Assembly: GCA_963665235.2 (NCBI GenBank)
Contig: CAXXLX010000001.1
Coordinates: 1,760,001 to 1,824,000, forward strand
DNA length: 64,000 nt
Direction of reading: 5' to 3'
From: Candidatus Poribacteria bacterium
Lineage (GTDB): Bacteria > Poribacteria > WGA-4E > WGA-3G
Shown: piece by piece, positions 1 through 64,000 of the stretch
How the letters are laid out: every line of letters starts with the position of its first letter
Numbering within the stretch: the first letter of the stretch is position 1
Notes under the pieces: model-generated
Told to the model about the DNA's origin: nothing
Database searches by the model: none
Seen by the model: only the letters and a program-made list of their open reading frames with translations
Translations under genes and position numbers: made by a program

Positions 1-487
1 CTCTTTGGGGAATAGTGGATTCGCCTCGTACGATTTCACCATCTGCAAGTTCTGCACAAAGGACAATGTGATCGAGAGTGACAGGAATGATTCTGCCGCG
101 TACTGCAAGAAAGCGGGATGCTGCTTGGATAGCCTTCGGAAAATTTCCGTTATTCAATTCAATGAGGGCCGTCAGCAGGATATTTCCTATGGTATGTCCG
201 CCGAGCTCGCCATTGCTTGAGAAGCGATGTTCAAAGAGCTTAGCGAATTCATCTTCGTCGGATAGGGTGAACAGGAGTCTGCGGATATCTCCAGGGGGTG
301 GTACATCGAACTCGTCAATGAGGCGTCCCGAGCTTCCGCCATCGTCAGAAACGGTAACGATTGCCGCTAGACTGTCCAAATCAAGGATATTATCGTTAGC
401 TGTTGCATAATCGGCATAGTGTTTAATGCCGCTGAGCAGTGCTGATAATCCACTTCCACCGCCTATGCAAGCAAGTTTCAAAGTCAT
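1..487 (-). CDS. yvcK: YvcK/CofD-like gluconeogenesis factor (UPF0052), 3' end runs off the window
   Basis: Not in the ORF track; manual translation from ATG at 487 gives MTLKLACIGGGSGLSALLSGIK...IVTVSDDGGSSGRL...PPGDIRR...GHTIGNILL, the YvcK signature motifs. Confidence 0.88.
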   Translation of the reverse strand, partial: MTLKLACIGGGSGLSALLSGIKHYADYATANDNILDLDSLAAIVTVSDDGGSSGRLIDEFDVPPPGDIRRLLFTLSDEDEFAKLFEHRFSSNGELGGHTIGNILLTALIELNNGNFPKAIQAASRFLAVRGRIIPVTLDHIVLCAELADGEIVRGESTIPQR

Positions 488-625
488 GATTTCTCCAAAC
501 CGCTACTAAGGCGATTTTAACTCCTATCGGCAAACTTCGTGAATGCATAAGGCACTCAGGAAAAGATGGATGCGAATTGTTAAACATCTAACCCGTGGGG
601 GTTATTGCTTTCATATAAGGATTAA

Positions 626-770
626 TTTATTAATTCGGTAATTCTAATTCGGTAATTTTCTGTCCGGTTTGGCAAATTATAACTCCGGGTGTTCAAAGCT
701 ATAACTCCGGACGATGAAGCTGAAACCCTATGCCAAAGGGTTTCTAAAATTACACCGATTACTGAATTAT
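626..770. repeat. Small element bounded by AATTCGGTAAT...ATTAC(C/T)GAA inverted ends
   Basis: TTTATTAATTCGGTAATTCTAA is shared exactly with 24002-24023; both copies end in ATTACTGAATT / ATTACCGAAATT. Confidence 0.5.
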
Positions 771-868
771 TTCCTTAAAACTGCTATGAAAAACGACCGC
801 ACTCACCTTTTACATGAGTGTTTAAATTATAGCAAGTATAATTAAATTGGTATAATTAAATAACGCAA

Positions 869-2296
869 TTAACGGTTAATCGGTTTCATTAAAATTTTTA
901 AGGTATCCATGGTTTCATCACATAAAGCCGCTGCTTGTGCGAAAGTGGGGGCTTCACTAAAAATCCGTATGACTGGTTCTGTTCCAGATTTACGGATGTT
1001 GACCCACCGGTCCTCCCAAACCCGTTTAATACCATCTGTTAGCTCAAGCAGCGGTGCGGAATTGCTGTCGTTGTTGGCTTGGTATTTTTTTAAGGCAAGG
1101 TCAAGGAGCTGTGTTGCGATTTCCTGCGATGGAATTTCCAATTTCTTCCGGCACATTTCGTAATGTGGCACGTTTTCCACAAGTGCACTGATAGTGGTAT
1201 CCGATTCGGCAAGGTGTTGCATAATTGCTGCGATAGAAGCGATGCCATCGGTAGTGTAATGAAGCGTGGGGTAGATAACGCCCCCGGTGCCTTCCCCGCC
1301 GATGCTTGCGTTAATTTCGTGCATCTTTTCGACTACCCACCCCACACCGACTTTGGTTCGATGGAGTTTTACTCCATGTTTTGCAGCGATATCGTCCAGC
1401 ATTCGACTTGTTGAAACTGTGGCAACGATATCTGCTTTCTGTTGTGTACCAGTAGCGGCGGGTTTCGACTTACGCAGAATAAAATCTGCAGCGAGCGCGA
1501 ACGTCCATTCACCACTGAGGGCCACGCCGGAATCTGTAACAATTACAACCCGGTCAGCATCGCCGTCGTGTGCAAAGCCGATATCCGCTTGTGCGGTACG
1601 GACGGTGTTGCAAAGCTCTTCTAACGTTTCAGGTGTTGGTTCCGCCGGCCGGCGGAAGTGGCCATCGGGTACACAATTGAGTCTGATAACCTTGCAGCCG
1701 AGTTCGTGCAATAGGGCAGGACTAATTACGCTGCCAGCCCCGTTACCGCAATCAAGGACAACTTTGAGATTAGCATTTCGGATTAAATCCACGTCAAGCC
1801 ATGGCGCGTTAAGAATCTGCTGAAGATGGTGTGTTGTGGCATCGGTAAATATTTCAAGTGTGCCTTGTTCGTTCCACGGGGCGAGTGTGAAATTTTCCGT
1901 TTCATAAATTTGTATCAATTTATCCCGTTCCCCCTGCGTCAGGAGTTTTCCGGATTCGGAGGCAAACTCAATGCCGTTCCAATCCACAGGGTTGTGACTA
2001 GCTGTGATAGTAATACTTCCTTGTGCTCCAAGCGATTTCGCCATCATGAGAACAGTGGGGGTTGGACAGAGCCCCACGTCAATAACACGACACCCAGTGG
2101 CGAAAAGACCAGCGAGCACGGCGTGTCGAAGCATGGGACTTGAGGTGCGCGAATCGCAACCGATAACGACGGTTCTGCCGCCAATAAATGTTCCGAAAGC
2201 TAGCGCGAACCGTGTAATCACACGGACATCAAGCGAGACACCAACCTGTCCTCTAACACCTGAAACGCTGATAATGGGGGTTTGCGTTTTATCCAT
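869..2296 (-). CDS. glmM: Phosphoglucosamine mutase / phosphohexomutase
   Basis: Motifs SVSGVRG, TASHNP (phosphoserine), DGDADR (metal loop), GGEGTGG, RKSGTEP. Start chosen at MDKTQ (2296). Confidence 0.85.
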   Translation of the reverse strand: MDKTQTPIISVSGVRGQVGVSLDVRVITRFALAFGTFIGGRTVVIGCDSRTSSPMLRHAVLAGLFATGCRVIDVGLCPTPTVLMMAKSLGAQGSITITASHNPVDWNGIEFASESGKLLTQGERDKLIQIYETENFTLAPWNEQGTLEIFTDATTHHLQQILNAPWLDVDLIRNANLKVVLDCGNGAGSVISPALLHELGCKVIRLNCVPDGHFRRPAEPTPETLEELCNTVRTAQADIGFAHDGDADRVVIVTDSGVALSGEWTFALAADFILRKSKPAATGTQQKADIVATVSTSRMLDDIAAKHGVKLHRTKVGVGWVVEKMHEINASIGGEGTGGVIYPTLHYTTDGIASIAAIMQHLAESDTTISALVENVPHYEMCRKKLEIPSQEIATQLLDLALKKYQANNDSNSAPLLELTDGIKRVWEDRWVNIRKSGTEPVIRIFSEAPTFAQAAALCDETMDTLKILMKPINR

Positions 2297-2309
2297 AAAA
2301 CTCTCTCTA

Positions 2310-2346
2310 GATTGGCAATTGGCAATTAGCAATTAGCAATTAGCAA
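2310..2346. repeat. Heptamer tandem repeat (ATTGGCA/ATTAGCA)n
   Basis: About 5 units. The same family recurs at about 6943-6980, 16157-16200, 17690-17740 and, inverted as (ATAGCCA)n, at 17790-17822. Confidence 0.8.
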
Positions 2347-2420
2347 GAGAAGAAATTGTTTTCTTTCTTTGGTTTTCAATAGCCAACAGCCATTGTGGGT
2401 TTTTCTGCGTTCAACCCGAC

Positions 2421-3197
2421 CTATAAACACAATTTTAATGTGGACAAACTCCTAGATATTCGCGAGGCACCTAAAAGGCAGCCGCCGCCTATCAAAAGTT
2501 GTCCGAAACCGATAACGTACCACGCGGGATACGTGAAATCGTAAGATGGAATCAATGTCAACTCGTAGAGCAGCGGGGTTCTAAAAATGTTCCACCCTTC
2601 GAATATGCTGCAGACAGCAATAAGTGGGTTTGCATGAAGGACAATTGGCACAAGAGGCTGGACGTTGTCGATATGACGTTCCACGGGGGTCAGCAGAAAC
2701 ATGCTGCCGACGAGAAAACCCCACAAAATATAGGCAAATTCTGCTGCGAAAAGTCTGTCCCGGAAAACTTGTGCTCCCCATAATCCGACAGCTCCCGCTG
2801 AAAAACTATAAATGGTTAGCACCCCCAACATTTTTAACGCCTGCACGAATGACATATCCGCGGTAATTAAAATGAAACCGATGGATAAAAATGCCCAGCC
2901 TAAAATAGGAAGCTGACTGATGACGAGCGTTTTCAACAAGCGAAGCCTTTCGGAATTAGGGCTGAGTGCCAATAGCTGCGTTGATGGAACCGTCGTATCC
3001 CCGGAACGTGCTGCATAAGCGGCCAAATAGGGTGCAACGACAAGGACAACGCATACCTGCGCGAGTGAAAAACATTCCGCGGGTAAACCCAGCTTTGCAC
3101 GTACCAATAGCTCGTAAATTATCCACTGTAGAAAAGTGGCGATGAGGATGCAAATCAAAAAGATTTTTTTATTGTAAGGCTTCGTTGCCATAAACAT
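2421..3197 (-). CDS. Integral membrane protein (ABC-2 permease-like)
   Basis: 258 aa with about 6 hydrophobic segments and a HANPL motif. Confidence 0.6.
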   Translation of the reverse strand: MFMATKPYNKKIFLICILIATFLQWIIYELLVRAKLGLPAECFSLAQVCVVLVVAPYLAAYAARSGDTTVPSTQLLALSPNSERLRLLKTLVISQLPILGWAFLSIGFILITADMSFVQALKMLGVLTIYSFSAGAVGLWGAQVFRDRLFAAEFAYILWGFLVGSMFLLTPVERHIDNVQPLVPIVLHANPLIAVCSIFEGWNIFRTPLLYELTLIPSYDFTYPAWYVIGFGQLLIGGGCLLGASRISRSLSTLKLCL

Positions 3198-3200
3198 AAC

Positions 3201-3890
3201 CTATTCGCGTTGTAGCTCGCTTCGCAGCTGCAAAATTGCCTCGGCAATTGAGATAAGGTTCGGATTAACAATCAGTGCTTGTTTGTATGCCTCAATTGCT
3301 TCGTTAATTCTTCCCAGTTTCAAATAAACGTGCCCCATGCCGGCAAACGCGCCGAAGTGATGCGGATTGCGTGCGATTGTCCGTTTGCAATCTTGGAGGG
3401 CATTGTGCCATTCTTCCAACATGAAATAGGCAATTGCGCGTTGATTGTAGCCTTCGGCGAAATTCGGTGCAGCTTCAATTACCGCGGTAAACTGTTCAGC
3501 TGCCTGCACGTATTTCTCATTTCTAAGGAGCATTTTTCCTGCATTGAGCATTTGGTCTACGGATGCATCCCCGGAGCGGGACCAAATGTTCCACAACGCA
3601 TTCTCCGCGATGAGGCGGGTGCGCGAATCATCACACTTAAGGGTATCCACCAGGACAGGGACAACTTCGGTGTCGCCAATGAACCCGAGGGCAGATATCG
3701 CAGCCCGGCTGACAAGCGGCTCGGGGTTTTGAATATAGTCCACCAGCTCGACGGCTGCGTATTTGGATTCCAATACCTGTTTAAGTGTTTCCTCGTCCTC
3801 CGAATTTTTGTGCATCAGAATTACTAATTCGGAAAACCCGTTATGTGTGGCCATGGTTACGCTCCTTGTCCTCTCCGTTTTAATCGCCAA
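3201..3890 (-). CDS. HEAT-repeat plus TPR protein
   Basis: N-terminal HEAT repeat (ALGFIGD...AENALW) and C-terminal TPRs (AEGYNQRA, FGAFAGMG). True start may be the ATG at 3854. Confidence 0.8.
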   Translation of the reverse strand: MAIKTERTRSVTMATHNGFSELVILMHKNSEDEETLKQVLESKYAAVELVDYIQNPEPLVSRAAISALGFIGDTEVVPVLVDTLKCDDSRTRLIAENALWNIWSRSGDASVDQMLNAGKMLLRNEKYVQAAEQFTAVIEAAPNFAEGYNQRAIAYFMLEEWHNALQDCKRTIARNPHHFGAFAGMGHVYLKLGRINEAIEAYKQALIVNPNLISIAEAILQLRSELQRE

Positions 3891-4187
3891 TTAGAGATTG
3901 GGGTCGCACAGTGCATCGGCATGTTTTGCCAATTCAAAGTCCAATTCGCTGATGCCTCCCGCATCGTGTGTCATTAGGTCAATTGTCACGCGGTTATAGA
4001 CGTTGAACCATTCCGGATGATGATTCATGGATTCGGCAATCAGGGCGAGTTGTACCATGAAACCGAACGCGGTAACGAATGTATCAAATTGCAATTCTTT
4101 GTGCAATTTTCCGTTTTCGACAGTCCAGCCGTTGAGTTGTTCCAAATTCTTCTGAATTTCGGTATCCGTGAGTTTTTTTCTAGCCAT
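3891..4187 (-). CDS. phhB: Pterin-4-alpha-carbinolamine dehydratase
   Basis: HHPEWFNVYNRV...THDAGG signature; RBS AGGAGG upstream. Confidence 0.93.
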   Translation of the reverse strand: MARKKLTDTEIQKNLEQLNGWTVENGKLHKELQFDTFVTAFGFMVQLALIAESMNHHPEWFNVYNRVTIDLMTHDAGGISELDFELAKHADALCDPNL

Positions 4188-4319
4188 CAAATTACCTCCT
4201 TAAGGGATATGCTAAATTTTTTAGTGGAATATATGCTAATATTAAGTTAAAATTATAATGAAAAAGTAGGATAAAATCAAGTTAAAATATCTGATAACTT
4301 AGAAAAGAAGGAGAAATGG

Positions 4320-5546
4320 ATGGCACTTGCAACAACACTATATTTTCCGGAGGTAGGCCCGCAGTGGGAAGACTGGATCCAAGTGATCAATGTCGGTCCC
4401 GAGGAAACCCGCGTGACAGGCATTGCCCGGCACGCTGCCAATGGGCAGCCGACATGGTCGGATGAGCGGGAGATATCCCCGTTTGAATGTTGGACCCCGA
4501 ACGTGGAGGCGATTAAACAGAATTCCTCTATGCAGCTAACCGCTGACCAACCGATTGCAGCGGAACGCCACATGCACAACAAAACAAATATTCTCGATTT
4601 TGCGGGTGCAGCGGAGGAATATGAAACGGTCGGTTTGCGTCTGTTTTTTCCTGAATTGGTTTCCGGTGCGTTAGACTGGTTCCGATTTTTGAACGTTGGC
4701 GAGGCGGATGCGTTGGTAAACATTATTATCCGGAACCGACGGGGTGATATTGTTCGGCAACGGCATCACTCAATCAAACCGCAATGTTGCTGGGATCTTG
4801 CCGAGGGGTTAATGGGAAATGTCACCGGCACCGTTGAGGTGCAAAGTACACAACCCATCGTTGGGGAACGGCATCTCCACTATCAAGGCGGAAAAACCTG
4901 TGTAGGACAATACGGACAAGTGATCTCGGATGCCCCACGGACGCTCTATTTTCCAGAGGTCGGCCCGGCATGGCAGGACTGGGCAGTCATTGTGAATGTG
5001 GGGAGAGAACGGGGTAAGGTAACATTGATAGCGCATGAAGATGGGACTGGCGACCCGGTAACAACGATGGAACACGATTTGGATCCTTTTGAATGCTGGA
5101 TGCCGAGGATGGATGATATTAAAATTAAATCTTCTATCTTAATACGGTGCGATCAGCCGATTGTCGCAGAACGACACATGCACAGCGGTACCGCTGTCAT
5201 CGACCTTCCTGGGGCATCAGAGGAGGGGGGACAGGTTGGGCTTCGTCTGTTTTTTCCTGAAGTTGCAAGTGGGGCGCGCGACTGGTTCCGTTTTCTCAAC
5301 GTCGGCGAGGTGGATGCGTTTGTTAACCTCATTGTTCGTAATAAAAAGGGGGACATTCGTCGGCAGCTGCATCGTCAGATTAAACCCCGGTGTTGTGTGG
5401 ATGTAGACGAGGGCGCGATGGGAAACGTAAGAGGCTCGGTTGAGGTGCAGAGTACACAACCTATCGTTGGGGAACGGCATTTGCATTATCAATCAGGACA
5501 CAGAGGGGCAGTTGTCGGTCAATACGGCATCGTCATTGGTGAGTAA
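4320..5546 (+). CDS. Hypothetical protein with four internal ~100-aa repeats (2x2)
   Basis: Repeated L(Y/F)FPE...W...NVG and QPI(V/A)(A/G)ERH(M/L)H motifs; RBS AGGAG. Confidence 0.8.
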   Translation: MALATTLYFPEVGPQWEDWIQVINVGPEETRVTGIARHAANGQPTWSDEREISPFECWTPNVEAIKQNSSMQLTADQPIAAERHMHNKTNILDFAGAAEEYETVGLRLFFPELVSGALDWFRFLNVGEADALVNIIIRNRRGDIVRQRHHSIKPQCCWDLAEGLMGNVTGTVEVQSTQPIVGERHLHYQGGKTCVGQYGQVISDAPRTLYFPEVGPAWQDWAVIVNVGRERGKVTLIAHEDGTGDPVTTMEHDLDPFECWMPRMDDIKIKSSILIRCDQPIVAERHMHSGTAVIDLPGASEEGGQVGLRLFFPEVASGARDWFRFLNVGEVDAFVNLIVRNKKGDIRRQLHRQIKPRCCVDVDEGAMGNVRGSVEVQSTQPIVGERHLHYQSGHRGAVVGQYGIVIGE

Positions 5547-5548
5547 AA

Positions 5549-6121
5549 ATGGCCTGGATTCAAACGGTAGATGCAGCGGAAGCAACAGGCATCGTAAAAG
5601 CGGAATACGATGCGGCAATGGAACGGGCAGGACAGCTCTATAATATCGTTAAACTTTTTAGTGTCCGTCCGAAAAGCATGAAAGTCTTTTTTGAACTCTA
5701 CAAAGTTGTCATGCATGATGATGAATCGCCGCTGAGTCGAGCGCAACGTGAAATGATTGCCACCGTTGTCTCAAAAGTGAATCAGTGCCATTACTGAATC
5801 GTGGTACATGAAGATGAGTTGCGTGACCAACTCACAGATACGGAACTTGTGAAGGATATTGTATCGGATTTTCGAACCGCGGCTATTGACGATACCACGA
5901 AAGCAATTCTCGAATTCGCAGTGAAGGTGACAGAGTCCGCGCATGCTGTCACCCGCTCCGATATAGAGCATCTTCGGAGTTTTGGGCTCAGCGATGAAGC
6001 ACTGTTTGCAATTGTTGAGGTGGTTGGATTTTTTGGATACGTCAATCGGCTAGCGAGCGCATTCGGCATCGAATTAGACGAATTTTTAGAACAGAGGGAC
6101 CCGGATGAATCTGAACAGTAA
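5549..6121 (+). CDS. AhpD/carboxymuconolactone-decarboxylase-like peroxidase-related selenoprotein (CHYU)
   Basis: ORFs 5549-5797 and 5801-6121 are in the same frame, separated only by TGA 5795-5797 at the second Cys of the CxxC motif (NQCHY-U-IVVH). A SECIS-like hairpin follows. Confidence 0.85.
5815..5834 (+). promoter_or_regulatory. Putative bacterial SECIS element
   Basis: TGAGTTG-CGTGAC-CAACTCA: 7-bp stem, apical loop starting 24 nt after the UGA, with G then U in the loop. Confidence 0.7.
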
Positions 6122-6941
6122 AATCGCTATTGTGACAGGCGCGGGACAAGGCATCGGGAAAGCTATTGCACTTAGACTCGCGAAGGCGGGGGCTGATATT
6201 GTCCTAATGGATATAAGTCTTGCAGATGTCCCAACGCAAACAGGTGAGGACAGCGCAATTACGATATGGAAATCACCCTCCGATTTGAACATCGTGCCGG
6301 ATTCTCATGCGGCCCCGGCACTTCACGTGGCTGAAGAAATTGCTGCCCTCGGTCGCCGAGTCATACCGATAGGGGCGGATGTTTCTCTATCCCCCCAAGT
6401 TGACGCTGCAGTCCAGCACGTGCTTTCTGAATTTGGACGCGTGGATATTCTCGTAAACAATGCAGGTATCGCTGGCAGAACATTACCCCTAACAGATTTG
6501 GAAGAATCGGACTGGAACGCAGTGATAAGCGTGAATCTAACCGGTGTTTTCCTCTGCTGTAAGGCGGTTATTGGAACAATGATTGCACAAGATTACGGCA
6601 GAATTGTGAATATCGCTTCAATTGCTGGTAAAGAGGGTAACCCGACACTGATACCGTATTCGGTCTCTAAGGCAGGCGTTATCTGCTTGACGAAAGCCCT
6701 CGCTAAGGAGGTAACGGACTATAACATCCGTGTGAATGCCGTATCACCCGCGGTGATTGAAACTCCGATTTTAGAAGGTATGGCACAGTCCACAATTGAT
6801 TATATGGTCAGTAAGATTCCGTTGGGACGGGTTGGTAAACCGGAGGAGGTTGCCGCTGTTGTCAATTTCTTAGCTTCGGATGAGGCAAGTTTTGTGACGG
6901 GCCAGTGTTACGATGTGAGCGGCGGTAGGGCAACGTATTAA
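6105..6941 (+). CDS. SDR family NAD(P)-dependent oxidoreductase
   Basis: TGAGQGIG, NNAG and YSVSK (YxxxK) motifs. Confidence 0.92.
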   Translation: MNLNSKIAIVTGAGQGIGKAIALRLAKAGADIVLMDISLADVPTQTGEDSAITIWKSPSDLNIVPDSHAAPALHVAEEIAALGRRVIPIGADVSLSPQVDAAVQHVLSEFGRVDILVNNAGIAGRTLPLTDLEESDWNAVISVNLTGVFLCCKAVIGTMIAQDYGRIVNIASIAGKEGNPTLIPYSVSKAGVICLTKALAKEVTDYNIRVNAVSPAVIETPILEGMAQSTIDYMVSKIPLGRVGKPEEVAAVVNFLASDEASFVTGQCYDVSGGRATY

Positions 6942-7218
6942 ATGGCGATTGGCTGTTGGAAACCATTGGAAACCATTAGCAAGAGGAAGAAAAACAAAGA
7001 GGAAGAGCCGTCTTCTCTTATACTTTTTGCTAATGGCTAATGACTAATCTAGTATTCGGGCAAACAGCCCGCTTCTCTGTAGGGTAATTCATTGTCCGTT
7101 GTCAACTTCAGAAATACCGCACCCTATCTTAAAGCGATCTTGATAATAAATGTCCATTTTTTGCTAAAACTACCAGAGAACGCTGTGTGTGAAAACTTCT
7201 TTCAAACTCACGTTAACC

Positions 7219-7494
7219 TTACCTAAGAGTTTGTCTAGCGAACCCCTCAGTGAGCGGTTCCAAAGCAGCAGGATTCCAATCACCTCGCTGTCGAATCGAA
7301 GGTTTAAGAAAAACGCTGCCACGTAACTTTAGGCGGTTCTGTGAGAAGTCTACGTACTTTATCCCTTGCTTCATCCGTTCCTCCTGCCGCTGGAGGACAA
7401 AGTCAAAGTATGCTGTCCAATCACCGAACTGATTGATAAGTTTTGCGTGTGCTTCATGCTTTTCCTTCACGGGGTCAAAATTATTGTTAGACAT
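7219..7494 (-). CDS. Small hypothetical protein, putative antitoxin partner
   Basis: Start overlaps the stop of the PIN gene; 91 aa. Confidence 0.5.
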   Translation of the reverse strand: MSNNNFDPVKEKHEAHAKLINQFGDWTAYFDFVLQRQEERMKQGIKYVDFSQNRLKLRGSVFLKPSIRQRGDWNPAALEPLTEGFARQTLR

Positions 7495-7961
7495 TAGAAT
7501 TTCTCCAATATTGCCTTTGGGGAGTCAATGCAGGGTGGTTTATATCCAGTCTCCCTACAAATTCGTTCAATTTCAGGTCGAGTCTGTGGGTTCGCAAGGT
7601 GCCTAAAGTTCCAAGTCGCAAGATAAGGAATAACATTTCTTGCTGCGACAGCTACGTGCACGGCATCAATGAACGCCTTCTCAGGCATTGCTTTAGGATT
7701 GATTAACCGCTTTGCAAGATCAATATCTGCTTTCTTCACAAGCAAGCGAGGGATTCCTTTAATTGCTTGCAACCTCTTAGCTGCTTGAGTTTTATTCCCT
7801 TCTTCTATTTCGTCAATAACATAATCCGAGAGTATAAATTTGAAGCGAGCATCGTTCCAAAACCGATGTGTGATTCTCTGCATCTCCGCTATTTTAGGGT
7901 TGTTACTCTGCCTAGCTACCAGATAACTCGGTATCGTTGCATCAATATAAACCCGATTCAT
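7494..7961 (-). CDS. PIN-domain (VapC-like) toxin
   Basis: VYIDATIPSYL, DEI, DAVHVAVA and TWNFRHLAN motifs. Confidence 0.85.
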   Translation of the reverse strand: MNRVYIDATIPSYLVARQSNNPKIAEMQRITHRFWNDARFKFILSDYVIDEIEEGNKTQAAKRLQAIKGIPRLLVKKADIDLAKRLINPKAMPEKAFIDAVHVAVAARNVIPYLATWNFRHLANPQTRPEIERICRETGYKPPCIDSPKAILEKF

Positions 7962-7996
7962 CTTATTCCTTTCAGTGAACTCACGAACTCGCTTCG

Positions 7997-10216
7997 TTAC
8001 CTTTGGATGTTGAGTTCTTGGATGCGACGTTGAATAGCAGCTTCAAAAGGATGGTACTTTTGCTGCTGTACCAATTTTAATGCGATTTGGAAATCCAACT
8101 TTGCTTCTGCAATATAATTTAGGCTCACCTTTGCTTCACCCAAGTTGATGTAAGCTTCTATATAATGAGGATTCAAATCGAGTGCCTTCTGAAGATCAGT
8201 AATAGCGTCGTGATATCTGCCTAGCATAGATTTTACAAGCCCTCGGTTGTTGTAAACTTTAGCAAATGTCGGCAGCAACTGTAGTGCTTGATCGTAGTCA
8301 GCAATAGCGGCTTCGTAATCCTCTAACTCGGAATTCAGATCGCCTCGATTCGCGTAAGCACCGGGGGACTCTGGTTTTAGACGGATAGCTTCGTTCAAGT
8401 CGGCAATAGCTTCTGCATATTCACCAAGTTCAATCTTCGCGCCCGCTCTGTTTTGGTAAGCCCCTGCAAGTTCAGGGTCTAGTCGGAGTGCCGTATCAAA
8501 ATCAGCAATGGCGGATTCGTTTTGACCGAGCAGCATTTTCGCCGTGCCTCGGTTGCAGTAAGTAACGGGAGAATCCGGTTGTAATTGAATAGCTTGAGTT
8601 AAATCAGCAACGGCCCCATCATGTTTACCAAGTACTGTTTTCGCCCGGCCACGACCAATGTAAGCATTGACAGAATCGGGTTTCAATTGGAGTGCCTCGT
8701 CATAACTAACAATGGCTTCCTCGTATCGCCCAAGCGTGTTCTTCACGTCGCCTCGATTGATGTATGCACTCACGAGATTTGGATTTAACCGAATTGCTTG
8801 ATCGAAGTCGCCAACCGCCTCTTCATATTGTCCAAGTAAATTTTTTGATACGCCTCGATTGTTAAAAGCACTGGCAAAATCCGGTTCAATCAGGATTGCT
8901 TTATCAAAATCAGCGATGGCGGCCTCATATCTAGCGAGTTTATTGTTAGCGTTCCCTCGATTGTAGTAAGCGTCAGCATAATTCGGCTCCAAATCGATTG
9001 CATGCCTAAAGTCAGCAATAGCAGCTTTATATTCTCCAAGCTCCCCCTTTATAGAACCTCGATTGTTATAGGCGAGTGCAAAAGTCGGATCTATACGAAC
9101 TGCCATATCGTAGTCTTCGATGGCGGCCTTCTGTTCGCTGCGCAGTGCCCTCAATCCGCCCCGGTTGTTGTAAGCATGGGCATCATTAGGATTGATGCCT
9201 ATCGCAGCATCATAGTCGGCAATCGCTTCAGCATATAACCCCTGCTGTTCCTTCGCAAGTGCTCTATTTCTGTAAGCGTCGGCATAATCTGGCTTAATGT
9301 GAATCGCCTCACTATAATCAGCGATCGCTCCCATATATTCACCCAAGTGCGCCTTCGCGTTTCCACGATTGGTATAAGCCATCGCCGAATTCGGGTCTAA
9401 CGCAATGGCTTTGTCCGCATCAGCAACAGCTGGTTTGTAAGATCCAAGTATACTGTTTACCGCACTCCGGTTTGTATAACTTGTCGCGGAATTAGGTTCT
9501 AACGCAATGACTTTATCAAAGTTATCAAGAGCCGCATGATACTTTTCAAGCATCTTCTTCGCGATTCCGATATTGTTGTACGCTGCGGCATAATCAGACT
9601 TCAAATGGAGAGCCTCTTCATAATCAACAATGGCTGCTTCAGGTAATTCACATTGTAATTTTGCATCGCCGCGTGCACAGTAGGCTTCTGTCAACTTTGG
9701 ATTTATCCGAATTGCCTCATCGTAGTCGCTAATTGCATCGCTGTATTTACCGAGTAGATAGTTCGCTAAGCCTCGGTTATAATAGGCTTTGCTATAATCT
9801 GGATTTAGTAAAATAGCCTTATTGTAATCAATAATAGAAATTTCATGTTGCTTAAGAGCATTCTTTGCAACACCCCGAGCATGGTAGACTTCAGCGGAGC
9901 TCGAGTTTAGAAGAATTGCTTCATCAAAATCGGCAATAGCGGACTTATATTGCCCAAGTAGCAATTTACTTAAGCCTCTTTTGTAGTGTGCGTCGACATA
10001 ATCCGGTTTTTGAGCGATAAGTAGATCGTAATGGGAAATTCTTTCTTCGAGTTTCTCTTTATCTTCCTTAGCTGGTTCAGATTCCATTTTGGCAAATCTG
10101 CGATTTAGGCTGACGGTATCAAACAGACCTACGGCCAATGGACCCAAAAACTCAATCTCATTTGCAAGAGCACACTTTGCAACTGTTAGGAATATATCGC
10201 GGATCCTGATGCGCAT
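7997..10216 (-). CDS. Long tetratricopeptide-repeat protein
   Basis: Roughly 19 tandem 34-aa TPRs (AYxNRG...AIADYDxAIxLxP). Confidence 0.93.
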   Translation of the reverse strand: MRIRIRDIFLTVAKCALANEIEFLGPLAVGLFDTVSLNRRFAKMESEPAKEDKEKLEERISHYDLLIAQKPDYVDAHYKRGLSKLLLGQYKSAIADFDEAILLNSSSAEVYHARGVAKNALKQHEISIIDYNKAILLNPDYSKAYYNRGLANYLLGKYSDAISDYDEAIRINPKLTEAYCARGDAKLQCELPEAAIVDYEEALHLKSDYAAAYNNIGIAKKMLEKYHAALDNFDKVIALEPNSATSYTNRSAVNSILGSYKPAVADADKAIALDPNSAMAYTNRGNAKAHLGEYMGAIADYSEAIHIKPDYADAYRNRALAKEQQGLYAEAIADYDAAIGINPNDAHAYNNRGGLRALRSEQKAAIEDYDMAVRIDPTFALAYNNRGSIKGELGEYKAAIADFRHAIDLEPNYADAYYNRGNANNKLARYEAAIADFDKAILIEPDFASAFNNRGVSKNLLGQYEEAVGDFDQAIRLNPNLVSAYINRGDVKNTLGRYEEAIVSYDEALQLKPDSVNAYIGRGRAKTVLGKHDGAVADLTQAIQLQPDSPVTYCNRGTAKMLLGQNESAIADFDTALRLDPELAGAYQNRAGAKIELGEYAEAIADLNEAIRLKPESPGAYANRGDLNSELEDYEAAIADYDQALQLLPTFAKVYNNRGLVKSMLGRYHDAITDLQKALDLNPHYIEAYINLGEAKVSLNYIAEAKLDFQIALKLVQQQKYHPFEAAIQRRIQELNIQR

Positions 10217-10395
10217 TCGTTTCTCCTGAATAAACTATCAAATAGACTAACGGGTGGAATCCCTAAAATCCTGAAGATAGGCATGCCTGCAATTTTTAGC
10301 ACTCGGAGTAAATACATAGGATTATTATAACATACAACAGATAACGTGTCAAAGAAGATAATTCTTCAATTCTTCACAAACGGTGAGGGAGGCAC

Positions 10396-11673
10396 TTACA
10401 TGAGAAAAATGAGAACGCCAAATATCGGGATTAAGGCAATCAATACCTTTACCTCAAGTAAGCACTTCCTATATCTTTGAACGGGGGAATTTTCTCCTGT
10501 CGATTTTTCCAAAAATCTGATTCGCCGTTCAAGGGATGGATGCGTATTGAAAATCTCAAGAACAAAACGCGCTAACTTCGGAAGTGAACTGAAAAATCCA
10601 AGGTTTGCTAAGGCGGATTTAAAAACCTCCGGAGCGTTGGTCAGATCTGCAGCGTACAAATCCGCTTGATGTTCAAAACGCCGAGACAGGTAATTAAAGA
10701 AAACGACAAAATAGAACACAAAAAAGAGAATTGAAACAGTGGATAAAAGAATTGGCGCGTCCCATAGGAGTACTTCCAGCGGTTGGACGATTAACTGGTA
10801 AAAGAGCAGATAACTCACTAAATAACCGAACGCGAGAAAAAAGGAGATCAGAAGATGTCTATGGCGGATGTGTCCGATTTCATGGGCGACAATTGTCTCA
10901 ATCTGTTCATCTGTAAAATTACGTAAGAGCGCATCTGTTATAAAGATTTTACGGTTCCGGGGGAGTATTCCCGCTACGGCTGCGTTTGACATAGAAAATT
11001 CGCCAGTTTGCCATACCGCAATATCTCGATATTTCATTCCGCTCCGTTCTGTCAACTGCGCTAATTTTTGCTTCAGTACTGTATTTGTTAGCGGAACCGT
11101 TTTCCACAGAAATTGCATCAGTAGAGGGGAGAGGATGTGCGGAAGCGCGAACAGCGGTACAAGCATCCCGAGCAGAAAAAGACCTCGTACGCTTTCTGGA
11201 AGCAGGTGCGTAAAGTCTTGCACCACATTCAACATAATGAGCGGTATCAGGGGGATGAATAAAAACCTGAAATGGAAGTTGTGAGATTCCCATCGCCGCG
11301 CCCGCCTGGTTCGCCTTCCCTCATGCATAGCGATTCGGATACCAAGTAAACCGATGAAGAGCGGGAGTAGCGATAGAAGATCGCGTGAATGATGCACCAT
11401 CTCCAAAAAGGCTAAATGTTTATTGATGAATATAGGCAGGTTCAACTTGTACAGGGTATACACGTAACATGCTACACTCAAGATTTCAAAAGGAAGTGTA
11501 GCACGTAAGGAGGTTAATCGCCTTGTCAGATAGGCGAGAAACATAGGTGCTGCGGTAAGTATGCATGTCCCGAAGATGATATACGCGCTATTGAATTCAA
11601 CCTCTGTTTGAGGGGGTTCATAGCGAATTAGGAATACGAGTCCTGCGATTAGAACGATGCTGGCGCGTCCCAT
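10396..11673 (-). CDS. M48 family (Ste24/HtpX-like) membrane metalloprotease
   Basis: HEIGH, EHQAD and THPSLERRI motifs; multiple TM segments. Confidence 0.9.
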   Translation of the reverse strand: MGRASIVLIAGLVFLIRYEPPQTEVEFNSAYIIFGTCILTAAPMFLAYLTRRLTSLRATLPFEILSVACYVYTLYKLNLPIFINKHLAFLEMVHHSRDLLSLLPLFIGLLGIRIAMHEGRRTRRARRWESHNFHFRFLFIPLIPLIMLNVVQDFTHLLPESVRGLFLLGMLVPLFALPHILSPLLMQFLWKTVPLTNTVLKQKLAQLTERSGMKYRDIAVWQTGEFSMSNAAVAGILPRNRKIFITDALLRNFTDEQIETIVAHEIGHIRHRHLLISFFLAFGYLVSYLLFYQLIVQPLEVLLWDAPILLSTVSILFFVFYFVVFFNYLSRRFEHQADLYAADLTNAPEVFKSALANLGFFSSLPKLARFVLEIFNTHPSLERRIRFLEKSTGENSPVQRYRKCLLEVKVLIALIPIFGVLIFLM

Positions 11674-11996
11674 GAGTTGTCTTCAATCCTTTCTCGAACA
11701 TGGCCACAAAAAAAACGTGAGGTGCTCTCTTTCGTAATTACCTGATATTCTACAGAAAATAACAAAAGAAGTCAAGCGATTTTTGTGAAGAGCTCAGGGG
11801 TCATTTAGTTTTACAGATTCACATATACACATATATATGTATATCTTCTTCTGTAGGAGCGTGCTTCGCAAGCGATAGCTTTCTAGATAGGCGGATATTT
11901 CTTAAACTCCGCGTCTTCCGCGTTCTCCGCGATAATCCGCGATTCAGACAAAAAAACGCTAAAACTATAATCCCAAAACTTTGATTGTTACACATC

Positions 11997-12118
11997 TTAT
12001 ACCATTTTTATTAATTATTCTATCATTACCGGTTGTTAGAAATGAAACGGAGAACGGAAGACCCAAACTAAAAGTTTATGCTACAATAAAGAGCACAAAC
12101 TGGAAGTTTATGCTACAA
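11997..12118. repeat. Dispersed ~90-bp repeat ending in the CAAACTxxAAGTTTATGCTACAA motif
   Basis: Near-identical copy at about 32436-32525; the motif also occurs inverted at about 23945-23970. Confidence 0.8.
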
Positions 12119-12405
12119 TCCGGGGACCATGCAGGTCTATAGCTTGTCCCCCAATTCGGTGTGAGATTTCGTGATTCTCCGTTCTTAACAGTAGTAAGCC
12201 AAATTTCACTACCTTCAAACCCAATGTTCAAACCTGATGGTAGGAAACGTTCAGATATCCGCCTTGCTTGATGTCTACGATAATTCTGAACGACAACAGC
12301 AAGCTGATTGCCATCGGGTGAAGCAGCAATTGAATGAGAACGAGAGACAAGTTCTAGGCAAAGAATATCATTAATACTCTCCCGCATATCGGTATACTTC
12401 ATCAT
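12076..12405 (-). pseudogene. Truncated TolB/PD40-type N-terminal fragment (S9 peptidase-like)
   Basis: SPDGNQLA...RNLTPNWGTSYRPAWSPD, then it runs into the repeat at 12095-12118; good RBS AGGAGG. Confidence 0.6.
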
Positions 12406-12417
12406 TTCCTCCTTTAT

Positions 12418-12890
12418 CAAGTCTTCCGCTACAAAACCGCCGTGCTTTAGCTGGGGGATGTAGTAGGAACATAAGCTTATGTTTTTAATTTGACTTTTGC
12501 ATTAAAATGTGGTATAATATATATATCATCAGTGGTTCGGATTACCACCTTCAACGCCACCAATGTTGAAGTTCCGAACCTCAACCTATGGTAGGGTTGT
12601 GTGCTGATGTTCTGGCGATACCCAGTCAATATCCACATTTTTGTGCAATGCTTTCGGTATCCAAAAGACGGGTCATGCTGCATTGGATACCAAAGCACTG
12701 ATTCACAAGCATAAAGAAGGTGCGAAGCACGAGGGCAGGGCATTGTCCTTTGAGTTAGGGGCAGTAAGACTTGGAACAGCCCAAGCATCTCCGTTGACGT
12801 TCACACGTCTGAAAACCACAATCCAATAGCTAACGCGTAGCGGAACTTTTTAAAAGAATCTCCCTTGCTTTAGCTGGGAGAGTATGTCAA
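12418..12890 (+). mobile_element. Non-autonomous IS200/IS605-derived element (no intact tnpA/tnpB)
   Basis: Left-end hairpin CCGCCGTGCTTTAGCTGGGGG after a TTTAT motif (12413-12417). Right-end hairpin TCTCCCTTGCTTTAGCTGGGAGA followed by GTATGTCAA (ends TCAA at 12890). Confidence 0.72.
12490..12518 (+). promoter_or_regulatory. Sigma70-type promoter inside the IS605-like element
   Basis: TTGACT-N17-TATAAT with an extended -10 TG. Confidence 0.7.
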
Positions 12891-12913
12891 TCCTACAAAT
12901 GGGTCTTCAAAAG

Positions 12914-14938
12914 TCATATATTTGCGATTCTCTGCCAATCCCACAAGAGAATTGTGCCATCGTATTCACTGCTGCTTGCAAGGAGTGTGCCATCAGGAGA
13001 GAATCTCAATTCCTCAACCCACCCTATATGGGCGGTCAATGTGGATAAAAGGGTGCCGGTAGAGACGTTCCACATTTCAATTTTTTCGAATCCACCACCT
13101 ACAAGGATATGTCCATCCGGCGAAAATGTTAACCCTGCTATCAAATTGAATTTAACGCCTTGTAGTCGGTTTAGGTGCACGTAGGTGTCGCCTGTATCGT
13201 CGAGTCGGAAGATGTTAGCACCATTTGCGAAGGTTTTCCCATCCGATGAAAATGCTAATGCCAGTCTACGTTTTTCTTCTCCTTCAAAAGTAGCGAGCTC
13301 GGTGTTCGTGGATACATCCCACAGGCGAACGGTCCCGTCGGCATTCGCGCTTGCCAATGTTCTGCTATCCGGTGCGAATACTAATCTATAAAACGCCTTC
13401 GTGTGTCCGTGAAGTGGTGGCAACGCGCGACGATTTGTTACATCCCATAGGCATATACTCCCGTCACTATATCCTCTCGCTAAGAGTCTGTTATCTGGGG
13501 AAAGAACTATGTTCCATGCAGATACTTCGCTCGGTTCGCCGTTTTCATTTCTCGCTTTAAGTACAGACAAAAACTGTTTTGTTGTGCCATCCCACAAGCG
13601 TATAGTTTGGTCTATACTTTCAGTAGCGATGAGAATTCCATCAGGTGATATGGCGGAGTAGATGTTTGCATTAAATTCCTCATCGGTTATTTCGGTAGAC
13701 CGTTGTTTACCGGTATCGGTATCCCACACAGAAACGGTTGTGGCTCCAAGGTTCAAACTGATGCTTGTCAGGGTTGTGTCAGTTCGTGAAAAAGCGAACG
13801 TTTGTACGCTGCCTACATGTTGCGTAAGGGTTAATTTTTCGAGGCGGGTCTTTATATCCCAAACACGAACTGTTCCATCGGCACTTGCACTTGCCACGGT
13901 TTTCCCATCAGGCGAAAATGCGATACCCCGGAATCTAAAATGTTCGGCATGTCCCCAGAAGACATCGGTGTGTCTTGCGACAATAGCATCCCAGGCACGC
14001 AGGACTCTTGAAAATGGACTATCCGTTCGGACGTTCCATAGCTGCATTACACCGTATCCGTCCCCGCTTGCTATACGAGTGCCATCAGGTGAGAATACTA
14101 AGGGATAGAGGCGGGTTGAAGTTTTTAACTTTGAAAAGAGCTTTCCGGTTTCTATGTCCCAGAGCTGAATTTGTTCGGAATTTGTCGTTGCGATGGTTTT
14201 GCCATCAGGTGAAAATGCTACCGCAGAAATAGGTTTCGTCGAAGCGGGGCGCAAGGTAGTCACTTGATGCCCTGTATTGATATCCCATAATTCAACTGCA
14301 TACGCACTTTCATGGTTAGATTCACCGACACTCGCGAGAAACCGTCCATCTGCTGAGAGGGTTAGCATCAATCCTGGAGACCCCTGATTATGCGTCAGAT
14401 CTACAACGTTTTCCTGATGTGTGTTATCTGTGGGGTTCCATATTGAAATTTCTTCACACCATTCGGATGTCCCGCCTGCAATAACGAGTTCTGCCCCATC
14501 TGCTGTGAAGGCTAACGTTTTAATTTCTTTCCATTTGCCTACGAAAGCTGATAAAGAGGTGCCTGTTTCCATATCCCACAATCGTACCGCACTTTCAGTC
14601 CCCTGGTATTCAGTTTCGCCAGTTGCAAGCGTTGTGCCATCGGGTGAAAATGCTAACACATTGACTTTTTTGGGGTGCGGAATCAGTGCGATTTCTTTAC
14701 CTGTCTGTGCGTCATAGTGCCAGATTCCGATAGAAGTTGCAACGATTAATTGTGTGCCATCGGGGGAGAATTTTATATCGTGGAGCTCGCCTTTACCTAA
14801 ACGTGCAGTGGCACCTTCGGGAAGATGCCACTGTCTGTAGTTCGGTATGACCGATGCTGAGAGGGTTTCGTCTTTTTTAGCGTTTATTGGCATTTTTGAC
14901 TCGTTTAGAGATGTGGAGGCTTTGCTAGAGACATTCAA
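12914..14938 (-). CDS. WD40-repeat protein
   Basis: Many FSPDG...LAS...VRLWD repeats; N-terminal QWHLPEGATARLGKG motif. Confidence 0.92.
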   Translation of the reverse strand: MNVSSKASTSLNESKMPINAKKDETLSASVIPNYRQWHLPEGATARLGKGELHDIKFSPDGTQLIVATSIGIWHYDAQTGKEIALIPHPKKVNVLAFSPDGTTLATGETEYQGTESAVRLWDMETGTSLSAFVGKWKEIKTLAFTADGAELVIAGGTSEWCEEISIWNPTDNTHQENVVDLTHNQGSPGLMLTLSADGRFLASVGESNHESAYAVELWDINTGHQVTTLRPASTKPISAVAFSPDGKTIATTNSEQIQLWDIETGKLFSKLKTSTRLYPLVFSPDGTRIASGDGYGVMQLWNVRTDSPFSRVLRAWDAIVARHTDVFWGHAEHFRFRGIAFSPDGKTVASASADGTVRVWDIKTRLEKLTLTQHVGSVQTFAFSRTDTTLTSISLNLGATTVSVWDTDTGKQRSTEITDEEFNANIYSAISPDGILIATESIDQTIRLWDGTTKQFLSVLKARNENGEPSEVSAWNIVLSPDNRLLARGYSDGSICLWDVTNRRALPPLHGHTKAFYRLVFAPDSRTLASANADGTVRLWDVSTNTELATFEGEEKRRLALAFSSDGKTFANGANIFRLDDTGDTYVHLNRLQGVKFNLIAGLTFSPDGHILVGGGFEKIEMWNVSTGTLLSTLTAHIGWVEELRFSPDGTLLASSSEYDGTILLWDWQRIANI

Positions 14939-15493
14939 TTACTCGGCAGCCTCCTCTATAGCCATGTTAATGATAACGCCTTTTACGCTAATCGGTTGGT
15001 CGGAGATGTGAATAATTTGTCCGCCCGAAATATAGTGCTGATGGTAAACGCCTTTCGTATCCCACCAATATAGGTAGGGGATGGATGTGCCATACGTGCC
15101 ATCATCTTGGACGACTTCGCTTGTGACCATTCCTTCCTGTCCAGCGGAGAATCCGGGCCGTCTCCGTTCCCCGCTCGCGCCAACGACGACAGATGTTGGC
15201 GATAACCGCTTTCCGCTGCTTGTCACTTTTCCTCGGACTGTGGAATAGACGAGGGTTTGACCACTGTAGGCAGAGATTACGTAAAGATGTTTGATGCTTC
15301 CGATTTTGTTATCCATTAGCAACCGGTCACGGATATTTTGTTGCTCGACAGTGATGCCTTCGGCGTTTACGGGAACTTGAACCTGCGTAGGTTTTACCCC
15401 GGAACTGGAAACGGGTTGACGTGGTTCAGAACATCCGCTGAAAACACATAAGAGACCGGTCAGAACTGCAATTAAATAGACGGTATATCTCAT
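14939..15493 (-). CDS. Hypothetical lipoprotein
   Basis: Start MRYTVY at 15493 with AGGAG RBS; lipobox FSGC. Confidence 0.7.
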   Translation of the reverse strand: MRYTVYLIAVLTGLLCVFSGCSEPRQPVSSSGVKPTQVQVPVNAEGITVEQQNIRDRLLMDNKIGSIKHLYVISAYSGQTLVYSTVRGKVTSSGKRLSPTSVVVGASGERRRPGFSAGQEGMVTSEVVQDDGTYGTSIPYLYWWDTKGVYHQHYISGGQIIHISDQPISVKGVIINMAIEEAAE

Positions 15494-15501
15494 AATTTCT
15501 C

Positions 15502-15954
15502 CTATTTTTCCTGATAGGGTTTGAATTCCCGTGGCAGGGGGGTTTCTGCCCCTTCTGGCAATTGTCCTACATTTGTAAATCGCCAATTGAATTTCGCCAT
15601 CTGTGCGTTATAATCCGCTGCGAGCGTGTTGTAGCTTGCCTTAATACCAGCGACCTCGGATTGCCAGAGATTGTATTGTTCCCTATCTTCCCGTGGCCAT
15701 TCTTTGCGAGACAGGTCTTCATAGTCTTTATCCATTGTGGTAATACGGGTTTGATAGACCTTAATATCTGCCCGTTTTTTATCAAGTTGACTTGAGGCAT
15801 CTTTGAACCACTCATACTTTCGTAGAAGTTCTTTGGGTCCAAGTTCTTCCTGGGCGACCTCTTTCGCTTCACGAAACCAATCGCATCCGCCGCATCCGCT
15901 TAGGAGAATGAGGGCAAGAATGGCGATGTAATTTAATTTCACAGATGTTCTCAT
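15502..15954 (-). CDS. Hypothetical helical lipoprotein
   Basis: Lipobox LSGC followed by a coiled-coil-like region. Confidence 0.7.
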   Translation of the reverse strand: MRTSVKLNYIAILALILLSGCGGCDWFREAKEVAQEELGPKELLRKYEWFKDASSQLDKKRADIKVYQTRITTMDKDYEDLSRKEWPREDREQYNLWQSEVAGIKASYNTLAADYNAQMAKFNWRFTNVGQLPEGAETPLPREFKPYQEK

Positions 15955-15987
15955 ATCTTTTTACTCCAATCGGTTGTATATGTAAAT

Positions 15988-16152
15988 AGGACTTACGCAC
16001 CTGAAGACTATAGGCATAATCGGAGACCTTCTCCATATACCGCATAACACAAATCGCATAAGTTGGGGTTTGTATGCGTAAGTCTCGTGTTATTTGGTTA
16101 TTAGAGTCTACTCAGCTGTAAAAAGATAGTAAAAAATTCATGCTATAAACAT
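15988..16152. repeat. MITE-like element AGGACTTACGCA...TGCGTAAGTC plus shared flank
   Basis: Homologous to about 24096-24280; a third element with the same inverted ends lies at 42010-42123. Confidence 0.75.
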
Positions 16153-16293
16153 ATAGCGATTGGCAATTAGCAATTGGCAATTGGCAATTGGCAATTGGCA
16201 AGAGGGTTTGAAGGGAAACAGGTCTCTGAAGCGCGTCAGAGTCCTCTTTCCCTTGCCAATAACCATAAGCCAACAGCCATAAAAGGGTTGAGA

Positions 16294-17673
16294 TTATTCT
16301 GCGATGCAGTAGAGATATTGACTGCCGCGCAGGTATAATTCAGAACCGACAATGGCAGGCGATGCATTGAAACTATCGTCGAGTGTGTTTACCGCAAGGA
16401 CTTCAAACTCAGGGCCGTGCTGAACAACAGCTACAGCACCGTTCCGACTTGCTATATAAACGCGGTCAGCAGCCCCGACGATTGAAGCATAGATGCCGTT
16501 TATACCGTTTACCCTTTTAGGCCCGTAATATGGCGTGCCTGTGGCTGTGTTAACAGCTGTGAGGACGTTGTTGCCCTTGAGGAAGTATAGAATACCCTCA
16601 TGTAGGAGTGGTGAAGGCACATAGGGTGTGTCGCGGAGGTATTCCCAAGCAATCGCTTCTTCGGAGCCGGTAATATCGCCTTCGGCATTTGCAAGGTTGA
16701 TAGCTTGCAATGCTGCACTTCTGAACCCGCTAATGAGGTATACAAATCCATCGTCGGCTACAGGTGTAGGGATAACATTTCCGGTCATACCGCCACATTC
16801 CCATAACATGTCGCCGTTTTCCAAATCATAGCTGCGTGAGCGATTTGTAGCAGCCACGATAACCTGTGCTTTGCCATCGCGTTCGACAATAATAGGGGAT
16901 GTCCATGTGGTACGTTCATCGCGGTCAATTTTCCAGAGTTCATCGCCGGTGCGTTTATCCAAGGCGGTGATGTAGGAGGGCCCCTCATGGTCTTGGAGGA
17001 TGACGATTGTGTTCCCGTGGATGATGGGGCAGCTGCCTTCGCCGAAGGTATTCCGTTTGCGCATTTGGCCGATATCCTTGTCCCACTTGATATTGCCCTT
17101 CATATCCAAGCAGTAAAGTCCGCGAGACCCGAAATATGCGTAGATGTGTTCACCATCAGTGACTGGGGAATTTGAAGCGAAGCTTGCTGTACTGTGTATT
17201 CCTTCATGCGGTGCAACTTCACGGAGCGTTTTTTGCCATATAATGTCTCCGTTAGTACGGTTATACGCAATCAGCTCAAATTTATAGGTAGGAAGCGGAC
17301 CGCCGCCTCTTCTGCGTCTTCTTCTGCGTCCAGAGTCTTCGGCGGGTGCTGCCTCTTCTGTGTTCTCAGGCATTTGCCCTTTAATAGCGGTTTGGACGAA
17401 GATTTTATCTTCCCAAATAATGGGTGTGGCATGTCCGGTTCCGGGGATGGGCACTTTCCAACGGACGTTTTCGGTTTCGCTCCAGGTAGTGGGCGGGTTC
17501 GCATTAGCGGCTGCCCCTGTCATATCGGGCCCGCGCCAATGGTGCCAATTTTGTTCTAAATTAGGGGTTTGTTTTGTCTTAGTGGCGTGCTGATCGGCGG
17601 TGGTTTGTGAGTTATAGAGTGCGACCATCGCCAAAGCACAGATACATAGTGCCACGAGTGCAATTCTTTTCAT
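16294..17673 (-). CDS. Secreted PQQ-binding-like beta-propeller protein
   Basis: Signal peptide; WHHWRGP, W-x-P-x-P-G and repeated SP/TP...W propeller motifs. Confidence 0.85.
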   Translation of the reverse strand: MKRIALVALCICALAMVALYNSQTTADQHATKTKQTPNLEQNWHHWRGPDMTGAAANANPPTTWSETENVRWKVPIPGTGHATPIIWEDKIFVQTAIKGQMPENTEEAAPAEDSGRRRRRRRGGGPLPTYKFELIAYNRTNGDIIWQKTLREVAPHEGIHSTASFASNSPVTDGEHIYAYFGSRGLYCLDMKGNIKWDKDIGQMRKRNTFGEGSCPIIHGNTIVILQDHEGPSYITALDKRTGDELWKIDRDERTTWTSPIIVERDGKAQVIVAATNRSRSYDLENGDMLWECGGMTGNVIPTPVADDGFVYLISGFRSAALQAINLANAEGDITGSEEAIAWEYLRDTPYVPSPLLHEGILYFLKGNNVLTAVNTATGTPYYGPKRVNGINGIYASIVGAADRVYIASRNGAVAVVQHGPEFEVLAVNTLDDSFNASPAIVGSELYLRGSQYLYCIAE

Positions 17674-17827
17674 CTTTTTGTCTCCTTTTAATTAGCGATT
17701 AGCGATTAGCGTGTTAGCAGTCAGCAGTTAGCGAATAGCAAGAGGTTGTGATTATAAACAGACATCTGAAGTGCATCAGACATTTCTTGCTAATAGCCAA
17801 TAGCCAATAGCCAATAGCCAATTAGGT

Positions 17828-20800
17828 TTATATCAAGATATCCTCAATTGTGAGGGGTTGTGCAAGTTCACTGTTTGCGGCTTCAAGTTTTTCGCGACTA
17901 GAAACGACACAAACAGCTGCGTTATCCATGTTTTCTTCAAAAAGTTGGAGCAGCGCACGTTGGACTTCAGCGGGTGTTGCACTACGGAGTTGATTATAGC
18001 GTTCTTCTTGTATTTCGCGCGTCTGTCCGCTGATGTGGTACCATTGTGCGTTGCTTACTGCTTGGGCTGGCCGGATCGGTTTTTCTGCACCTTTCGCCGT
18101 TGCAATGATAGCGCGGTCGATGTCCGTTTGCGTCCACTCTACCTGCTTGATGTACTCTACCGTCTGCTCAAAGACATTAATCGTGCGTGCCACGTGCGGG
18201 TCTCTGAACGAGGATTGATAAAGTGCTGCGTCGAAAGGACTATAGGTCAATCCTGCCCCGTAAGCGTTCCCTTTAAAACGGATCTCACTCAATATGTAAT
18301 CCATCCGAACGAGATGCGCGCCGATAGTGAGCAGCGTAGAATCGGGATGTGAATAGTGTGGTGCCGGCATTACGTGTGCACAGTGGGCAATCTGAATCGG
18401 TCCCGCCAATCCTTCTCGTGGTGGCGTGTCGTACGGTTGAAATGCAATCGGGTCTGGACTGGTTGCTTCATCTTGCATAGCATTCAACCATTCACCAAGT
18501 TTTGTGTGTGTTGTCTGGTAAGCAGCATCGGAACCGACAAACCCGGCGGTCACCCGTCTACGATTCAGTAAGAAATCTCGAATCTCTTCTATATGACCCA
18601 TAAGGTCAGCATTAAGTTCGTCAAAATTATTGAGCAACGTTTCACTGCTGCGTAGCTGCGGGAGTCCGTTAACAATTTCTGATAGATGTGCGCGGGGTGA
18701 TAGCCCGCGGGAAGCGTGATGAATTGCGGTACTTGAGCCGTTCTGAACCATTCCGGTGCGGTATTCAGCAACGGCTTGCACTAACACATCGTGGAGCCGT
18801 TCTGTATCGCGTGGGTTCACAGCAAAAACGAGGTCATGCAGCACATCAAGCGCGATGTCCATTTTACCATCAAGCGCTTTGAGATGAAAGTATGCGTTTT
18901 GTAGTGAATGACTGGCATCAAGTGCGTGTGTGCGAAAGCCGACCCCGCATCGGATTCCGCCGGTAACCGATGATTTTCGCAGTGCTATCTCTGCAAAATC
19001 CATTTCCGCTGCGCCGAGTTGATGAATCGCTTCGATATATCTCGGTAAGTATGTCCAGAGGTGTTGCGGTAATTCCCGCAGATCGAAATCTATGACAAAA
19101 TAATTCACCCCGTTTGCGAAGACATCACTGTGGAGAAGGTCTTGTCCACAAACTTTCTCTATAGTGGTGGGGATATGTTTCGGTTTATCGGGAAGATCGC
19201 TCACTTGGAGTTGTGGCAGTTTTGCGAGTGCCTCCGGTGGGTTCGGTTGCCCGTTCATCCGTTCCAATTCTGCAGCATCAGCGGCAATCTGTCTCATCTG
19301 TTCATCAGAGAGTTGTGCGCGGATAGCCTTGGTGCGTTGTGCTAATTCAGCGTCCATTCTCGCCTGCATGTTCGGGTCAGGAGAAAGCACATTCGTCAAA
19401 CGGTGTGGATTGTCAACAAGTCGTTCGCGGATCATTTCGTTGAAGATTGCAGGATTTTCCTCCCAACGTTTACGGATAGCAGCAAGGTTCTCTCCCATTT
19501 TCAGAAAGGTTCCTGAATCGTTATTGTATATCCATGTTCCAATCACACGGAAAAGCATGCGGAGCGGGAACATCGGTGCTACTTCTTGGTAGTGGTAGGT
19601 TGACTGTTGGAAAGCTGCTTCTACCAATGCGCTATCTAATTCGTTTTCGGCAAGTTCGGTGAGCGTGTCATTGACCAATTTAGTGAAAGCGTCAACGCGC
19701 TCTGCTTCGCTCCCTTTAAGTCCAACATAAAAAGTGCTATTTGGACCGATAGAGCTTGCGCCAGAATAAATCAGATCTGCTCCCAATTTTGAGTCGATAA
19801 TTGCTTTTTTGAGCGGTGCGGCTTCATTACCCAGAAGAATTAGACTGAGAATATTACACATCGCTGCATCTTCCGGCTCAGTTGCATCACCGATAAACCA
19901 ACTGAGCAATAGATACGTTTTTTCATCAAGGGATTCGTCTGGTGCAACGGGGTAGGTATCGCTCACAATCTGCGGAGATGTCCACCTCAGTTGTTGTGTA
20001 GCTTCCGCATTAAGCGGTTGCATTGAGGCGACGGTTTCATTTTTAGGTATCTTATCCAGTTTGTCAGCGAGAAATGCGAGATAATCACTTGTCGGAATAT
20101 CACCATACAGGAAAAAGTATCCATTGCTGGGATGGTAATATGTTTCGTGAAATCCTTTGAGCTGCTGATATGTCAAGTCTGGAATAGCGTCTGGGTCTCC
20201 TCCAGATTCACAGGCGTAAAGTGTATCAGGGAGGAGTTGGCACGTCCTTAATCGGGATAACCGGGCCTCAGGGTCTGAGAATGCTCCCTTCATTTCATTG
20301 TAGACGATGCCGGTAATCTTCAGAGCACCTGTCGGGTCTTCCGGATCGGCAGGTGCAAGATGGTGACCTTCACGTTTGAAAGTTTCCTCTGTCAGCAATG
20401 GATGGAACACGGCATCAAAGTAGACTTCTGCAAGGTTGAACAGGTCTTTTTTGACGTTGCTTGCTACCGGATAATAGGTCTGGTCAGAGCCTGTCATGGC
20501 GTTGATAAATGTGGCCATGCTCATCTTTATCATTTCAAAAAAGGGCTCTTTGACAGGGAATTTTTGTGAGCCTGCTAGCACCGCGTGTTCAAGGATATGT
20601 GGGACACCGGTATCGTCTGACGGGGGTGTTGGAAAATTAATTGAGAAAAGATTTTCCGTATCAGCTGTATAGAGATGGAGCAGGCGTGCACCACTCCGCT
20701 GATGGGTCAATTCAATCGTCACCGCCCGTAATTCGTCGAGCGGTGTGATAGCTTTTACCTCAAACCCGTGGAGTTGTTGGCCAGGGGATAAGTTAACGGG

Positions 20801-20845
20801 CGGGTGCATTGCCCCGCCATTACCAGCTGCGATTTTTGAATCCAT
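17828..20845 (-). CDS. M16C (PreP/insulinase-family) metallopeptidase
   Basis: HILEH inverted zinc motif, FINAMT, GIVYNEMKG, RFKGNAYG. Confidence 0.92.
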   Translation of the reverse strand: MDSKIAAGNGGAMHPPVNLSPGQQLHGFEVKAITPLDELRAVTIELTHQRSGARLLHLYTADTENLFSINFPTPPSDDTGVPHILEHAVLAGSQKFPVKEPFFEMIKMSMATFINAMTGSDQTYYPVASNVKKDLFNLAEVYFDAVFHPLLTEETFKREGHHLAPADPEDPTGALKITGIVYNEMKGAFSDPEARLSRLRTCQLLPDTLYACESGGDPDAIPDLTYQQLKGFHETYYHPSNGYFFLYGDIPTSDYLAFLADKLDKIPKNETVASMQPLNAEATQQLRWTSPQIVSDTYPVAPDESLDEKTYLLLSWFIGDATEPEDAAMCNILSLILLGNEAAPLKKAIIDSKLGADLIYSGASSIGPNSTFYVGLKGSEAERVDAFTKLVNDTLTELAENELDSALVEAAFQQSTYHYQEVAPMFPLRMLFRVIGTWIYNNDSGTFLKMGENLAAIRKRWEENPAIFNEMIRERLVDNPHRLTNVLSPDPNMQARMDAELAQRTKAIRAQLSDEQMRQIAADAAELERMNGQPNPPEALAKLPQLQVSDLPDKPKHIPTTIEKVCGQDLLHSDVFANGVNYFVIDFDLRELPQHLWTYLPRYIEAIHQLGAAEMDFAEIALRKSSVTGGIRCGVGFRTHALDASHSLQNAYFHLKALDGKMDIALDVLHDLVFAVNPRDTERLHDVLVQAVAEYRTGMVQNGSSTAIHHASRGLSPRAHLSEIVNGLPQLRSSETLLNNFDELNADLMGHIEEIRDFLLNRRRVTAGFVGSDAAYQTTHTKLGEWLNAMQDEATSPDPIAFQPYDTPPREGLAGPIQIAHCAHVMPAPHYSHPDSTLLTIGAHLVRMDYILSEIRFKGNAYGAGLTYSPFDAALYQSSFRDPHVARTINVFEQTVEYIKQVEWTQTDIDRAIIATAKGAEKPIRPAQAVSNAQWYHISGQTREIQEERYNQLRSATPAEVQRALLQLFEENMDNAAVCVVSSREKLEAANSELAQPLTIEDILI

Positions 20846-20871
20846 TTTTACCTCCAGTTTTTGTTCGTTGT

Positions 20872-23800
20872 TTAAATGTCCTCGATGACAAGAGGGCGCG
20901 CCATTTTTTTATTTTCTGCCTCTAATTTCTCACGACTCGCGACAACGCATATTGCAACTTTATCCTGATTTTCCTCAAGGACTTGCAGCAGTGCTCGTTT
21001 GACTTCCTTAGGGGTTGCGCGTCGGAGTTGTGCATATTTTTCTTCAACCACTTCGTGTGTTTGCCCCTTAATATAATGCCAGATAGCATCGGTTGAGGCT
21101 TGACTGGGTCGAATTGTTTTTATGTAATCTGACGATTTCGCAATAATCGCTCGGTCAATATCGGTCTGCGTCCACTCTACCTGTTTGACATAGTCAACAG
21201 CCCGTGCAAAAACGGATAGTGTACGAGCGACGTGCGGATCATACTCCGATCCTTGGTGGATCAAGGATTCATAAGGGTTATACGAGAAATGATAACCGTA
21301 GGCATTGCCTTTAAGACGGATTTCGGGCAACATATAATCATTGGACAAGATATGCGAACCAATTGTCAAGAGTGATGCGTCCGGATGTGAGTAATGTGGT
21401 GCGGGCATCATCTGTGTACAGTGTGCTATTGGAATAGGAGCCGCCAATCCTTCACGGGGTGGTGCCCCAAAAGATTTAAAACCTATCGGTGCTGGAATTA
21501 TCGGTTCGTCACGCATATCGCCAATCCATTCGGCAAACTGTCCTCGAAACACCTGATAAGCTGCATCAGAACCGGTAAAACTGGCAGTCACGCGCCCTTG
21601 AACTAATAGGAACTCACGAATCTGTTCAATATTACCTGTAAGTTCTTCATAAGTTTCGTCAAAACGGTTGTGTAACATCTCACATGTGCGGAGTCGCGGT
21701 AATCCATAGACGATATCTGTAAGAAATCCGCGTTCCGAAAGTCCGCGAGCAGCACGACGGTTTGCAATATGTGCCCCGTAATAGTCGTGTTTAGAAGCAA
21801 CTGCTTGATTGAGGATGTCGTAGAGACGATCTTTATCGCGTGGGTTCACATCGAAAATTAAATCGTGCAAAACGCTCAAGGCATCCTCAATTTTACCATC
21901 AAGTGCTTTGAGTCGAAATTGCATATCCCACACAAGGCGATTCGGATCAACTGCGTGAGTGGTAAAGTTTGGTGAGCATCCAATGCTACCGGTGGCTGCT
22001 GCTCTACGCTGTGCCATCTGTTCGTAATTTGACCCACCAGCCCCGAGTTTGCCAACGGCATCGGTATATCGCGGTAGATACTGCCAAAGATGTTGGGGTA
22101 ATCCTTGCAAGTTGAAGTTCAACGCGAGGTAGTTCACGCCGTTCGAAAAAATATCGTTTCGGAGTAGCGGACAACCGTTGACCGTTTCAACGGTTGTGGG
22201 AATATGTAGCGGTTCATCGGGCAGCTCAGAGACGTGCAGTTGCGGCAACTTCGCTAAACCCTCTGGTGAGTTGGGCTGTCCGCTCAGATGTTCAAGTTCA
22301 GCGGCATCGGCGGCAATCTGCCGCATCTGTTCATCGGTGAGTTGTGCGCGAATTGCTTTCAGACGTTCATTTTCTGTCGCATCAAGCCTCGCTTGCATTT
22401 CTGGGTCAGGAGTCAGGATGGTTGTCAACCGATGTGGATTGTCAAGGAGCCGCTCGCGAATCAATTCATTGAAAATGCGCGGATTTTGCTCATAGCGTTG
22501 ACGAACGGCAGATAGGTGCGTCCCCATCTTTAAAAAGGGGGTCGGCTCCCTTTCATACATCCATGTGTTTACGACACGTATCATCATTTGAAACGGAAAA
22601 CCCGGTGTGACTTCCTGATAGTCATAGGTGATTTGTTGGAATGCGGCTTCCACTATCTCTTTGTCAATTTCTACGTCTGCAATTTGCGTGAGTGTCTTGA
22701 TGACCAATTCTGCAAAAGCGTCAACGCGCTCTGCTTCACTTCCAACTAAACCGACACTAAATGTGCTATTTGGTCCTACCTTACCACCAAAGATATTGTC
22801 CCGTATATCAGTACCAAGCTTTGAATCGATAATTGCCTTGCGGAGCGGGGCCCCTTCATTATCAAGTAGTATCCTGCGTAATATACGGCACAAGATAGTT
22901 TCTTCAGGCTCCGTTGTCCCTCCGATGAGCCAACTGAGCATCAGATACGTCTTTTCAGTGAGGGACTCATCTACACCGATTGGGTAGGTATCCGTTACAG
23001 TCCGTGGCGATTTCCACTTCAGCTGGCGTGTGATTTCCGGTCGGAGCGGGTGTAGAAATCGATAAGTTTCTTTCTTCGGAATTGCCGCCAGTTTATCGGC
23101 GAGAAATATGAGATAATCATGAGTTGGTATATTACCGTAGAAGAAGAAGTAACTGTTGTGTGGATGATAGTAGGTTTGGTGATAAGTTTTCAATTGTTCG
23201 TAGGTTAAGTCAGGCATAATTAGGGAATTTCCAGCACCATTATTGGCATAGCAGGTGTCAGGCAAAAGTCCACCGGCCACAGCAAAAAACAAGCAGTATT
23301 CTGGATGGGACAAACCAATTTTCACCTCATTATAAACGATCCCATTTATTTTTAAATCTCCTGTCGGTTGATCCGGGTCCACAGGTTCAAGATGATGTCC
23401 TTCACGTTTAAAGGTATCCTCGGTTAGTAGTGGATGAAAAACGGAATCAAAGTGGACTTCTGCAACGTTAAATAGGTCTTTTTTCACATTGTTTGAGGTG
23501 TAGTAAAAGGCGTGATCGATATAGTTCATCGCATTGGTACTGTCCCAGGTCGCGAGACTCATCTTCATCATCTCAAATAACGCCCCTTTTATCGGATAGT
23601 TCCGGGATCCTTGCGTTACGGAGTGTTCAAGGATATGCTGCAGCCCGGTATCATCTAATGTTGGGGTTACTGGACTGATTGAAAACAAGTTTCTGGTGTC
23701 GTCTGTCCAGAGATGCATCAACCGTGCGCCGCTATGTGGATGATAGAGTTCTATTGCGACGGCACGCAATTCGTCAATTGGTGTGATGGCTTTAACCTCA

Positions 23801-23883
23801 AATCCGTGAAGCTGCTGTCCGCGGTGAAGGTCAATTGGCGGGTGCATTGCCTCGCCATTACCAGTTGCAATTTTTGAATCCAT
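20872..23883 (-). CDS. M16C metallopeptidase, tandem paralog
   Basis: HILEH, GIVYNEVK, RLKGNAYG; colinear with 17828-20845. Confidence 0.9.
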   Translation of the reverse strand: MDSKIATGNGEAMHPPIDLHRGQQLHGFEVKAITPIDELRAVAIELYHPHSGARLMHLWTDDTRNLFSISPVTPTLDDTGLQHILEHSVTQGSRNYPIKGALFEMMKMSLATWDSTNAMNYIDHAFYYTSNNVKKDLFNVAEVHFDSVFHPLLTEDTFKREGHHLEPVDPDQPTGDLKINGIVYNEVKIGLSHPEYCLFFAVAGGLLPDTCYANNGAGNSLIMPDLTYEQLKTYHQTYYHPHNSYFFFYGNIPTHDYLIFLADKLAAIPKKETYRFLHPLRPEITRQLKWKSPRTVTDTYPIGVDESLTEKTYLMLSWLIGGTTEPEETILCRILRRILLDNEGAPLRKAIIDSKLGTDIRDNIFGGKVGPNSTFSVGLVGSEAERVDAFAELVIKTLTQIADVEIDKEIVEAAFQQITYDYQEVTPGFPFQMMIRVVNTWMYEREPTPFLKMGTHLSAVRQRYEQNPRIFNELIRERLLDNPHRLTTILTPDPEMQARLDATENERLKAIRAQLTDEQMRQIAADAAELEHLSGQPNSPEGLAKLPQLHVSELPDEPLHIPTTVETVNGCPLLRNDIFSNGVNYLALNFNLQGLPQHLWQYLPRYTDAVGKLGAGGSNYEQMAQRRAAATGSIGCSPNFTTHAVDPNRLVWDMQFRLKALDGKIEDALSVLHDLIFDVNPRDKDRLYDILNQAVASKHDYYGAHIANRRAARGLSERGFLTDIVYGLPRLRTCEMLHNRFDETYEELTGNIEQIREFLLVQGRVTASFTGSDAAYQVFRGQFAEWIGDMRDEPIIPAPIGFKSFGAPPREGLAAPIPIAHCTQMMPAPHYSHPDASLLTIGSHILSNDYMLPEIRLKGNAYGYHFSYNPYESLIHQGSEYDPHVARTLSVFARAVDYVKQVEWTQTDIDRAIIAKSSDYIKTIRPSQASTDAIWHYIKGQTHEVVEEKYAQLRRATPKEVKRALLQVLEENQDKVAICVVASREKLEAENKKMARPLVIEDI

Positions 23884-24001
23884 TTTTGTCTCCAGTTTCT
23901 GATGGTTGTTGGCTTATAGTAAAGCATATAATTATTTGGACATTTTGTAGCATAAACTTTCCAGTTTGTGCCGATGCGGACACAAACTAAATGAAGTTTA
24001 A

Positions 24002-24370
24002 TTTATTAATTCGGTAATTCTAACTTCCGAATGTGTCAGGTTTCGCTTCGCTCAACACGACCTGCAATATTACCGAAATTATTTTTTAATCTTCCAGGAC
24101 TTACGCACCTGCACATTGCAGGCACAATCGGAGACCTTCTCCATACACCCCATAGCACAAATTGCATAAGTCGGGCGTTCGTAGACACACATACGAATGT
24201 GCGTAAATCTCCTGTTATTTGGTTATTAGAGTCTATTCAGCTGTAAAAAGATAGTAAAAAATTCAGGGCTATAAACATACCGCCCCTACAAGACTAAGGA
24301 GAGGGGTCAGCGCGGTTCTATAAACATACCGCCCCTACGGGGCTAAGGGACGGGGGCACCGCGGTTTCTG
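24002..24370. repeat. Composite intergenic repeat cluster (MITE-like and REP-like units)
   Basis: Contains the 626-type element, the AGGACTTACGCA element and two CTATAAACATACCGCCCCTAC units (inverse of the units at 41680-41800). Confidence 0.7.
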
Positions 24371-24398
24371 ATACGCATCAAATATTTCTTGCTAATTG

Positions 24399-25706
24399 CT
24401 AATCGCTAATCGCCAAATCAGCACAAACGATTTCGTTGTCATTTCGGACGAAGACGTGTTTGTAAGCAAACGCGGGATGTGCCCACGTGACACCGCCTCT
24501 TCTGTTGAGTTGGTCTCGTGTCGGTTCAATTAATTTTGCACGACTGATAATCTTAAGTCCTTTGGGAGAAAGTTCCGTGATAAGCAGTTCCCCGTGTTCA
24601 TTGAACATCCAGACTTTATCAGCGTTTTGTACGAAGTGGATATTGCTCCACCGGGCTTTTCGGACAGCCGTAAGGTCTTCCCAAATCCGATCGCCGTTTC
24701 GGGCATCTATACATCGGAGTTCTCCATAACTGTCCACGCCGTAAATATAATCGCCAATGCGGACAGGGGTTGCCATGGTGGTATGCAGTGCCTCTGTGTT
24801 CTGTTCGTCTTTACCTCTGCGGTGCCAGCCGAGTTCTACAGCCAACTTATCCTGTGCTAATTTCAGCATAAGTGACCCTTGAATGAAATGTGTCATGAAG
24901 AGTTCGTTTTGATAAAGTACGGGTGTGGCAATTGCAACCTCAAAACGTTTAGGGGGTAGTGGAAAAAGCCAATGTACCGCGCCATTTCTCGGATCGAGGG
25001 CGGCGATGTTAGCCCCGGTCCAGCAAATTAAGACCCGTTCTCCCGCCTGCGTAATGACAATCGGTGCGGAATAGGAGGCGTTATCGCTAAGTGCTCTCCA
25101 TTTTTCCTCACCTGTTTTTCGGTCAAAGGCGACAATACACGCGTCCGGCTTGCCCCCGATTTGGACAATGAGATTATCCGCTTCAACAATCGGTGCACAA
25201 GCGATGCCCCAGATTGGCATATTGATGTTATATTCGGCATTGAGGTCTTTTTTCCATTTGATGTCGCCGGTAGCAGCGTCAAAACAGTGTAGATGTCCCA
25301 TCGCCCCTAGGGCGTAAGCGAGTCCATCGTGTATAGTGACGTTAGCGCGTGGGCCTGCTGCATACTCGATTTTGTATTCGCAATCGTAGGTGTAGGACCA
25401 GATTTCGTCTCCTGTTTTCCAGTCGAAGCAGTGAACGCGTTCGACCTGTTTCGGTTTGGTAAGTCTATCGGTAATGTATACGCGTCCATCGGCGACACTG
25501 GGGCCGCTGTATCCGCTGCCGATGGGCATCCGCCACCGGATCGGAATTTCTGGCCCATCAAATTTTTCGATGATACCGGTTTCTTTCCAAACGCCATCTC
25601 GGTTATCTCCACGCCATTGAGACCATTCATCGGCGGTTGCTATGTGTGCATGCATCGCTCCTATAGCAACAAATAGGAGGATGAGTGGGTATGTCAGTTT
25701 TTTCAT
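24399..25706 (-). CDS. Secreted PQQ-binding-like beta-propeller protein
   Basis: Signal peptide MKKLTYPLILL; WSQWRG, GYSGP, WAHPAF motifs. Start at 25706 after a GGAG RBS. Confidence 0.85.
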   Translation of the reverse strand: MKKLTYPLILLFVAIGAMHAHIATADEWSQWRGDNRDGVWKETGIIEKFDGPEIPIRWRMPIGSGYSGPSVADGRVYITDRLTKPKQVERVHCFDWKTGDEIWSYTYDCEYKIEYAAGPRANVTIHDGLAYALGAMGHLHCFDAATGDIKWKKDLNAEYNINMPIWGIACAPIVEADNLIVQIGGKPDACIVAFDRKTGEEKWRALSDNASYSAPIVITQAGERVLICWTGANIAALDPRNGAVHWLFPLPPKRFEVAIATPVLYQNELFMTHFIQGSLMLKLAQDKLAVELGWHRRGKDEQNTEALHTTMATPVRIGDYIYGVDSYGELRCIDARNGDRIWEDLTAVRKARWSNIHFVQNADKVWMFNEHGELLITELSPKGLKIISRAKLIEPTRDQLNRRGGVTWAHPAFAYKHVFVRNDNEIVCADLAISD

Positions 25707-25879
25707 AATTTTTTTCTCCAACTCCTCAGTCAGGGGCCATCTATTGATGTGCCGCTGTTGTCTGTTTGCGTTCGGTTTTTTGACACTGGGTGCGTTCTTT
25801 CGCATTTCGGTGTGTTTTTACGTTCACCGAAGGCTGTTGTTAATATTTTACCTTTTTTCTGGGGCGTTTGTCAAGAAGA

Positions 25880-25982
25880 ATCGCGTGAACAGCACGCTCC
25901 TACAGAAGACGCTGACGCAGGGTCGCGTGCGCAGCACGCTCCTACAGAAGACGGTGGCGTGTGCAGCTTGCTCCTACAGAAG
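25880..25982. repeat. Three REP-like units (CAGCACGCTCCTACAGAAGA)
   Basis: Three direct copies ending in GCTCCTACAGAAGA; an inverse-related unit lies at about 11848-11865. Confidence 0.7.
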
Positions 25983-26064
25983 AGACAAAGACAGTCGCGA
26001 GCGGAGTGCTTAAATGCCATGCGCGCATTTGGCGTTGATTTGGAAAACTAAATATCTGTAGGTT

Positions 26065-27255
26065 TTATGAGTTCTGGTTAGCCTGTGCAATTGCATGTTC
26101 AAAAGTTTTTTTATAAACAGTGCTATTGAGCCGCTCGATGATGAAGTTTTCAAGATTATGTTTTTCTTCGCGGACTCGACGTGCCTCAAAGTTGAATGTG
26201 TATAAATTATGACAGGCTCGCCGATGAATATGGTTCACTCCATCTCGATCTTCCAGATAGTCTAGGTAAGAAAAAGCATCTGACTCATTCTTAATTTCCC
26301 AAAGACTTCCTTCTTCCCAATTTTTGGGGGTGAATTTTTCTTCACTTATTAATTTCAATAGATGGTTTGCAAACCTACGCCGTATGTGTTCATATTTTTC
26401 AGGGTCTTTTTCTTTTTCACGAGCGGAGAATCTACTCCACGGAAAACCGGGTAATTGAACATTTTTAAATGCGGCACTGAGAATCCAACTTTGTGAATCA
26501 ACGGTGTTAGCTCCACAGTAAAATGCAAATAACATTAGCAGTGCGGACCCTAACGAAAAACAGTGAACGTGAGCGTTTGGCAGCAGTCGGCGGACTGTGC
26601 AGATAATATCAATTACTGTGCGCTTGCTACCGTTACGTGCTAGCGGTGCCAAGCTCCCAATGCCGATGATGGGAGGTTCCTCTCCCCAAATTTTGAAGAT
26701 ATCATCAAAAGAACGTGATAGTGTGTCAGCATCATGTCCATGAAGCACAGGCATTAATTGGAAGTTAGGCGAGACATCTAAGCCCATGAGTTTTTCGAAC
26801 ATTCTTTGCGTATTTGATACGGTATTTGCCCACCGTCTCTCAATTTCGTCCCGATCGGCGTTTGGTAAAAACGGATGATCGAGGACAACTGAGATATCCG
26901 CCTTAAGTTCGATTCCAATTTTAAGAACATCTATCGGATCTATGCTGATTTCGGTCTGTTTTTGAAAATTAAAAGCTCCGGAATCAAGCATCAAGGGACC
27001 ATTAAATTCAATAAACTCATGAAGCTTGCACTGTTTTTCCCTGATTTCTGAGGCAGCTATTCGCGTTCGTGTATTGGCTAATAGATCAAAGGCATTAACG
27101 AGAACAGCTTGGGTATTGGTGATTTCCCAGGGAGCTCGGCGCAACCCCGCACGTGGGTAATCACCTATGCGATAACCGGTAAAAAGGTTTGGTATCTCCA
27201 AAGGGGTCCTGAAAAGAGGGTGTCGTGTGTCACATTTTGATTCATTAATTACCAT
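26065..27255 (-). CDS. tRNA-guanine transglycosylase (TGT)-fold protein, DpdA-like
   Basis: LDSGAF, VLDHP, PVLHG, IGIGSLAP, HCFSLG, VDSQSW and HNL motifs align with the TGT catalytic aspartates; no CxCxxC zinc motif. Confidence 0.8.
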   Translation of the reverse strand: MVINESKCDTRHPLFRTPLEIPNLFTGYRIGDYPRAGLRRAPWEITNTQAVLVNAFDLLANTRTRIAASEIREKQCKLHEFIEFNGPLMLDSGAFNFQKQTEISIDPIDVLKIGIELKADISVVLDHPFLPNADRDEIERRWANTVSNTQRMFEKLMGLDVSPNFQLMPVLHGHDADTLSRSFDDIFKIWGEEPPIIGIGSLAPLARNGSKRTVIDIICTVRRLLPNAHVHCFSLGSALLMLFAFYCGANTVDSQSWILSAAFKNVQLPGFPWSRFSAREKEKDPEKYEHIRRRFANHLLKLISEEKFTPKNWEEGSLWEIKNESDAFSYLDYLEDRDGVNHIHRRACHNLYTFNFEARRVREEKHNLENFIIERLNSTVYKKTFEHAIAQANQNS

Positions 27256-28417
27256 TTTCCACAATCTGTCTCATCCGTTCGCGCATTCTCGGTAGAAAAG
27301 CCCCCGGTAAAACATCTATTTCAGCTTTTTGAGCCTCTGCTTTTAACGAACGGTATTCTTCGGCAACAATTTCTTGTGTTAGCGGTTTTAATTCATCAGG
27401 CCGGGTTACCTCAGATTGTTTTCCCGGGGCTTTGGAATGGACCTCATATCTGTCGCGCTCACTGTTCAGATAGTCGGATACATACTCGATCGCAAGCTCT
27501 TCACTACTTATAGGTTGGAGATTTACCGGTTCGCCTAAACGGTGCTCAATTGCCGGGTACTGTTTAAGGTCTTTCGGTTCAGGCGTAGTTGCAGTGACAA
27601 AAAAAACAGATTCCTTTAATATGTCGAAAAGATGCCGCAGGTCTTGCGCGTATAGTGCTTGCCGTGAACGTGTTAGTGCTTCAAATATCTCCTCAAATTC
27701 GTCAAAGAGCAGGACAACACCATCACATAGGCCTACCTCTTTTAGAACAAGCAGTAATCCGTTCAAGAACCGCATAGCAATTGAAGAGCTGGTGATGTCA
27801 ATAGGTGGCACTCGATCTCCATCATCGGTTAAGAGTCTCTTATCTGCTACCGTAAGTTTTTGCTGCCCTTTTAACCATCGAAGGAAAGCATCTTTCTGCC
27901 GTTCTTCCGGAGACAAAAAGGATATTTGAGCAGGTTTAGCAATAGCTTTAAGTGCCTTCAAAGGTTCACTAGCGGACTTAAACTGTGACGACAAAGTATC
28001 AATTGAATCTGATTTCTGTAGTTCTGCAATCAAGTGATCTAAGAAATGTCCAGCAAGCTTATCGATAATTTGGCGGTGAATAGCAAAGTAGCTCTCCCCG
28101 GGCGCATAGACGTAAATCGGGTAAAAATTCCCGATAAGTTTACGTTCCCTTGCTTCGTCAGTCAACCGTTCAAAGTAGCGTAGGATATTTGTCTTCCCCG
28201 CGCCATTTTTTCCGTTAATACGCAACCGCTTTGCGTCTTCGGAAAAGCTCTGTAACTCACGGACAAACCTATCCTTAATATCATCTTGGTCGGTACAAAC
28301 ATCAAACTCTGTTTCACCGCGTCCTGGGAACGGATTTTTAACGAGAAAATGTTTTTCGTAAGGGGTGGGTTCTCCTGTTTCCGCTTTAAATAGAGAAAGA
28401 TCTTTTATTATTGTCAT
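27245..28417 (-). CDS. P-loop AAA+ ATPase
   Basis: NPF N-terminus, Walker A GKNGAGKT, Walker B LLFDEFEE. Confidence 0.85.
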   Translation of the reverse strand: MTIIKDLSLFKAETGEPTPYEKHFLVKNPFPGRGETEFDVCTDQDDIKDRFVRELQSFSEDAKRLRINGKNGAGKTNILRYFERLTDEARERKLIGNFYPIYVYAPGESYFAIHRQIIDKLAGHFLDHLIAELQKSDSIDTLSSQFKSASEPLKALKAIAKPAQISFLSPEERQKDAFLRWLKGQQKLTVADKRLLTDDGDRVPPIDITSSSIAMRFLNGLLLVLKEVGLCDGVVLLFDEFEEIFEALTRSRQALYAQDLRHLFDILKESVFFVTATTPEPKDLKQYPAIEHRLGEPVNLQPISSEELAIEYVSDYLNSERDRYEVHSKAPGKQSEVTRPDELKPLTQEIVAEEYRSLKAEAQKAEIDVLPGAFLPRMRERMRQIVENGN

Positions 28418-28419
28418 TT

Positions 28420-29343
28420 CTACACCTCCCTTTCCCAGCGAATTAGTTTTAATAGTTTGCCGTTGAGTATCACGCCATCCTCTAAATAGCGATATTCAAT
28501 CCACCGTGATTCTGGCGGTTTGCTATTGTCCAATAGTTTTGCAGCGATTCTTTCGTTAAGGATGTCTTTTCTTGGCCGTATTGAGGTAATTTTGGACCAT
28601 CCTGATAGTTCCCGGCGAAGTGTCGCTGGGGCTAGTGTGATTTCGCCTGGAAACGTCTCTACAAACTGTTTCAGCTTCATCTCAAAAGCCTGAAAGGAAA
28701 TATGTAATTCCTGACAAACGAAATGTGCTACACGTCCGAGGTTTGCATACCCCGATGTTTTATCGGCCTGCTTATACCCCTCTTTAAAAGCTGTTTTGAA
28801 GCATGCCGATGAAGGACGTTCTGCATCCCACTCTCCCCCCCAGTAGAGGATGGATTCAAAGGGTGAACGATAAGCATGTCCTACAGATACCGCCCATGTC
28901 CGAAATGTATCAAACGCTACGAAGGTAATGTCATATTTTTCCTTTAAGTTGCGTCCCAATTCGCTCCGCGCTTCTTTGTCCTGCTTTTTCGGAATTTCGA
29001 TCGCTTGTTCCTGTTTTAGACAATTCAAGAAACGTGCATAAGGCGGATAATTTGCTAATCCTCTATTCATTGGCAACAGGTAATCCCCTGAGTTCCAAGC
29101 CTGAATGAACTCATGGAAATTTTCGGTTAAATGCAAAATATCCTGCGCTTGTGCATTGCGATTAATCCAACGGGACGCTTCGAAGATTCGTAGGATATCC
29201 TTTATCCGGCGTTCAAGGCGTTTTATTGGACCTTGACTCTCTATAATCTCGCGAAGGGTATGTAGAGAGAGCGCGTTTTCAACACGCTCTCTCTCAATAG
29301 CATCAGCAACAGAGAGCAATTTATTGACAGTAATCGGATCCAT
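28420..29343 (-). CDS. Hypothetical protein (possibly winged-helix repeats)
   Basis: 307-aa ORF tightly coupled within the operon; the fold is a guess. Confidence 0.65.
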   Translation of the reverse strand: MDPITVNKLLSVADAIERERVENALSLHTLREIIESQGPIKRLERRIKDILRIFEASRWINRNAQAQDILHLTENFHEFIQAWNSGDYLLPMNRGLANYPPYARFLNCLKQEQAIEIPKKQDKEARSELGRNLKEKYDITFVAFDTFRTWAVSVGHAYRSPFESILYWGGEWDAERPSSACFKTAFKEGYKQADKTSGYANLGRVAHFVCQELHISFQAFEMKLKQFVETFPGEITLAPATLRRELSGWSKITSIRPRKDILNERIAAKLLDNSKPPESRWIEYRYLEDGVILNGKLLKLIRWEREV

Positions 29344-30426
29344 TTAGCATTCCTCCCTGAGCTCCATCACATCGTAAGCAAAAAAACCTTTACGCGCCTT
29401 CTGTGAATAATAAACAAGTTCATATTTGCAAGACGGGTCCCCGTTTTCAAAACGGATGGTACTGAAGACTTGTGCCAAATCCCACAATAGATAATGGACA
29501 GACGTTAACATGACCCTCTGGTTGTAAGAATCGTATCGAACGGAACTGATTTCCGAAGGTAGAGAGGGAACACCGATATGGAGACTCCCTTGATTCTCTA
29601 ATGTTGCAAGCGAAGCCATATCCTTATCTGCGGTGCAAAGATAAACCCCTTGGTGGAGACCACGGTCCTGTTTGAGATTTTTCACACTTTCAATAATCAA
29701 CCTGTCGATATTTGGGCCGCCCTTGGACTGTCCTAAATGCTCTGGGAGAGTGGTTAGAATTTCCACGGGCCGCCATTGGCGAATGTGGTTTATCTCTCGG
29801 CTAATGCAAGAAACTTGCGGTCGTTGCTCCAAGACATCGCACTTCCCGATTTGGGTTTCAGCCTTTTTTTGGCTGTTTTGCCAAGTAGTATTCAAGTCAT
29901 TTACCTGCCGTTGGACTTCAGTCATTACAAAAACGGGCACAACTGTCCAGATGAGCACGTCGGATAAGATTTTGTGCAAGAAAGAAACCGCTGCCCGGCG
30001 TAACGCGCTTGTATCAGTAACAAGTATCAAGTAACCTTTTTCTGAAAGTCTTTTCATCACCTCTTGAAACCCGAACTTAACATTTTGCTCTTCCATCAAA
30101 CAAAACTCCGGGCGTAGAAGACCGGTTCGTAACGCACTTTCAGCAAGGACATCACGTATGATTTTTTCTGCTCTATCCGCTTGCCCCTCTTCTTTGGACA
30201 ACTCAGAGAAACGACATCTAATTTCTTGACTTGTCGCGGGCTTGAAAGTAAAAGGTAGAATCGGATATTGTCGCGCAGTTTCCTCGGATGCATCAATTGT
30301 GATTTCACCCAATTCGACATATTCACTTTCAGGGAGATGCGTTCCATCTGTATAGGAGACTTCCCATTTGCCCCAAAGTGGATATGCAGCAATGAACCTC
30401 TCTAGTGTAATTGCAGAACTATTCAT
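29344..30426 (-). CDS. PIN-domain protein with N-terminal extension
   Basis: Acidic PIN pattern LVTDTSAL...VMTEV...IDRLI...TADKD. Confidence 0.7.
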   Translation of the reverse strand: MNSSAITLERFIAAYPLWGKWEVSYTDGTHLPESEYVELGEITIDASEETARQYPILPFTFKPATSQEIRCRFSELSKEEGQADRAEKIIRDVLAESALRTGLLRPEFCLMEEQNVKFGFQEVMKRLSEKGYLILVTDTSALRRAAVSFLHKILSDVLIWTVVPVFVMTEVQRQVNDLNTTWQNSQKKAETQIGKCDVLEQRPQVSCISREINHIRQWRPVEILTTLPEHLGQSKGGPNIDRLIIESVKNLKQDRGLHQGVYLCTADKDMASLATLENQGSLHIGVPSLPSEISSVRYDSYNQRVMLTSVHYLLWDLAQVFSTIRFENGDPSCKYELVYYSQKARKGFFAYDVMELREEC

Positions 30427-30847
30427 CAGAAATTCTCACTTTATAGTCAGCATGTGGGGGGTTCTGTAAAATTTCCTGCACAACTGCTAACAAAATAGTG
30501 CTTGATTGCAGCTCCAGCGTAGAAACCCGATCGGTAACTTCGTCAAGGATTTGATCCGGAGATTCTGCTATGTCCATTTGCGACTTCGCGCGCTCCGCTA
30601 GCTCATAAAGCATCCGATTTTTTATCGGCTCTGGTAGATAGAAATCAACTTCCCTCAGATTCGATGCAGGTTTTCCGGTTTCTGGATCTTCCGAGTCCAA
30701 ATTTTTCACCGTATTTAAGAGGCATTTAAAATCGAGCACAACTTCCTGTTCACCTATCCATTCTTGGAAATCATGCATAAGGAAATTTGGCACAACGTAG
30801 GTCTCGACCGCCTCCCCCGTTGATGGGTTAATAATTTCCACTTTCAT
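30419..30847 (-). CDS. Small acidic hypothetical protein
   Basis: ATG at 30847 after an AAAGGTG RBS; stop overlaps the next start. Confidence 0.65.
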   Translation of the reverse strand: MKVEIINPSTGEAVETYVVPNFLMHDFQEWIGEQEVVLDFKCLLNTVKNLDSEDPETGKPASNLREVDFYLPEPIKNRMLYELAERAKSQMDIAESPDQILDEVTDRVSTLELQSSTILLAVVQEILQNPPHADYKVRISDE

Positions 30848-30878
30848 CAAAGCACCTTTCTGCAAGAGCGTCCGGCTC

Positions 30879-31325
30879 CTATTGCCATAACCATCTTTTC
30901 AATTCGGTTTGCTTTTTCCCTATTGGGCCGTCCGCGACAACAGATTCCGTAGACGTTGGAATCAAATCCTGCAAACCCTCAAATACCTTCAGGTAGGTTT
31001 TTCCAAGCACAAAACAGATTGAAGTGTAGTTGGTTCGTAAAATGTCTGAAAACGTTCTTTTGATGTGCGACTGCAACTTGACGACGCGTGACAAGTTCAT
31101 TTTTTGGTCATAAAATTCGGTTTGGAAATCCGCTGGGATAAGTCCATAGGCAGCAGATAAGATGTAGACATCTAATTGCCTTGCCTCTCCTGGACACTCA
31201 CGAAGAAAGCGACGTAAGACGAAAAACAGAGGGCCGTTGTACCGCTCAATTGCGGGTAACGGTTCATCAGAAGTATGTTTCCGCTGTGAGCAAGAGAGAA
31301 TAAGTAACCGTCGTTCACAGTTCAT
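30879..31325 (-). CDS. YaaA-like / DUF6884-type protein
   Basis: LLILSCSQRK, PAIERYNGPLF, ILSAAYGLI and YDQKM motifs. Confidence 0.75.
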   Translation of the reverse strand: MNCERRLLILSCSQRKHTSDEPLPAIERYNGPLFFVLRRFLRECPGEARQLDVYILSAAYGLIPADFQTEFYDQKMNLSRVVKLQSHIKRTFSDILRTNYTSICFVLGKTYLKVFEGLQDLIPTSTESVVADGPIGKKQTELKRWLWQ

Positions 31326-31436
31326 AGCACCTCTTTAAGTTCAAAACGATAAACTGCATCTACAGATATTATACACCAAACGAATCAATTTTTCAAGGAA
31401 AACAGGATATTTTCTGCGAAATCAAATCTGTCTTGC

Positions 31437-32279
31437 CTAAAACCTTGCCTTCAGTGCGCCCCAGACGATGGTCAATTTCTCGGCAGGTTCAATGTTGAGG
31501 CCGATTTTAGATTTGAAATTACGCATCACTTCGGGCGCGGTGAGTGGACGGTTGTATATGCGAACCTCATCAATAGTACCGGGGAAAAATCGCTCCACTT
31601 TGCCGCGATTGTTCGCTGCACCGATATAGACAGGTTCAACAAACGGCGCGAAGGAGTCTAACTTCTTCTCTTTTCCAACAATAACCTCTTGCGATTCGCC
31701 ATCCATGTAGATATCGATTTTGGGTTTTGCTGCGTCTGTAATTGCAAAAACAACATGATGCCATTTTCCATCCGATAGCGGGAATTCAATTTGAACGGCA
31801 ATATCATTACATCCGGCAGCAGATTTTTGGCGGACATAGTAGTGAACAACATCTTCGGCGAACAGAAATCCGGCTTTTGCACTACGGTTGACATCAATTG
31901 CCCATGCCATATTACAGCCTGCATCAAGCACTTTGAAGAGGGTCGTCCAATCGTTTTTAAAATCGGTTTTGACCCACGCCTCAAATGTTGATTTGCCGAC
32001 CTGACTTCCGAAGTCGCCGAGGTTTGTTAAGTTAACGTAATCTTCTGCTCCATCAAATTCTAAGGCATCGCCTACCTGTCCAGTGACAATTTTTGGCTCG
32101 CCAACGATTGTGCCGTCGTTGTTTCCCCAGACATCTTTGACTGTGTTATCTGTAATATCCTGTTCGTCAAATGTCCAATAACTTACGAGTCCATCGGTTA
32201 CAATTGTCTGAGCAGTGGCGTTAAAAACGACCGGGGCAATAATCATCAGAAACGTAAGAAGATAGCGCAATTTTTTCAT
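31437..32279 (-). CDS. Secreted LamG-like jellyroll protein
   Basis: DGLVSYWTFD, DGKWHHVV, IDEVRIYNRPL; C-terminal KLTIVWGALKAR. Confidence 0.9.
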   Translation of the reverse strand: MKKLRYLLTFLMIIAPVVFNATAQTIVTDGLVSYWTFDEQDITDNTVKDVWGNNDGTIVGEPKIVTGQVGDALEFDGAEDYVNLTNLGDFGSQVGKSTFEAWVKTDFKNDWTTLFKVLDAGCNMAWAIDVNRSAKAGFLFAEDVVHYYVRQKSAAGCNDIAVQIEFPLSDGKWHHVVFAITDAAKPKIDIYMDGESQEVIVGKEKKLDSFAPFVEPVYIGAANNRGKVERFFPGTIDEVRIYNRPLTAPEVMRNFKSKIGLNIEPAEKLTIVWGALKARF

Positions 32280-32553
32280 GAGTATACTCCTTGGAAATAC
32301 GGTTTGTGTAAAATATTTTTAACGATTATACCATTTTTTACGGTGTTCTGCAATATATAATTTTGGCGGGGGAGGGGAATCGCGTGCACAGCACGCGATT
32401 GAGGAGCGGAGGGAATGCATCCGTTCCAAGAATATTATACCATTTTTATTAATTATTCTATCATTACCGGTTGTTAGAAATGAAACGGAGAACGGAAGAC
32501 ACAAACTGGAAGTTTATGCTACAAGAAAGAGACATTTTCAATTAGAAATGGTA

Positions 32554-33435
32554 TTATCTTGCCTTTAGTGCACCCCATACCGTGGATAACTTCTGGGTAG
32601 GTTGAACAGCGAGACCGATTTTGGACCTGAAATTGCGAAGGACTTCCGCGTCACTGAGCGCACGATTGTAAACCCTTACTTCATCCATACTTCCCTGAAA
32701 AAATTCTCGTGCCTTCCCATTATGGTTGACAGCCCCGAGGTAGATAGGCAGCGTATACGGCGTAACATCGTTACGATTAAGTCCGCGCCCTTTCCACCTT
32801 CTGACCTGATTGCCATCTATATAGAGGACTGTTTCTCCCAACCTCGGTCCAGGTGTATCTGCAAACATCGAGCCTCTTACATAAACAATATGATGCCATT
32901 TCCCATCTGAAATTGGGTGCCGAAATGCAGATGAGCTGCCGCCACCACATTCACCTTCTCCCCGATCAAGGAGTATGATATCCTTCCATTTAATAACTGG
33001 AGCCCCTCGCTCTATTTCACCGCGCGTAGCATTGATCAGAATCCCAGAACCCCGGTCCGAGTCACCTATGTCACACTCAGTAATCTTGTAAATTGCGGTC
33101 CAATATCCCTTATAGCTGGTTTTGAGCCAAACTTCAAAAGAATAGGGACCGAGTTGCTGGCTAAAATTGCCGAGATTTTCCAAAATCACATAATCCCCAA
33201 GACCACCAAGCTCGAGGGCTTCCCTTAGATAACCAACGGTTATTTCCGGATTGCCCTTAATCACAGCATCGTTTTCACCCCAAACATCTCTAGCGATTTT
33301 ATCGTCAATATCGTGTCGGTCGAAAGTCCAATAACTGACCAACCCATCGGTCACAATATCTCCAGCAGGTGCCTCGACAGGAAACAGAAAGATAACTACC
33401 GTGAACGTTAGGAAGTAGCCCAGCTTTTTCATCAC
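32554..33435 (-). CDS. Secreted LamG-like jellyroll protein (paralog)
   Basis: Same motifs; C-terminal KLSTVWGALKAR. Confidence 0.9.
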   Translation of the reverse strand: MMKKLGYFLTFTVVIFLFPVEAPAGDIVTDGLVSYWTFDRHDIDDKIARDVWGENDAVIKGNPEITVGYLREALELGGLGDYVILENLGNFSQQLGPYSFEVWLKTSYKGYWTAIYKITECDIGDSDRGSGILINATRGEIERGAPVIKWKDIILLDRGEGECGGGSSSAFRHPISDGKWHHIVYVRGSMFADTPGPRLGETVLYIDGNQVRRWKGRGLNRNDVTPYTLPIYLGAVNHNGKAREFFQGSMDEVRVYNRALSDAEVLRNFRSKIGLAVQPTQKLSTVWGALKAR

Positions 33436-33621
33436 AAATTCTCCTTTTGTGCAGATGTGTTTACGGTATATGCAATTTTTATGCCAGCATCCGAGCCTAC
33501 GCCTTATACAGATTTGCTAGTTGCACAACCGATAATTTGCACGAAAAGGGACATTTTCTGTTTCGCGCTGCACGAAAAAGGACATTTTCTGTTTCAGACG
33601 ATGAACCGGATGTTCCTGAAT

Positions 33622-34407
33622 TTAACAAGCACCCAATTCTTTTAGAATGCGGTTGACTACCTGTTTCTGTTGTCCACGAACTGCGGGCTGTTCCAACTCG
33701 TAGACCTCATCCGAAATCATATCTCTATGGGATTCTATCGGTAGGCCACCGTGTGTACCGTTATCAATGTACCGGTTGAATACGGTAAAACGGGGATACG
33801 TCTCTGTCCAACGTCTTGCCCCGTGATAGAGTGCTTCCGTGAAGATGACACAATCGCCTGCATTGACAGGCACGTTGATTACTGTGGGGGGGCCGTCGTA
33901 AATTGAGAGCGTGTCGGGGGGTTCAAAGTTACGCTTGTGACTCCCGGGTAGGCAGACGAAACCGGTGTCTTGTGGCACGTCAACTAGTGAGGTGGCGGCG
34001 TTAAGAAATCCTGCATGGGGTTCGGATTCTTCGATGCCGTAGTCCTTGCCAGAAGCGTGGAAACCGATGTCATCGGAGGTCGTGTAGTTTTTAGTTAGGG
34101 CACAGTCGACGAGGCAAGGCGTGGCACGTGTGAGCGCGATGATGACGCGCATAATTTCTACGTTGAGCACTAACCGCTGGAAGACTTCATCGCCGTATTG
34201 CACATGATTAATCCAATGGGCAATAGTGGGCGAAGTGTTGCCACGCTTCGACGTAGAGGTTAGTGGCGAGGGTAATTCGGCTAGCGGCATGTCGTGCCAT
34301 CGGTTACCCAATTCAATCATCAGTTGGATATCTTCGGGTGGGACAACTTGGCGTAGGATAATGAAGCCGTGGTGGTCGAAAAACCATTTTTCTTCAGGTG
34401 TGAGCAT
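33622..34407 (-). CDS. Phytanoyl-CoA dioxygenase (PhyH) family Fe/2OG enzyme
   Basis: FFDHHGFIIL, LPGSHK, AGDCVIFTEALYHG. Confidence 0.85.
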   Translation of the reverse strand: MLTPEEKWFFDHHGFIILRQVVPPEDIQLMIELGNRWHDMPLAELPSPLTSTSKRGNTSPTIAHWINHVQYGDEVFQRLVLNVEIMRVIIALTRATPCLVDCALTKNYTTSDDIGFHASGKDYGIEESEPHAGFLNAATSLVDVPQDTGFVCLPGSHKRNFEPPDTLSIYDGPPTVINVPVNAGDCVIFTEALYHGARRWTETYPRFTVFNRYIDNGTHGGLPIESHRDMISDEVYELEQPAVRGQQKQVVNRILKELGAC

Positions 34408-35026
34408 GCTGATTCCTTTCAAGCCATGTGTTGAATTCTGCTATGGATGTAACCTTCTCTGTAAGAACTGCCCGATAGACTGCCATGCTGTTATAGACAT
34501 CTCCACGGTAATCGGGCCGTTGACAGATAGCATGTTTGATACGTAGAATTGCAAGGCGGTCTGCCTGCTGGAGTTGGCGGTGCAGGGTGTTAAATTCAGC
34601 GATATGTGTTCGGTAATCCGCTTCGCCATATCCCCACAAATCAATTTTCCACTCGCGTTCAGCATAATTGAGCCGAATTCCCCAGTAAAGCCCATGGTCA
34701 AACCCTGGGAAGTTCCGAATAAAGTGGTTTGAATACGACATCTTTGTTACCTGAAACTTCGTTGCGATTTTTTTGCCGATTTCACAGAAAAGTTCAACAT
34801 CCTGTTCATGCGGCAGTTCTAGGCTAATATCAAGGTCGGGCCATGTCATCGTATCCAACGTATAGCTGCCGATGACCTGAGTGGGACAGCGGAGTTTAAG
34901 CATCAGGAGCAAGCCATCTCTATAAAGGAGTTGGTTTGCTTCTTGCCGTAGCAAACGTGAATGGGCGACAATCTCTTTATCGTTCATAGATAATTCCTCT
35001 GAGTAGCGGCAAGTGTGTTGGTTCAC
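34394..35026 (-). CDS. Hypothetical protein, nucleotidyltransferase-like
   Basis: IGSY...PDLDI and WKIDLW motifs resemble the Pol-beta NTase GS/DxD/D pattern. Confidence 0.55.
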   Translation of the reverse strand: MNQHTCRYSEELSMNDKEIVAHSRLLRQEANQLLYRDGLLLMLKLRCPTQVIGSYTLDTMTWPDLDISLELPHEQDVELFCEIGKKIATKFQVTKMSYSNHFIRNFPGFDHGLYWGIRLNYAEREWKIDLWGYGEADYRTHIAEFNTLHRQLQQADRLAILRIKHAICQRPDYRGDVYNSMAVYRAVLTEKVTSIAEFNTWLERNQHAHT

Positions 35027-35754
35027 GCGAAATACGGTTCGGGGTTTCGCTCCACTTCTGTGAGTAGGGTGTCAATGTATGTCTTAATGTGAAACAGGCG
35101 GCAGTCTGAATCTCCCACCTTTCCTTGGTTCAAATTGCCGAGTGCATCCCAAAATGCACCGAGTTTCGGACGGTTTAAGCCGATAAATGTTGCGTTTGCA
35201 TCATCGAGGAGCTGTCTATTCCAATGAATCACCTCAACGAGATGAATATAGGTTGAAGTCTGATAATCTACACCGAGCATCAGAAGTTTGGCATCCGCTT
35301 TGTAGGCGCGGAACATCGGTGAGTGTGTGCCGTAGGTTTTTCCCCAAGGCGGGTAATCCCATGGGGATTGATACCCGTCCTGTCGAAGATGGTCAGCGAC
35401 AAACGTTTTGGCACCGCGTCCACGCGCAGCAACAGCATGTGAATAGTGGTCGGAACGATAGGTGCCGGGCATCTGCCGAAAAAATTCTGTCAACCACCCT
35501 ACGGTGGATGGTGTGTTATCAACATCCCAGGATGCCACGCGTTCTTCACGACTCGGTAAAAGGTTGAAAGTAGGCATCAAAATCAAACCGTTTTGTCCGA
35601 GGATTTCTTCCAGTGCAGCAATAACTGTGCCTGCCCCGCCATCAACGGGCCCCAAGCTTTTGAAGGACGAATGGATAAAGAGGGTGTCCGCTTTCCCAAC
35701 GCCGAGGTCGGTAAAATCTTGAATGAGTTTTTGACGTGTGGACGGTATTTTCAT
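35023..35754 (-). CDS. AAC(3) family (Antibiotic_NAT) N-acetyltransferase
   Basis: HSSFKSLG, LMPTF, RSDHYSH, LMLGV...TYIHLVE. Confidence 0.88.
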   Translation of the reverse strand: MKIPSTRQKLIQDFTDLGVGKADTLFIHSSFKSLGPVDGGAGTVIAALEEILGQNGLILMPTFNLLPSREERVASWDVDNTPSTVGWLTEFFRQMPGTYRSDHYSHAVAARGRGAKTFVADHLRQDGYQSPWDYPPWGKTYGTHSPMFRAYKADAKLLMLGVDYQTSTYIHLVEVIHWNRQLLDDANATFIGLNRPKLGAFWDALGNLNQGKVGDSDCRLFHIKTYIDTLLTEVERNPEPYFA

Positions 35755-36921
35755 TTAAACCGCTCCATATTTTTGTAATAACCGAACTATTTCCGCGCTG
35801 TCTGTTCTTCGCAACTGCTGTGCAACCTGTAGCGGTGCTAATCCTTTCCTATTTTTAGTATTCGGGTTCGCCCCTTGAATGAGGAGTGTTTCTAGGGCGG
35901 TCCGCTGCTTTTCACGATTTTTTATTGTGGAGCGGATTGCCTCAAACAGCGCGGTTTCGCCATCATTACCGACAGCGTCAATCGCCGCCCCTTTTTTTAT
36001 AAGGAGGCTGATAACATTGATAAAACCTGCCTTTGCTGCATAATGCAGGGCAGTTTTCCCTTTGCTATTCCGAACGTCTATATCCGCACCGAGTTTGAGA
36101 AGTCGTTCAACTTCCTCTGGGTGTTCCCCCTTGTCGCCGCGGCATGCGTAAACGAGTGGGGGCCACCCCATACCGTTCCTGGCGTTTATATCTCTGGGCG
36201 GAACACCGTGTGCCTTGAGGAGTCGGCTCATTTCGGAATTGTCATCGTAGATGTGTGGGGCTTCGTCCGGATTCGCGCCGTTTTCAAATAACAACCTGAC
36301 AATGTCTACCCGCCCTTCCGAAACCGCGTGATCAAGTAGAAGTTCACTGTGCGGTTCAATTGTCGCCCCGCTCATGATAAGCAATGCAACAATATCTATA
36401 TTACCTCCGACGATGGCATAACAGAGCGGTGTTGCCCACTCCTCGTATCGATGCTCAACTGTTATCGGGCCGCCTGATGGTAACATTACAGATTGAAGGT
36501 ATCCGGTATTGACAAGACTCTCATCGCTATCAAGGCATGCGCGTGCTGTCTCGTAATCGCCGAGGTAGGCGGCAGTATGGATGTCAACCTTCGCGCCGTG
36601 TTCAAGCAGATATTCCGCCACCGCGTCACGTCCTTCGTGCCGTGCGACACAGTAGGGGGTTATCTCAAGCGCGTGCCTGCTGAGATGGCACCCGGGAAGG
36701 TGGACATCGGCACCCCGCGCCACTAAAAATTCAACGACAGGCAACTTTCCGCGATAGGCGGCTTCCCATAACATGGTTCTGCCGTGTGAGCCGATGGTGT
36801 GAATCCACTCTGGTTTGACATCTAGCAGGTATTGCACAACGTCAAGGTCGCCTCGGCCTGCTGCGGCGACAACGATTTTAAGGAAATCGCTCTGTTTTCC
36901 TGTGAGTTGGACGGTTGCCAT
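35755..36921 (-). CDS. Ankyrin-repeat protein
   Basis: Repeats such as GRTMLWEAA, GKTALHYAA, GETALFEA. Confidence 0.9.
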   Translation of the reverse strand: MATVQLTGKQSDFLKIVVAAAGRGDLDVVQYLLDVKPEWIHTIGSHGRTMLWEAAYRGKLPVVEFLVARGADVHLPGCHLSRHALEITPYCVARHEGRDAVAEYLLEHGAKVDIHTAAYLGDYETARACLDSDESLVNTGYLQSVMLPSGGPITVEHRYEEWATPLCYAIVGGNIDIVALLIMSGATIEPHSELLLDHAVSEGRVDIVRLLFENGANPDEAPHIYDDNSEMSRLLKAHGVPPRDINARNGMGWPPLVYACRGDKGEHPEEVERLLKLGADIDVRNSKGKTALHYAAKAGFINVISLLIKKGAAIDAVGNDGETALFEAIRSTIKNREKQRTALETLLIQGANPNTKNRKGLAPLQVAQQLRRTDSAEIVRLLQKYGAV

Positions 36922-36935
36922 TCATACCCCCTATC

Positions 36936-37670
36936 TCAATTGGTTTCTATGACACGCGGTCGTCCGCCGATGGAGGGTGGCAGCAACATCCGTTTCTGCT
37001 GTTCTGTCAACTCGCCGTATCTGCTGATGTCATAGTAATTCCCTGACCACGCTGAATGGCCCGGGCTATATTTGTATAACAGGGCGCGACGTTGGTTTGC
37101 AGCTTTCCACGGCATTGTGCCGTGCACAAGTGCTTCGGTGAAAAATAGCACATCTCCCGCTTCAAGGGCCGGTTGGACAACATAATGCACTGGACGTTGA
37201 AAGCTGCGAACGTCTGACGGGATTTCTTTCAGGAAATTGCTTTTATGGCTTCCCGGAATACATGCGAATCCGCCTGCACCTTCGGGTGCTGGTGCCAAGT
37301 TGTATGTCATTACGCACAAGCCGTTGCGCATGATGCCGTCCCGATACTTATACCAGTGGTCGCCTTCGGGACCGCCCGGTCTTCCGCCATCTTCGCCACC
37401 GTGTAAACGGCCCCGTCCATCGCCACTGTTCATGAATATAGGATAATCGTGGTCAAGGCGTACATTCGGTCCCAGCATCTCAACGAGATAGGGCAGGATT
37501 GTGGGATGGTCAATCAGCCGTTTAAACGGGTCACCCCAGAGACTCGGCGGGCCATTCATGTCCCCGTTGTCAATAAAGGCGTTCATTTCAGCCAATTCGG
37601 CCTCGGTTAGCACGTTCTTTATGATGAGATAGCCTTCTAGGTCTACTGTAAATTTTTCTTCACCTGTCAT
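36936..37670 (-). CDS. PhyH family Fe/2OG enzyme
   Basis: GYLIIKNVL, LHGG, IPGSHK, EALVHG, RRALLYKY. Confidence 0.88.
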   Translation of the reverse strand: MTGEEKFTVDLEGYLIIKNVLTEAELAEMNAFIDNGDMNGPPSLWGDPFKRLIDHPTILPYLVEMLGPNVRLDHDYPIFMNSGDGRGRLHGGEDGGRPGGPEGDHWYKYRDGIMRNGLCVMTYNLAPAPEGAGGFACIPGSHKSNFLKEIPSDVRSFQRPVHYVVQPALEAGDVLFFTEALVHGTMPWKAANQRRALLYKYSPGHSAWSGNYYDISRYGELTEQQKRMLLPPSIGGRPRVIETN

Positions 37671-37696
37671 GAGAGAAATTCCTTCTGTTGTAATGT

Positions 37697-38434
37697 TTAC
37701 GGGTTTTTGTCAAGAACCGGTGGTCTTCTACCGATAGAAGGAGGCATAAGCAACCGTCTCTGCTGTTCTGTCAACTCACCGTATTTACTGATGTCGTAGT
37801 AATTTCCGGACCACGCGGAGTGTCCGGGGCTATATTTATAGAGTAGGGCACGCCGCTGATGTTCTGCCTGCCACGGCATCGTGCCGTGAATGAGGGCCTC
37901 GGTGAAAAATAGCACATCTCCCGCTTCAAGCGCAGGTTGGACGACATAATGTGCGGGCCTCTCAAAGTTTCGTACGTCCTGCGGGATTTCCGGTACAAAG
38001 TTGCTCTTATGGCTCGCTGGAATGCATGCGAACCCACCTGCACCTTCCGGTGCGTCTGTCAAATTATACGTCATCACAGAGAGTCCGTTACGTATGATAC
38101 CGTCACGGTATTTGTACCAATGATCGCCGACGTGTCCGCCGGGTCTGCCGCCATCCTCGCCGCCGTGTAATCTGCCCCGTTTTTCCCCTTGCTTCATAAA
38201 CAGCGAGTAATCGTGGTCTAGTCGGACATGGGGCCCTAGTAATTCAATGAGATAGGGCAAGATTTTGGGGTGGTCAATCAGCCGTTTAAACGGTTCACCC
38301 CAGAGACTCGGTGAGCCTTGAGTGTTACCTTCATCGATAAAGGCGTTCATTTCAGCCACTTCATCAGGGGTCAACACGTTCTTTATGATGAGATAGCCTT
38401 CAAGGTCTACCTGAAATTTTTCTTCGCCTGTCAT
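37697..38434 (-). CDS. PhyH family Fe/2OG enzyme, recent tandem paralog
   Basis: Nearly colinear with 36936-37670; start MTGEEKF at 38434. Confidence 0.88.
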   Translation of the reverse strand: MTGEEKFQVDLEGYLIIKNVLTPDEVAEMNAFIDEGNTQGSPSLWGEPFKRLIDHPKILPYLIELLGPHVRLDHDYSLFMKQGEKRGRLHGGEDGGRPGGHVGDHWYKYRDGIIRNGLSVMTYNLTDAPEGAGGFACIPASHKSNFVPEIPQDVRNFERPAHYVVQPALEAGDVLFFTEALIHGTMPWQAEHQRRALLYKYSPGHSAWSGNYYDISKYGELTEQQRRLLMPPSIGRRPPVLDKNP

Positions 38435-38608
38435 GTATGGAAACTCCTTTGGAGATGTGCGGTTTTTGCTCTTGTGAAAATGATAACATATTTGTTGAGG
38501 GGATGTCAAAGTCAAATGGGAATGGAAGGGTGGAAGAGTGGAAGGATGGATTTGGCGTGTGTGTTGACTATCTCGTCAACTTTTTTTTGGCGAAGGTATT
38601 GTTATTTA

Positions 38609-39097
38609 TCACTCATAACATTCCAGCACCCAAGATTCCAAAGCACCAAAAATTCTGTCCGCTTCCGTTTGGATATCTTGAAGTTTGTTATATGCGTTCC
38701 CCCGCGTCCGTGAAACGATGGTAATCTTCAGTTTCTGCTCGGCAATCCAGTTAAGCAATCTTTGTTGCACCAAGTTTTCTACGGCTTCGCGGTATGCCGG
38801 ACTATCAATTTGGAACATCCTCACCGGTGTAAATCGGACAGCTACAAACTCAACTTTCTCCAGCGGTACCTCTTCGTAGTGATAAAGATCGGAAAGACGT
38901 TGAAGGTAGGTATTGCCATACGTATCAGACAAGTGTTGGGTGAGCCTACCCAGGGGCCCTGCCTTTGCTCGTGTCTGTCCGACGTAAAGCGTTGCATGAT
39001 TTTCCAGAATTCCGTAAATCGTATACAAAAACTGGCTTTGTTTCGCGGTTGTAGCATCGAAAATTGTTGCCAGCACATGTTCCACAGCATCTCTCAT
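38609..39097 (-). CDS. GIY-YIG-like nuclease
   Basis: TIYGI...LYVGQT...RLTQH...E motif; ATGA overlap with the GHKL gene. Confidence 0.6.
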   Translation of the reverse strand: MRDAVEHVLATIFDATTAKQSQFLYTIYGILENHATLYVGQTRAKAGPLGRLTQHLSDTYGNTYLQRLSDLYHYEEVPLEKVEFVAVRFTPVRMFQIDSPAYREAVENLVQQRLLNWIAEQKLKITIVSRTRGNAYNKLQDIQTEADRIFGALESWVLECYE

Positions 39098-40800
39098 ACG
39101 TCCGCCAAAAAGTCTGTTAGATTAAGCCTACGGATAATATCTAAAAGCGTTCCCCCAACCTGCTCTCGATACTCTGCCATAATTTCCTCAATTTCATCAT
39201 CATCGTGTTCTGATTTATAAACGAGGTCGTACTCACCTCTGGCAATTGCGAAGAAGAGAATGTCTATTATCTTCAGTAGATTACCGTTCTCCGAAACAGT
39301 CTCCAAAATGTTTCGGCAAAAACTGTGCGATCTATTGACTCGGACGATGAGTCCATGCGTTGGGTCGTGGGCTCTTTCCCACAGTTGGTTATTTTCTAGC
39401 GTATCAACATAGAGCACGCGATCTCCCGTTTTGTCAATCTGCTGTTTGTCTTCAGTAGTTATCGGTTTTGCACTAACGGCTTTTGTGCGGCGTTGTTTCA
39501 ACTGCTCTCTTTCGTCGGAAGGGGCAACTTCCTCATCCCGTTTCTGTTCATCGTCTTGAAGGCGTGAAATCCGATTTAATTCCTGATTTGCTGTATCGTG
39601 TTGGCTTTGTGTGGATGCCCCTACTGTAACGCGATGCGCGGTTTTCCAAGCAGTTCGGCTCTTTTTTACCGCATCCGGAATTACAGATTCAAGATGGTCT
39701 TGGGCAAGCTCCGAAAGATGGATACGACTTTTCGTGACATCAATGTTTAAAATGTCATCAGCATCGCTGTTGATTAGCAACCGACCACGAAAGGCGTATA
39801 AGTCTTGATCTTGCGGGACAAAACCGAGACTCTCTGCCCACGAAATCAAACGCCAATTCCGATAAATGTAAAAACCGTAATTCCCGGCTTCAATAAGATA
39901 ATGGGCGCGGCACTGATTTCGACTCATGAGGCCTTTCCGCTGTACGCTCGGTGGATGCGGAAGTTGTGTTATCTCAACTCGCGCAGATGTCATGCCAGTG
40001 GGGTCAAGTTGAATCGCTTGTGACTTTGTAATCCACTTTGGGTGAAGACCATTCCACCTATGCTCGTTTAAATCCGCGTTATCAGTGTCAATTTCATCTA
40101 CAAATAGTGGATCGATAGGGACAACATCATCATCGTCAATTGCCAACGAGAGGCATCCAGATCCTTCAGCGATGCCTTTCAAATAGTAATAATAGATGAC
40201 ACCCGCTTTACGTTTTAAGCCATCAACAATTTCAGGAGCACGGGGTAAAGAATCAGTCCGTAACTTAGTAATGCGGATTAACGTCCCAGATTTTCCTTGT
40301 GCACATACATCTAACGCTTTTAAATCTTCTGGTGTGGGAGGGATTAAGTCGTAAACATATTCCCCTGTTTCAACAATTGAATCTTGATCCAACACAACTT
40401 TGCGGACGTTATCTAAGTCATCTTCAGAACGGGATACGATTTCAAGTCGCTTCCCTAGTGATGCTGTAGCAGTCTTCAAGCCCATCCCAAATTTGGAAAG
40501 CGTGTTTTCAGGATATAGTTCAGATGAGGATCCTAAGGTAAGCGCGTTCGCTAGCCCCTTTTCATCCATACCGCAACCGTTATCTGTAATGACAAACGAT
40601 TTTAAAATTGCTTTTGGACGACCGCGTTGCTGTTTTTGTTGTTCTTGTCGTTCTTGATTAACTTTGATGGCAACATAAGTCGCGCCTGCAGATACTGAAT
40701 TGTCTACAAGGTCCAATAAGGCAGATACTGGAGCGTATCCTATGCGTCCTAAAGCTTGAAATACACGTACGGCATCCCAATTCCCATCTTTTCTGATCAT
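39094..40800 (-). CDS. GHKL (MORC/HATPase_c_3-like) ATPase
   Basis: DLVDNSV, DNGCGM, SKFGMGLKTA, GTLIRI and S5-like GFYIYRN...DVTKS motifs. Confidence 0.85.
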   Translation of the reverse strand: MIRKDGNWDAVRVFQALGRIGYAPVSALLDLVDNSVSAGATYVAIKVNQERQEQQKQQRGRPKAILKSFVITDNGCGMDEKGLANALTLGSSSELYPENTLSKFGMGLKTATASLGKRLEIVSRSEDDLDNVRKVVLDQDSIVETGEYVYDLIPPTPEDLKALDVCAQGKSGTLIRITKLRTDSLPRAPEIVDGLKRKAGVIYYYYLKGIAEGSGCLSLAIDDDDVVPIDPLFVDEIDTDNADLNEHRWNGLHPKWITKSQAIQLDPTGMTSARVEITQLPHPPSVQRKGLMSRNQCRAHYLIEAGNYGFYIYRNWRLISWAESLGFVPQDQDLYAFRGRLLINSDADDILNIDVTKSRIHLSELAQDHLESVIPDAVKKSRTAWKTAHRVTVGASTQSQHDTANQELNRISRLQDDEQKRDEEVAPSDEREQLKQRRTKAVSAKPITTEDKQQIDKTGDRVLYVDTLENNQLWERAHDPTHGLIVRVNRSHSFCRNILETVSENGNLLKIIDILFFAIARGEYDLVYKSEHDDDEIEEIMAEYREQVGGTLLDIIRRLNLTDFLADV

Positions 40801-40879
40801 CTTTCCCTCTTATTTTTGTAACACTGCTATACGAGTGGAAATTATTGAGTTCCCCACGAATGAAATTTTTCCCAGCATC

Positions 40880-41000
40880 ATTTATGACAAATTAGACAAG
40901 GCATCTCATCGTCCTCATCATCATGGACATCGGTGAGGATCTCTTGGGTTTCGCAGCTTTCTTAAATGCCATCGCCTTTTCGGCGTTTGCTTTAATCTGA
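40880..41000 (-). repeat. Degenerate copy of the sspD 3' end (relic A)
   Basis: Aligns with 55251-55386; decodes to QIKANAEKA...TDVHDDEDDEMPCLICHK with a frameshifting deletion. Confidence 0.85.
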
Positions 41001-41067
41001 CCTAATATGTGTCCTTTTCCACAGTCCGTTTTTTGGAGTCTTAATCGTTACTACACCCTAAAATTTA

Positions 41068-41096
41068 ATTATACTACACTTGTGCAAAAAAGTCAA
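41068..41096 (-). promoter_or_regulatory. Sigma70 promoter for the GHKL/GIY-YIG unit
   Basis: TTGACT-N17-TATAAT on the minus strand. Confidence 0.7.
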
Positions 41097-41111
41097 AAAA
41101 TATTTTTACAA

Positions 41112-42123
41112 GGGTGTGTAAAGTTTTTGTACTTATGTTACATCTTTTTTTTCAGAATCGCGGATTAGCGCAGAGGACACGGATTGCACGGATTATCTCT
41201 CTTGTCAGAATCGCGGATTAGCGCAGAGGACGCGGAGAACGCGGATTTTAAGATGCGTAACAAGCCAAGTTTAGTGATTATAAGCTGACTATCGTCTAAG
41301 TCCGAGGGTTTGTAACCATGACTCCAAACGGTGTGGGACCGCCTACAGGGTGTGTAAAGTTTTTGTACAATGTTATGCAGCTTTTGTGTACAGAGCGATG
41401 TTCGTAGCAGCACACTTCATTGCCCATCAGAGACCCGTTCGTAGTAGGGCAATTTATTGCCCGTTCTTCCGTTCAGTATTCGGGCAAACAGCCCGTTCTT
41501 CGTAGGGAAACCATTTATTGCCCGTTCAAAACTTTACAAATACAATAGAACGCCTTACCGTTACTATAGTTTGGACAATATCTATGAACCTGATGCCCCA
41601 TTCGCAAAGCATTTCACATTTTCCTCACTGTTGCACACACATACAAAGCGGAGAAAATAGGCTCCAATGTGCCAAAGCGCAGCCCCAGCGGGACGATATG
41701 TTTATAGAAACACACAACGCCAACGCCATCAGCCCCGTAGGGGCGATATGTTTATAGAAACACACAACGCCTCACCTCTTAACCCCAGCGGGGCGATATG
41801 GTTATTGGGAAGACAATGCTGTCCGCCACAAGTCAAAAAAACACATACCCTTAATCACAAAACCTTGAGGCATACATATCTTAAAATCCGCGTTAATCCG
41901 CGATAATCCGCGATTTGCGGCGTATTCGCCCAAATGCGACGTGTATTCAGACAACACCGCGAATCCAAACTCACAAAATTGTCCAAAGTTTAGTAATAGT
42001 ATCACACATCAGGACTTACGCAAATTTAGCAGGACCATCGTAGGGGCGAGGTCACCTCGCCCGCTAGGTCTCACTTTAAATCCCATTATCTATGGACTTT
42101 ATCAACGCGCTGCGTAAGTCCTG
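41112..42123. repeat. Mosaic of REP-like palindromes, orphan MITE ends and short tandem repeats
   Basis: GGGTGTGTAAAGTTTTTGTAC at 41112 and 41348; 2x CAGAATCGCGGATTAGCGCAGAGGAC; 3x CCCCxxxGGGxCGATATG; AGGACTTACGCA element at 42010-42123. Confidence 0.75.
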
Positions 42124-42131
42124 CTCATAAG

Positions 42132-42164
42132 AAAATGGGAAGGCGCGTTACCTTCCCATTTTTT
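42132..42164. terminator. Intrinsic (probably bidirectional) terminator
   Basis: AAAATGGGAAGG-CGCGTTA-CCTTCCCATTTTTT just downstream of the OLD-family gene stop. Confidence 0.75.
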
Positions 42165-43410
42165 GATGTTCACTGTTTCCGAGGCTAAATATCCAGCAAG
42201 TCATTCAGGGAATCAAAGACTTTTTGGAAGCACTCAAGTTCTGGGTCGGTCAGATGGGTTTTAAGTGCATCAACGTTCGCACTGAAGTAGCGAGCGGGCC
42301 GGTAATGGTTGAACTTTGCTCCGTTTGGAAGTGGGTTATTCTTAAAGTAATCTTCAAGGCGACAAACAATACGCGGGGAACCCTGTTGTAGATTGTTCAC
42401 GCCCAAAGATGTCTCAAATTCCTCATTTACTAACCTCAGATAAAAATCAGGAGCAAACATATCCTCGATATCGGCTTCAGTGTTTCCTACAAAGTCAGCA
42501 TAAGTGAGGACCTGATTCTTCTTAAGTAATTTCTTCTTGTAAAGGCCTTCAATGCTTTGCCGATCTTTCTTCTGATAGTCAATGAGAGTCGCAATATTCA
42601 AATTCGTATTGGCCCCGATCAGGGCAACGAAGGTTGGGACTTTATCAGATCCTCCAACAGGCGTGATGGTCCAATCGTTACTGAGACCAGCTTTACCCTG
42701 TTGTTGGAGAAGGGCGGACATGATTTGGATATAAAGTAGATCTGATACCCCTTCTACAACAAGATTGTTCGGGCCAATAAAAAGCGTCTGATAAATTTCG
42801 TAACCGAGAGCACCTTGAAGTGGAAAAAGACTGTCCGGTATAGCTTCAAGCACTTCGGTGATAACTTTAGTCCCCTGCTGCTCATCCGAGAGGTTATCAG
42901 AGTCTGACTCAATGCTCAAGTCTTGCACAATTCGCACACGATCGAAATGCTTGGGGTCAACCATAAAGGGCGAATGGGTTGTATAGATGAGTTGATGATG
43001 AGGCGCGAGTTCTTCTTCAAAGTAGCGCAGAAGATCGCCTTGAGCTTTTGCATGAAGCGAGAGGCCTGGCTCATCCAAAAGCAGTATGAGATTTTGATTT
43101 TCTGAACGAAGTTTTTGATACCAAGCGAGAAAAGAGAAAAACCAAACAAAGCCGCGCGATCGAGTTCCAAGTAGAGTGCTGACGTAGTGTTTGGTGTCTT
43201 CTACACGGCCCCAGATATTTGTTCCGCTAGTCATATTTTGTGGATCTTCAGAGTGTGCTGGGCGAATGTCAAACTTCATACGAAGATGTTTGTTCTGAGA
43301 CCAATAAGGGAGCACATTTTCTGTGAGGGAGTTTCCAGCAGCTTCAAGTCGCGCAATTAGTGATTCTGTCTCAGGTGTTTTAATGATCTGGTCAAGTTTT
43401 AAACCTGCTA

Positions 43411-44641
43411 GTGCTAAGTCATGCGGTAATTGACGGATAAAGTTTTTTGGGTTTTATACGTGCATCGTCAGTTGTAAACCGCCAACTTATATCGGCACGT
43501 TGTTCGTTTCTTCGGTCTTGCCACGCCCGGATCTCCTTCTTTAGGGTCTCTTGGTCAGCAATACGCTTTGAAAGACAACCTCGAGATAGCACGGAGAGTT
43601 CAATCTCCGCCATATTCAACCAACTGCCATGCTTCGGGGTATAGTGAAACTCAAGTTTTTTCGCAATACGCCGGGCTTCATCGGGTTGAAAAGCTTTATA
43701 CAGCGAAGCGGTTTTATGTGTGTTGAGATTGTCACAAACGAGTGTAATCTTTTCAGCCTCCGGAAAATGGACATCAACTAAGTCTCGGCAAATGATGGCA
43801 AAGTCAATGCTTGTGCGTCTGTCGGTTACCTCAACGTGCCGAAATCCGTCAAAGGGTGCGAAAATCATGAACAGATTACTCACACCATTTCGCTGGTATT
43901 CATAATCATATCGGAGCGGAGCCCCTTCAACCATTGGTAAAGGACTTCGGGTTTCTTTGATGTGTTGTTTACTTGTTTCATCAACACAAACTACAGGATT
44001 TTTGGTATCTTGTGGACGCTGATAGACTTCGAGAACATCCTCCATCGCCGCAACGAACGCCGCATCTGCTTCCGGGGGAATACACCATTGCTTTTTTAGC
44101 CAAGGTCTAAGTTCGTTTTTTTTAGGACCCGGCGGATGGTCTCGTGAGATATGCTATCAAAATGTTCCAACTCTACCATCTTTTCCGCTAACAGTCGAAG
44201 CGTCCATCTCGCACACCCCTCTGGAGGTTCCGAGCAAACTAAAGCGATTAGATGCGCTTCTTTTTCACCATCAAACTTTTTGCCTGGGGTGTCTGAACGC
44301 TTCTTCGGGTTGAGTGCCGCGGTGAGATTTTCAAGCACAAAGGCTTTACGGGTTCTCTCAATAGTCGGTATTGAGACTTCAACAGCCTCTTTTATTTTAT
44401 CATCGGTGTAGGCGGGTACGAACTCGCCTTCATCGGCTTTCAAGAGGATCCTGGCACGGGTAAGTTTGCGTGCCGATTCTTTCCCAGAAGATATCAGAGT
44501 AATGAGATAATCTCGTTGGGACTTATCAAGCTTGACTTGATATTGTTTTGCTGCCATAATAGACTCCAAGTTATGAATAATCTTTTGAGTCTCATTATAC
44601 CATTTTTATCAATAACTATCAAACAGCTGTTGACTAAACAC
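43411..44641 (-). mobile_element. IS630-family insertion sequence
   Basis: TA duplication at 43409-43410 and 44642-44643; imperfect ends GTGTTTAGTCA / GTGCTAAGTCA; split transposase. Confidence 0.92.
43419..44569 (-). CDS. IS630 transposase (HTH orfA plus DDE orfB, joined by a -1 frameshift)
   Basis: orfA 44096-44569 and orfB with VDET, DNLNTH and WLNMAEIE; A8 run in CTAAAAAAAACGAAC at about 44116-44123. Confidence 0.88.
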
Positions 44642-45305
44642 TAGATGAATTAGCCCAAGTAGGGGATGGTCTGATTCATTAAGCGTATTATTTGCCTCTC
44701 GTTTTATGAGGCCCTCAATGTTTTCATGCCCCTTCAGTTGGTAGTACTCGTCGAAATAGAGGAACTTAGGAACGCGGGCAGTGAGATATTTCAAACCGGA
44801 CTCAGAGTTTGTACTTAAGCCATAGTATGTATTTTCGTCAGCGTTTACACTTAAGTCCTTGTCTACGAATTCTCTATTACTTATATATGAACTATTATAG
44901 ATAAGTTTGTTTGAGTATCCTTTATGAAGGGTAATGTTTGATAGTTTATCTTCAGGATATTCGGGTCCACAAAGTTCTTTAAGAGTATCTATCTCCTCGG
45001 AATCAAGTGTGTATGTGGCTTGGACAACTTCTGCTGGAGGTTCACCATCATCAATAGTCCTCTCGTAAGTCCTCAAGGTGCGGCGCGGATAGTCGACTAT
45101 AGCGGTGAAGTCTCCATCTTCCTCGTTGATTGGATTCAAACGGTAGAGTGCCTTTAGTAGGGCAGTCTTGCCTGATTCATTTTTCCCTACCAAGCAGGTA
45201 ACATCATCAATACTAAATTCAGTTGAGTCTTGAATGCTCTGAAAATTCGTAATACGGACCTTAGTAAGTTTCATGTTTTACCTCCAACTAACTCTGTTTT
45301 GCGGA

Positions 45306-46196
45306 TTACAATTCCCGGTAATCCCCTTTAAACACTTCTTTGACGTGCCAACCTATGAATTCTAATTCCGGGTAATAGGACTGTCTTTGTGGAAAGTTGA
45401 TTTTTTGCCCGTGGAAATCCATAAGCCACTCCTTAAAACCCTTTGTGCCATGTGCATCATCCGATACAAGAATTTCTAGATGTTTGGACAATGTAAAGGC
45501 TCCAAGGTCAAATAGTTTATGATGTAAGATACAAAGGGCTAATCCATTCACTTCTTTGTTAGGCCCACCATGTGATTTCCATTTGATATGAGCGGCTTCT
45601 AAGGCAAGAGGCATGGTTCCCAATTTTACATCAAAACCACAGACAGCACATTTATATTCGTAGGCTCTGATAACATTTATTCGGAAGTTGGATGGCCATA
45701 TTCTTGTGTCAAAACCTTGAAGTGGAAATTCAATACCAACGGCTTGTAAAATATCTTCGTGCAGTGAGGCAGTGAAGTGAGTGTTTAATAGGATCCGGAC
45801 TATTTCAAATGTCAGTTCAGAGTCATTTTGAAGATGCTCGAAAACAGTTTCGTTGAAACCTCCAGAAACATTATAGTTCCTTAAATCGGTTATGTATGCG
45901 TCCCCACTGGATGTTTGGCGAATTCTATTGGCATCGGATACTTCCCAAATTCCATCATTTTGTAGCCGCCAAAACGGGAATTGAGGGTTATAACGATCTC
46001 GTCTAGGCCCAAACTCTCTCAGTAGATTTTCGAGATTTTCCTCTATATCATCAGTATAAGAAATAAGTCTATCTTCACCCCGTAACAATTTGCCAATGGC
46101 GTACAGGATCAACAACGGTTTATGTGGTGCTCTTTCGTCTCCGCTTATCGACTGTCGCAGCGTTTGAAATCTCTGAAGAATTTGGTCCCTGGTCAT
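45306..46196 (-). CDS. SBD-HNH phosphorothioate-dependent restriction endonuclease-like protein
   Basis: N-terminal RAPHKPLLIL...PFWRL (sulfur-binding-domain-like); C-terminal CAVC...AAHI...NGLALC..HH..FD. Confidence 0.8.
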   Translation of the reverse strand: MTRDQILQRFQTLRQSISGDERAPHKPLLILYAIGKLLRGEDRLISYTDDIEENLENLLREFGPRRDRYNPQFPFWRLQNDGIWEVSDANRIRQTSSGDAYITDLRNYNVSGGFNETVFEHLQNDSELTFEIVRILLNTHFTASLHEDILQAVGIEFPLQGFDTRIWPSNFRINVIRAYEYKCAVCGFDVKLGTMPLALEAAHIKWKSHGGPNKEVNGLALCILHHKLFDLGAFTLSKHLEILVSDDAHGTKGFKEWLMDFHGQKINFPQRQSYYPELEFIGWHVKEVFKGDYREL

Positions 46197-46212
46197 TGGT
46201 AATCCCTAAGTA

Positions 46213-46320
46213 TTATTTATGACAAATTAGGCATAGTTCCTCATCGCCCTCATCATTGTGGACATCGGAATTTTTATCAGGCGACGATTCGGTTTCGCCT
46301 TTTTCCGGATTTGCCTTAAC
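46213..46320 (-). repeat. Degenerate copy of the sspD 3' end (relic B)
   Basis: Decodes to KAKPNRRLIK...DVHNDEGDEELCLICHK-stop; aligns with 55251-55380. Confidence 0.85.
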
Positions 46321-46371
46321 CTAACCTAGCATGTGTCCTCTTCCGTAGGTTGATACTATACATCTTACGAA

Positions 46372-46400
46372 ATTATACCACATATATGCAAAAGAGTCAA
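46372..46400 (-). promoter_or_regulatory. Sigma70 promoter for the HNH/OLD unit
   Basis: TTGACT-N17-TATAAT; the region is homologous to 41005-41135. Confidence 0.7.
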
Positions 46401-46416
46401 AAAATATTTTTACAAA

Positions 46417-47155
46417 GGGTGTGTAAAGTTTTTGTACAAAACCGGTGTAAATGTTACACTTTTGACACAAAGTGTAACATTTACTTCTCAGTGCTGCAGT
46501 CGCACAAACTCACGCCACGTCTATGTTTTCAAGCGGTTTCGACCCGTCTTTTTCACAACACAAAAAAAATGAAGTGTGTCATTTCGACCACCGGTTTTCG
46601 TTTATCAGTTCTGCCTACTTTTCTTACCGATGTGTCTGCTATTTTTCTCTGCCGCTCCGGTGTAAATGTTACACTTTTGACACAAAGTGTAACATTCGCT
46701 TCTCGGTGCTGCAGTCGCACAAACTCACGCTACGTCTATGTTTTCAAGCGATTTACCCCTATCTTTTTCGCAACACAAAAAAAACAAAATGTGTCATTTC
46801 AACCGCAGATTTCAGGTATCAGTTCTGCCTACTTTTCTTATCGTTCTGCCTCCTATTTTTTGTGCTATTTGTGTGCAAATGTTACACTTTCGACACAAAA
46901 TGTAACATTTGGTTCTCGGTGCTGAATGTGCCCAAACGCCTGACCCATCTATGTTTGTCTGCCGTTTACACCCCCCCTTGGACGATTTTCAAAAAAAAGA
47001 AATGTGACACTTTCGCTATCGATGTCTGGTCAGGTGAGTTGCAAACCGTGCCGCTTTCCTCCGAAAAATGTTTTGGTTCTCTGTTATGTTAGTTGCAAAT
47101 GGTTTGATTTTTCTTCATAAAAAATATCGCAGACGTACAAAAACTTTACACACCC
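46417..47155. mobile_element. 739-bp MITE with perfect 21-bp terminal inverted repeats and internal ~215-bp tandem repeats
   Basis: GGGTGTGTAAAGTTTTTGTAC (46417-46437) and its inverse (47135-47155); TTTTACAAA on both flanks; AATGTTACA...TGTAACATT palindromes at 46450, 46665 and 46878. Confidence 0.82.
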
Positions 47156-47348
47156 ATTTTACAAATGATTTTTTTCTTCTGTTGAAAACAGAATTGAAAA
47201 TCTGAATAGCGGATTATTGCATAGTAGTTTGGTATCGGAATAGGTTTCTCTGCTGGGTTCTGTGCTTGTCTTTCTATGTGAAAAAGGTTGCCGCCGTTCG
47301 CGACGGCGGCGATTCTTCTGGGCCATATTCTGCAATTGGTTGCTTCGT

Positions 47349-48434
47349 TCAACTTAACGCTTGCTCCAGTTTTGCCCCAGTACTTTCAGGCGGCAGCCTA
47401 CGAATCATGTCATCTGCCATAGCTTTTCCGCCAACTTCCCCAGTCCTGCCTTTGTATTCTCCATCCTTACGCCAGTCTATTCCGGACACAGCTTCGACGA
47501 GCCGCTTAACGTTGTCCCAATTCATACCCATCTCCTCGCTATAACTACGCGAAAAAATGTGTGCCCCTGTATGCGCCCACGCTATGAAACCTGTTAACTC
47601 AAGCAGTTTATACTTGAAGGCATACCTTGGGCTGCCCTTTATTTCGGGATTATCGAGTTTCTCAATATCCGACCATTCCTCATAAAGCTGGTCAGCAATT
47701 ATCGTCCAAAACCGGGACATGAATTCAATCTTTTGACTAACATCTAAGTCTTGAACAGCCCCAATAGAAAACAAGCGTTTAACCTGCTTTTCTACACTAT
47801 TAAGATTGAAAAGATGCATGCGCTGCATGCTAGTACGGGTAATCCTTCCCTTAAATAGACTGTCGGATTCTTCGTTGAGCCCCCACCCAACTTGCACTTC
47901 ATCTGTATCTTCTAGATATGCAGTCAGTGCCTTAGGCACTCCCTTTTGGGAGTTATTGACGACGACAAACTCCTGCTTTTCCTGCTCAAGAGTGAGATCA
48001 GGCAAAAGGATGAAGGAGATGTCACGTACATCGTCTTCGGATTCATACAAATCCACAAAACCACCAAGACGATGCTGCCCATCAACAATAGCTGCCCGCG
48101 CTTGGATGATAAGCCGCCCCGAATCTTGTTCATGTCCGCCGGGTTCAAATTGCCAATTTCCGCGTCCAGAAAGAAGGACCGGCGGCACCACGCTGTTTGG
48201 GTTCTCCTTAAGGAACCGGGCGAAGGCTCTCATTCGCGATAGTGAGCCGGGCCGCTGGTAACCTTCTTCTACAACCTCATTAAGACATGTCTTGGAACTG
48301 GGTTCAATGACCGGAACAAAAGTCACGTTCTTAACCTTATCTGAAGGAATTGTCCCAAATAGGTACTTCTGGTCCCCTTGAGTCTTCTGGATGACTCCGT
48401 TAATTTCGCCAATTCCGTTAATCTCGTTGTTCAT
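47349..48434 (-). CDS. DGQHR (DndB/DpdB-like) domain protein
   Basis: GYQR, IVDGQHRL and F..VN..QK motifs. Confidence 0.88.
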   Translation of the reverse strand: MNNEINGIGEINGVIQKTQGDQKYLFGTIPSDKVKNVTFVPVIEPSSKTCLNEVVEEGYQRPGSLSRMRAFARFLKENPNSVVPPVLLSGRGNWQFEPGGHEQDSGRLIIQARAAIVDGQHRLGGFVDLYESEDDVRDISFILLPDLTLEQEKQEFVVVNNSQKGVPKALTAYLEDTDEVQVGWGLNEESDSLFKGRITRTSMQRMHLFNLNSVEKQVKRLFSIGAVQDLDVSQKIEFMSRFWTIIADQLYEEWSDIEKLDNPEIKGSPRYAFKYKLLELTGFIAWAHTGAHIFSRSYSEEMGMNWDNVKRLVEAVSGIDWRKDGEYKGRTGEVGGKAMADDMIRRLPPESTGAKLEQALS

Positions 48435-48437
48435 TAT

Positions 48438-49802
48438 TTAACTCCTTTCAACCCGAAGGTTTGGAATATACGATAGTACAACTACAAAAAAAGATTCGTC
48501 GTCTTGATACTCAAATAACCATTCATTCCTTTTACGTAAGTTTGCAGCGAATCCGCTATGGCGGAAATCCCAGCAGATTACGAGGTTTACTTGATTATGA
48601 GGATGGTTATGATCAAAAAAGCTCTCAAAATAATGCTCCACTTCGATTGCTACGAACATAGATTGAACGTCAACTTCTCTTATTTGGTATGACGCTATTG
48701 CATCTATTCCTGATCGGGCCGTGTATTCCCATAAGCAAAATTCATGAAAAGGAAGTGCATTAAGGGCTTCTAGTTTGGCTAACAAAACAAGCACCTCATT
48801 CTCATTTGAAGGTACGAGCATCACCGGTTTATCATTAAAGATAATTCTGTCTCCTTTCCGTGCTCGTTCCTGCCTTTGCTTCAGGCTATCCGCGGCTCTA
48901 CTTTGTCGTTCCCACTGAATTTTTTGCTCATAGTCCTTGAAACAATTTGATTCTGTAACTAAAATTAGAGCACTTCTAACAGAATCAATCAATTTGTTAA
49001 TAAGCTCACTTGTGCGATCTAGCTGCACTGCGGTCTGCCTTAAGTTTTCGCTGCTGACTTCCACAATCCAATGTGCACTTTCAGTATCACTTGTCAGCCA
49101 GTTCTTCTGTTCCGGGACAAGTGGGCCGGACCTGGTGTATATCTCATCATCTTTAAGCAATGGAGAAGTATAAAAATTAGCCTGCCCTATATGTTTCCCA
49201 TTTGTATCGGACAAATTTACCTGGGTAGTGAAACTGTCTGTGGCTCCCAATTTAATTTTGTATCGACTTTCCGGGTGGATCAATTGCTCATTCCCAAACA
49301 CCTGCCAACGAATGGAGTACTCTGATTCTGCAAAATCTGACGACCCGAACCAAGTGTTTTCCAAAAAGTAGGAATGAACAGCGGAATCTTTTTGGATTTC
49401 TGATGGTACAGAGTTGGACTGCCAAAATCCCTCTAATCTTAAGAGAAAATTTTCTTTCAAATCCGAATGCTGAAGTGTCATTAAATTTAAGGCTGGTGGA
49501 TTCTTGAGAAGCTCGGTAGTATTTCCAGTGAAATATTTTCCCATTTGACGCAAATAGAATGCATCAGCAAAAAAAATTTCTTCCAACGAACCATCAAGTA
49601 ATATCAGAGCATCCTCGTCAGAAACAGTGGTATCACAGTTGATTTTCACGGTTGTTCGGCCCAGACCATCAAAAGTGAATTTAAAGGTCCAGCAGCATGG
49701 CGGAAAGCGATTGACGAGTTCAGCTATCCGTAGTGGATTAGAATTATTATTGAGATGCTCAGAAATTTCAGACCAAGTTCGCTTTAGATTTAACTCAATC
49801 AT
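48438..49802 (-). CDS. Hypothetical protein with C-terminal PD-(D/E)xK-like nuclease domain
   Basis: PSNENEV...GIDAI...IEVE...F..HNH...VICW pattern. Confidence 0.6.
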   Translation of the reverse strand: MIELNLKRTWSEISEHLNNNSNPLRIAELVNRFPPCCWTFKFTFDGLGRTTVKINCDTTVSDEDALILLDGSLEEIFFADAFYLRQMGKYFTGNTTELLKNPPALNLMTLQHSDLKENFLLRLEGFWQSNSVPSEIQKDSAVHSYFLENTWFGSSDFAESEYSIRWQVFGNEQLIHPESRYKIKLGATDSFTTQVNLSDTNGKHIGQANFYTSPLLKDDEIYTRSGPLVPEQKNWLTSDTESAHWIVEVSSENLRQTAVQLDRTSELINKLIDSVRSALILVTESNCFKDYEQKIQWERQSRAADSLKQRQERARKGDRIIFNDKPVMLVPSNENEVLVLLAKLEALNALPFHEFCLWEYTARSGIDAIASYQIREVDVQSMFVAIEVEHYFESFFDHNHPHNQVNLVICWDFRHSGFAANLRKRNEWLFEYQDDESFFVVVLSYIPNLRVERS

Positions 49803-50086
49803 TCCAACTCCTCAATCTCGTATCTTGCCATCGAATTCCCGCTCTCTTTACGAATACGTAACTTAATTCCCTTAAAGAGGTCTGAGCTTTTCAGCAGTTC
49901 TTCGAGCGGTTCACTTAACGACTTCGCTGATATGTAAAATAGATACTCAACACTTGTTCTAATCTTCTGGACATGCAGAATAGGAACATACCCCTTAAAT
50001 GTTAAGACGACATTGGGTTCATATATGATTTCAAGTTCTATCTAGCCTATGCCGACTTTTAGTGAGCTCGGATTTTCATTTGACAT
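49799..50086 (-). pseudogene. 95-codon small gene with an in-frame TAG at codon 15
   Basis: GGAGGG RBS, ATG at 50086, TAG at 50042-50044, then open to a TGA overlapping the next ATG (ATGA). Confidence 0.65.
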
Positions 50087-50194
50087 AGCTATACCCTCCG
50101 ATTTTATAAACAGGCCTTGTACAAGAGGAGACTCACAGGATTGAACGCAACCGTTATTACAAACGACATCATCTCCTGCCTACACATCCCATTG

Positions 50195-50704
50195 TCATGC
50201 TCCACTGAGTACTGCAACAAGTCTGCTATCATCCGGGGGGTCCTTCACAGAATCCTCAGAGCACAATAGGTCATCAAGTGCATCAGAGAGATTCCATATT
50301 GGCGGTTGATTGCCCTCGCGTAGCATTTCCACAACGTAGGGAACCCCAGCTGCAGCCAGAGCGTTGGCAATATCCATCATCCGGCGCGGTTCTTGGACAA
50401 TCTCAAGGTTTCCATCAATAGCTATAGCAACAAGCATTATCGCCTGCGCTTGCCAACCATCTGTGTTGAAGATTGCACCGTTAATAATATCAACAGTTTC
50501 CTGCTTTTTTAAATCAACCGGTTCAAGATTCTTACGCGCAGCAAGTGAGAATCCCGTGAACCAGAGATCTACCTTCCGTGGAAAGGGACTTTGATTAGGA
50601 GTTGTACGTCCGCCTGCCTGACAGTAGCGGTCATAATCAGCACGCTGCGCACTAGGTGCGGTTAGTTGCATGTTGACGAAAGGATTGCTGTCTTGATGTG
50701 TCAT
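50195..50704 (-). CDS. Hypothetical protein (DndE-like position)
   Basis: AGGAGG RBS; directly follows the SMC-like ATPase. Confidence 0.65.
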   Translation of the reverse strand: MTHQDSNPFVNMQLTAPSAQRADYDRYCQAGGRTTPNQSPFPRKVDLWFTGFSLAARKNLEPVDLKKQETVDIINGAIFNTDGWQAQAIMLVAIAIDGNLEIVQEPRRMMDIANALAAAGVPYVVEMLREGNQPPIWNLSDALDDLLCSEDSVKDPPDDSRLVAVLSGA

Positions 50705-50721
50705 ATTGTCCTCCTAATAGC

Positions 50722-52848
50722 CTAGTTTTGGTTTCCCTCAACATCTACTCGCCGCTTGCATAATTCACATTCCTGGCGGTGGTTACACTCGCAGCGCAAC
50801 GCCTGCTGCGCTTCCACCTGCGGCTTATTCACTAATATTTTGGGATAATGGGCGGAATTTGTCAGTGTTATTACCTGTCCAACTTCGGCATCCAAGATAT
50901 CTTCGCAGCCTGCAATCTCTGCGCGCGTCAGAAATAAGATAAGTTGTGAACTTTCGCGGATAGCGGTTTTGAGCACTGATCTCTTGACATAACCACTCAT
51001 CATTCCGAGCGGTGTGTCGATTATATTGGGTGCTTTGACTTCACTCACCTTTGTCAGTGCAAGAATAAAGGCAATAGTCAGCGCGCGGCGTGAAGCTCCA
51101 TTCAGGTCTCGGTCAGGGTTTAGAGACGTGTTATTGGGTCCGGAGACCAAAATATCAAACGCTTCGCTGATCTCCGCTTTCCGAATAATTGCCCCCTGTT
51201 CCGGATCGGCACCAATCATCTCCAAGAAGATAGCGTTCATCAATGTACCTACCTTAGCCAATTCCTCATCTGTAATTCGGTTGCAGGAATTCTGAAGTGC
51301 CTGTTCTACATCTCGCGCTACATATAGCCTAGCTAAAGTGAGATTACCTTTCCTTTGCTTAGCGATAAGGTTGTTACGCTCTGCGGTCAAAGACCTATGC
51401 TTTTTCTGTAGAACTTGAAGATCAACTTCACATTCTCTAAGGGTGTTATTGAAGCGAGTTTGCTGCTCAACACATTGCTGTTTATGCAAGCGGAGTTCTT
51501 GAATGTCAATATCCCCTATACCCTCAAGTTTAACTTCAAGTGCCTTGCGCCTTTTCTCTGCCTCTTCGCGTGGTCTTTCAAGTTCATCGCGGCGATTTGA
51601 GATTTCAGCGTACTCAGCAACCCAATCCTCATTAGCGTTCATCTTATTTGGATTTAGGTCCAACGAGCGGTAATAAAGATCCGTGAGCCTCCTTTGGAGT
51701 TCGTCTGCTTTTTGACTTTCCTCAATCAGATGCTGAATATGGTTTCTTCGCTGCTTTCCATTATTTGAAAGTTCATTAAGTGATTCGCCGCAGATACACG
51801 TACTACCCAGGAGACGCTCCTCGAGCACAGGAATCGTTGCACTAGGAAGTTTACCTTCGGCTCGCAACGCGTCTAACTTCTCAAAGCTTTTTGCTAAGAG
51901 CGGTGCAAGCAGATCTCGGGATAAGGAGAGGTTTCTAAACAATTGTGAATGTGCTTTTTCTATATCAGCTTCCAGCTCTGCAATCCGTTTTAGTTTTGAC
52001 GCTGTCTGCTTTAGTTCACGTTCAAGCTCTTCTCGGTTTCCCCTAAGTAATGCTGCTTCAATGTCTTTATCAATTTCGGGCAGCCTATGAGTTACCTTGT
52101 CGAGTTGTAATTTCGCGTCATCCCTTTTTTTCTCAAGGTCCAAGATTTTCTTATCTAGTTGTTCCAATTCTGTAGCGGTTTCCGCGAGTTCCGCTTTATC
52201 GGAATCCAAATTCTTTGCATCCTTGTTAAGCTCAGCAGCCGCTCCTTTCAAATGCTTAAGGGCGGCTTCAATCGCTTCAATTCCCAACAGTGATCGAATT
52301 GCTTTCCGAACCTGATTACGCTTGTCCGTTAGCGATTCCGCCTCAATAAAACTCAGTGCTCGGTCGCCATCAGTGAAAAACACTTCCCGTAACTCAAAAC
52401 GTAGTAGTTCATTCTGAATCCAAGCATCAGGTGGATCTATAGGTTCAGCACCAATATCTGTTATCTTAAACAACTTTACTTCTGATGTCGGGTTTGCACC
52501 ATTTAGTGTCTGCTCCCGTATAATACGGTATTGACTCACGGTTTCTCTTGAGTTTATATTCCGGCTCAATTGAGATGTCTTTTTCTCAAAGTCAACCTGT
52601 ACGGATATCGTAATTTTGCTTCCTTTTGACGTATCCCAATCGATCGGATGTAGGCGGTACTTCTTGCCCTTTTCCGGCAATACGGCGTTACCGTAGAAAG
52701 CCCATTGGAGTGCGTTTAAAATCGTGGTTTTCCCGGTGTCATTTTCCGCTCGAATAACCGTTAGTTTTTTCTCACTATCTGTTGAGAAATCTAATCTTAA
52801 GTCTCGGAGCAGCCGAAAATTTTTAAATTCCGCGCTGATGAGTTTCAT
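50722..52848 (-). CDS. SMC/DndD-like ABC ATPase with C-terminal CxC...CxxC
   Basis: NFR, AENDTGKT, FFTDGD, long coiled coil with central CICG, LNGAS signature, IIDTP, C-terminal CECNHRQECELC. Confidence 0.85.
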   Translation of the reverse strand: MKLISAEFKNFRLLRDLRLDFSTDSEKKLTVIRAENDTGKTTILNALQWAFYGNAVLPEKGKKYRLHPIDWDTSKGSKITISVQVDFEKKTSQLSRNINSRETVSQYRIIREQTLNGANPTSEVKLFKITDIGAEPIDPPDAWIQNELLRFELREVFFTDGDRALSFIEAESLTDKRNQVRKAIRSLLGIEAIEAALKHLKGAAAELNKDAKNLDSDKAELAETATELEQLDKKILDLEKKRDDAKLQLDKVTHRLPEIDKDIEAALLRGNREELERELKQTASKLKRIAELEADIEKAHSQLFRNLSLSRDLLAPLLAKSFEKLDALRAEGKLPSATIPVLEERLLGSTCICGESLNELSNNGKQRRNHIQHLIEESQKADELQRRLTDLYYRSLDLNPNKMNANEDWVAEYAEISNRRDELERPREEAEKRRKALEVKLEGIGDIDIQELRLHKQQCVEQQTRFNNTLRECEVDLQVLQKKHRSLTAERNNLIAKQRKGNLTLARLYVARDVEQALQNSCNRITDEELAKVGTLMNAIFLEMIGADPEQGAIIRKAEISEAFDILVSGPNNTSLNPDRDLNGASRRALTIAFILALTKVSEVKAPNIIDTPLGMMSGYVKRSVLKTAIRESSQLILFLTRAEIAGCEDILDAEVGQVITLTNSAHYPKILVNKPQVEAQQALRCECNHRQECELCKRRVDVEGNQN

Positions 52849-53089
52849 GAGATTTCTCCTTTTCTATTTCGGATATGTTCAGCTTCTCCATGAGAAAATC
52901 GCCTGCCTTGTAGCATATCTCGTTTACTTGTTTCTGAATATGTGTGCTTTGCACAAGATTTTTCTTCTCTGCCTGAAGGATTTCGACTATAACATCAACA
53001 AGTTTTTTCTCATATCCTTCATACCTCTCCTCAAGGAATTCACACTCCCTGAGAATAAGGTTTGCCATCTTTTGCGGGTTGAATGACAT
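52823..53089 (-). CDS. Small helical protein coupled between the helicase and the SMC ATPase
   Basis: Probable start MSFNPQK at 53089; overlaps the ATPase start. Confidence 0.7.
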   Translation of the reverse strand: MSFNPQKMANLILRECEFLEERYEGYEKKLVDVIVEILQAEKKNLVQSTHIQKQVNEICYKAGDFLMEKLNISEIEKEKSHETHQRGI

Positions 53090-53099
53090 AATTCCCCCT

Positions 53100-55217
53100 T
53101 TATCCATTGATTGCTTTAATCAACCGATCGATAGTGCTCAATGGCCCATCAGGTCTGGCATAATTCGTTGCAAGGCTAGCAAATGCTTGCACTCGCTTGA
53201 GTTCTGATCGAATCAAAGTCCGAGCCTTACTGTCAAGATTATCCAGGTCCGGCGGTAAAGCGATAAAGTCGTGAATTTCGCTGTGCGTTTTGTCAGTTTC
53301 ACGACATGTCCGGAGAAGCCTTCCACGACGCTGGACCCACTGTCGTTCTACTGTTGTGCTCGCTAGGATGAACGCCCTTTCAATCTGTGGTATGTTGACT
53401 CCTTCATCAAGCACACGTTTTGCAGTCAGAATTCCCAATGTTCCATCTTGAAAGGATTGGATAATCTGCGTCGTTTTTTTATGTTTACTTGTTTCATCAC
53501 AAGTGAGTTGATGGAAAAGCACCCCGCTGTCTTTCAGTAAAGCGTTGACCGCTTCAAGTTGCTGCGGTGCCTTGTCAGAGGCATAAATCAACGTGTATCG
53601 GAGGTTCCGCAAACCTTCATGGTTCAAAACCTCTTTTAGCGCGTCAATTTTATTTTTCGCGTTCTCCAGAATCGCGCGCCGGGCTACGAGTAGCTTGGTC
53701 AGATACTCATCAGGGTCATCGTCCTTCTGTTGCCAGGCATTTTTCTGGATTTTCTCTGTGATAGCATACCATTTCTCCATCTCGCTCTCCGTGAGTTCCA
53801 CAGAGTGGACATAGTACTCGTATTCAACGAGGCATCGCCCGATGGCCTCCTCAAGCGTGAATTGAAAAACGATAGGCCCGAAAAACGCAAATAACTGCTC
53901 CGTTCCCAGCTCATCATACTGACGAATAGGCGTTGCTGACAACCCCAACCTATAATCGAAAAAAGAGGGCGGTTCCGTTATGAATCCCTCGCTGCCGAGG
54001 TTGTGTACTTCGTCTGCAATGAGCAAGGTATTACAGCTAAACTTTTCAAGTTCGGTTTTAAACTCACTCTTGCAAAGCGTCTTGTGAGACACCACGACAA
54101 TCTCAACGTCGCTTACTTCTGCTTGGAATCGGTGTTTAATGCGCTTGAGTTCATGTGCCCATCCACTTGCACCGCCTGCTTTAGTAAGGTTGACCGCGGT
54201 GAGTCCAAAAGGTTCAATTTCATCACACCACTGTTGAATGAGTGGAATATACGGTGCCGCCACAACGATAAGAAGCGGTTTGTGCGTTTTGTAGAGTCTG
54301 TGTGCACATATCATAGCGGCAATTGTCTTGCCAGATCCAGTTGCCATTTCCAAAACACCTTGATATCCAGCCTCACACCACGCACTGACCGCTCTACCTT
54401 GATGTTCAAACGGCCCCTCCTCAAATTGAAGTTCCGAAGGTATAGCAAATTCTGGACGTGATACTCTGAAATTGTTAGTTGCCTCGCCTATTTGCATCGT
54501 CCCTACCGCTTTTTTGTAGAGTTTACCGAGTTCATCCTCTGTTGGCGGCGTATCTGAACGGTAATTTTTCAATAGATTTTCCTCAATGGCTTTAGGCATC
54601 GGAATGACAATGCAATTCTCATCCTGATTTGCCCAGAGCTGTTTGAACTCTTCACAAAATTTTTCCGTAATATAGTGCTGGTTGGCATCTTCCCACGATT
54701 TAGAAATGGAAATCTGCTCAATATTTTTCTGAACCCCAGCGTACGTCATATTACTGGAACCATGCGCTGCTATCACGTCATCCCCTTCGCGAAAGAGCCA
54801 GACTTTTGGATGGAACAAGGCATCTTGCATCAACGCAATTTTGATTTCAATGCGTCCGTTGTGCAATAACCACGTAAGACATTTCAAGGTATGTTGCGCG
54901 ACAGCGGATTCTGTGACAACAAAACCCTCTAAAGCGGTACTAGCGATATCTTCTGGCGCAGCTACGCCTTCCACGATTGCCTCCCTATCTTCCGTTCGGA
55001 GTAGTGGACTAATAATCAAGCGTAAACTTCCGTTTGAGCAGTTTACGAAGGTTGCTAAGCCTGGGGCGAGCGACACAAGGATTTCGCTTGAAAAGAAACC
55101 CATCATGCAATTAATTTGAGTGGCAGCGCGGAAGCACGGAATAAGTACGTCCTCTACCACCGGCTCTCTTGGGAGCATATAGAGTGGTCGAATATCAGGC
55201 ATTGCCCGGAGCATCAT
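53100..55217 (-). CDS. PLD-like nuclease plus SF2 (DEAD/DEAH) helicase, Dnd-associated restriction-enzyme type
   Basis: FHPKVWLF...GSSN (HxK), MATGSGKT, DEVH, SAT, LDEGVNIP, QRRGRLLR. Confidence 0.85.
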   Translation of the reverse strand: MMLRAMPDIRPLYMLPREPVVEDVLIPCFRAATQINCMMGFFSSEILVSLAPGLATFVNCSNGSLRLIISPLLRTEDREAIVEGVAAPEDIASTALEGFVVTESAVAQHTLKCLTWLLHNGRIEIKIALMQDALFHPKVWLFREGDDVIAAHGSSNMTYAGVQKNIEQISISKSWEDANQHYITEKFCEEFKQLWANQDENCIVIPMPKAIEENLLKNYRSDTPPTEDELGKLYKKAVGTMQIGEATNNFRVSRPEFAIPSELQFEEGPFEHQGRAVSAWCEAGYQGVLEMATGSGKTIAAMICAHRLYKTHKPLLIVVAAPYIPLIQQWCDEIEPFGLTAVNLTKAGGASGWAHELKRIKHRFQAEVSDVEIVVVSHKTLCKSEFKTELEKFSCNTLLIADEVHNLGSEGFITEPPSFFDYRLGLSATPIRQYDELGTEQLFAFFGPIVFQFTLEEAIGRCLVEYEYYVHSVELTESEMEKWYAITEKIQKNAWQQKDDDPDEYLTKLLVARRAILENAKNKIDALKEVLNHEGLRNLRYTLIYASDKAPQQLEAVNALLKDSGVLFHQLTCDETSKHKKTTQIIQSFQDGTLGILTAKRVLDEGVNIPQIERAFILASTTVERQWVQRRGRLLRTCRETDKTHSEIHDFIALPPDLDNLDSKARTLIRSELKRVQAFASLATNYARPDGPLSTIDRLIKAING

Positions 55218-55250
55218 CCCATTATCTTTCTCCTTTCAAATACGCTCAAG

Positions 55251-56087
55251 CTATTTATGGCAAATCAGGCACGGTTCCTCGTCGTCCTCGTCGTCGTGGA
55301 CATCGGTGAGGATTTCTATGAGTCGACGATTCGGTTTCGCCGTTTTCTTAGATGCTATCGCCTTTTCAGCGTTTGCCTTAATCTGCGCTATTCGTTCGGG
55401 TTGCGACAACTCTTCTAAACTTTCACCTTGACACCATGTAAACCTTTCGCCTGTTTCCGGATTAAATTTCTCGTAATCCTTGGCGAGTTCGAAAAGGTCG
55501 GGATGCTGCTCTAAAAGCCCTACCCACTCAGATTTGCGTTGGAAGAAGCAGAAATAACATCCGGAACGCGTCCGCCACTGGTAATAATCGGGCAAGCCAA
55601 GGCCACTTTCCTCCAGAATTCGGTAGACATCCTCTTTAGTAATGCCATCCTCTTTGAAGGGATATTTCGGTTCAATATTACCCAGGCCGGAGGTCGTTGG
55701 AGGCTTATAGCCGATTCGGTCTTCGTCGGCGCGGATAGCGATGTAGTGATACGCTTTGTCATCGCCGACGTATTCCTCAAAAGGTCTTATTTTGAGGTTA
55801 ACAGTGCACCAACGGACTTGCGGCGATGGCAGCAGACCTCCCAAAAGCGTCAACCAGTGATCGAAATCTCGGTTTTTGTGGGAATCGGTATCCATGTTGA
55901 GGCGTTCAATCTTTTTGCCGAGAAATGCCTCTAACCGGTCGAGAAATTCGTAGGTCTCCGGCAATTCCTTACCGGTATCAGAAAAGAAGTATTCCATCTG
56001 TGGTACTCTGTCTCGCATGTAAACTGCAAGTGCGGAGCTATCTTTTCCGCCGGAAAGCCCAAGGAGATGCCGTATTTTTTGTGCCAT
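55251..56087 (-). CDS. sspD: PAPS-reductase-family protein, SspD-like
   Basis: SGGKDS PP-loop, RWCT, IRADE, RSGCYFC, acidic tail ending CLICHK; follows the DUF4007 and ATPase genes. Confidence 0.78.
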   Translation of the reverse strand: MAQKIRHLLGLSGGKDSSALAVYMRDRVPQMEYFFSDTGKELPETYEFLDRLEAFLGKKIERLNMDTDSHKNRDFDHWLTLLGGLLPSPQVRWCTVNLKIRPFEEYVGDDKAYHYIAIRADEDRIGYKPPTTSGLGNIEPKYPFKEDGITKEDVYRILEESGLGLPDYYQWRTRSGCYFCFFQRKSEWVGLLEQHPDLFELAKDYEKFNPETGERFTWCQGESLEELSQPERIAQIKANAEKAIASKKTAKPNRRLIEILTDVHDDEDDEEPCLICHK

Positions 56088-56098
56088 GTTTTCTGCTC

Positions 56099-59000
56099 CT
56101 ATTTTTCAAGTTCCTGCATCCATTTTTGTGAAATTCGCGCCAAAATAGCGATGTGAAGTTCAGGATTATCGGCGACGTTATGAGTATCAAAAATCTTCCT
56201 GATTTCAGTCGCTATCTGCGTAGCCTGTTCATCAGCGGTTGATGGTAAGGTTACAACGCGTTCCTGCTCAGACTGGTTTGGTGCGGTGATACCTACGCGA
56301 ATAGGTTCACCCGCTGCCAATTCAGGATGTTTCCGTTTTTCGTAAGAGACCGCTTCAAAATGCCTAAATTTTCTGGCAAGTTGAGAGAGATTGCTTTCGA
56401 ATCGTGCTTTATCCAAGTCTACCCACGACAGAGGTGGTTTTTTAGCGAGATAGGTTGCAATCGCCTCAAGCCAGCTACTAAAATCGTGCCCACCGCTGCA
56501 AACTTGGACTAAAAATCCTTTGAGCTCGGTTTCAACTGCTATTGTTAACAGTGGTTCAGCCCTATCGGCTAATTCAGCACGGAGTTTTTCCCTTGATGGT
56601 GTTAAAGTGAAGGCTTCCACCAGCATCCGCTCTATGGAATTCAGCAAGACCTCGTAAGCCTGTTCTAATTCGGACAAGGCATCTTGTAACGTGTCGAAAA
56701 ATTCTGAAATTAGTTTTGGATTTAATGTCTGCGCGCCAAAAGCAGAAAATCCGAATGCTTCCGGGAGTTGTTTAAAGAGGAGTTCGTCGGGTTCACGTGC
56801 GCTCAGAACAGTTTTACGGAGATTTTTCGCATTATCACTCAATTCTTGTGTTGACAGAGTGTACTTCGGAAGTTGAGCAATAGCGCGTATGAGCGGGGTG
56901 ACGACAGTCAACAAATCTGGGTTTTCGGTTTCCACCGGTTGGTTGAGCATCTGTAGAAGTTGCGCCAACAGATCAGCACGGATACCTGACATCCGAAATC
57001 GCTTCAGTTCAAATTGTTGTGGTGCCTTAAGCAGCCGTTCAAAGACAGGCATTGACCACTCCGCTACGAAGGAGCCGTTTTCATAGAGGGCAATTTCTGT
57101 TTTGTAGTGGAGTATCACCGCACATAAGAGAATAGGCAGGGGACCACGCCGCACACCGTAAGGGGGTGCCATCAGGTGTTCATAGAGTTCCGAAATGGGC
57201 TGTCGTTCACCTTCACATTTTTCAAGAAAAACCTCAATTGCTTTCCACGTCGGTGCCATTCTGTTTGCGTCAGCGGTTTCCGGCGGGTGAAATCCACGGT
57301 ACCTTGAAACCTCACGATGTATTCCGGTATTCCGTAAGAGAGAGCGGTAGATGCTCATTTCGGCAGGATACCCAGTAATACCGAGGTTTTTCCTATCTCC
57401 ATTTTCAAGCATTCGTTGAATTAATTTCTTTCGAGCGGTCGTTGCAGCCCCGGAGATTTTACGCCGATTAATCAGTTCGTTTTGAATGCAAGGGGTTTTG
57501 TGATAAACTGCATCACAGATATTTGACAGGTATGCGTTTCTTGTCCCTTGAGAGTCAATAGTCCCTACAGATTGTCCTTTATGATACCATATACAAGTGT
57601 CTTTCTTAGTCCCACCAAAAATTGCTGTTAATCTATGAGATATTTCTTGTTCCGCTTGACGCTGCTGGACTGAAAGTTCATCTCTTGCCACTGGGTCGCC
57701 TTCTAATTCCGGGGTGTTTTCGGAAACCCAACGTAGACTGGCGAGTTGCGTAACAGTCTCTTGTAGTGTGCCAATAGCGCGTGGAATTGCAATCAATACC
57801 TCTTTGCGTTCTGCGAGTTTGGAACTGCTCGCCTTTTCGGTGAGCTGCTTGACTTCATGTTCGTTTGCGGGCAATGCATAAAGCACAAGGCCATCTGCAT
57901 CCTCAGGGGGCTCCTCTAAATCGGCATCAAAATTTTCGAGCTCGGTATACCGGACGACAAAGTATCGCAAAGTACCCGTCTCAAATAGGTGTCTTCGTGC
58001 AACGAGCGGGCGCGTCGGCAAATAACGTGCCAGCTCGGCGGCGAGAGCACCTTGCATGTCAATATGCCTTTCCGCTTCGCGGAGTTTTGCCTCAATGTCA
58101 ATATCGCTCCCTTCCCAAAGCGCGTAAGCCTTATTGTAGCGGCGATAGATGACAATTGAACGTTTTCTTAGCATAGTGAGTGCTTCCTCAAATTCACTGA
58201 TAAACCCCTCTGTCCTAACATCTAAGGCGGAACGGAGGAGTTGCCCTGAGGCTTTCAGATTCGGCAGGACTTCACCAACAATATTAAGGACACCAATCGT
58301 CTTAATCAATTGAATCGGCACAGGAGAGGGGTCTGGTAGTCGGTCTAATGCTGATTCAATTTCTGCCCATTTCTTGCCGTTGCGTGAGGCGTACAACCGA
58401 TGTTCCATGTTAGTCTTAAGATAGTCGTAAAGGTTGGCGATTGAAAACAGCGGCGAAAAGGTTCCATTGCAATTTTGGGTAGAGAGGAAGTCTTGTAGGC
58501 CATAAGGTTCACTTGAGCTGAGAAAAGCGAAGAGCGAACGTTCGTTTTGCGCGAATCGTCGGAAAATTGGATTTATAACAAGGGCGACTATTGGGTGCAG
58601 GGGCAGACAATTTTTCAGAAGTTCGCCAAACTCGTCCTCGGTAAGTTGGCTCGGTTTAAGGTCGAATTCAATAGGCAAGGATAAATTTTCTTCCTTATCC
58701 TCTGAAGTCCTTTCGATAGCAGAACCGATGAGGCGAAGAATCTGTTCTGTGGGTTCTATAAAAGCTATATCTTCAAACCGTCCCTGTACCTTTGCCCACT
58801 CCTCCTGTTGTGATTTTGCTAATTTGTTAGCGTATTGTTCAAAGGCTTGGTGCAGAATCGTCAGAAAAAGGAGAGGTGTCTGCTTACTTCGCGTAGCCAA
58901 TTCAGCAAGGGTTTGTAGCACGAACACATCGCCTTGTGCAGGCTCTTGTGCGGCGTACTCAAGGAACTTTCCAAGTTCATCAATTACCAATAACAAACCG

Positions 59001-59590
59001 TGTCCACCCTTTTTCTTGATAGCACGCGTTGCTGATTCAAAAAGATATGTAATTTCAGACGCTTGCAGCGGCGTATCCGTTCACATCGATTTTTCAAGAG
59101 TTTCCCTGATTTTTCGCTGAAGTGAACTATTAGAAGGGACTCCGAAAGTCCTGAGTCCATTCTCCAAACCGCGCAGTAGGGCAGTCGAGAGTGGGGCACG
59201 TTCACCAGAGATAAGCACAGGACAGAAATCTGATAGCGGTTGTCCATTCCCATTTGTACTTGTGAATCTTTCGTATAACGAAACGTCGCCGCCCTTCAAC
59301 AAATTTAGAGCTTGTTGGGTTGTCGAAGTGCTGGGATCTCCGAGCAGCTTCGCGGCAAAAAGCGCGAATGCCGATTTTCCTGAGCCATAGGGCCCCGTAA
59401 TCGACCACGCCCTTGATGTCGCTCCATTTTCAAGCGTTGAAATGACACGCGATAACATCTCCCGAGCTGTAACGGTCAGGACGTACCCATCTAAGACGTT
59501 CCTTGTATCATAGAAATCGCGTTCCAGATGAACCGAGCGGTGGAAACGTCCTTTAACCTGATAGAGATGTGACAAAGGAATATTATCCAT
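56099..59590 (-). pseudogene. sspC: SspC-like large ATPase (1163 codons) with one in-frame TGA
   Basis: Walker A GPYGSGKS in 59081-59590 and Walker B LLVIDE in 56099-58996 share a frame; TGA at 59081-59083 (LEKSM*TDTPLQASE). Confidence 0.75.
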
Positions 59591-60509
59591 AATACCTTTC
59601 TAAAAGTTCCGTTGAGTCTAAATCTTTGTGTCTATAAACCTGTTTTAAACCAGCCGTTTCATCGTATTGCAACGCACCTTCGGTGAGTTCGTTGAGGGAT
59701 TCAAGGTAAGTAGTCATTGTGTCCTCGTCTAATCTAAAAATTCGGCCCGGACTTAATGGTGCGTACATCAGTTCTGAAAACGGTAATTCATTTCTTTTAT
59801 GGAAACTTGCATCCCAAAAGGCGACAAGTGTCGAGGCAAACATTTCAACCGGCAGCGTCTCTTTTTCGCCGCGTTGGAACTCATATCCGTTGTTTTCTGG
59901 CAATTCTGTGATTAAATTGAGTTCAACAAGTGGACAGTCAAAACTCTCCTCAACGATTGTAGTGGTGTGACGTGACTGACAATAGGTTCGGATAAAACAA
60001 CGGATATCCCGTTGAAGTGTATTTTCAGAGACAGGACGCATAGCTGGTTTCTGTTGTCGTGCCCATTCGGACAATTGTTTTTTAAATATGTCAGGTGTGA
60101 ATTGATTTTCTCTGAAAACGTTAAATGCCCAATACCACAAGGTTGCATGATTCATATTAGTCGCAATCTTCCAGTGAATCAACCATAACGTGGCGGGGTC
60201 GTCAAGGTACGGGTCAAATCCGTTGTCGTCGTTAAAAATGTCTCTGCCGAGCGGCGTGAAAACGAATCGCCCACGTTCACGGCCGTCCGCTTTGATCAGC
60301 CCAGCAACACTACACCAGTGCCGGATGGAGGCCACCATATTTTTCCCCACACCTAAAGTAACGGAGACGTTCTCTGCCGAAAAGACAGTCGGATCTTCTC
60401 TGACAGCATCGACCCCCTTCTTCAGCCATGTGTACCGAAACGGAAAAGTTTGGTGGCCGGAGAAGGATAGATTAATTATCTGTGGTGAAGTGCTATACAC
60501 AGTGTTCAA
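59583..60509 (-). CDS. sspB: DUF4007 family protein, SspB-like
   Basis: FSGHQTF..RYTWLKK, LGVGKNMV.SIRHW, DPYL...TLWLIHW, PLVELNLI. Confidence 0.82.
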   Translation of the reverse strand: MNTVYSTSPQIINLSFSGHQTFPFRYTWLKKGVDAVREDPTVFSAENVSVTLGVGKNMVASIRHWCSVAGLIKADGRERGRFVFTPLGRDIFNDDNGFDPYLDDPATLWLIHWKIATNMNHATLWYWAFNVFRENQFTPDIFKKQLSEWARQQKPAMRPVSENTLQRDIRCFIRTYCQSRHTTTIVEESFDCPLVELNLITELPENNGYEFQRGEKETLPVEMFASTLVAFWDASFHKRNELPFSELMYAPLSPGRIFRLDEDTMTTYLESLNELTEGALQYDETAGLKQVYRHKDLDSTELLERYYG

Positions 60510-60923
60510 ATCTTACCTCCCAGAAATGGACCGGCCCCCGATGCAAAAAACAACGTAGGCGAAAAAGGGGAGTTTAGATCGAAGGGGTGAATAGTCGGTA
60601 ACGAAAAGTGCCCGCGGCGAGAACCATTGGGCAAAATAGTCCTCGCGCAGGCACAATGATAGTGCAAAATGCCGAGAAAATTTATTTGGTTTTTACTTAA
60701 CAGATGTGGGGTAGAAGGGGGGGGTAAAACGCAATTTCAGTGCCGCAATCCCTGTTGGAGCTTAGCACAGCAAGCGAGCGACACGGACCAATTCCGCCAA
60801 AATGGCAAGCATCCGGGGTGTTTATTCTCTCAATTGGGGTGTTAGCATGTCCATATATCATTAGCGTTCCCTGTGTGTTGCAAAAAGGAGCTGTGTATCG
60901 CGGCGATGTAGTATTATTTTTTA

Positions 60924-60952
60924 ATTATACTACATTTTGACGCGTTTGTCAA
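60924..60952 (-). promoter_or_regulatory. Consensus sigma70 promoter upstream of the ssp-like operon
   Basis: TTGACA-N17-TATAAT; homologous to 62160-62195. Confidence 0.75.
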
Positions 60953-61013
60953 GTTAAAATTCGTTAGTTCTGCATAGATGTCATGAAAAAATAACGTTAA
61001 GCACCCCGTCATA

Positions 61014-62003
61014 TTACTGTTTCAGAACTTCTTCACGGTGCCACGCCAAAGCATCTTGAGCAGGATAATGTTGTGTGTTTCTAGGTTGCCATATAAGCTT
61101 GTCACGTAATTCGGTTAACATCGAACTCGTTGGCCCTCGCTCGGACATGCAGGGTGAGACAATAATTTGGTATGTTTCACTTAAAGAAATTAATCCAGCG
61201 TCAAAAGCCCAGTGGTGCGATTTGCAGAGAGAAATTCCATTCCGGACATCGTCATTATATGAAACAGAAAACGGAATGATGTGAGCAGCATCAGTCAAGC
61301 TCTCTCCGCTCGATGCACGGACGTGTAATTCACAAACTGCACAGGTGTGTTTGTAGATTTCCATAATCCTCTTGCGGAAACCTGCACTCCGAATTGGAGT
61401 GCCTACTTGAATTGCCTCTGCTTTTTTATGAGATGAAAATGGGCGTCCGGCATCTTCTAGCAATGATTCGCTGTATTCTTCGATGTCCTTTTCAATCTCT
61501 TTTTCCGCGGTTCTTCGTTGTTCTTCAATTACCTTTTCAACTTCATACCTAATATTTGAAAAATAGTGGCTGATAATAGTTTCGCGGAATATTTCCCGAT
61601 ATTCAGGTATAGCTAGTAAAACACAAAGAGGATCATCTAGCTTAGCTGCAGCGTTAACACTAAGAAGTTGATTAGGTGAGGGGGTTGTCCCAGCAGATCT
61701 TGATTGCAGTTTTTGTGGCTTAAGAAACCAGAAACCCTTAGTTTTTAAATGAAAAAACGGATTATTAATACTGGGGTGCCGGTCCTCCGATTCATTTGAT
61801 TTATTGAAAACCTCAATCAGCTCTTCAAAAAAAGAAGATTTATTCTTGTAAATTTCACTAAAGGGAATATTATTTTCGTAGAGTTCACCGCTTTCAATCA
61901 TCTCAATGATTATTAACAAGAGAAACGGTCTGTGAGGGAACTGTCTTTTATCCTGCAAATTCTTAATCTTTTCGATATATTTTTGTAGGACACTGTTAAC
62001 CAT
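61014..62003 (-). CDS. SBD-HNH phosphorothioate-dependent restriction endonuclease-like protein
   Basis: PHRPFLLL...NPFFHL..GFW at the N-terminus; CAVC...AAHI...NGISLC..HH.AFD. Confidence 0.8.
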   Translation of the reverse strand: MVNSVLQKYIEKIKNLQDKRQFPHRPFLLLIIIEMIESGELYENNIPFSEIYKNKSSFFEELIEVFNKSNESEDRHPSINNPFFHLKTKGFWFLKPQKLQSRSAGTTPSPNQLLSVNAAAKLDDPLCVLLAIPEYREIFRETIISHYFSNIRYEVEKVIEEQRRTAEKEIEKDIEEYSESLLEDAGRPFSSHKKAEAIQVGTPIRSAGFRKRIMEIYKHTCAVCELHVRASSGESLTDAAHIIPFSVSYNDDVRNGISLCKSHHWAFDAGLISLSETYQIIVSPCMSERGPTSSMLTELRDKLIWQPRNTQHYPAQDALAWHREEVLKQ

Positions 62004-62041
62004 TTCTCTGTGAGACTCCTATAGTAAGTCCTCTTGTATTC

Positions 62042-62115
62042 TTTATGGCAAATCAAACACGGTTCCTCGTCATCCTCGTCGTGGACATCGTGAGGCTTTC
62101 TGTTTTGGTGATGCC
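62042..62115 (-). repeat. Degenerate copy of the sspD 3' end (relic C)
   Basis: Decodes to DVHDEDDEEPCLICHK; aligns with 55254-55310. Confidence 0.85.
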
Positions 62116-62159
62116 GCCCTTCTATTCTGAATAAATTTTAGCACAAATCTTGCTATTTA

Positions 62160-62188
62160 ATTGTACCATATTTCGACGCATTTATCAA
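62160..62188 (-). promoter_or_regulatory. Sigma70 promoter for the HNH gene at 61014-62003
   Basis: TTGATA-N17-TACAAT. Confidence 0.6.
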
Positions 62189-62402
62189 GTTAAAATCGCG
62201 TTTTTTACCTAACATAGATCTTCTATCTTCTCACACTTCTCTTCAAAAAGAGGGGTTTGAGACATATTCATCTTTTAACTTGACAGCTTAGCAAAAATGC
62301 ATTAGACTTAAGGACATGCAAACCGGTATCATACCAAATTAATTTCTGATGTTACCCCGAATGGGTTGCCTACGAGAAAAATATGTCTGAGGACACCACG
62401 CC

Positions 62403-63209
62403 ATGAAAAAACGAATTCTGCTTATTGTCTGCCTTGTGCTCCTATCTCTATTCAGTGCGGTTTTTCTTTACCGGTTTCGAACGGAAGAGGATGCGCGCGT
62501 CGGAAAAACACCGACAGCACAAGCTGAACCTTTTAGTCACGCACTATTTGAGCAGGTCTTGCAGGAATATGTGGATACCGATGGAAATGTGAATTATGCC
62601 GCGCTGAAGGCAAATCCGGATACACTAGAAGCGTATCTGGACAAATTAGCGGTTGCTGCACCAACAGAGATGTCGTATAACGCACAGATGGCATTTTGGA
62701 TTAACGCTTACAATGCACTCGTTATAAAAGGGGTTGTCGACCGGTACCCAACGACAAGTGTACGGAAACTCAAACCGCTGAGAGGGTTTTTCTCCCGGCT
62801 TAGGTTTCAGGTTGCAGGTAAAACCTATACACTCAATCAAATTGAGGATGATATTATCCGGATGGAGTTTGTTGATGCTCGCATTCATTTTGCACTTGTC
62901 TGCGCGTCACGGGGATGCCCACCTTTGGAAAAAAGGGCATTTTTGCCCGAAACAATTGAGACACAGCTGGATGACGTAACACTCAAATTTGTCACGAATC
63001 CAGCAAAGGTCCGGCTTGACCGCAGCGCGCGACGGGTGTCCCTCTCAAAAATTTTCGAATGGTACGCTGACGATTTTACGGAAGGTTATACCGGGGTGGC
63101 AGATTTTCTGTCGGATTACCTGTCCCCTGAAGATGCTGACTTCGTGTCGGCGGAGGATGTTTCATTTCACTACCTTGATTATGATTGGACACTGAACGAT
63201 AAACGTTAA
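62403..63209 (+). CDS. DUF547 domain protein
   Basis: AFWINAYNAL, DARIHFALVCASRGCP, SKIFEWY, YDWTLN. Confidence 0.9.
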   Translation: MKKRILLIVCLVLLSLFSAVFLYRFRTEEDARVGKTPTAQAEPFSHALFEQVLQEYVDTDGNVNYAALKANPDTLEAYLDKLAVAAPTEMSYNAQMAFWINAYNALVIKGVVDRYPTTSVRKLKPLRGFFSRLRFQVAGKTYTLNQIEDDIIRMEFVDARIHFALVCASRGCPPLEKRAFLPETIETQLDDVTLKFVTNPAKVRLDRSARRVSLSKIFEWYADDFTEGYTGVADFLSDYLSPEDADFVSAEDVSFHYLDYDWTLNDKR

Positions 63210-63221
63210 AGGAGTATATCT

Positions 63222-64000
63222 ATGATAAATACTGCTGTTATTGGATACGGATATGCAGGCCGAGCTTTTCACTCCTATCTTGTCGGATTGGCAGATGGGT
63301 TAAATCTTTACGCAATTGCTACACGGAATGCGGAACGCCGCAATGCCGCCCGCGAAGCATATCCAAACACACAGATATATAAAACGATTGGCGAGGTGGT
63401 GGCAGACGATGCAGTTGACCTGGTCGTGTTAGCTACGCCACACGATACGCACGCGGAACTGGCTATTCAAGCGATGGATGCGGGGAAACACCTCGTCACG
63501 GATAAAATCATGGCGATGAATGCTGTAGAGGCAGACGCGATGATTGCTGCCAGCGAACGAAATAACGTCATGCTGAGCGTGTTTCACAACCGCCGATGGG
63601 ATTGGGATTACCTGACAGTCAAAAAGGTTATCGCAGACGGTTTACTCGGCACCCCCTACCTGTTTCAGGTGGCGATTATGCGTTACGGGGCACCGGGCGG
63701 ATGGCGTGGTGTTAAAAGTCAAAGCGGCGGCATTCTCTACGATTGGCCCGCACACTTCGTCGATCAGGCGTTGCAATTCGGTACTGCCCCCGTCGAATCT
63801 GTTTTTTGCGATATTCACTACAACACAAAATGGGACACCGACATCGGCAACTATGGGAATCTGATTATTAAGTTCGCAGACGATGTGCGGTATCAAATTG
63901 AGATTAGCAATCTTTCTAAAGCGGAGAAACCGCGCTGGTATGTTGTCGGGGAATTGGGCGGATTAATCAAGTATGGACTCGACCCACAGGAGGGCCCGAT
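63222..64000 (+). CDS. Gfo/Idh/MocA oxidoreductase, 3' end runs off the window
   Basis: Manual translation MINTAVIGYGYAGRAFH...ATPHDTH...DKIMA...FHNRRWD; AAAGGAG RBS. Confidence 0.9.
   Translation, partial: MINTAVIGYGYAGRAFHSYLVGLADGLNLYAIATRNAERRNAAREAYPNTQIYKTIGEVVADDAVDLVVLATPHDTHAELAIQAMDAGKHLVTDKIMAMNAVEADAMIAASERNNVMLSVFHNRRWDWDYLTVKKVIADGLLGTPYLFQVAIMRYGAPGGWRGVKSQSGGILYDWPAHFVDQALQFGTAPVESVFCDIHYNTKWDTDIGNYGNLIIKFADDVRYQIEISNLSKAEKPRWYVVGELGGLIKYGLDPQEGP

Follow-up and report, generated by a model that had tools for sequence, protein, structure and literature searches.

Three stand-alone effector cassettes in a phosphorothioate (Ssp-type) defence island of a Poribacteria-like genome, that of a sponge symbiont, are each preceded by a dead fragment of the 3' end of sspD. 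We consider it probable, at roughly two chances in three, that the cassettes are the orphaned remains of sspD-effector units, which were stacked by sspD-anchored recombination and subsequently shortened by erosion from the 5' side. The window is the whole 64,000-nt stretch of DNA analyzed, and positions are counted from its first letter (Table 1); relatives are genomes under Candidatus Poribacteria.

One sspBCD Operon and Three Separate Effector Cassettes

The island contains one sspB-sspC-sspD operon, which is followed by a PbeABCD-like set and then by a trio made up of a small ORF, a 454-aa protein (p454), and a DndB-like protein. sspA is absent from the island, and the PADLOC matches of 15 island proteins include no model for SspE, SspF, SspG, or SspH. 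PbeA lies directly after sspD and is the in-operon effector, as was recognized in a preliminary description of this DNA, in which the PLD-helicase of the intact operon was said to be preceded by the sequence that recurs elsewhere in the island. The PbeB-like protein, PbeC, and the 169-aa protein are encoded in the same order as in G074 and G052; the 169-aa protein, which takes the PbeD/DndE position and is kept with PbeC in both of these genomes, has no match in Pfam, PADLOC, or NCBIfam. Profile searches of the same three collections returned no match for p454.

The stand-alone cassettes comprise a MORC-like GHKL ATPase with a GIY-YIG-like nuclease, a 296-aa SBD-HNH endonuclease (HNH296) with an OLD-type protein, and a second HNH endonuclease of 329 aa (HNH329). 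The names first given to these effectors stand for GHKL, OLD, and HNH296. HNH296 scores 335.5 bits against NCBIfam NF045808 (cut-off 180), which places it among SBD-HNH proteins of the ScoMcrA/SprMcrA type, and its sulfur-binding domain matches PDB 7cc9 (E 1e-10) and 5zmo (E 1.1e-07). The C-terminal part of OLD aligns at 76% with a 457-aa OLD-type open frame in G062. The GIY-YIG match is weak; homologues stand behind the GHKL gene, after a full-length sspD, in G120 (59%) and G051 (81%). HNH329 reaches 128.5 bits, below the NF045808 cut-off of 180, and is a relative rather than a scored member of that family.

The island is decaying. A premature stop interrupts sspC, an IS630 element has severed OLD, and the small ORF of the trio is broken. 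As assembled, the TGA in sspC splits Walker A from the remainder, and the gene does not encode an intact SspC; in relatives sspC is a single ORF of about 1160 aa.

Table 1. Features of the defence island, in coordinates of the window
Feature	Position	Strand	Remarks
GIY-YIG-like nuclease (162 aa), cassette 1 second gene	38609-39097	-	weak Pfam GIY-YIG match, E 0.0043
MORC-like GHKL ATPase (568 aa), cassette 1 first gene	39094-40800	-	HATPase_c_3 E 2.2e-25; MzaB-like; MORC2 in PDB
Stub R1	40880-41004	-	degenerate final ~45 sspD codons, frameshifted; BLASTN 40880-40999, 76%, E 3.9e-23
Promoter P1	41068-41096	-	TTGACT-17-TATAAT, 11/12; within 5' unit common to R2
21-nt motif copy	41112-41132	-	~15 nt upstream of P1 -35; genome-wide motif
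Non-coding stretch	41140-42184	.	dispersed repeat families; 200-700 BLASTN matches per segment in genome
OLD-type ATPase/nuclease, C-terminal part	42185-43315	-	severed by IS; AAA_15 C-terminal part; Old, GajA matches
IS630-type transposase, two ORFs	43419-44569	-	inserted in OLD; DDE_3 and HTH_32; multi-copy contig depth
OLD-type ATPase, N-terminal part	44609-45274	-	AAA_15 positions 1-155; Old and GajA matches
SBD-HNH endonuclease (296 aa), cassette 2 first gene	45306-46196	-	HNH_2; N-terminal sulfur-binding domain
Stub R2	46213-46322	-	degenerate final ~37-45 sspD codons; BLASTN 46214-46305, 81%, E 1.2e-19
Promoter P2	46372-46400	-	TTGACT-17-TATAAT with TG, 11/12
MITE-like element	46399-47173	.	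inverted 39-nt ends holding 21-nt motif
DndB-like DGQHR protein (361 aa)	47349-48434	-	Pfam DndB E 1.5e-22; TIGR03187
p454 (454 aa), partner of DndB-like gene	48438-49802	-	no known family; 65% to G088 homologue
Small ORF of trio	49806-50087 (approximate)	-	broken by in-frame TAG; TGG at that codon in G088
PbeB-like (94 aa) + PbeC (CxC ABC ATPase, 708 aa) + 169-aa protein	50195-53107	-	PbeC E 9.7e-53
PbeA, PLD/HKD nuclease fused to SF2 helicase	53100-55217	-	PADLOC PbeA E 4.3e-202; PLDc_2, ResIII; TIGR04095
Stub template	55251-55390	-	final 135-140 nt of sspD
sspD, full length	55251-56087	-	PADLOC SspD E 5.6e-115 over whole model; Pfam PAPS_reduct
sspC	56099-59590	-	PADLOC SspC matched by both pieces; in-frame TGA at 59081-59083
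sspB	59583-60509	-	Pfam DUF4007 E 5.5e-91; PADLOC SspB E 1.9e-101
sspBCD operon promoter (before sspB)	60924-60952	-	TTGACA-17-TATAAT, 12/12
Second SBD-HNH-type endonuclease (329 aa), cassette 3	61014-62003	-	HNH_2 E 8e-13
Stub R3	62042-62115	-	final ~17-24 sspD codons; BLASTN 62042-62101, 88%, E 1.8e-14
Promoter P3	62160-62188	-	TTGATA-17-TACAAT with TG, 10/12

The sspD 3' End Occurs Four Times in the Genome

Within 5,314,612 bases the sspD 3' end is present exactly four times (repeat search and whole-genome BLASTN, query 55251-55400): as the template inside sspD and as three degenerate, non-coding stubs (R1, R2, and R3) of its last 24-45 codons. All four are in one island, and three of them are broken. 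No fifth copy exists in the 5.3-Mb genome, the next BLASTN match having an E value of 0.37; at the protein level the genome holds a single full-length sspD, and all other matches are C-terminal fragments. Both searches thus bear out the original observation that up to the last ~45 codons of sspD recur as degenerate copies at three sites, and the BLASTN count rules out a genome-wide repeat. R1 is shifted out of frame by a 13-nt deletion, R2 carries two indels and has no start codon, and R3 has lost its stop codon.

Every stub lies 16 to 80 nt upstream of its effector, with a different effector set behind each, and 45 to 65 nt downstream of a near-consensus sigma-70 promoter with a 17-bp spacer; this arrangement had been described correctly at the outset. 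A promoter scoring at least 10/12 is found within ~65 nt upstream of 3/3 stubs, whereas random 80-mers score so in 20 of 2000 cases. At the R1 junction, contig record 9 of run X4 spans GHKL, R1, and P1 with 0 differences; none of the contig matches listed bridges the R2 junction.

The identity of the stubs to every sspD tested is 74 to 88%, so no donor lineage can be named, and third-position changes common to R1 and R2 could reflect parallel AT drift. The spacer between R1 and GHKL is colinear with the sspD-GHKL spacer of G120, and that between R2 and HNH296 with the spacers separating sspD from HNH in G131, G150, and G088, sspD being full length in all four genomes. Homology between R1 and R2 runs from a 21-nt motif through the promoter, the leader, and the truncation point into the stub; divergence begins directly past the stop codon, where the effector-specific spacers start. 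As R1 and R2 combine a common 5' unit with different native 3' spacers, the breakpoint of at least one exchange must lie within the stub or at its terminus.

The Slot after sspD Is Hypervariable in Relatives

Our sample comprises 39 non-redundant full-length sspD genes (29 best matches and 13 regions picked by hand, minus 3 duplicates). The gene that follows begins 0 to 228 nt past the sspD stop, and the 39 instances fall into 12 unrelated families (HNH296, 9; PbeA, 7; GHKL, 2; and nine others). Mapped onto a 40-row sspD tree, the family of the downstream gene requires 27 changes, compared with a mean of 27.8 after shuffling; 74 of 200 shuffles are as low. The post-sspD slot is therefore hypervariable, and its content is scrambled with respect to sspD phylogeny.

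Two of the three cassettes conform to the expectation that their effectors should be found after intact sspD in other genomes: HNH296 and GHKL with GIY-YIG do so with colinear spacers, and in G120 and G106 the gene immediately behind full sspD is GHKL. HNH329 does not. Its homologues are present in 72 of 112 family genomes (the window's own genome counted), but none of the 11 loci examined adjoins sspD or a stub, which leaves R3 without comparative support.

Stubs are rare, occurring in about 6 of 110 family genomes; a self-search of 79 wider sspD loci with 7-kb flanks gave 0 to 1 stubs.

Truncated and Tandem sspD Copies

Other genomes provide a graded truncation series. G074 has a second, full sspD, and G082 a partial sspC with sspD; sspD-HNH pairs without an sspC match in the upstream sequence fetched occur in G150 (4.6 kb) and in G134 and G125 (1.5 kb each). 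G077 has a stub of 107 codons ahead of an HNH296 homologue, G062 a ~40-codon stub with an abutting 12/12 promoter, and G088 a 16-codon stub ahead of a small-ORF/p454/DndB-like trio; a decayed sspD-PbeA-PbeC in G053 also belongs to the series.

Such a series might be produced by deletion without any part for sspD as an anchor. Complete sspBCD-effector operons would have accreted side by side, random deletions would have removed the redundant modification genes, and a 3' stub would survive only because deletions into the effector start are selected against. We regard this explanation as unlikely, although similar scars are found at other genes: the last 17 to 24 codons of HNH296 precede other genes in like islands of G062 and G077, and a relative with 96% identity (run X6, contig record 28) has lost p454 and retains its last ~78 nt. 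In addition, the decayed sspD-PbeA-PbeC of G053 has multiple internal deletions, sspD of G127 is internally deleted, and erosion is the only model that easily fits R3 upstream of sspB. The tandem copies argue against it. Those of G074 and of G082 are sisters (SH-aLRT 99 and 100) despite their different effectors, and are thus mutually closest rather than foreign arrivals; homology between the G074 copies runs from start codon to stop codon and is bounded by them. The G082 pair is mosaic, with 70 to 80% identity in the 5' half and 90 to 93% in the 3' half. Nor would independent deletions give R1 and R2 one truncation point and one 5' unit together with different native 3' spacers.

The proposal that the sspD 3' end is a recombination handle for effector capture is accordingly upheld in part. 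The exchange breakpoint of R1/R2, the mosaic tandem sspD, and the stubs and tandem copies of other genomes speak for it; the rarity of stubs, the formation of stubs by plain deletion, and the separation of HNH329 from sspD speak against it. Since plain deletion leaves 3'-end stubs of other genes too, the sspD stubs are better seen as scars of recombination and erosion than as dedicated capture sites.

Promoters, Dispersed Repeats, and Possible Functions of the Stubs

The promoter blocks had been taken for two pairs of duplicates. Those of P1 and P2 (41067-41132 and 46371-46437) are 91% identical over 67 nt; they contain the 21-nt motif, of which the genome has 222 occurrences. Blocks 60920-60960 and 62156-62196, before sspB and at P3, are 85% identical over 41 nt, but the sspB promoter resembles the unrelated promoters of a tRNA and of a TetR-like gene, both on contig C2, just as closely (85% over 40 nt and 83% over 41 nt), so this pair is poor evidence of duplication. 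The supposed duplicates belong partly to a genome-wide family of motif plus promoter and partly to the generic promoter consensus. Dispersed repeats also occupy the neighborhood. The non-coding stretch at 41140-42184 has a very high summed contig depth, and the MITE-like element at P2, which has >100 related copies in the genome, contains three tandem units of 213 to 215 nt with 34-nt palindromes (repeat search).

In every stub, in G053, G062, and G088 as well as here, the last ~45 nt of sspD are the best-preserved part, and in the window a stub always lies between promoter and effector. Both features would be expected if the last ~50 nt of sspD and the spacer were kept as a leader for effector translation, stability, or regulation. 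We judge such a cis function to be quite improbable, as the four leaders have no significant fold (z of -1.12, -0.56, +0.58, and -0.64), no Rfam family reaches its gathering score in 36000-64000, and the stubs are unequal in length and carry indels. Moreover, GHKL and GIY-YIG lie about 5 kb after sspD in G051 with no stub detected, and none of the 11 loci with an HNH329 homologue has a stub.

The recurrence, in one orientation, of a unit made up of a promoter, a conserved element, and a variable gene also brings to mind a dedicated, integron-like capture system, with the sspD 3' end as the site for a site-specific recombinase. Such a system is highly implausible here: the would-be sites are degenerate, unequal in length, and unstructured (fold z of -1.12 to +0.58), and the arrangement is rare among relatives. 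In agreement with the preliminary description, in which no integrase was visible, the ORFs profiled in 38.6-62.2 kb include no integrase or other site-specific recombinase, but only the IS630 DDE transposase inside OLD.

A Proposed History of the Array

In the history that we favor, stacking by sspD-anchored recombination followed by erosion, a new effector would enter the slot right after sspD, with the highly conserved sspD serving as homology. Single-crossover insertion, homology-facilitated illegitimate insertion, or unequal exchange are possible routes; every one of them would duplicate sspD in whole or in part and push the older effector downstream. Redundant sspD copies would then be eroded from the 5' side until a dead 3' stub remained joined to the old effector, and each stand-alone cassette would be the remnant of an earlier sspD-effector unit. 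Orphaned effectors may survive where a promoter precedes them, and presumably still read the phosphorothioate marks that the sole surviving sspBCD writes in trans. The position of R3 upstream of sspB is not explained by simple insertion after sspD. If the sspC stop is real, writing of the marks may have ceased, and the array may be a collection of relics instead of a functioning arsenal. On this history, nuclease sets stranded with dead sspD stubs record how such islands swap and stack weapons.

Comparison with Known Systems

The closest parallel is the orphan modules of Rhs/CDI toxin loci, and not an integron. Integrons have an integrase, folded attC-like sites, and one shared Pc promoter. 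The island resembles them in its variable genes of one orientation separated by a recurring element; it differs in having no integrase, no folded attC-like site, and a promoter-like site for each unit, and in that its recurring element is a pseudogene fragment.

Among phosphorothioate systems, SspABCD with SspE or SspFGH shares the three-gene sspBCD operon with adjoining effectors (PMC8092258). According to the available part of that report, a single SspABCD module is able to support two distinct effector sets simultaneously, their protection being additive, and effector distribution over the SspBCD tree is patchy; this part does not mention sspD stubs before effectors. The island differs in its effectors (PbeABCD-like, SBD-HNH, OLD, MORC-like GHKL with GIY-YIG, and the DndB-like trio), and it has no PADLOC matches to SspE or SspFGH, no sspA, and an interrupted sspC. 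As far as PbeABCD is described in the accessible text of PMC10853773, the island set has the same order of HKD nuclease-SF2 helicase (PbeA), small protein, CxC ABC ATPase (PbeC), and small protein in the DndE position, but is coupled to sspBCD rather than dndBCDE; no DndE model matched the 169-aa protein in that position.

In Rhs/CDI loci, as presented in the part of PMC3967940 available, stacked modules, each behind a displaced fragment of the conserved part of the "main" gene, lie after a full-length copy of that gene; a module orphaned in one strain is joined to the main gene in another; and homologous recombination between main gene and fragment has been proposed, and partly demonstrated, as the route of rearrangement. 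Likewise, each of the three island modules is preceded by an sspD 3'-end fragment, and the orphans are attached to full-length sspD elsewhere in the case of GHKL with GIY-YIG and HNH296, though not HNH329. The island fragment, however, derives from a separate upstream gene, sspD, and not from the variable part's own reading frame; its stubs measure 60 to 125 nt at 74 to 88%, as against 522 bp at 95% in Salmonella (PMC3967940, same part); and its cargo consists of anti-phage nucleases rather than interbacterial toxins. A further difference is that the island orphans are complete genes with their own promoter-like sites, so no fusion would be needed for their expression.

sspD 3′-End Stubs in the Ssp Defense Island

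The last 135 to 140 nt of sspD recur in three places in the Ssp defense island (herein R1, R2, and R3), with BLASTN E values of 3.9e-23, 1.2e-19, and 1.8e-14, respectively. A search with 55251-55400 against the whole assembly of 5,314,612 bases returns these copies and sspD itself, four places in all, with nothing else below E 0.37; the stubs are thus confined to the island and do not belong to a genome-wide repeat. Protein searches of the genome recover one full sspD and otherwise only C-terminal fragments. All three copies are dead: R1 has a 13-nt deletion and is split over two frames, R2 has two indels and lacks a start codon, and R3 is without its stop codon and does not share the frame of the gene that follows. 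We regard them as scars and not as a machine. The donor lineage is not pointed to by any one sspD 3′ end; the best identities (76 to 88%) are spread over many genomes.

That the copies are assembly artefacts is unlikely for R1 and R3, because a short-read contig of sequencing run X4 (record 9) spans the GHKL gene, R1, and its predicted promoter P1 with 0 differences, and because runs X1 through X4 contain 92 to 95% of the sampled words of 53000-62400, all of this evidence coming from one study that possibly includes the source sample. For R2 the same cannot be said: among the matches listed for contigs aligned to 40750-60700, none bridges R2 or the sspC stop.

The whole island is encoded on the minus strand, and family and profile matches of its proteins agree with the gene names assigned earlier.

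Features of the island and its borders, in the direction of transcription; P1, P2, and P3 are sigma-70-type promoters predicted upstream of R1, R2, and R3
Feature	Positions in the window	Strand
Right-flank gene	62403-63209	
P3, R3, HNH endonuclease (329 aa; HNH329)	62042-62115 (R3)	minus
sspB promoter TTGACA-17-TATAAT (12/12) and 400-nt leader		minus
sspB, sspC, sspD	59081-59083 (in-frame TGA in sspC); 55251-55390 (sspD 3′ end)	minus
PbeA (HKD nuclease fused to SF2 helicase), 94-aa ORF, PbeC (CxC-type ABC ATPase), 169-aa protein in PbeD position		minus
Small ORF, 454-aa protein, DndB-like DGQHR protein	~49806-50087 (small ORF)	minus
MITE-like element	46399-47173	
P2, R2, SBD-HNH (296 aa; HNH296), OLD-type ATPase split by IS630	46213-46322 (R2); 45306-46196 (HNH296)	minus
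Dispersed repeats, 1 kb		
P1, R1, MORC-like GHKL ATPase (568 aa; GHKL568), GIY-YIG-like protein	40880-41004 (R1)	minus
Copies of the 21-nt motif	41112-41132; 41348-41368; 46417-46437; 47135-47155	
Two paralogous genes at the left border (244 and 272 aa)	36936-38515	

Judged by its stops in sspC and the small ORF and by the IS630 insertion in the OLD-type gene, the island is in decay. The in-frame TGA in sspC separates the Walker A part (169 aa) from the remaining 965 aa, and sspC in relatives is a single ORF of ~1160 aa; this genome may have lost a working modification module, or the assembly may be wrong at that base. The small ORF, upstream of the 454-aa gene, has an in-frame TAG where the related genome G088, whose homologue is a conserved 97-aa ORF, has TGG. 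BLASTN and protein searches gave nothing significant in the way of a further sspD stub in the interval that separates the small ORF from the 169-aa gene (about 50090-50194).

The two left-border paralogues are adjacent, and their middle and C-terminal parts are nearly identical. The right-flank gene is single-copy in 109 of 112 family genomes (the window's own counted), and at 29 loci of this gene the flanking 1.5 kb contains neither ssp genes nor HNH329 nor any left-flank gene of the window, so an empty site of the island was not defined. The window contains no tRNA.

Effector Families Downstream of Full-Length sspD

An sspD match is found in 146 of 159 genomes of the order (E ≤ 0.05), mostly as a single full-length gene; the closest records by sspD are titled Candidatus Poribacteria and reach 91% protein identity. 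We compared neighborhoods at 42 places (29 best sspD matches and 13 chosen regions), or 39 once three duplicates of the same genomes were removed; the sample is not random, because the 13 regions were chosen for features of interest in earlier searches. In these 39 instances the gene after full-length sspD starts 0 to 228 nt past the stop codon and represents 12 unrelated families: HNH296 type (9 instances), PbeA (7), a small GIY-YIG protein (4), a 208-aa protein of unknown family (4), a 638-aa HATPase protein (3), GmrSD type (3), GHKL568 type (2), GmrSD_N + HNH (2), a 227-aa GIY-YIG protein (2), and singletons (3). Mapped onto a maximum-likelihood tree built from 40 sspD genes (the 39 and the window's own), the downstream family requires 27 changes, the minimum being 11; shuffling gives a mean of 27.8, and 74 of 200 shuffles are as low as the observed value. 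The slot after sspD is therefore fully scrambled relative to sspD, and a single well-supported clade of 10 rows holds five different downstream families.

All three stub-marked effectors had been expected to lie directly after intact sspD in other genomes. This holds for the GHKL568 and HNH296 sets, whose stub-effector spacers align with intact-operon spacers (R1 with that of G120; R2 with those of G131, G150, and G088), but not for HNH329; homologues of the latter occur in 72 of 112 family genomes (the window's own counted), and at the 11 loci examined neither sspD nor a stub lies within 1.5 kb.

The HNH296 type, the commonest gene right after sspD, belongs to a family that NCBI names "phosphorothioated DNA-binding restriction endonuclease." This poses a functional puzzle, as the gene most often found right behind one that helps to write the mark encodes a nuclease named for binding phosphorothioated DNA. 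Self-recognition, as in SspE, and restraint by the mark are both possibilities for its coexistence with the host mark.

Intermediates and Deletions in Related Genomes

Searches with the last 45 SspD residues covered 65, 40, and 5 family genomes and found truncated sspD 3′ fragments apart from the full gene in six of them, with a detection limit such that stubs of less than ~15 codons or more decayed ones would escape. Four of the six (G062, G077, G088, and G092) are among the 40 genomes, which form one genus; G053 is one of the 5, and G127, with an internally deleted gene, one of the 65. Another genome, G064, has an sspD fragment of residues 152 through 278. Two full sspD genes are present in G074 (6.6 kb apart) and G082 (11 kb apart).

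These loci can be ordered into a graded series. In G082, sspC′ and sspD with two further genes are followed by a truncated sspC, another sspD, and an HNH296 homologue; in G074, sspBCD, PbeA-C, and the 169-aa gene are followed by a promoter-like site, then by an entire second sspD with two genes after it. The 20 kb fetched for G150, which reach 4.6 kb upstream of sspD, contain sspD-HNH296 but nothing that matches sspB or sspC; for G134 and G125, the 1.5 kb fetched on the upstream side of sspD contain nothing that matches sspC. Shorter remnants follow sspD and two genes in G077 (a 107-codon stub, then an HNH296 homologue) and in G062 (a perfect TTGACA-17-TATAAT promoter abutting a ~40-codon stub, then two genes). 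In G088, sspBCD and HNH296 are followed by a 16-codon stub, which precedes the trio of small ORF, 454-aa gene, and DndB-like gene; in G053 a stub precedes remnants of PbeA and PbeC. No locus goes further than the window, which has three stubs. Beyond these relatives, another 79 sspD loci spread over many phyla, each searched against itself with 7-kb flanks, gave at most one candidate second 3′ end, in a Vicinamibacterales record near the locus edge, which may be a second whole gene.

No full-length sspD was found in G092 (90% complete), where locus L050 has an sspD stub (8296-8397) and an HNH296 homologue (9979-10869); no stub was detected upstream of the homologue, the sspD stub lying further downstream, before other genes. 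Orphan effectors can evidently outlive the whole modification operon.

The tandem sspD copies of G074 and G082 are sisters on the tree (support 99 and 100, respectively). They came about, or were homogenized, inside their own lineage; import in the form of whole foreign operons is not their origin. The G074 pair is similar from the start codon to the stop codon and no further. The G082 pair (L048 7460-8275 and 18582-19409) shows 70 to 80% identity in the 5′ half and 90 to 93% in the 3′ half, and is a recombination mosaic inside sspD.

R1 and R2 can be aligned from a 21-nt motif onward, across the promoter, a portion of the leader, and a truncation point common to both (near codon 233), as far as the stub; homology ends right after the stop codon, where each runs into its own effector's native spacer. 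Because the leader has no further copy in the genome, it is unlikely that a mobile unit struck two sspD genes at one and the same position. A simpler account of the alignment is that one truncated unit had its downstream partner exchanged, or its 5′ part copied, through a recombination event inside the stub or at its end. This shared 5′ unit with different native spacers is the best direct support for the proposal that the sspD end serves as a recombination handle. An integron-like machine, for which the ORFs searched in 38.6-62.2 kb yield no recombinase and the leaders no structured site, is highly improbable. We also think it quite improbable that the stub is kept as a leader for a function in cis, as the four leaders have no significant fold and 36000-64000 has no Rfam match at gathering score.

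Leftover 3′ ends are not peculiar to sspD in these islands, since stubs of the HNH296 type (last 17 to 24 codons) precede other genes in G062 (L044 396-446) and G077 (L045 3560-3631). In a ~96% identical relative (run X6, contig record 28) compared over 48438-50194, 50171 is joined directly to 48515; this relative is without the 454-aa gene and the small ORF, and keeps the last ~78 nt of the former before the DndB-like gene, a 3′-end stub produced by plain deletion. Plain deletion is also active in these islands, a point in favor of pure accretion and erosion as the origin of the array, an explanation that we consider unlikely.

Promoters and a Mobile 21-nt Repeat

Each stub has a predicted promoter of at least 10/12 within ~65 nt upstream, a score reached by 20 of 2,000 random 80-mers of this genome; summed over the region, promoter-like sites are no more numerous than in shuffles, so only the best sites stand out. 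The promoter blocks had been described as two duplicated pairs. P1 and P2 are true copies (91% over 67 nt), whereas P3 and the sspB promoter (85% over 41 nt) are not distinguished as a pair: the sspB promoter is equally like tRNA and TetR-gene promoters on another contig, and the likeness may perhaps be just the local consensus of strong promoters. In none of the five relatives compared does the sequence upstream of sspB detectably resemble that of the window, and the stub promoter of G062 has no match to the region upstream of its own sspB; these regions therefore do not bear on whether a deletion fused the operon promoter to a stub.

The P1/P2 block contains the 21-nt motif, of which the genome has 222 copies (up to 2 mismatches). 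A sigma-70-type promoter of at least 10/12 lies within 80 nt on one side of 90 of these copies and on the other side of 3; for 47 of the 90, the −35 element starts 15 to 17 nt after the motif. Spacers and downstream sequences are non-homologous between copies, many of which lead into ordinary genes. Counts among relatives are patchy (165 in this genome, 135 in G074, and also 71 and 60), with zero copies in 58 of 65 genomes of one genus. The MITE-like element has 39-nt inverted ends carrying the motif and three tandem units of 213 to 215 nt, each with a 34-nt palindrome; it has >100 related copies in the genome. The patchy counts and the inverted ends indicate that the motif belongs to mobile repeats, which either insert at a fixed distance from promoters or bring them. 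The P1/P2 block is one member of this genome-wide pairing of repeat end and strong promoter. Two of the promoters that would re-arm the cassettes are thus among many near-consensus promoters spaced at a constant distance from the end of a mobile, 21-nt-terminated repeat.

Discussion

The last 17 SspD residues are nearly invariant in 42 genes, and sspD is far more conserved than anything downstream; such conservation supplies homology by which a related strain could contribute a new gene to the slot. Insertion by a single crossover, or one-sided insertion of the homology-facilitated illegitimate type, would duplicate the part of sspD carried by the incoming piece, placing the incoming gene behind intact sspD and the older gene behind a whole or partial copy. 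The duplicate would then be eroded from the 5′ side, and the effector would persist where a promoter is present or arrives. Insertion plus erosion would account for the graded series, the colinear spacers, the sister tandems, the mosaic pair, and the chimeric nature of R1/R2. R3 is left unexplained, as it is located upstream of sspB and precedes a gene of an otherwise free-standing family; it may be the remainder of an older operon.

A single SspABCD can serve both SspE and SspFGH, their effects being additive (PMC8092258), and by analogy the orphans might still work with the sole sspBCD; the sspC stop makes this doubtful in this genome. We give a probability of only about 0.3 to the combined reading that the sspD end is a live, recurrent homology anchor by which phosphorothioate-sensing effectors are added, stacked, and reshuffled in these sponge symbionts. 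The orphan cassettes would then be working and promoter-re-armed, their re-coupling to sspBCD by stub-by-sspD recombination would be possible, as with Rhs orphan toxins, and sspD stubs would be a general marker for finding unknown Ssp-linked effectors.

The island is a readable record of the diversification of modification-based defense, in which one writer is kept, duplicates are lost, and reader and nuclease orphans accumulate. With 12 families uncorrelated with the sspD tree, the post-sspD position is a fast-turnover slot and hence a place to seek new phosphorothioate-linked effectors, for example MORC-like GHKL + GIY-YIG, OLD, GmrSD-type, and several proteins without known family. A stub tags a gene as formerly Ssp-linked even with no ssp operon remaining; the stubs both document the fast slot and give a handle for effector discovery.

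The component parts (Ssp, PbeABCD-like, SBD-HNH, OLD, and MORC-like GHKL) are already known. No description of sspD-stub-marked effector cassettes was found in the literature covered, the supplementary tables of PMC8092258 and PMC10853773, which may list relevant gene neighborhoods, excepted. The closest described architecture is that of the orphan rhs-CT/rhsI and cdiA-CT/cdiI arrays. There, displaced fragments of the conserved gene each stand before an old module, a module that is orphan in one strain is joined to the main gene in another, and recombination between main gene and fragment occurs (PMC3967940). In contrast to those arrays, the sspD stub belongs to a separate gene and is short and diverged, and the orphans here are whole genes with predicted promoters. 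The parallel suggests a shared mode of growth of polymorphic conflict loci.

Follow-up and report, generated by a model that had tools for sequence, protein, structure and literature searches.

Among the described phosphorothioate (PT) systems, SspABCD-SspE (PMC9646914, PMC13251355, PMC8092258) shares its writer genes with the operon analysed here, and SspE is described as a PT-stimulated NTPase and nicking nuclease (PMC8092258). In SspABCD-SspFGH, a multi-gene module lies downstream of sspBCD; SspF carries a Walker A motif, the SspH C-terminus is FtsK-like, and SspFGH is able to coexist with a second effector and to add to its action (PMC8092258). A previous reading of this DNA, made from the sequence only, took SspE or SspFGH for the normal partners of SspBCD, which is too strong, since neither is reported for 2,211 of 2,678 sspBCD (PMC8092258).

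PbeABCD, or the CxC ABC-ATPase/DndE-centred system (Xiong et al. 2019, PMC6459918; Aravind group 2024, PMC10853773), is a four-gene module that has been described with Dnd genes, with methylases or with no partner. It was tested by phage assay in haloarchaea alongside DndCDEA, and its protection was lost once PT was abolished (PMC6459918); these assays concern double-strand Dnd marks only. The same source reports weak co-evolution of PbeAC with DndCD, many solitary Pbe systems, and 320 of 553 PbeAC pairs with no dndCD nearby (PMC6459918). Two other groups of proteins are relevant here: DndB, a regulator of PT level (PMC10853773, PMC12914056), and the MORC and paraMORC GHKL ATPases, described in restriction-modification contexts (PMC2292703).

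The window (the whole 64,000-nucleotide stretch of Candidatus Poribacteria DNA that was analysed) carries a gene run in which SspBCD is followed by two modules, PbeABCD and a separate set of three genes (hereafter the trio). The sequence-only reading had taken the seven downstream genes for one uncharacterised effector module, to be given up if they matched a named system in full; four of the seven are PbeABCD and the other three are separate, so that the match to a named system is partial. The locus is best read as a composite PT defence operon whose several stacked reader/effector modules are served by one Ssp writer (probability of about 0.58).

Operon organisation

The genes form one co-oriented, tightly packed run of 11 genes on the minus strand (47349-60509), with intergenic distances of -26 to +108 nt. 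All ten genes listed in the sequence-only reading were found there, in this orientation. Two candidate transcription signals flank the run:

60924..60952, minus strand: promoter-like site (TTGACA-17-TATAAT), some 415 nt before the start of sspB
47290..47310, minus strand: terminator-like hairpin, about 40 nt past the stop of the DGQHR gene, pattern match only

The first is the sole 12/12 match in a pattern scan of positions 46900-61100, but as promoter-like patterns overall number 22 for 21.0 expected, it is a consensus match and no proof of function. In the hairpin, 7 of the 8 stem pairs are G-C, and a T-rich tail comes after the stem (terminator-like hairpins overall: 13 found, 14.7 expected). 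From the gaps of at most 108 nt, the promoter-like site before sspB and the strong hairpin after the DGQHR gene, the operon is predicted to be one transcription unit.

The Ssp writer

59583..60509, minus strand: sspB, 308 aa, DUF4007 (Pfam PF13182 5.5e-91; PADLOC SspB 1.9e-101)
56099..59590, minus strand: sspC, ORC/BrxC-like P-loop ATPase, 1,163 codons in a single frame that a TGA at 59083-59081 interrupts
55251..56087, minus strand: sspD, 278 aa, PAPS-reductase / PP-loop protein (PADLOC SspD 5.6e-115; PF01507 1.4e-07)

PADLOC matches to all three proteins confirm the Ssp-type writer proposed from the sequence. For SspC, the N-terminal piece (residues 13-166) matched at 5.4e-42 and the C-terminal 965 aa at 1.5e-284, with Walker A GPYGSGKS and Walker B LLVIDE; SspD has the motif SGGKDS (residues 12-17), and sspB is the sole DUF4007 gene of the genome. 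No sspA is adjacent to the operon in the window. As already pointed out in the sequence-only reading, the window holds no cysteine desulfurase, and the 8 Aminotran_5 matches of the genome are all elsewhere. SspB, SspC and SspD, with a cysteine desulfurase whose gene lies outside the window, would place single-strand PT marks on host DNA. Beside the writer, no PADLOC match named SspE, SspF, SspG or SspH was obtained for the 11 operon proteins scanned, and no DUF262 gene lies near the operon, the closest being more than 300 kb off.

A frameshift in sspC was rejected, as both pieces share one frame and are split by the single TGA. The contigs covering this site in runs X1, X3 and X4 all lack three single bases that are present in the window, located inside or next to short homopolymer runs; the contig depth at the site (X1 4.5, X3 34.4, X4 21.4) comes entirely from two variants, each without the three bases. 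Deleting these bases gives an open frame of 1,162 codons, a length as in the homologues, which are intact (1,127-1,200 aa). Since no read-derived contig supports the TGA, it is probably an assembly artefact, and the repair of sspC that had been thought necessary is unlikely to be needed. If the TGA of the window is real in some cells, the writer would be dead there.

The PbeABCD module

53100..55217, minus strand: pbeA, 705 aa, HKD/PLD nuclease domain fused to an SF2 helicase (PADLOC PbeA 4.3e-202)
52823..53107, minus strand: small protein in the pbeB position, ORF of 94 aa, at a conserved place between pbeA and pbeC
50722..52848, minus strand: pbeC, DndD-like CxC ATPase (PADLOC PbeC 9.7e-53)
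50195..50704, minus strand: protein in the pbeD position, 169 aa, at a conserved place after pbeC

The order of these genes (HKD-SF2 helicase, small fast-evolving protein, CxC Zn-hook ABC ATPase, small last gene), placed after PT-writing genes, is that of the published PbeABCD. Two differences were found: the writer is SspBCD (ORC-like ATPase and DUF4007, single-strand PT) instead of DndCDEA, and the last gene has no detectable sequence similarity to DndE.

PbeA contains the Pfam domains PLDc_2, ResIII and Helicase_C and the motifs HPK (136-138), GSSN (153-156), GSGKT (294-298) and DEVH (402-405); its score for NCBIfam TIGR04095 dnd_restrict_1 (375.7 bits) is under the cut-off of 600. Homologues of the protein in the pbeB position align from Met7, which makes 53089 the likely start, and its place is kept in six other loci (L003-L007 and L024; 54-61% identity). 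It has no PADLOC or NCBIfam match, and an ATP-cone match is weak and sub-threshold; PbeB of H. jeotgali is 66 aa long (PMC6459918).

For PbeC, the PADLOC PbeC model outscores DndD (3.5e-32), and the TIGR03185 score (95 bits) is under the cut-off of 245.85. The identification of the operon ATPase as DndD was rejected, as the protein belongs to the CxC sister clade. The Cys-rich tail described in the sequence-only reading is present: a C-terminal CEC..CELC (CxC..CxxC), conserved with a mid-protein CIC (351-353) in 7/7 homologues. That such CxC-ATPase neighbourhoods had been noted computationally, then a guess, is correct (PMC10853773). The 169-aa protein keeps its place in L003-L007 (59-64% identity) and has no match in Pfam, PADLOC, NCBIfam or PDB sequences. 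Its assignment as DndE was rejected, no similarity being found by any sequence test run, and it is named after the PbeD position; as a lead only, 26 of 30 protein-atlas neighbours (score 0.94) carry PF27807 DNA_S_mod_dnd_assoc_4.

PbeA matches were found in 62 of the 176 genomes of the phylum. In 18 of 23 phylum loci, close PbeA (67-75% identical) is preceded on its own strand by SspD, at a distance of at most 270 nt in 17 loci and of 1.36 kb in one, whereas SspD is found in 0/6 loci of the paralogues at 33-37%. Full HNH-SspBCD-PbeABCD operons exist without the trio (L077, L078). Ssp-Pbe coupling is thus recurrent in the phylum. PbeABCD (HKD-nuclease/SF2-helicase, small protein, CxC Zn-hook ABC ATPase and DndE-position protein) may have been inserted as a 5-kb cassette between sspD and older downstream genes. 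By analogy with Dnd marks in haloarchaea, it would read the Ssp marks as a "self" tag and block phage DNA replication.

The trio

49799..50086, minus strand: p96 pseudogene, first trio gene (tblastn with the intact 96-aa homologue of L005: 61% identity, 7e-30)
48438..49802, minus strand: p454, 454 aa, degenerate MORC-like GHKL and transducer, helical linker, restriction-endonuclease-like C-terminal domain
47349..48434, minus strand: DGQHR protein, 361 aa, ParB/DndB superfamily, last operon gene (TIGR03187 116.9 bits, cut-off 58.85)

No model of Pfam, NCBIfam or PADLOC matched p96 or p454. The p96 stop overlaps the p454 start (ATGA), and p96 was missing from the list of open reading frames because of an in-frame TAG at 50044-50042 (codon 15), in place of a Trp shared by all ten genome loci that were read. 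This TAG recurs in X1 record 1, which has 0 differences, and in X3 record 9, whose 1 difference (50085 A>C) removes the p96 ATG in X3 and X4; it is a real nonsense codon. The trio is therefore probably off in this genome.

The two stop codons of the window, TGA in sspC and TAG in p96, raise the question of a system decaying as a whole, with real nonsense codons in both genes and nothing working, and partial loss of the trio in relatives (L076) would fit with this. We consider such general decay quite improbable: all of the X1, X3 and X4 depth at the sspC site comes from variants in which sspC is one open frame of homologue length, and none of the other nine genes is shortened relative to its homologues.

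In the AF2 model of p454 (pLDDT 85.8), the GHKL and transducer part spans residues ~7-300 and the C-terminal domain ~318-454. Residues 7-300 share the fold of MORC3 and MORC2 (Z 11.9-12.5), the alignment to MORC3 5ix2_A having VIA Z 12.5 and rmsd 4.9 over 260 aligned residues. Unlike MORC, the p454 family has no ATP-binding motifs: it has lost the ATP-lid/G2 segment and half of the N-box that canonical HATPase_c_3 relatives possess, and because of this loss p454 is probably not an ATPase. In distant relatives, the equal C-terminal domain is found with a canonical HATPase_c_3. The best structural match of this domain is NucS 2vld_B (Z 5.0) and PD-(D/E)xK nucleases dominate the match list; Foldseek gave no match at E<=1e-3. 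Residues E334, E336, K343, E345, D367, E387, E389 and H400 are invariant, and a Glu stands where D..ExK normally has its Lys (E387-x-E389). The model thus gives a weak indication that p454 may be a nuclease.

The DGQHR protein is encoded by the only gene of its kind in the genome and matches PF14072 (1.5e-22). Its motifs GYQR (58-61) and DGQHR (118-122) are invariant in 17 sequences and, with the DGQHR domain and the tie to a DNA-modification operon, are shared with DndB and DpdB. It differs from both by equivalog scores far under the cut-offs (DndB 34.2 for 328; DpdB 50.2 for 300) and by its constant pairing with p454.

Distribution of the trio

The survey yielded 33 distinct loci with a p454 relative, whose record titles name Poribacteria, Verrucomicrobiales and Burkholderiales. 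The DGQHR gene lies directly 3' of p454 in all 31 loci with enough flank, p96 directly before p454 in 25/27, and SspD is in the locus in 21/33, which span several phyla and include loci with Pbe and loci lacking it; nine of the 12 loci without SspD end inside pbeA or have less than ~1.1 kb of upstream flank. Pbe is present in 6/33, and the trio stands beside SspBCD without Pbe in L001, L008-L011 and many metagenome loci. Co-occurrence with sspBCD elsewhere, for which the sequence-only reading had proposed a synteny survey, was thus found for PbeABCD and for the trio. Ten trio loci, L023 with neither SspBCD genes nor Pbe and the other nine with SspBCD genes but lacking Pbe, contributed 57 flanking ORFs, none of which matched a model named SspE, SspF, SspG, SspH or Pbe; SspA occurs in two of the ten. 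The trio is present, absent or partly deleted (L076) beside near-identical SspD (79-91% identity); being optional there, it is outside the core writer and is a separate, Ssp-linked unit. The linkage is not absolute, given that G166 (95% complete) has the trio with no match to the SspD query and that no SspD lies in the 2.7 kb of flank upstream in L043.

These counts bear on whether the modules are mere neighbours in a defence island, with PbeABCD and the trio independent of the Ssp marks and brought together by insertion hot spots. The flanking DNA is indeed a defence island (MzaB-like GHKL ATPase, OLD/AriA-like ATPase, HNH nucleases), and G166 and the PbeAC pairs lacking dndCD would agree with chance adjacency. 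However, Pbe lies within the ssp operon, with gaps of 33 nt and 108 nt and no internal terminator-like site of note, SspD accompanies close PbeA and not its distant paralogues, and the trio stands beside SspD in 21/33 loci at 24-90% identity. The gene order differs at L037, L039 and L041 with SspD still linked, which argues for selection on linkage. With the reported PT dependence of PbeABCD protection also against it, simple adjacency is highly improbable.

The trio is an undescribed three-gene module after SspBCD in many bacteria and a possible new partner for such phage defence. It may be the older partner, travelling with SspBCD across phyla, and our best guess is a split analogue of SspE. 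SspE joins a ParB-superfamily NTPase domain to a nuclease domain, and the trio has a ParB-superfamily DGQHR protein and a nuclease-like domain at the equal operon place. In contrast to SspE, there is no DUF262/DUF1524 protein, the proposed functions are spread over three polypeptides, and the p454 fold is PD-(D/E)xK-like instead of HNH and fused to a dead GHKL module. In contrast to SspFGH, p96, p454 and the DGQHR protein have neither Walker A nor SspF/SspH-like Pfam matches. The ParB-like DGQHR protein would be the NTP-dependent, PT-sensing part, p454 the nuclease, with its restriction-endonuclease-like domain carried on a catalytically dead MORC-type GHKL dimerisation scaffold, and p96 a translationally coupled small subunit.

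Alternatively, the trio could serve the Ssp writer as a DndB-like control or accessory unit, setting the place or density of PT or repressing the operon, with only PbeABCD and the HNH nuclease restricting phage. The Pfam family matched by the DGQHR protein is that of DndB, described as a non-essential negative PT regulator (PMC12914056, PMC10853773). As DGQHR relatives include this regulator of PT level, the trio could tune the writer and not restrict phage; its place in the ssp operon directly after sspD, the lost ATP-binding motifs of p454 and the weak nuclease-fold match point the same way. DpdB, a DGQHR protein, is part of a DNA-modification step, which also counts for regulation. Against it, the C-terminal acidic and His residues of p454 are invariant across relatives of 24-90% identity and canonical GHKL-fused ones, which suggests catalysis over mere binding. 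The DGQHR protein also falls far below the DndB equivalog cut-off, and the trio behaves as an exchangeable cassette beside Pbe, much as described for SspE and SspFGH (PMC8092258). A regulatory or accessory trio is rated as unlikely, and the split SspE-like analogue is kept as the best guess.

HNH nucleases and the surrounding island

45306..46196, minus strand: PT-DNA-binding HNH restriction endonuclease, 296 aa (NF045808 335.5 bits, cut-off 180)
61014..62003, minus strand: HNH endonuclease, 329 aa, paralogue of the PT-DNA-binding family (Pfam HNH_2 8e-13)

The gene at 45306-46196 is found at the opposite end of the operon, past tandem repeats. Its product is 57-67% identical to that of the gene which immediately precedes sspB in L076-L078 and is, from this similarity, the orthologue of the HNH gene of these relatives; an HNH gene upstream of sspB is also found in G001-G004. 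In the window this upstream slot is filled, across a 504-nt gap, by the divergent paralogue at 61014..62003, which scores 128.5 bits for NCBIfam NF045808 PT-DNA_restrict, under the cut-off of 180. The two HNH proteins are 22% identical over their full length. A PT-DNA-binding HNH nuclease gene would be the third module of the island. Besides the HNH nucleases, nearby defence genes encode an MzaB-like GHKL ATPase and an OLD/AriA-like ATPase whose gene is interrupted by an insertion sequence.

Operon organization and the SspBCD writer

Eleven minus-strand genes are packed between 47349 and 60509 with intergenic gaps of -26 to +108 nt, which bears out the co-oriented run noticed in an earlier, sequence-only reading of this DNA.

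Features of the operon, in order of transcription (positions within the window)
59583-60509, minus strand, sspB (308 aa), first
56099-59590, minus strand, sspC (1,163 codons), second
55251-56087, minus strand, sspD (278 aa), third
53100-55217, minus strand, HKD/PLD-SF2 helicase, PbeA (705 aa), fourth
52823-53107, minus strand, small protein at the PbeB position (94-aa ORF), fifth
50722-52848, minus strand, coiled-coil ABC ATPase, PbeC (708 aa), sixth
50195-50704, minus strand, protein at the PbeD position (169 aa), seventh
49799-50086, minus strand, small gene p96 (96 aa in homologues), eighth
48438-49802, minus strand, p454 (454 aa), ninth
47349-48434, minus strand, DGQHR protein (361 aa), tenth

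As pattern matches only, a perfect TTGACA-17-TATAAT was found about 415 nt upstream of sspB, and a hairpin of 7 GC pairs with a T-rich tail about 40 nt past the DGQHR stop codon. The promoter-like site is contained in a 504-nt spacer (60510-61013) between an HNH gene and sspB, together with two short ORFs on the minus strand, of 53 and 54 aa, that match no family; relatives have a spacer of similar size at the same junction.

The phosphorothioate (PT) writer was identified gene by gene. SspB is the DUF4007 protein (PF13182, 305 bits for a cut-off of 27; PADLOC SspB, 1.9e-101), SspC, matched in both of its pieces by the PADLOC SspC model (best 1.5e-284), has Walker A and Walker B, and SspD is a PAPS-reductase/PP-loop protein with the motif SGGKDS (PADLOC SspD, 5.6e-115). 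On the operon proteins, the DndC and DndD models score far below the Ssp and Pbe models. The window holds no cysteine desulfurase, as had been observed from the sequence; the rest of the genome gives eight Aminotran_5 matches as candidates, four of them at 198 bits or more. SspBCD would write PT with a desulfurase encoded elsewhere in the genome.

The sspC frame is interrupted by an in-frame TGA (59083-59081). The codon falls some 25 residues short of Walker B, in a linker of variable sequence where homologues have an open frame that is one residue shorter. A frameshift was rejected because both pieces share one frame. Recoding is unlikely given two different stop codons (TGA in sspC, TAG in p96), and at the sspC site also because the TGA falls in a variable linker rather than at a conserved residue and the contigs described below are open without recoding. 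The site was compared with assembled contigs (Logan contigs, not raw reads) of three sequencing runs, X1, X3 and X4, which represent three samples of one study; X1 may be the source sample of the window. All contig depth at the TGA (4.5 in X1, 34.4 in X3, 21.4 in X4) belongs to two variants lacking three single bases of the window, either 59077, 59094 and 59101 or 59076, 59095 and 59104, which sit in or beside short homopolymer runs. When either set is removed, sspC becomes a single open frame of 1,162 codons that locally resembles the homologues. On these grounds the TGA is read as either an artefact of the consensus or a haplotype that is rare.

PbeABCD and its junction with SspBCD

All the genes that follow the writer had been taken from the sequence as one uncharacterised effector module. 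The four genes downstream of sspD are instead the named PbeABCD system, and the last three form a separate module. The helicase is matched by PADLOC PbeA (4.3e-202) and has PLDc_2, ResIII and Helicase_C domains, with one HKD-type motif (HPK, GSSN) and the SF2 motifs GSGKT and DEVH. The ATPase scores better with PADLOC PbeC (9.7e-53) than with DndD (3.5e-32); its CIC at residues 351-353 of 708 and its C-terminal CxC..CxxC tail are both kept in 7 of 7 homologues. The ORF of 88-94 aa between PbeA and PbeC, which has six relatives at 54-61% identity, was assigned to PbeB by position only. For the 169-aa protein at the PbeD position, searches of Pfam and PDB sequences returned no match and kinship to DndE was not confirmed by sequence; PF27807 ('dnd_assoc_4'), present on its protein-atlas neighbours, is no more than a lead.

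In the order and the sizes of its genes the module agrees with PbeABCD of Haloterrigena jeotgali, in which PbeB has 66 aa and PbeD 152 aa, and which, in the accessible part of that report, blocked virus SNJ1 only in the presence of Dnd PT marks and did not degrade viral DNA (PMC6459918). As far as the available text of PMC10853773 goes, the Aravind group regards PbeABCD and its own CxC ABC-ATPase system as the same and assigns PbeA as an HKD-SF2 protein, PbeB as a small disordered protein, PbeC as a CxC Zn-hook ATPase and PbeD as a DndE cognate. The suspicion that CxC-ATPase neighbourhoods had already been noted computationally was thus correct. The first-named Pbe pairs with DndCDEA, whereas the Pbe of the window has SspB, SspC and SspD upstream. 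Co-transcribed in this way, PbeABCD would quite probably use the Ssp PT marks as a self tag.

Recurrence of this junction was surveyed in the phylum of the window, where a PbeA query matches 62 of 176 genomes. Among the 30 PbeA loci returned, 23 encode a PbeA of 67-75% identity, and 18 of these are preceded by SspD on the same strand (within 270 nt in 17, at 1.36 kb in one); four of the others have no SspD within 1.5 kb, and in one the contig is cut. Beside PbeA paralogues of 33-37% identity, SspD was found in none of six loci. Three full operons (L076-L078) have the order PT-binding HNH, SspB, SspC, SspD, PbeA-D.

The partners of Pbe described in the accessible parts of the literature are Dnd genes, methylases or none, with no mention of an Ssp-Pbe operon. 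Likewise, no description of this operon or of the last three genes was found there, and the supplementary tables of PMC6459918, PMC8092258 and PMC10853773 may list such neighbourhoods. The writer is ordinary, Pbe is already known and the CxC neighbourhood has already been described computationally; the two elements that appear new against the accessible literature are the regular Ssp-Pbe operon in the Poribacteria phylum and the Ssp-linked p96-p454-DGQHR module. PbeABCD, tested so far only with double-strand Dnd marks, is in one phylum routinely wired to a single-strand Ssp writer, which raises the testable question of how the CxC ATPase system reads its mark.

Distribution and linkage of the p96-p454-DGQHR trio

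The last three genes (hereafter the trio) were followed through p454, which has 86 relatives in a collection of 5.8 billion proteins; apart from one distant GHKL protein, none of these carries a name or a Pfam domain. A profile search gave 323 representative clusters at E<=1e-3. A set of 33 distinct loci was built from 11 genome contigs, 1 further genome and 21 metagenome contigs, after L040 was dropped as identical to L011; L024 perhaps comes from the same organism as L006. The genome record titles of trio loci are Candidatus Poribacteria (9), Verrucomicrobiales (1) and Burkholderiales (1).

In all 31 loci whose downstream flank exceeds 300 nt, the gene for the DGQHR protein comes directly after p454. 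Of 27 informative loci, 25 have p96 immediately before p454, often with an overlap at the p454 start; L011 and L043 have no p96 there. SspD is encoded within the locus in 21 of the 33. Among the 12 loci that show no SspD, eight extend less than about 1.1 kb upstream and at most 1.6 kb downstream, L003 ends inside pbeA and L029 has no upstream flank; L043 and L023 lack it despite 2.7 kb and 16 kb of upstream flank, respectively. In L037, L039 and L041 the ssp genes are downstream on the opposite strand, so that rearrangement has not broken the linkage. Only 6 of the 33 loci have Pbe in the interval from sspD to p96.

In L023 (genome G166, 95% complete), p96, p454 and DGQHR are all present with full-length matches (1077-3763). 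No ssp gene was found within 16 kb upstream or 2 kb downstream of this trio, and an SspD query of the genome gave no match.

The flanks of ten trio loci were scanned; nine of these loci have SspBCD genes but no Pbe, and L023 has neither. No PADLOC model named SspE, SspF, SspG, SspH or Pbe matched any of the 57 flanking ORFs. SspA was found in two of the ten. An SspA/DndA-type cysteine desulfurase gene lies beside ssp genes in trio loci L033 (14938-16062; PADLOC SspA, 2.9e-141) and L039 (9889-11133; 7.9e-136); the window has no such adjacent gene.

Among near-identical SspBCD-Pbe operons, L077 and L078 have no trio gene at all and L076 retains p96 alone. Relative to the writer the trio is an optional unit that behaves like a cassette open to exchange, since it is present, partial or absent beside near-identical SspBCD-Pbe operons and only 11 of the phylum's 176 genomes have p454. 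Trios that are intact, partly deleted or interrupted by a nonsense codon beside such operons constitute a natural series for the study of effector turnover.

Individual loci gave further observations. In L076 (genome G155), which has neither p454 nor DGQHR, a p96 homologue of 62% identity with an open 120-aa frame directly follows pbeD (12136-12498) and looks like a remnant of the trio. The order in L001 (4756-9520) is a ThsB-like TIR protein, sspD, a 238-aa protein, a 717-aa protein with a weak DndB match, and the trio, with sspB and sspC downstream of DGQHR. In L009, a second DndB-like protein (422 aa, 13151-14416; PF14072, 4.1e-33) is encoded just downstream of the DGQHR gene of the trio, and an LRR protein was found upstream instead of sspB.

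Predicted folds and motifs of the trio proteins

The AF2 model of p454 has a pLDDT of 85.8. Residues 7-300 form a GHKL plus transducer module whose nearest structures are MORC3 and MORC2 (Z 12.5-11.9, rmsd about 5 Å, about 260-270 aligned residues; top match 5ix2_A with Z 12.5, rmsd 4.9 and 260 aligned residues, 296 chains at Z>=8), with Topo VI-B, SMCHD1, GyrB and Hsp90 as further structural neighbours. Distant relatives of about 540 aa join the same C-terminal domain to a canonical HATPase_c/HATPase_c_3 domain. Alongside these relatives, the p454 family shows alignment gaps in place of the G2/ATP-lid segment and of the N-box's second half, and its G1 Asp varies. The missing N-box half and lid suggest that p454 is probably not an ATPase.

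The C-terminal domain (residues 310-454) was folded separately (pLDDT 84.9). It had been labelled PD-(D/E)xK-like from the sequence. In favour of this label, the match list from exhaustive structure comparison consists mostly of PD-(D/E)xK nucleases, including SfsA, EcoT38I, BsaWI, LlaBIII, FokI, LmuA, HamA, Can1, Card1 and VRR-NUC; against it, the best match reaches a Z of only 5.0 (NucS, 2vld_B, rmsd 3.3, 91 aligned residues) and Foldseek returned nothing at E<=1e-3. E334, E336, K343, E345, D367, E387, E389 and H400 are invariant in sequences from 24% to 90% identity, and H398 is also conserved; compared with the motif D...(D/E)xK, D367 and E387-x-E389 show a Glu in place of the expected Lys. 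A PD-(D/E)xK-like nature of this domain is plausible but not proven. Against the sequences of solved structures, p454 gave nothing below E 0.06 and the DGQHR protein gave nothing.

The DGQHR protein is matched by TIGR03187 (116.9 bits for a cut-off of 58.85), with the DGQHR motif at residues 118-122; GYQR and DGQHR are invariant in 17 sequences. The main alternative to an effector role, that the trio would be a DndB-like regulator of PT, is considered rather unlikely. The protein was rejected as a DndB/DpdB equivalog, at 34.2 with TIGR03233 (cut-off 328) and 50.2 with NF041060 (cut-off 300).

Searches assigned p96 neither to a family of Pfam, PADLOC or NCBIfam nor to a named protein-atlas cluster. 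Its TAG (50044-50042) replaces a Trp that is invariant in ten genome loci. It is a true pseudogene in the lineage of the window, since the TAG is seen in a 6,973-nt contig of X1 with 0 differences and in a contig of X3 differing only at 50085 (A>C). This last change (plus strand), carried by X3 and X4 contigs, turns the p96 start ATG into AGG and is thus a second disabling change in other samples.

A candidate effector class coupled to SspBCD

The two known partners of SspBCD were considered as identities of the trio. SspE is a single protein with DUF262 (ParB-like NTPase) and DUF1524 (HNH), and no such protein is encoded in the operon; the trio was rejected as SspE, neither domain having a Pfam match there, and the only two DUF262 matches of the genome lie more than 300 kb away. 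SspFGH is characterized by a Walker A in SspF and an FtsK-like C-terminus in SspH. It was rejected with no Walker A in p96, p454 or DGQHR and no such Pfam or PADLOC matches, bearing in mind that PADLOC may not include SspF, SspG and SspH models.

In the boldest reading (probability about 0.4), the trio would be an effector of SspBCD of a third and so far undescribed class, with an SspE-like PT sensor and nuclease split up and built on a MORC-type GHKL scaffold that is dead; this class would explain part of the 'orphan' SspBCD. The readers that a single Ssp writer serves in this phylum, all from the same operon, would then number up to three: the trio, PbeABCD and a PT-binding HNH nuclease. The narrower proposal that an SspE-like sensor-nuclease is split over three proteins is still tentative, at slightly under even odds. 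The analysis establishes gene identities, folds, synteny and which modules are present or absent, whereas the functions proposed here are inferred. The DGQHR protein would act as NTPase and PT sensor, the C-terminal domain of p454 as nuclease and its dead GHKL module as a dimerisation or clamp scaffold, with p96 as a coupled subunit. The trio without SspD in G166 and the tolerated loss of p96 are more in line with a module that does no harm in the absence of PT (SspE-like logic) than with an attacker of unmarked DNA; they fit decay equally well.

About 84% of 2,678 sspBCD clusters are given as having no known restriction partner in the accessible part of PMC8092258. The trio, conserved after sspD in several phyla, offers a concrete candidate for one of the missing partners, and this role is testable by standard plaque assays.

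Surroundings of the operon

Two HNH genes flank the operon. The 296-aa product of 45306-46196 is a full member of NF045808, 'phosphorothioated DNA-binding restriction endonuclease' (335.5 bits for a cut-off of 180), and is the orthologue of the HNH gene preceding sspB in relatives. The 329-aa product of 61014-62003, upstream of sspB, remains below the cut-off of 180 with 128.5 bits and is a divergent paralogue.

The region 46399-47173, which separates the terminator-like hairpin after DGQHR from the gene for the PT-binding HNH protein, contains three tandem copies (46442-47025) of a unit of about 214 nt, each with a palindrome of 32-36 nt, bracketed by 39-nt inverted repeats (46399-46437 and 47135-47173). 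The long plus-strand ORFs of this region are probably not genes.

Further along, 39094-40800 encodes a 568-aa HATPase_c_3 protein that is MzaB-like (NCBIfam, 79.4 bits for a cut-off of 850; PADLOC MzaB, 1.1e-17); this GHKL protein was ruled out as a relative of p454 (hhalign probability 0.3). An OLD/AriA/GajA-like AAA_15 ATPase gene is present in two pieces (N-terminal 44609-45274, C-terminal 42185-43315), split by an IS630-type element (HTH_32 44096-44569, DDE_3 43419-44045).
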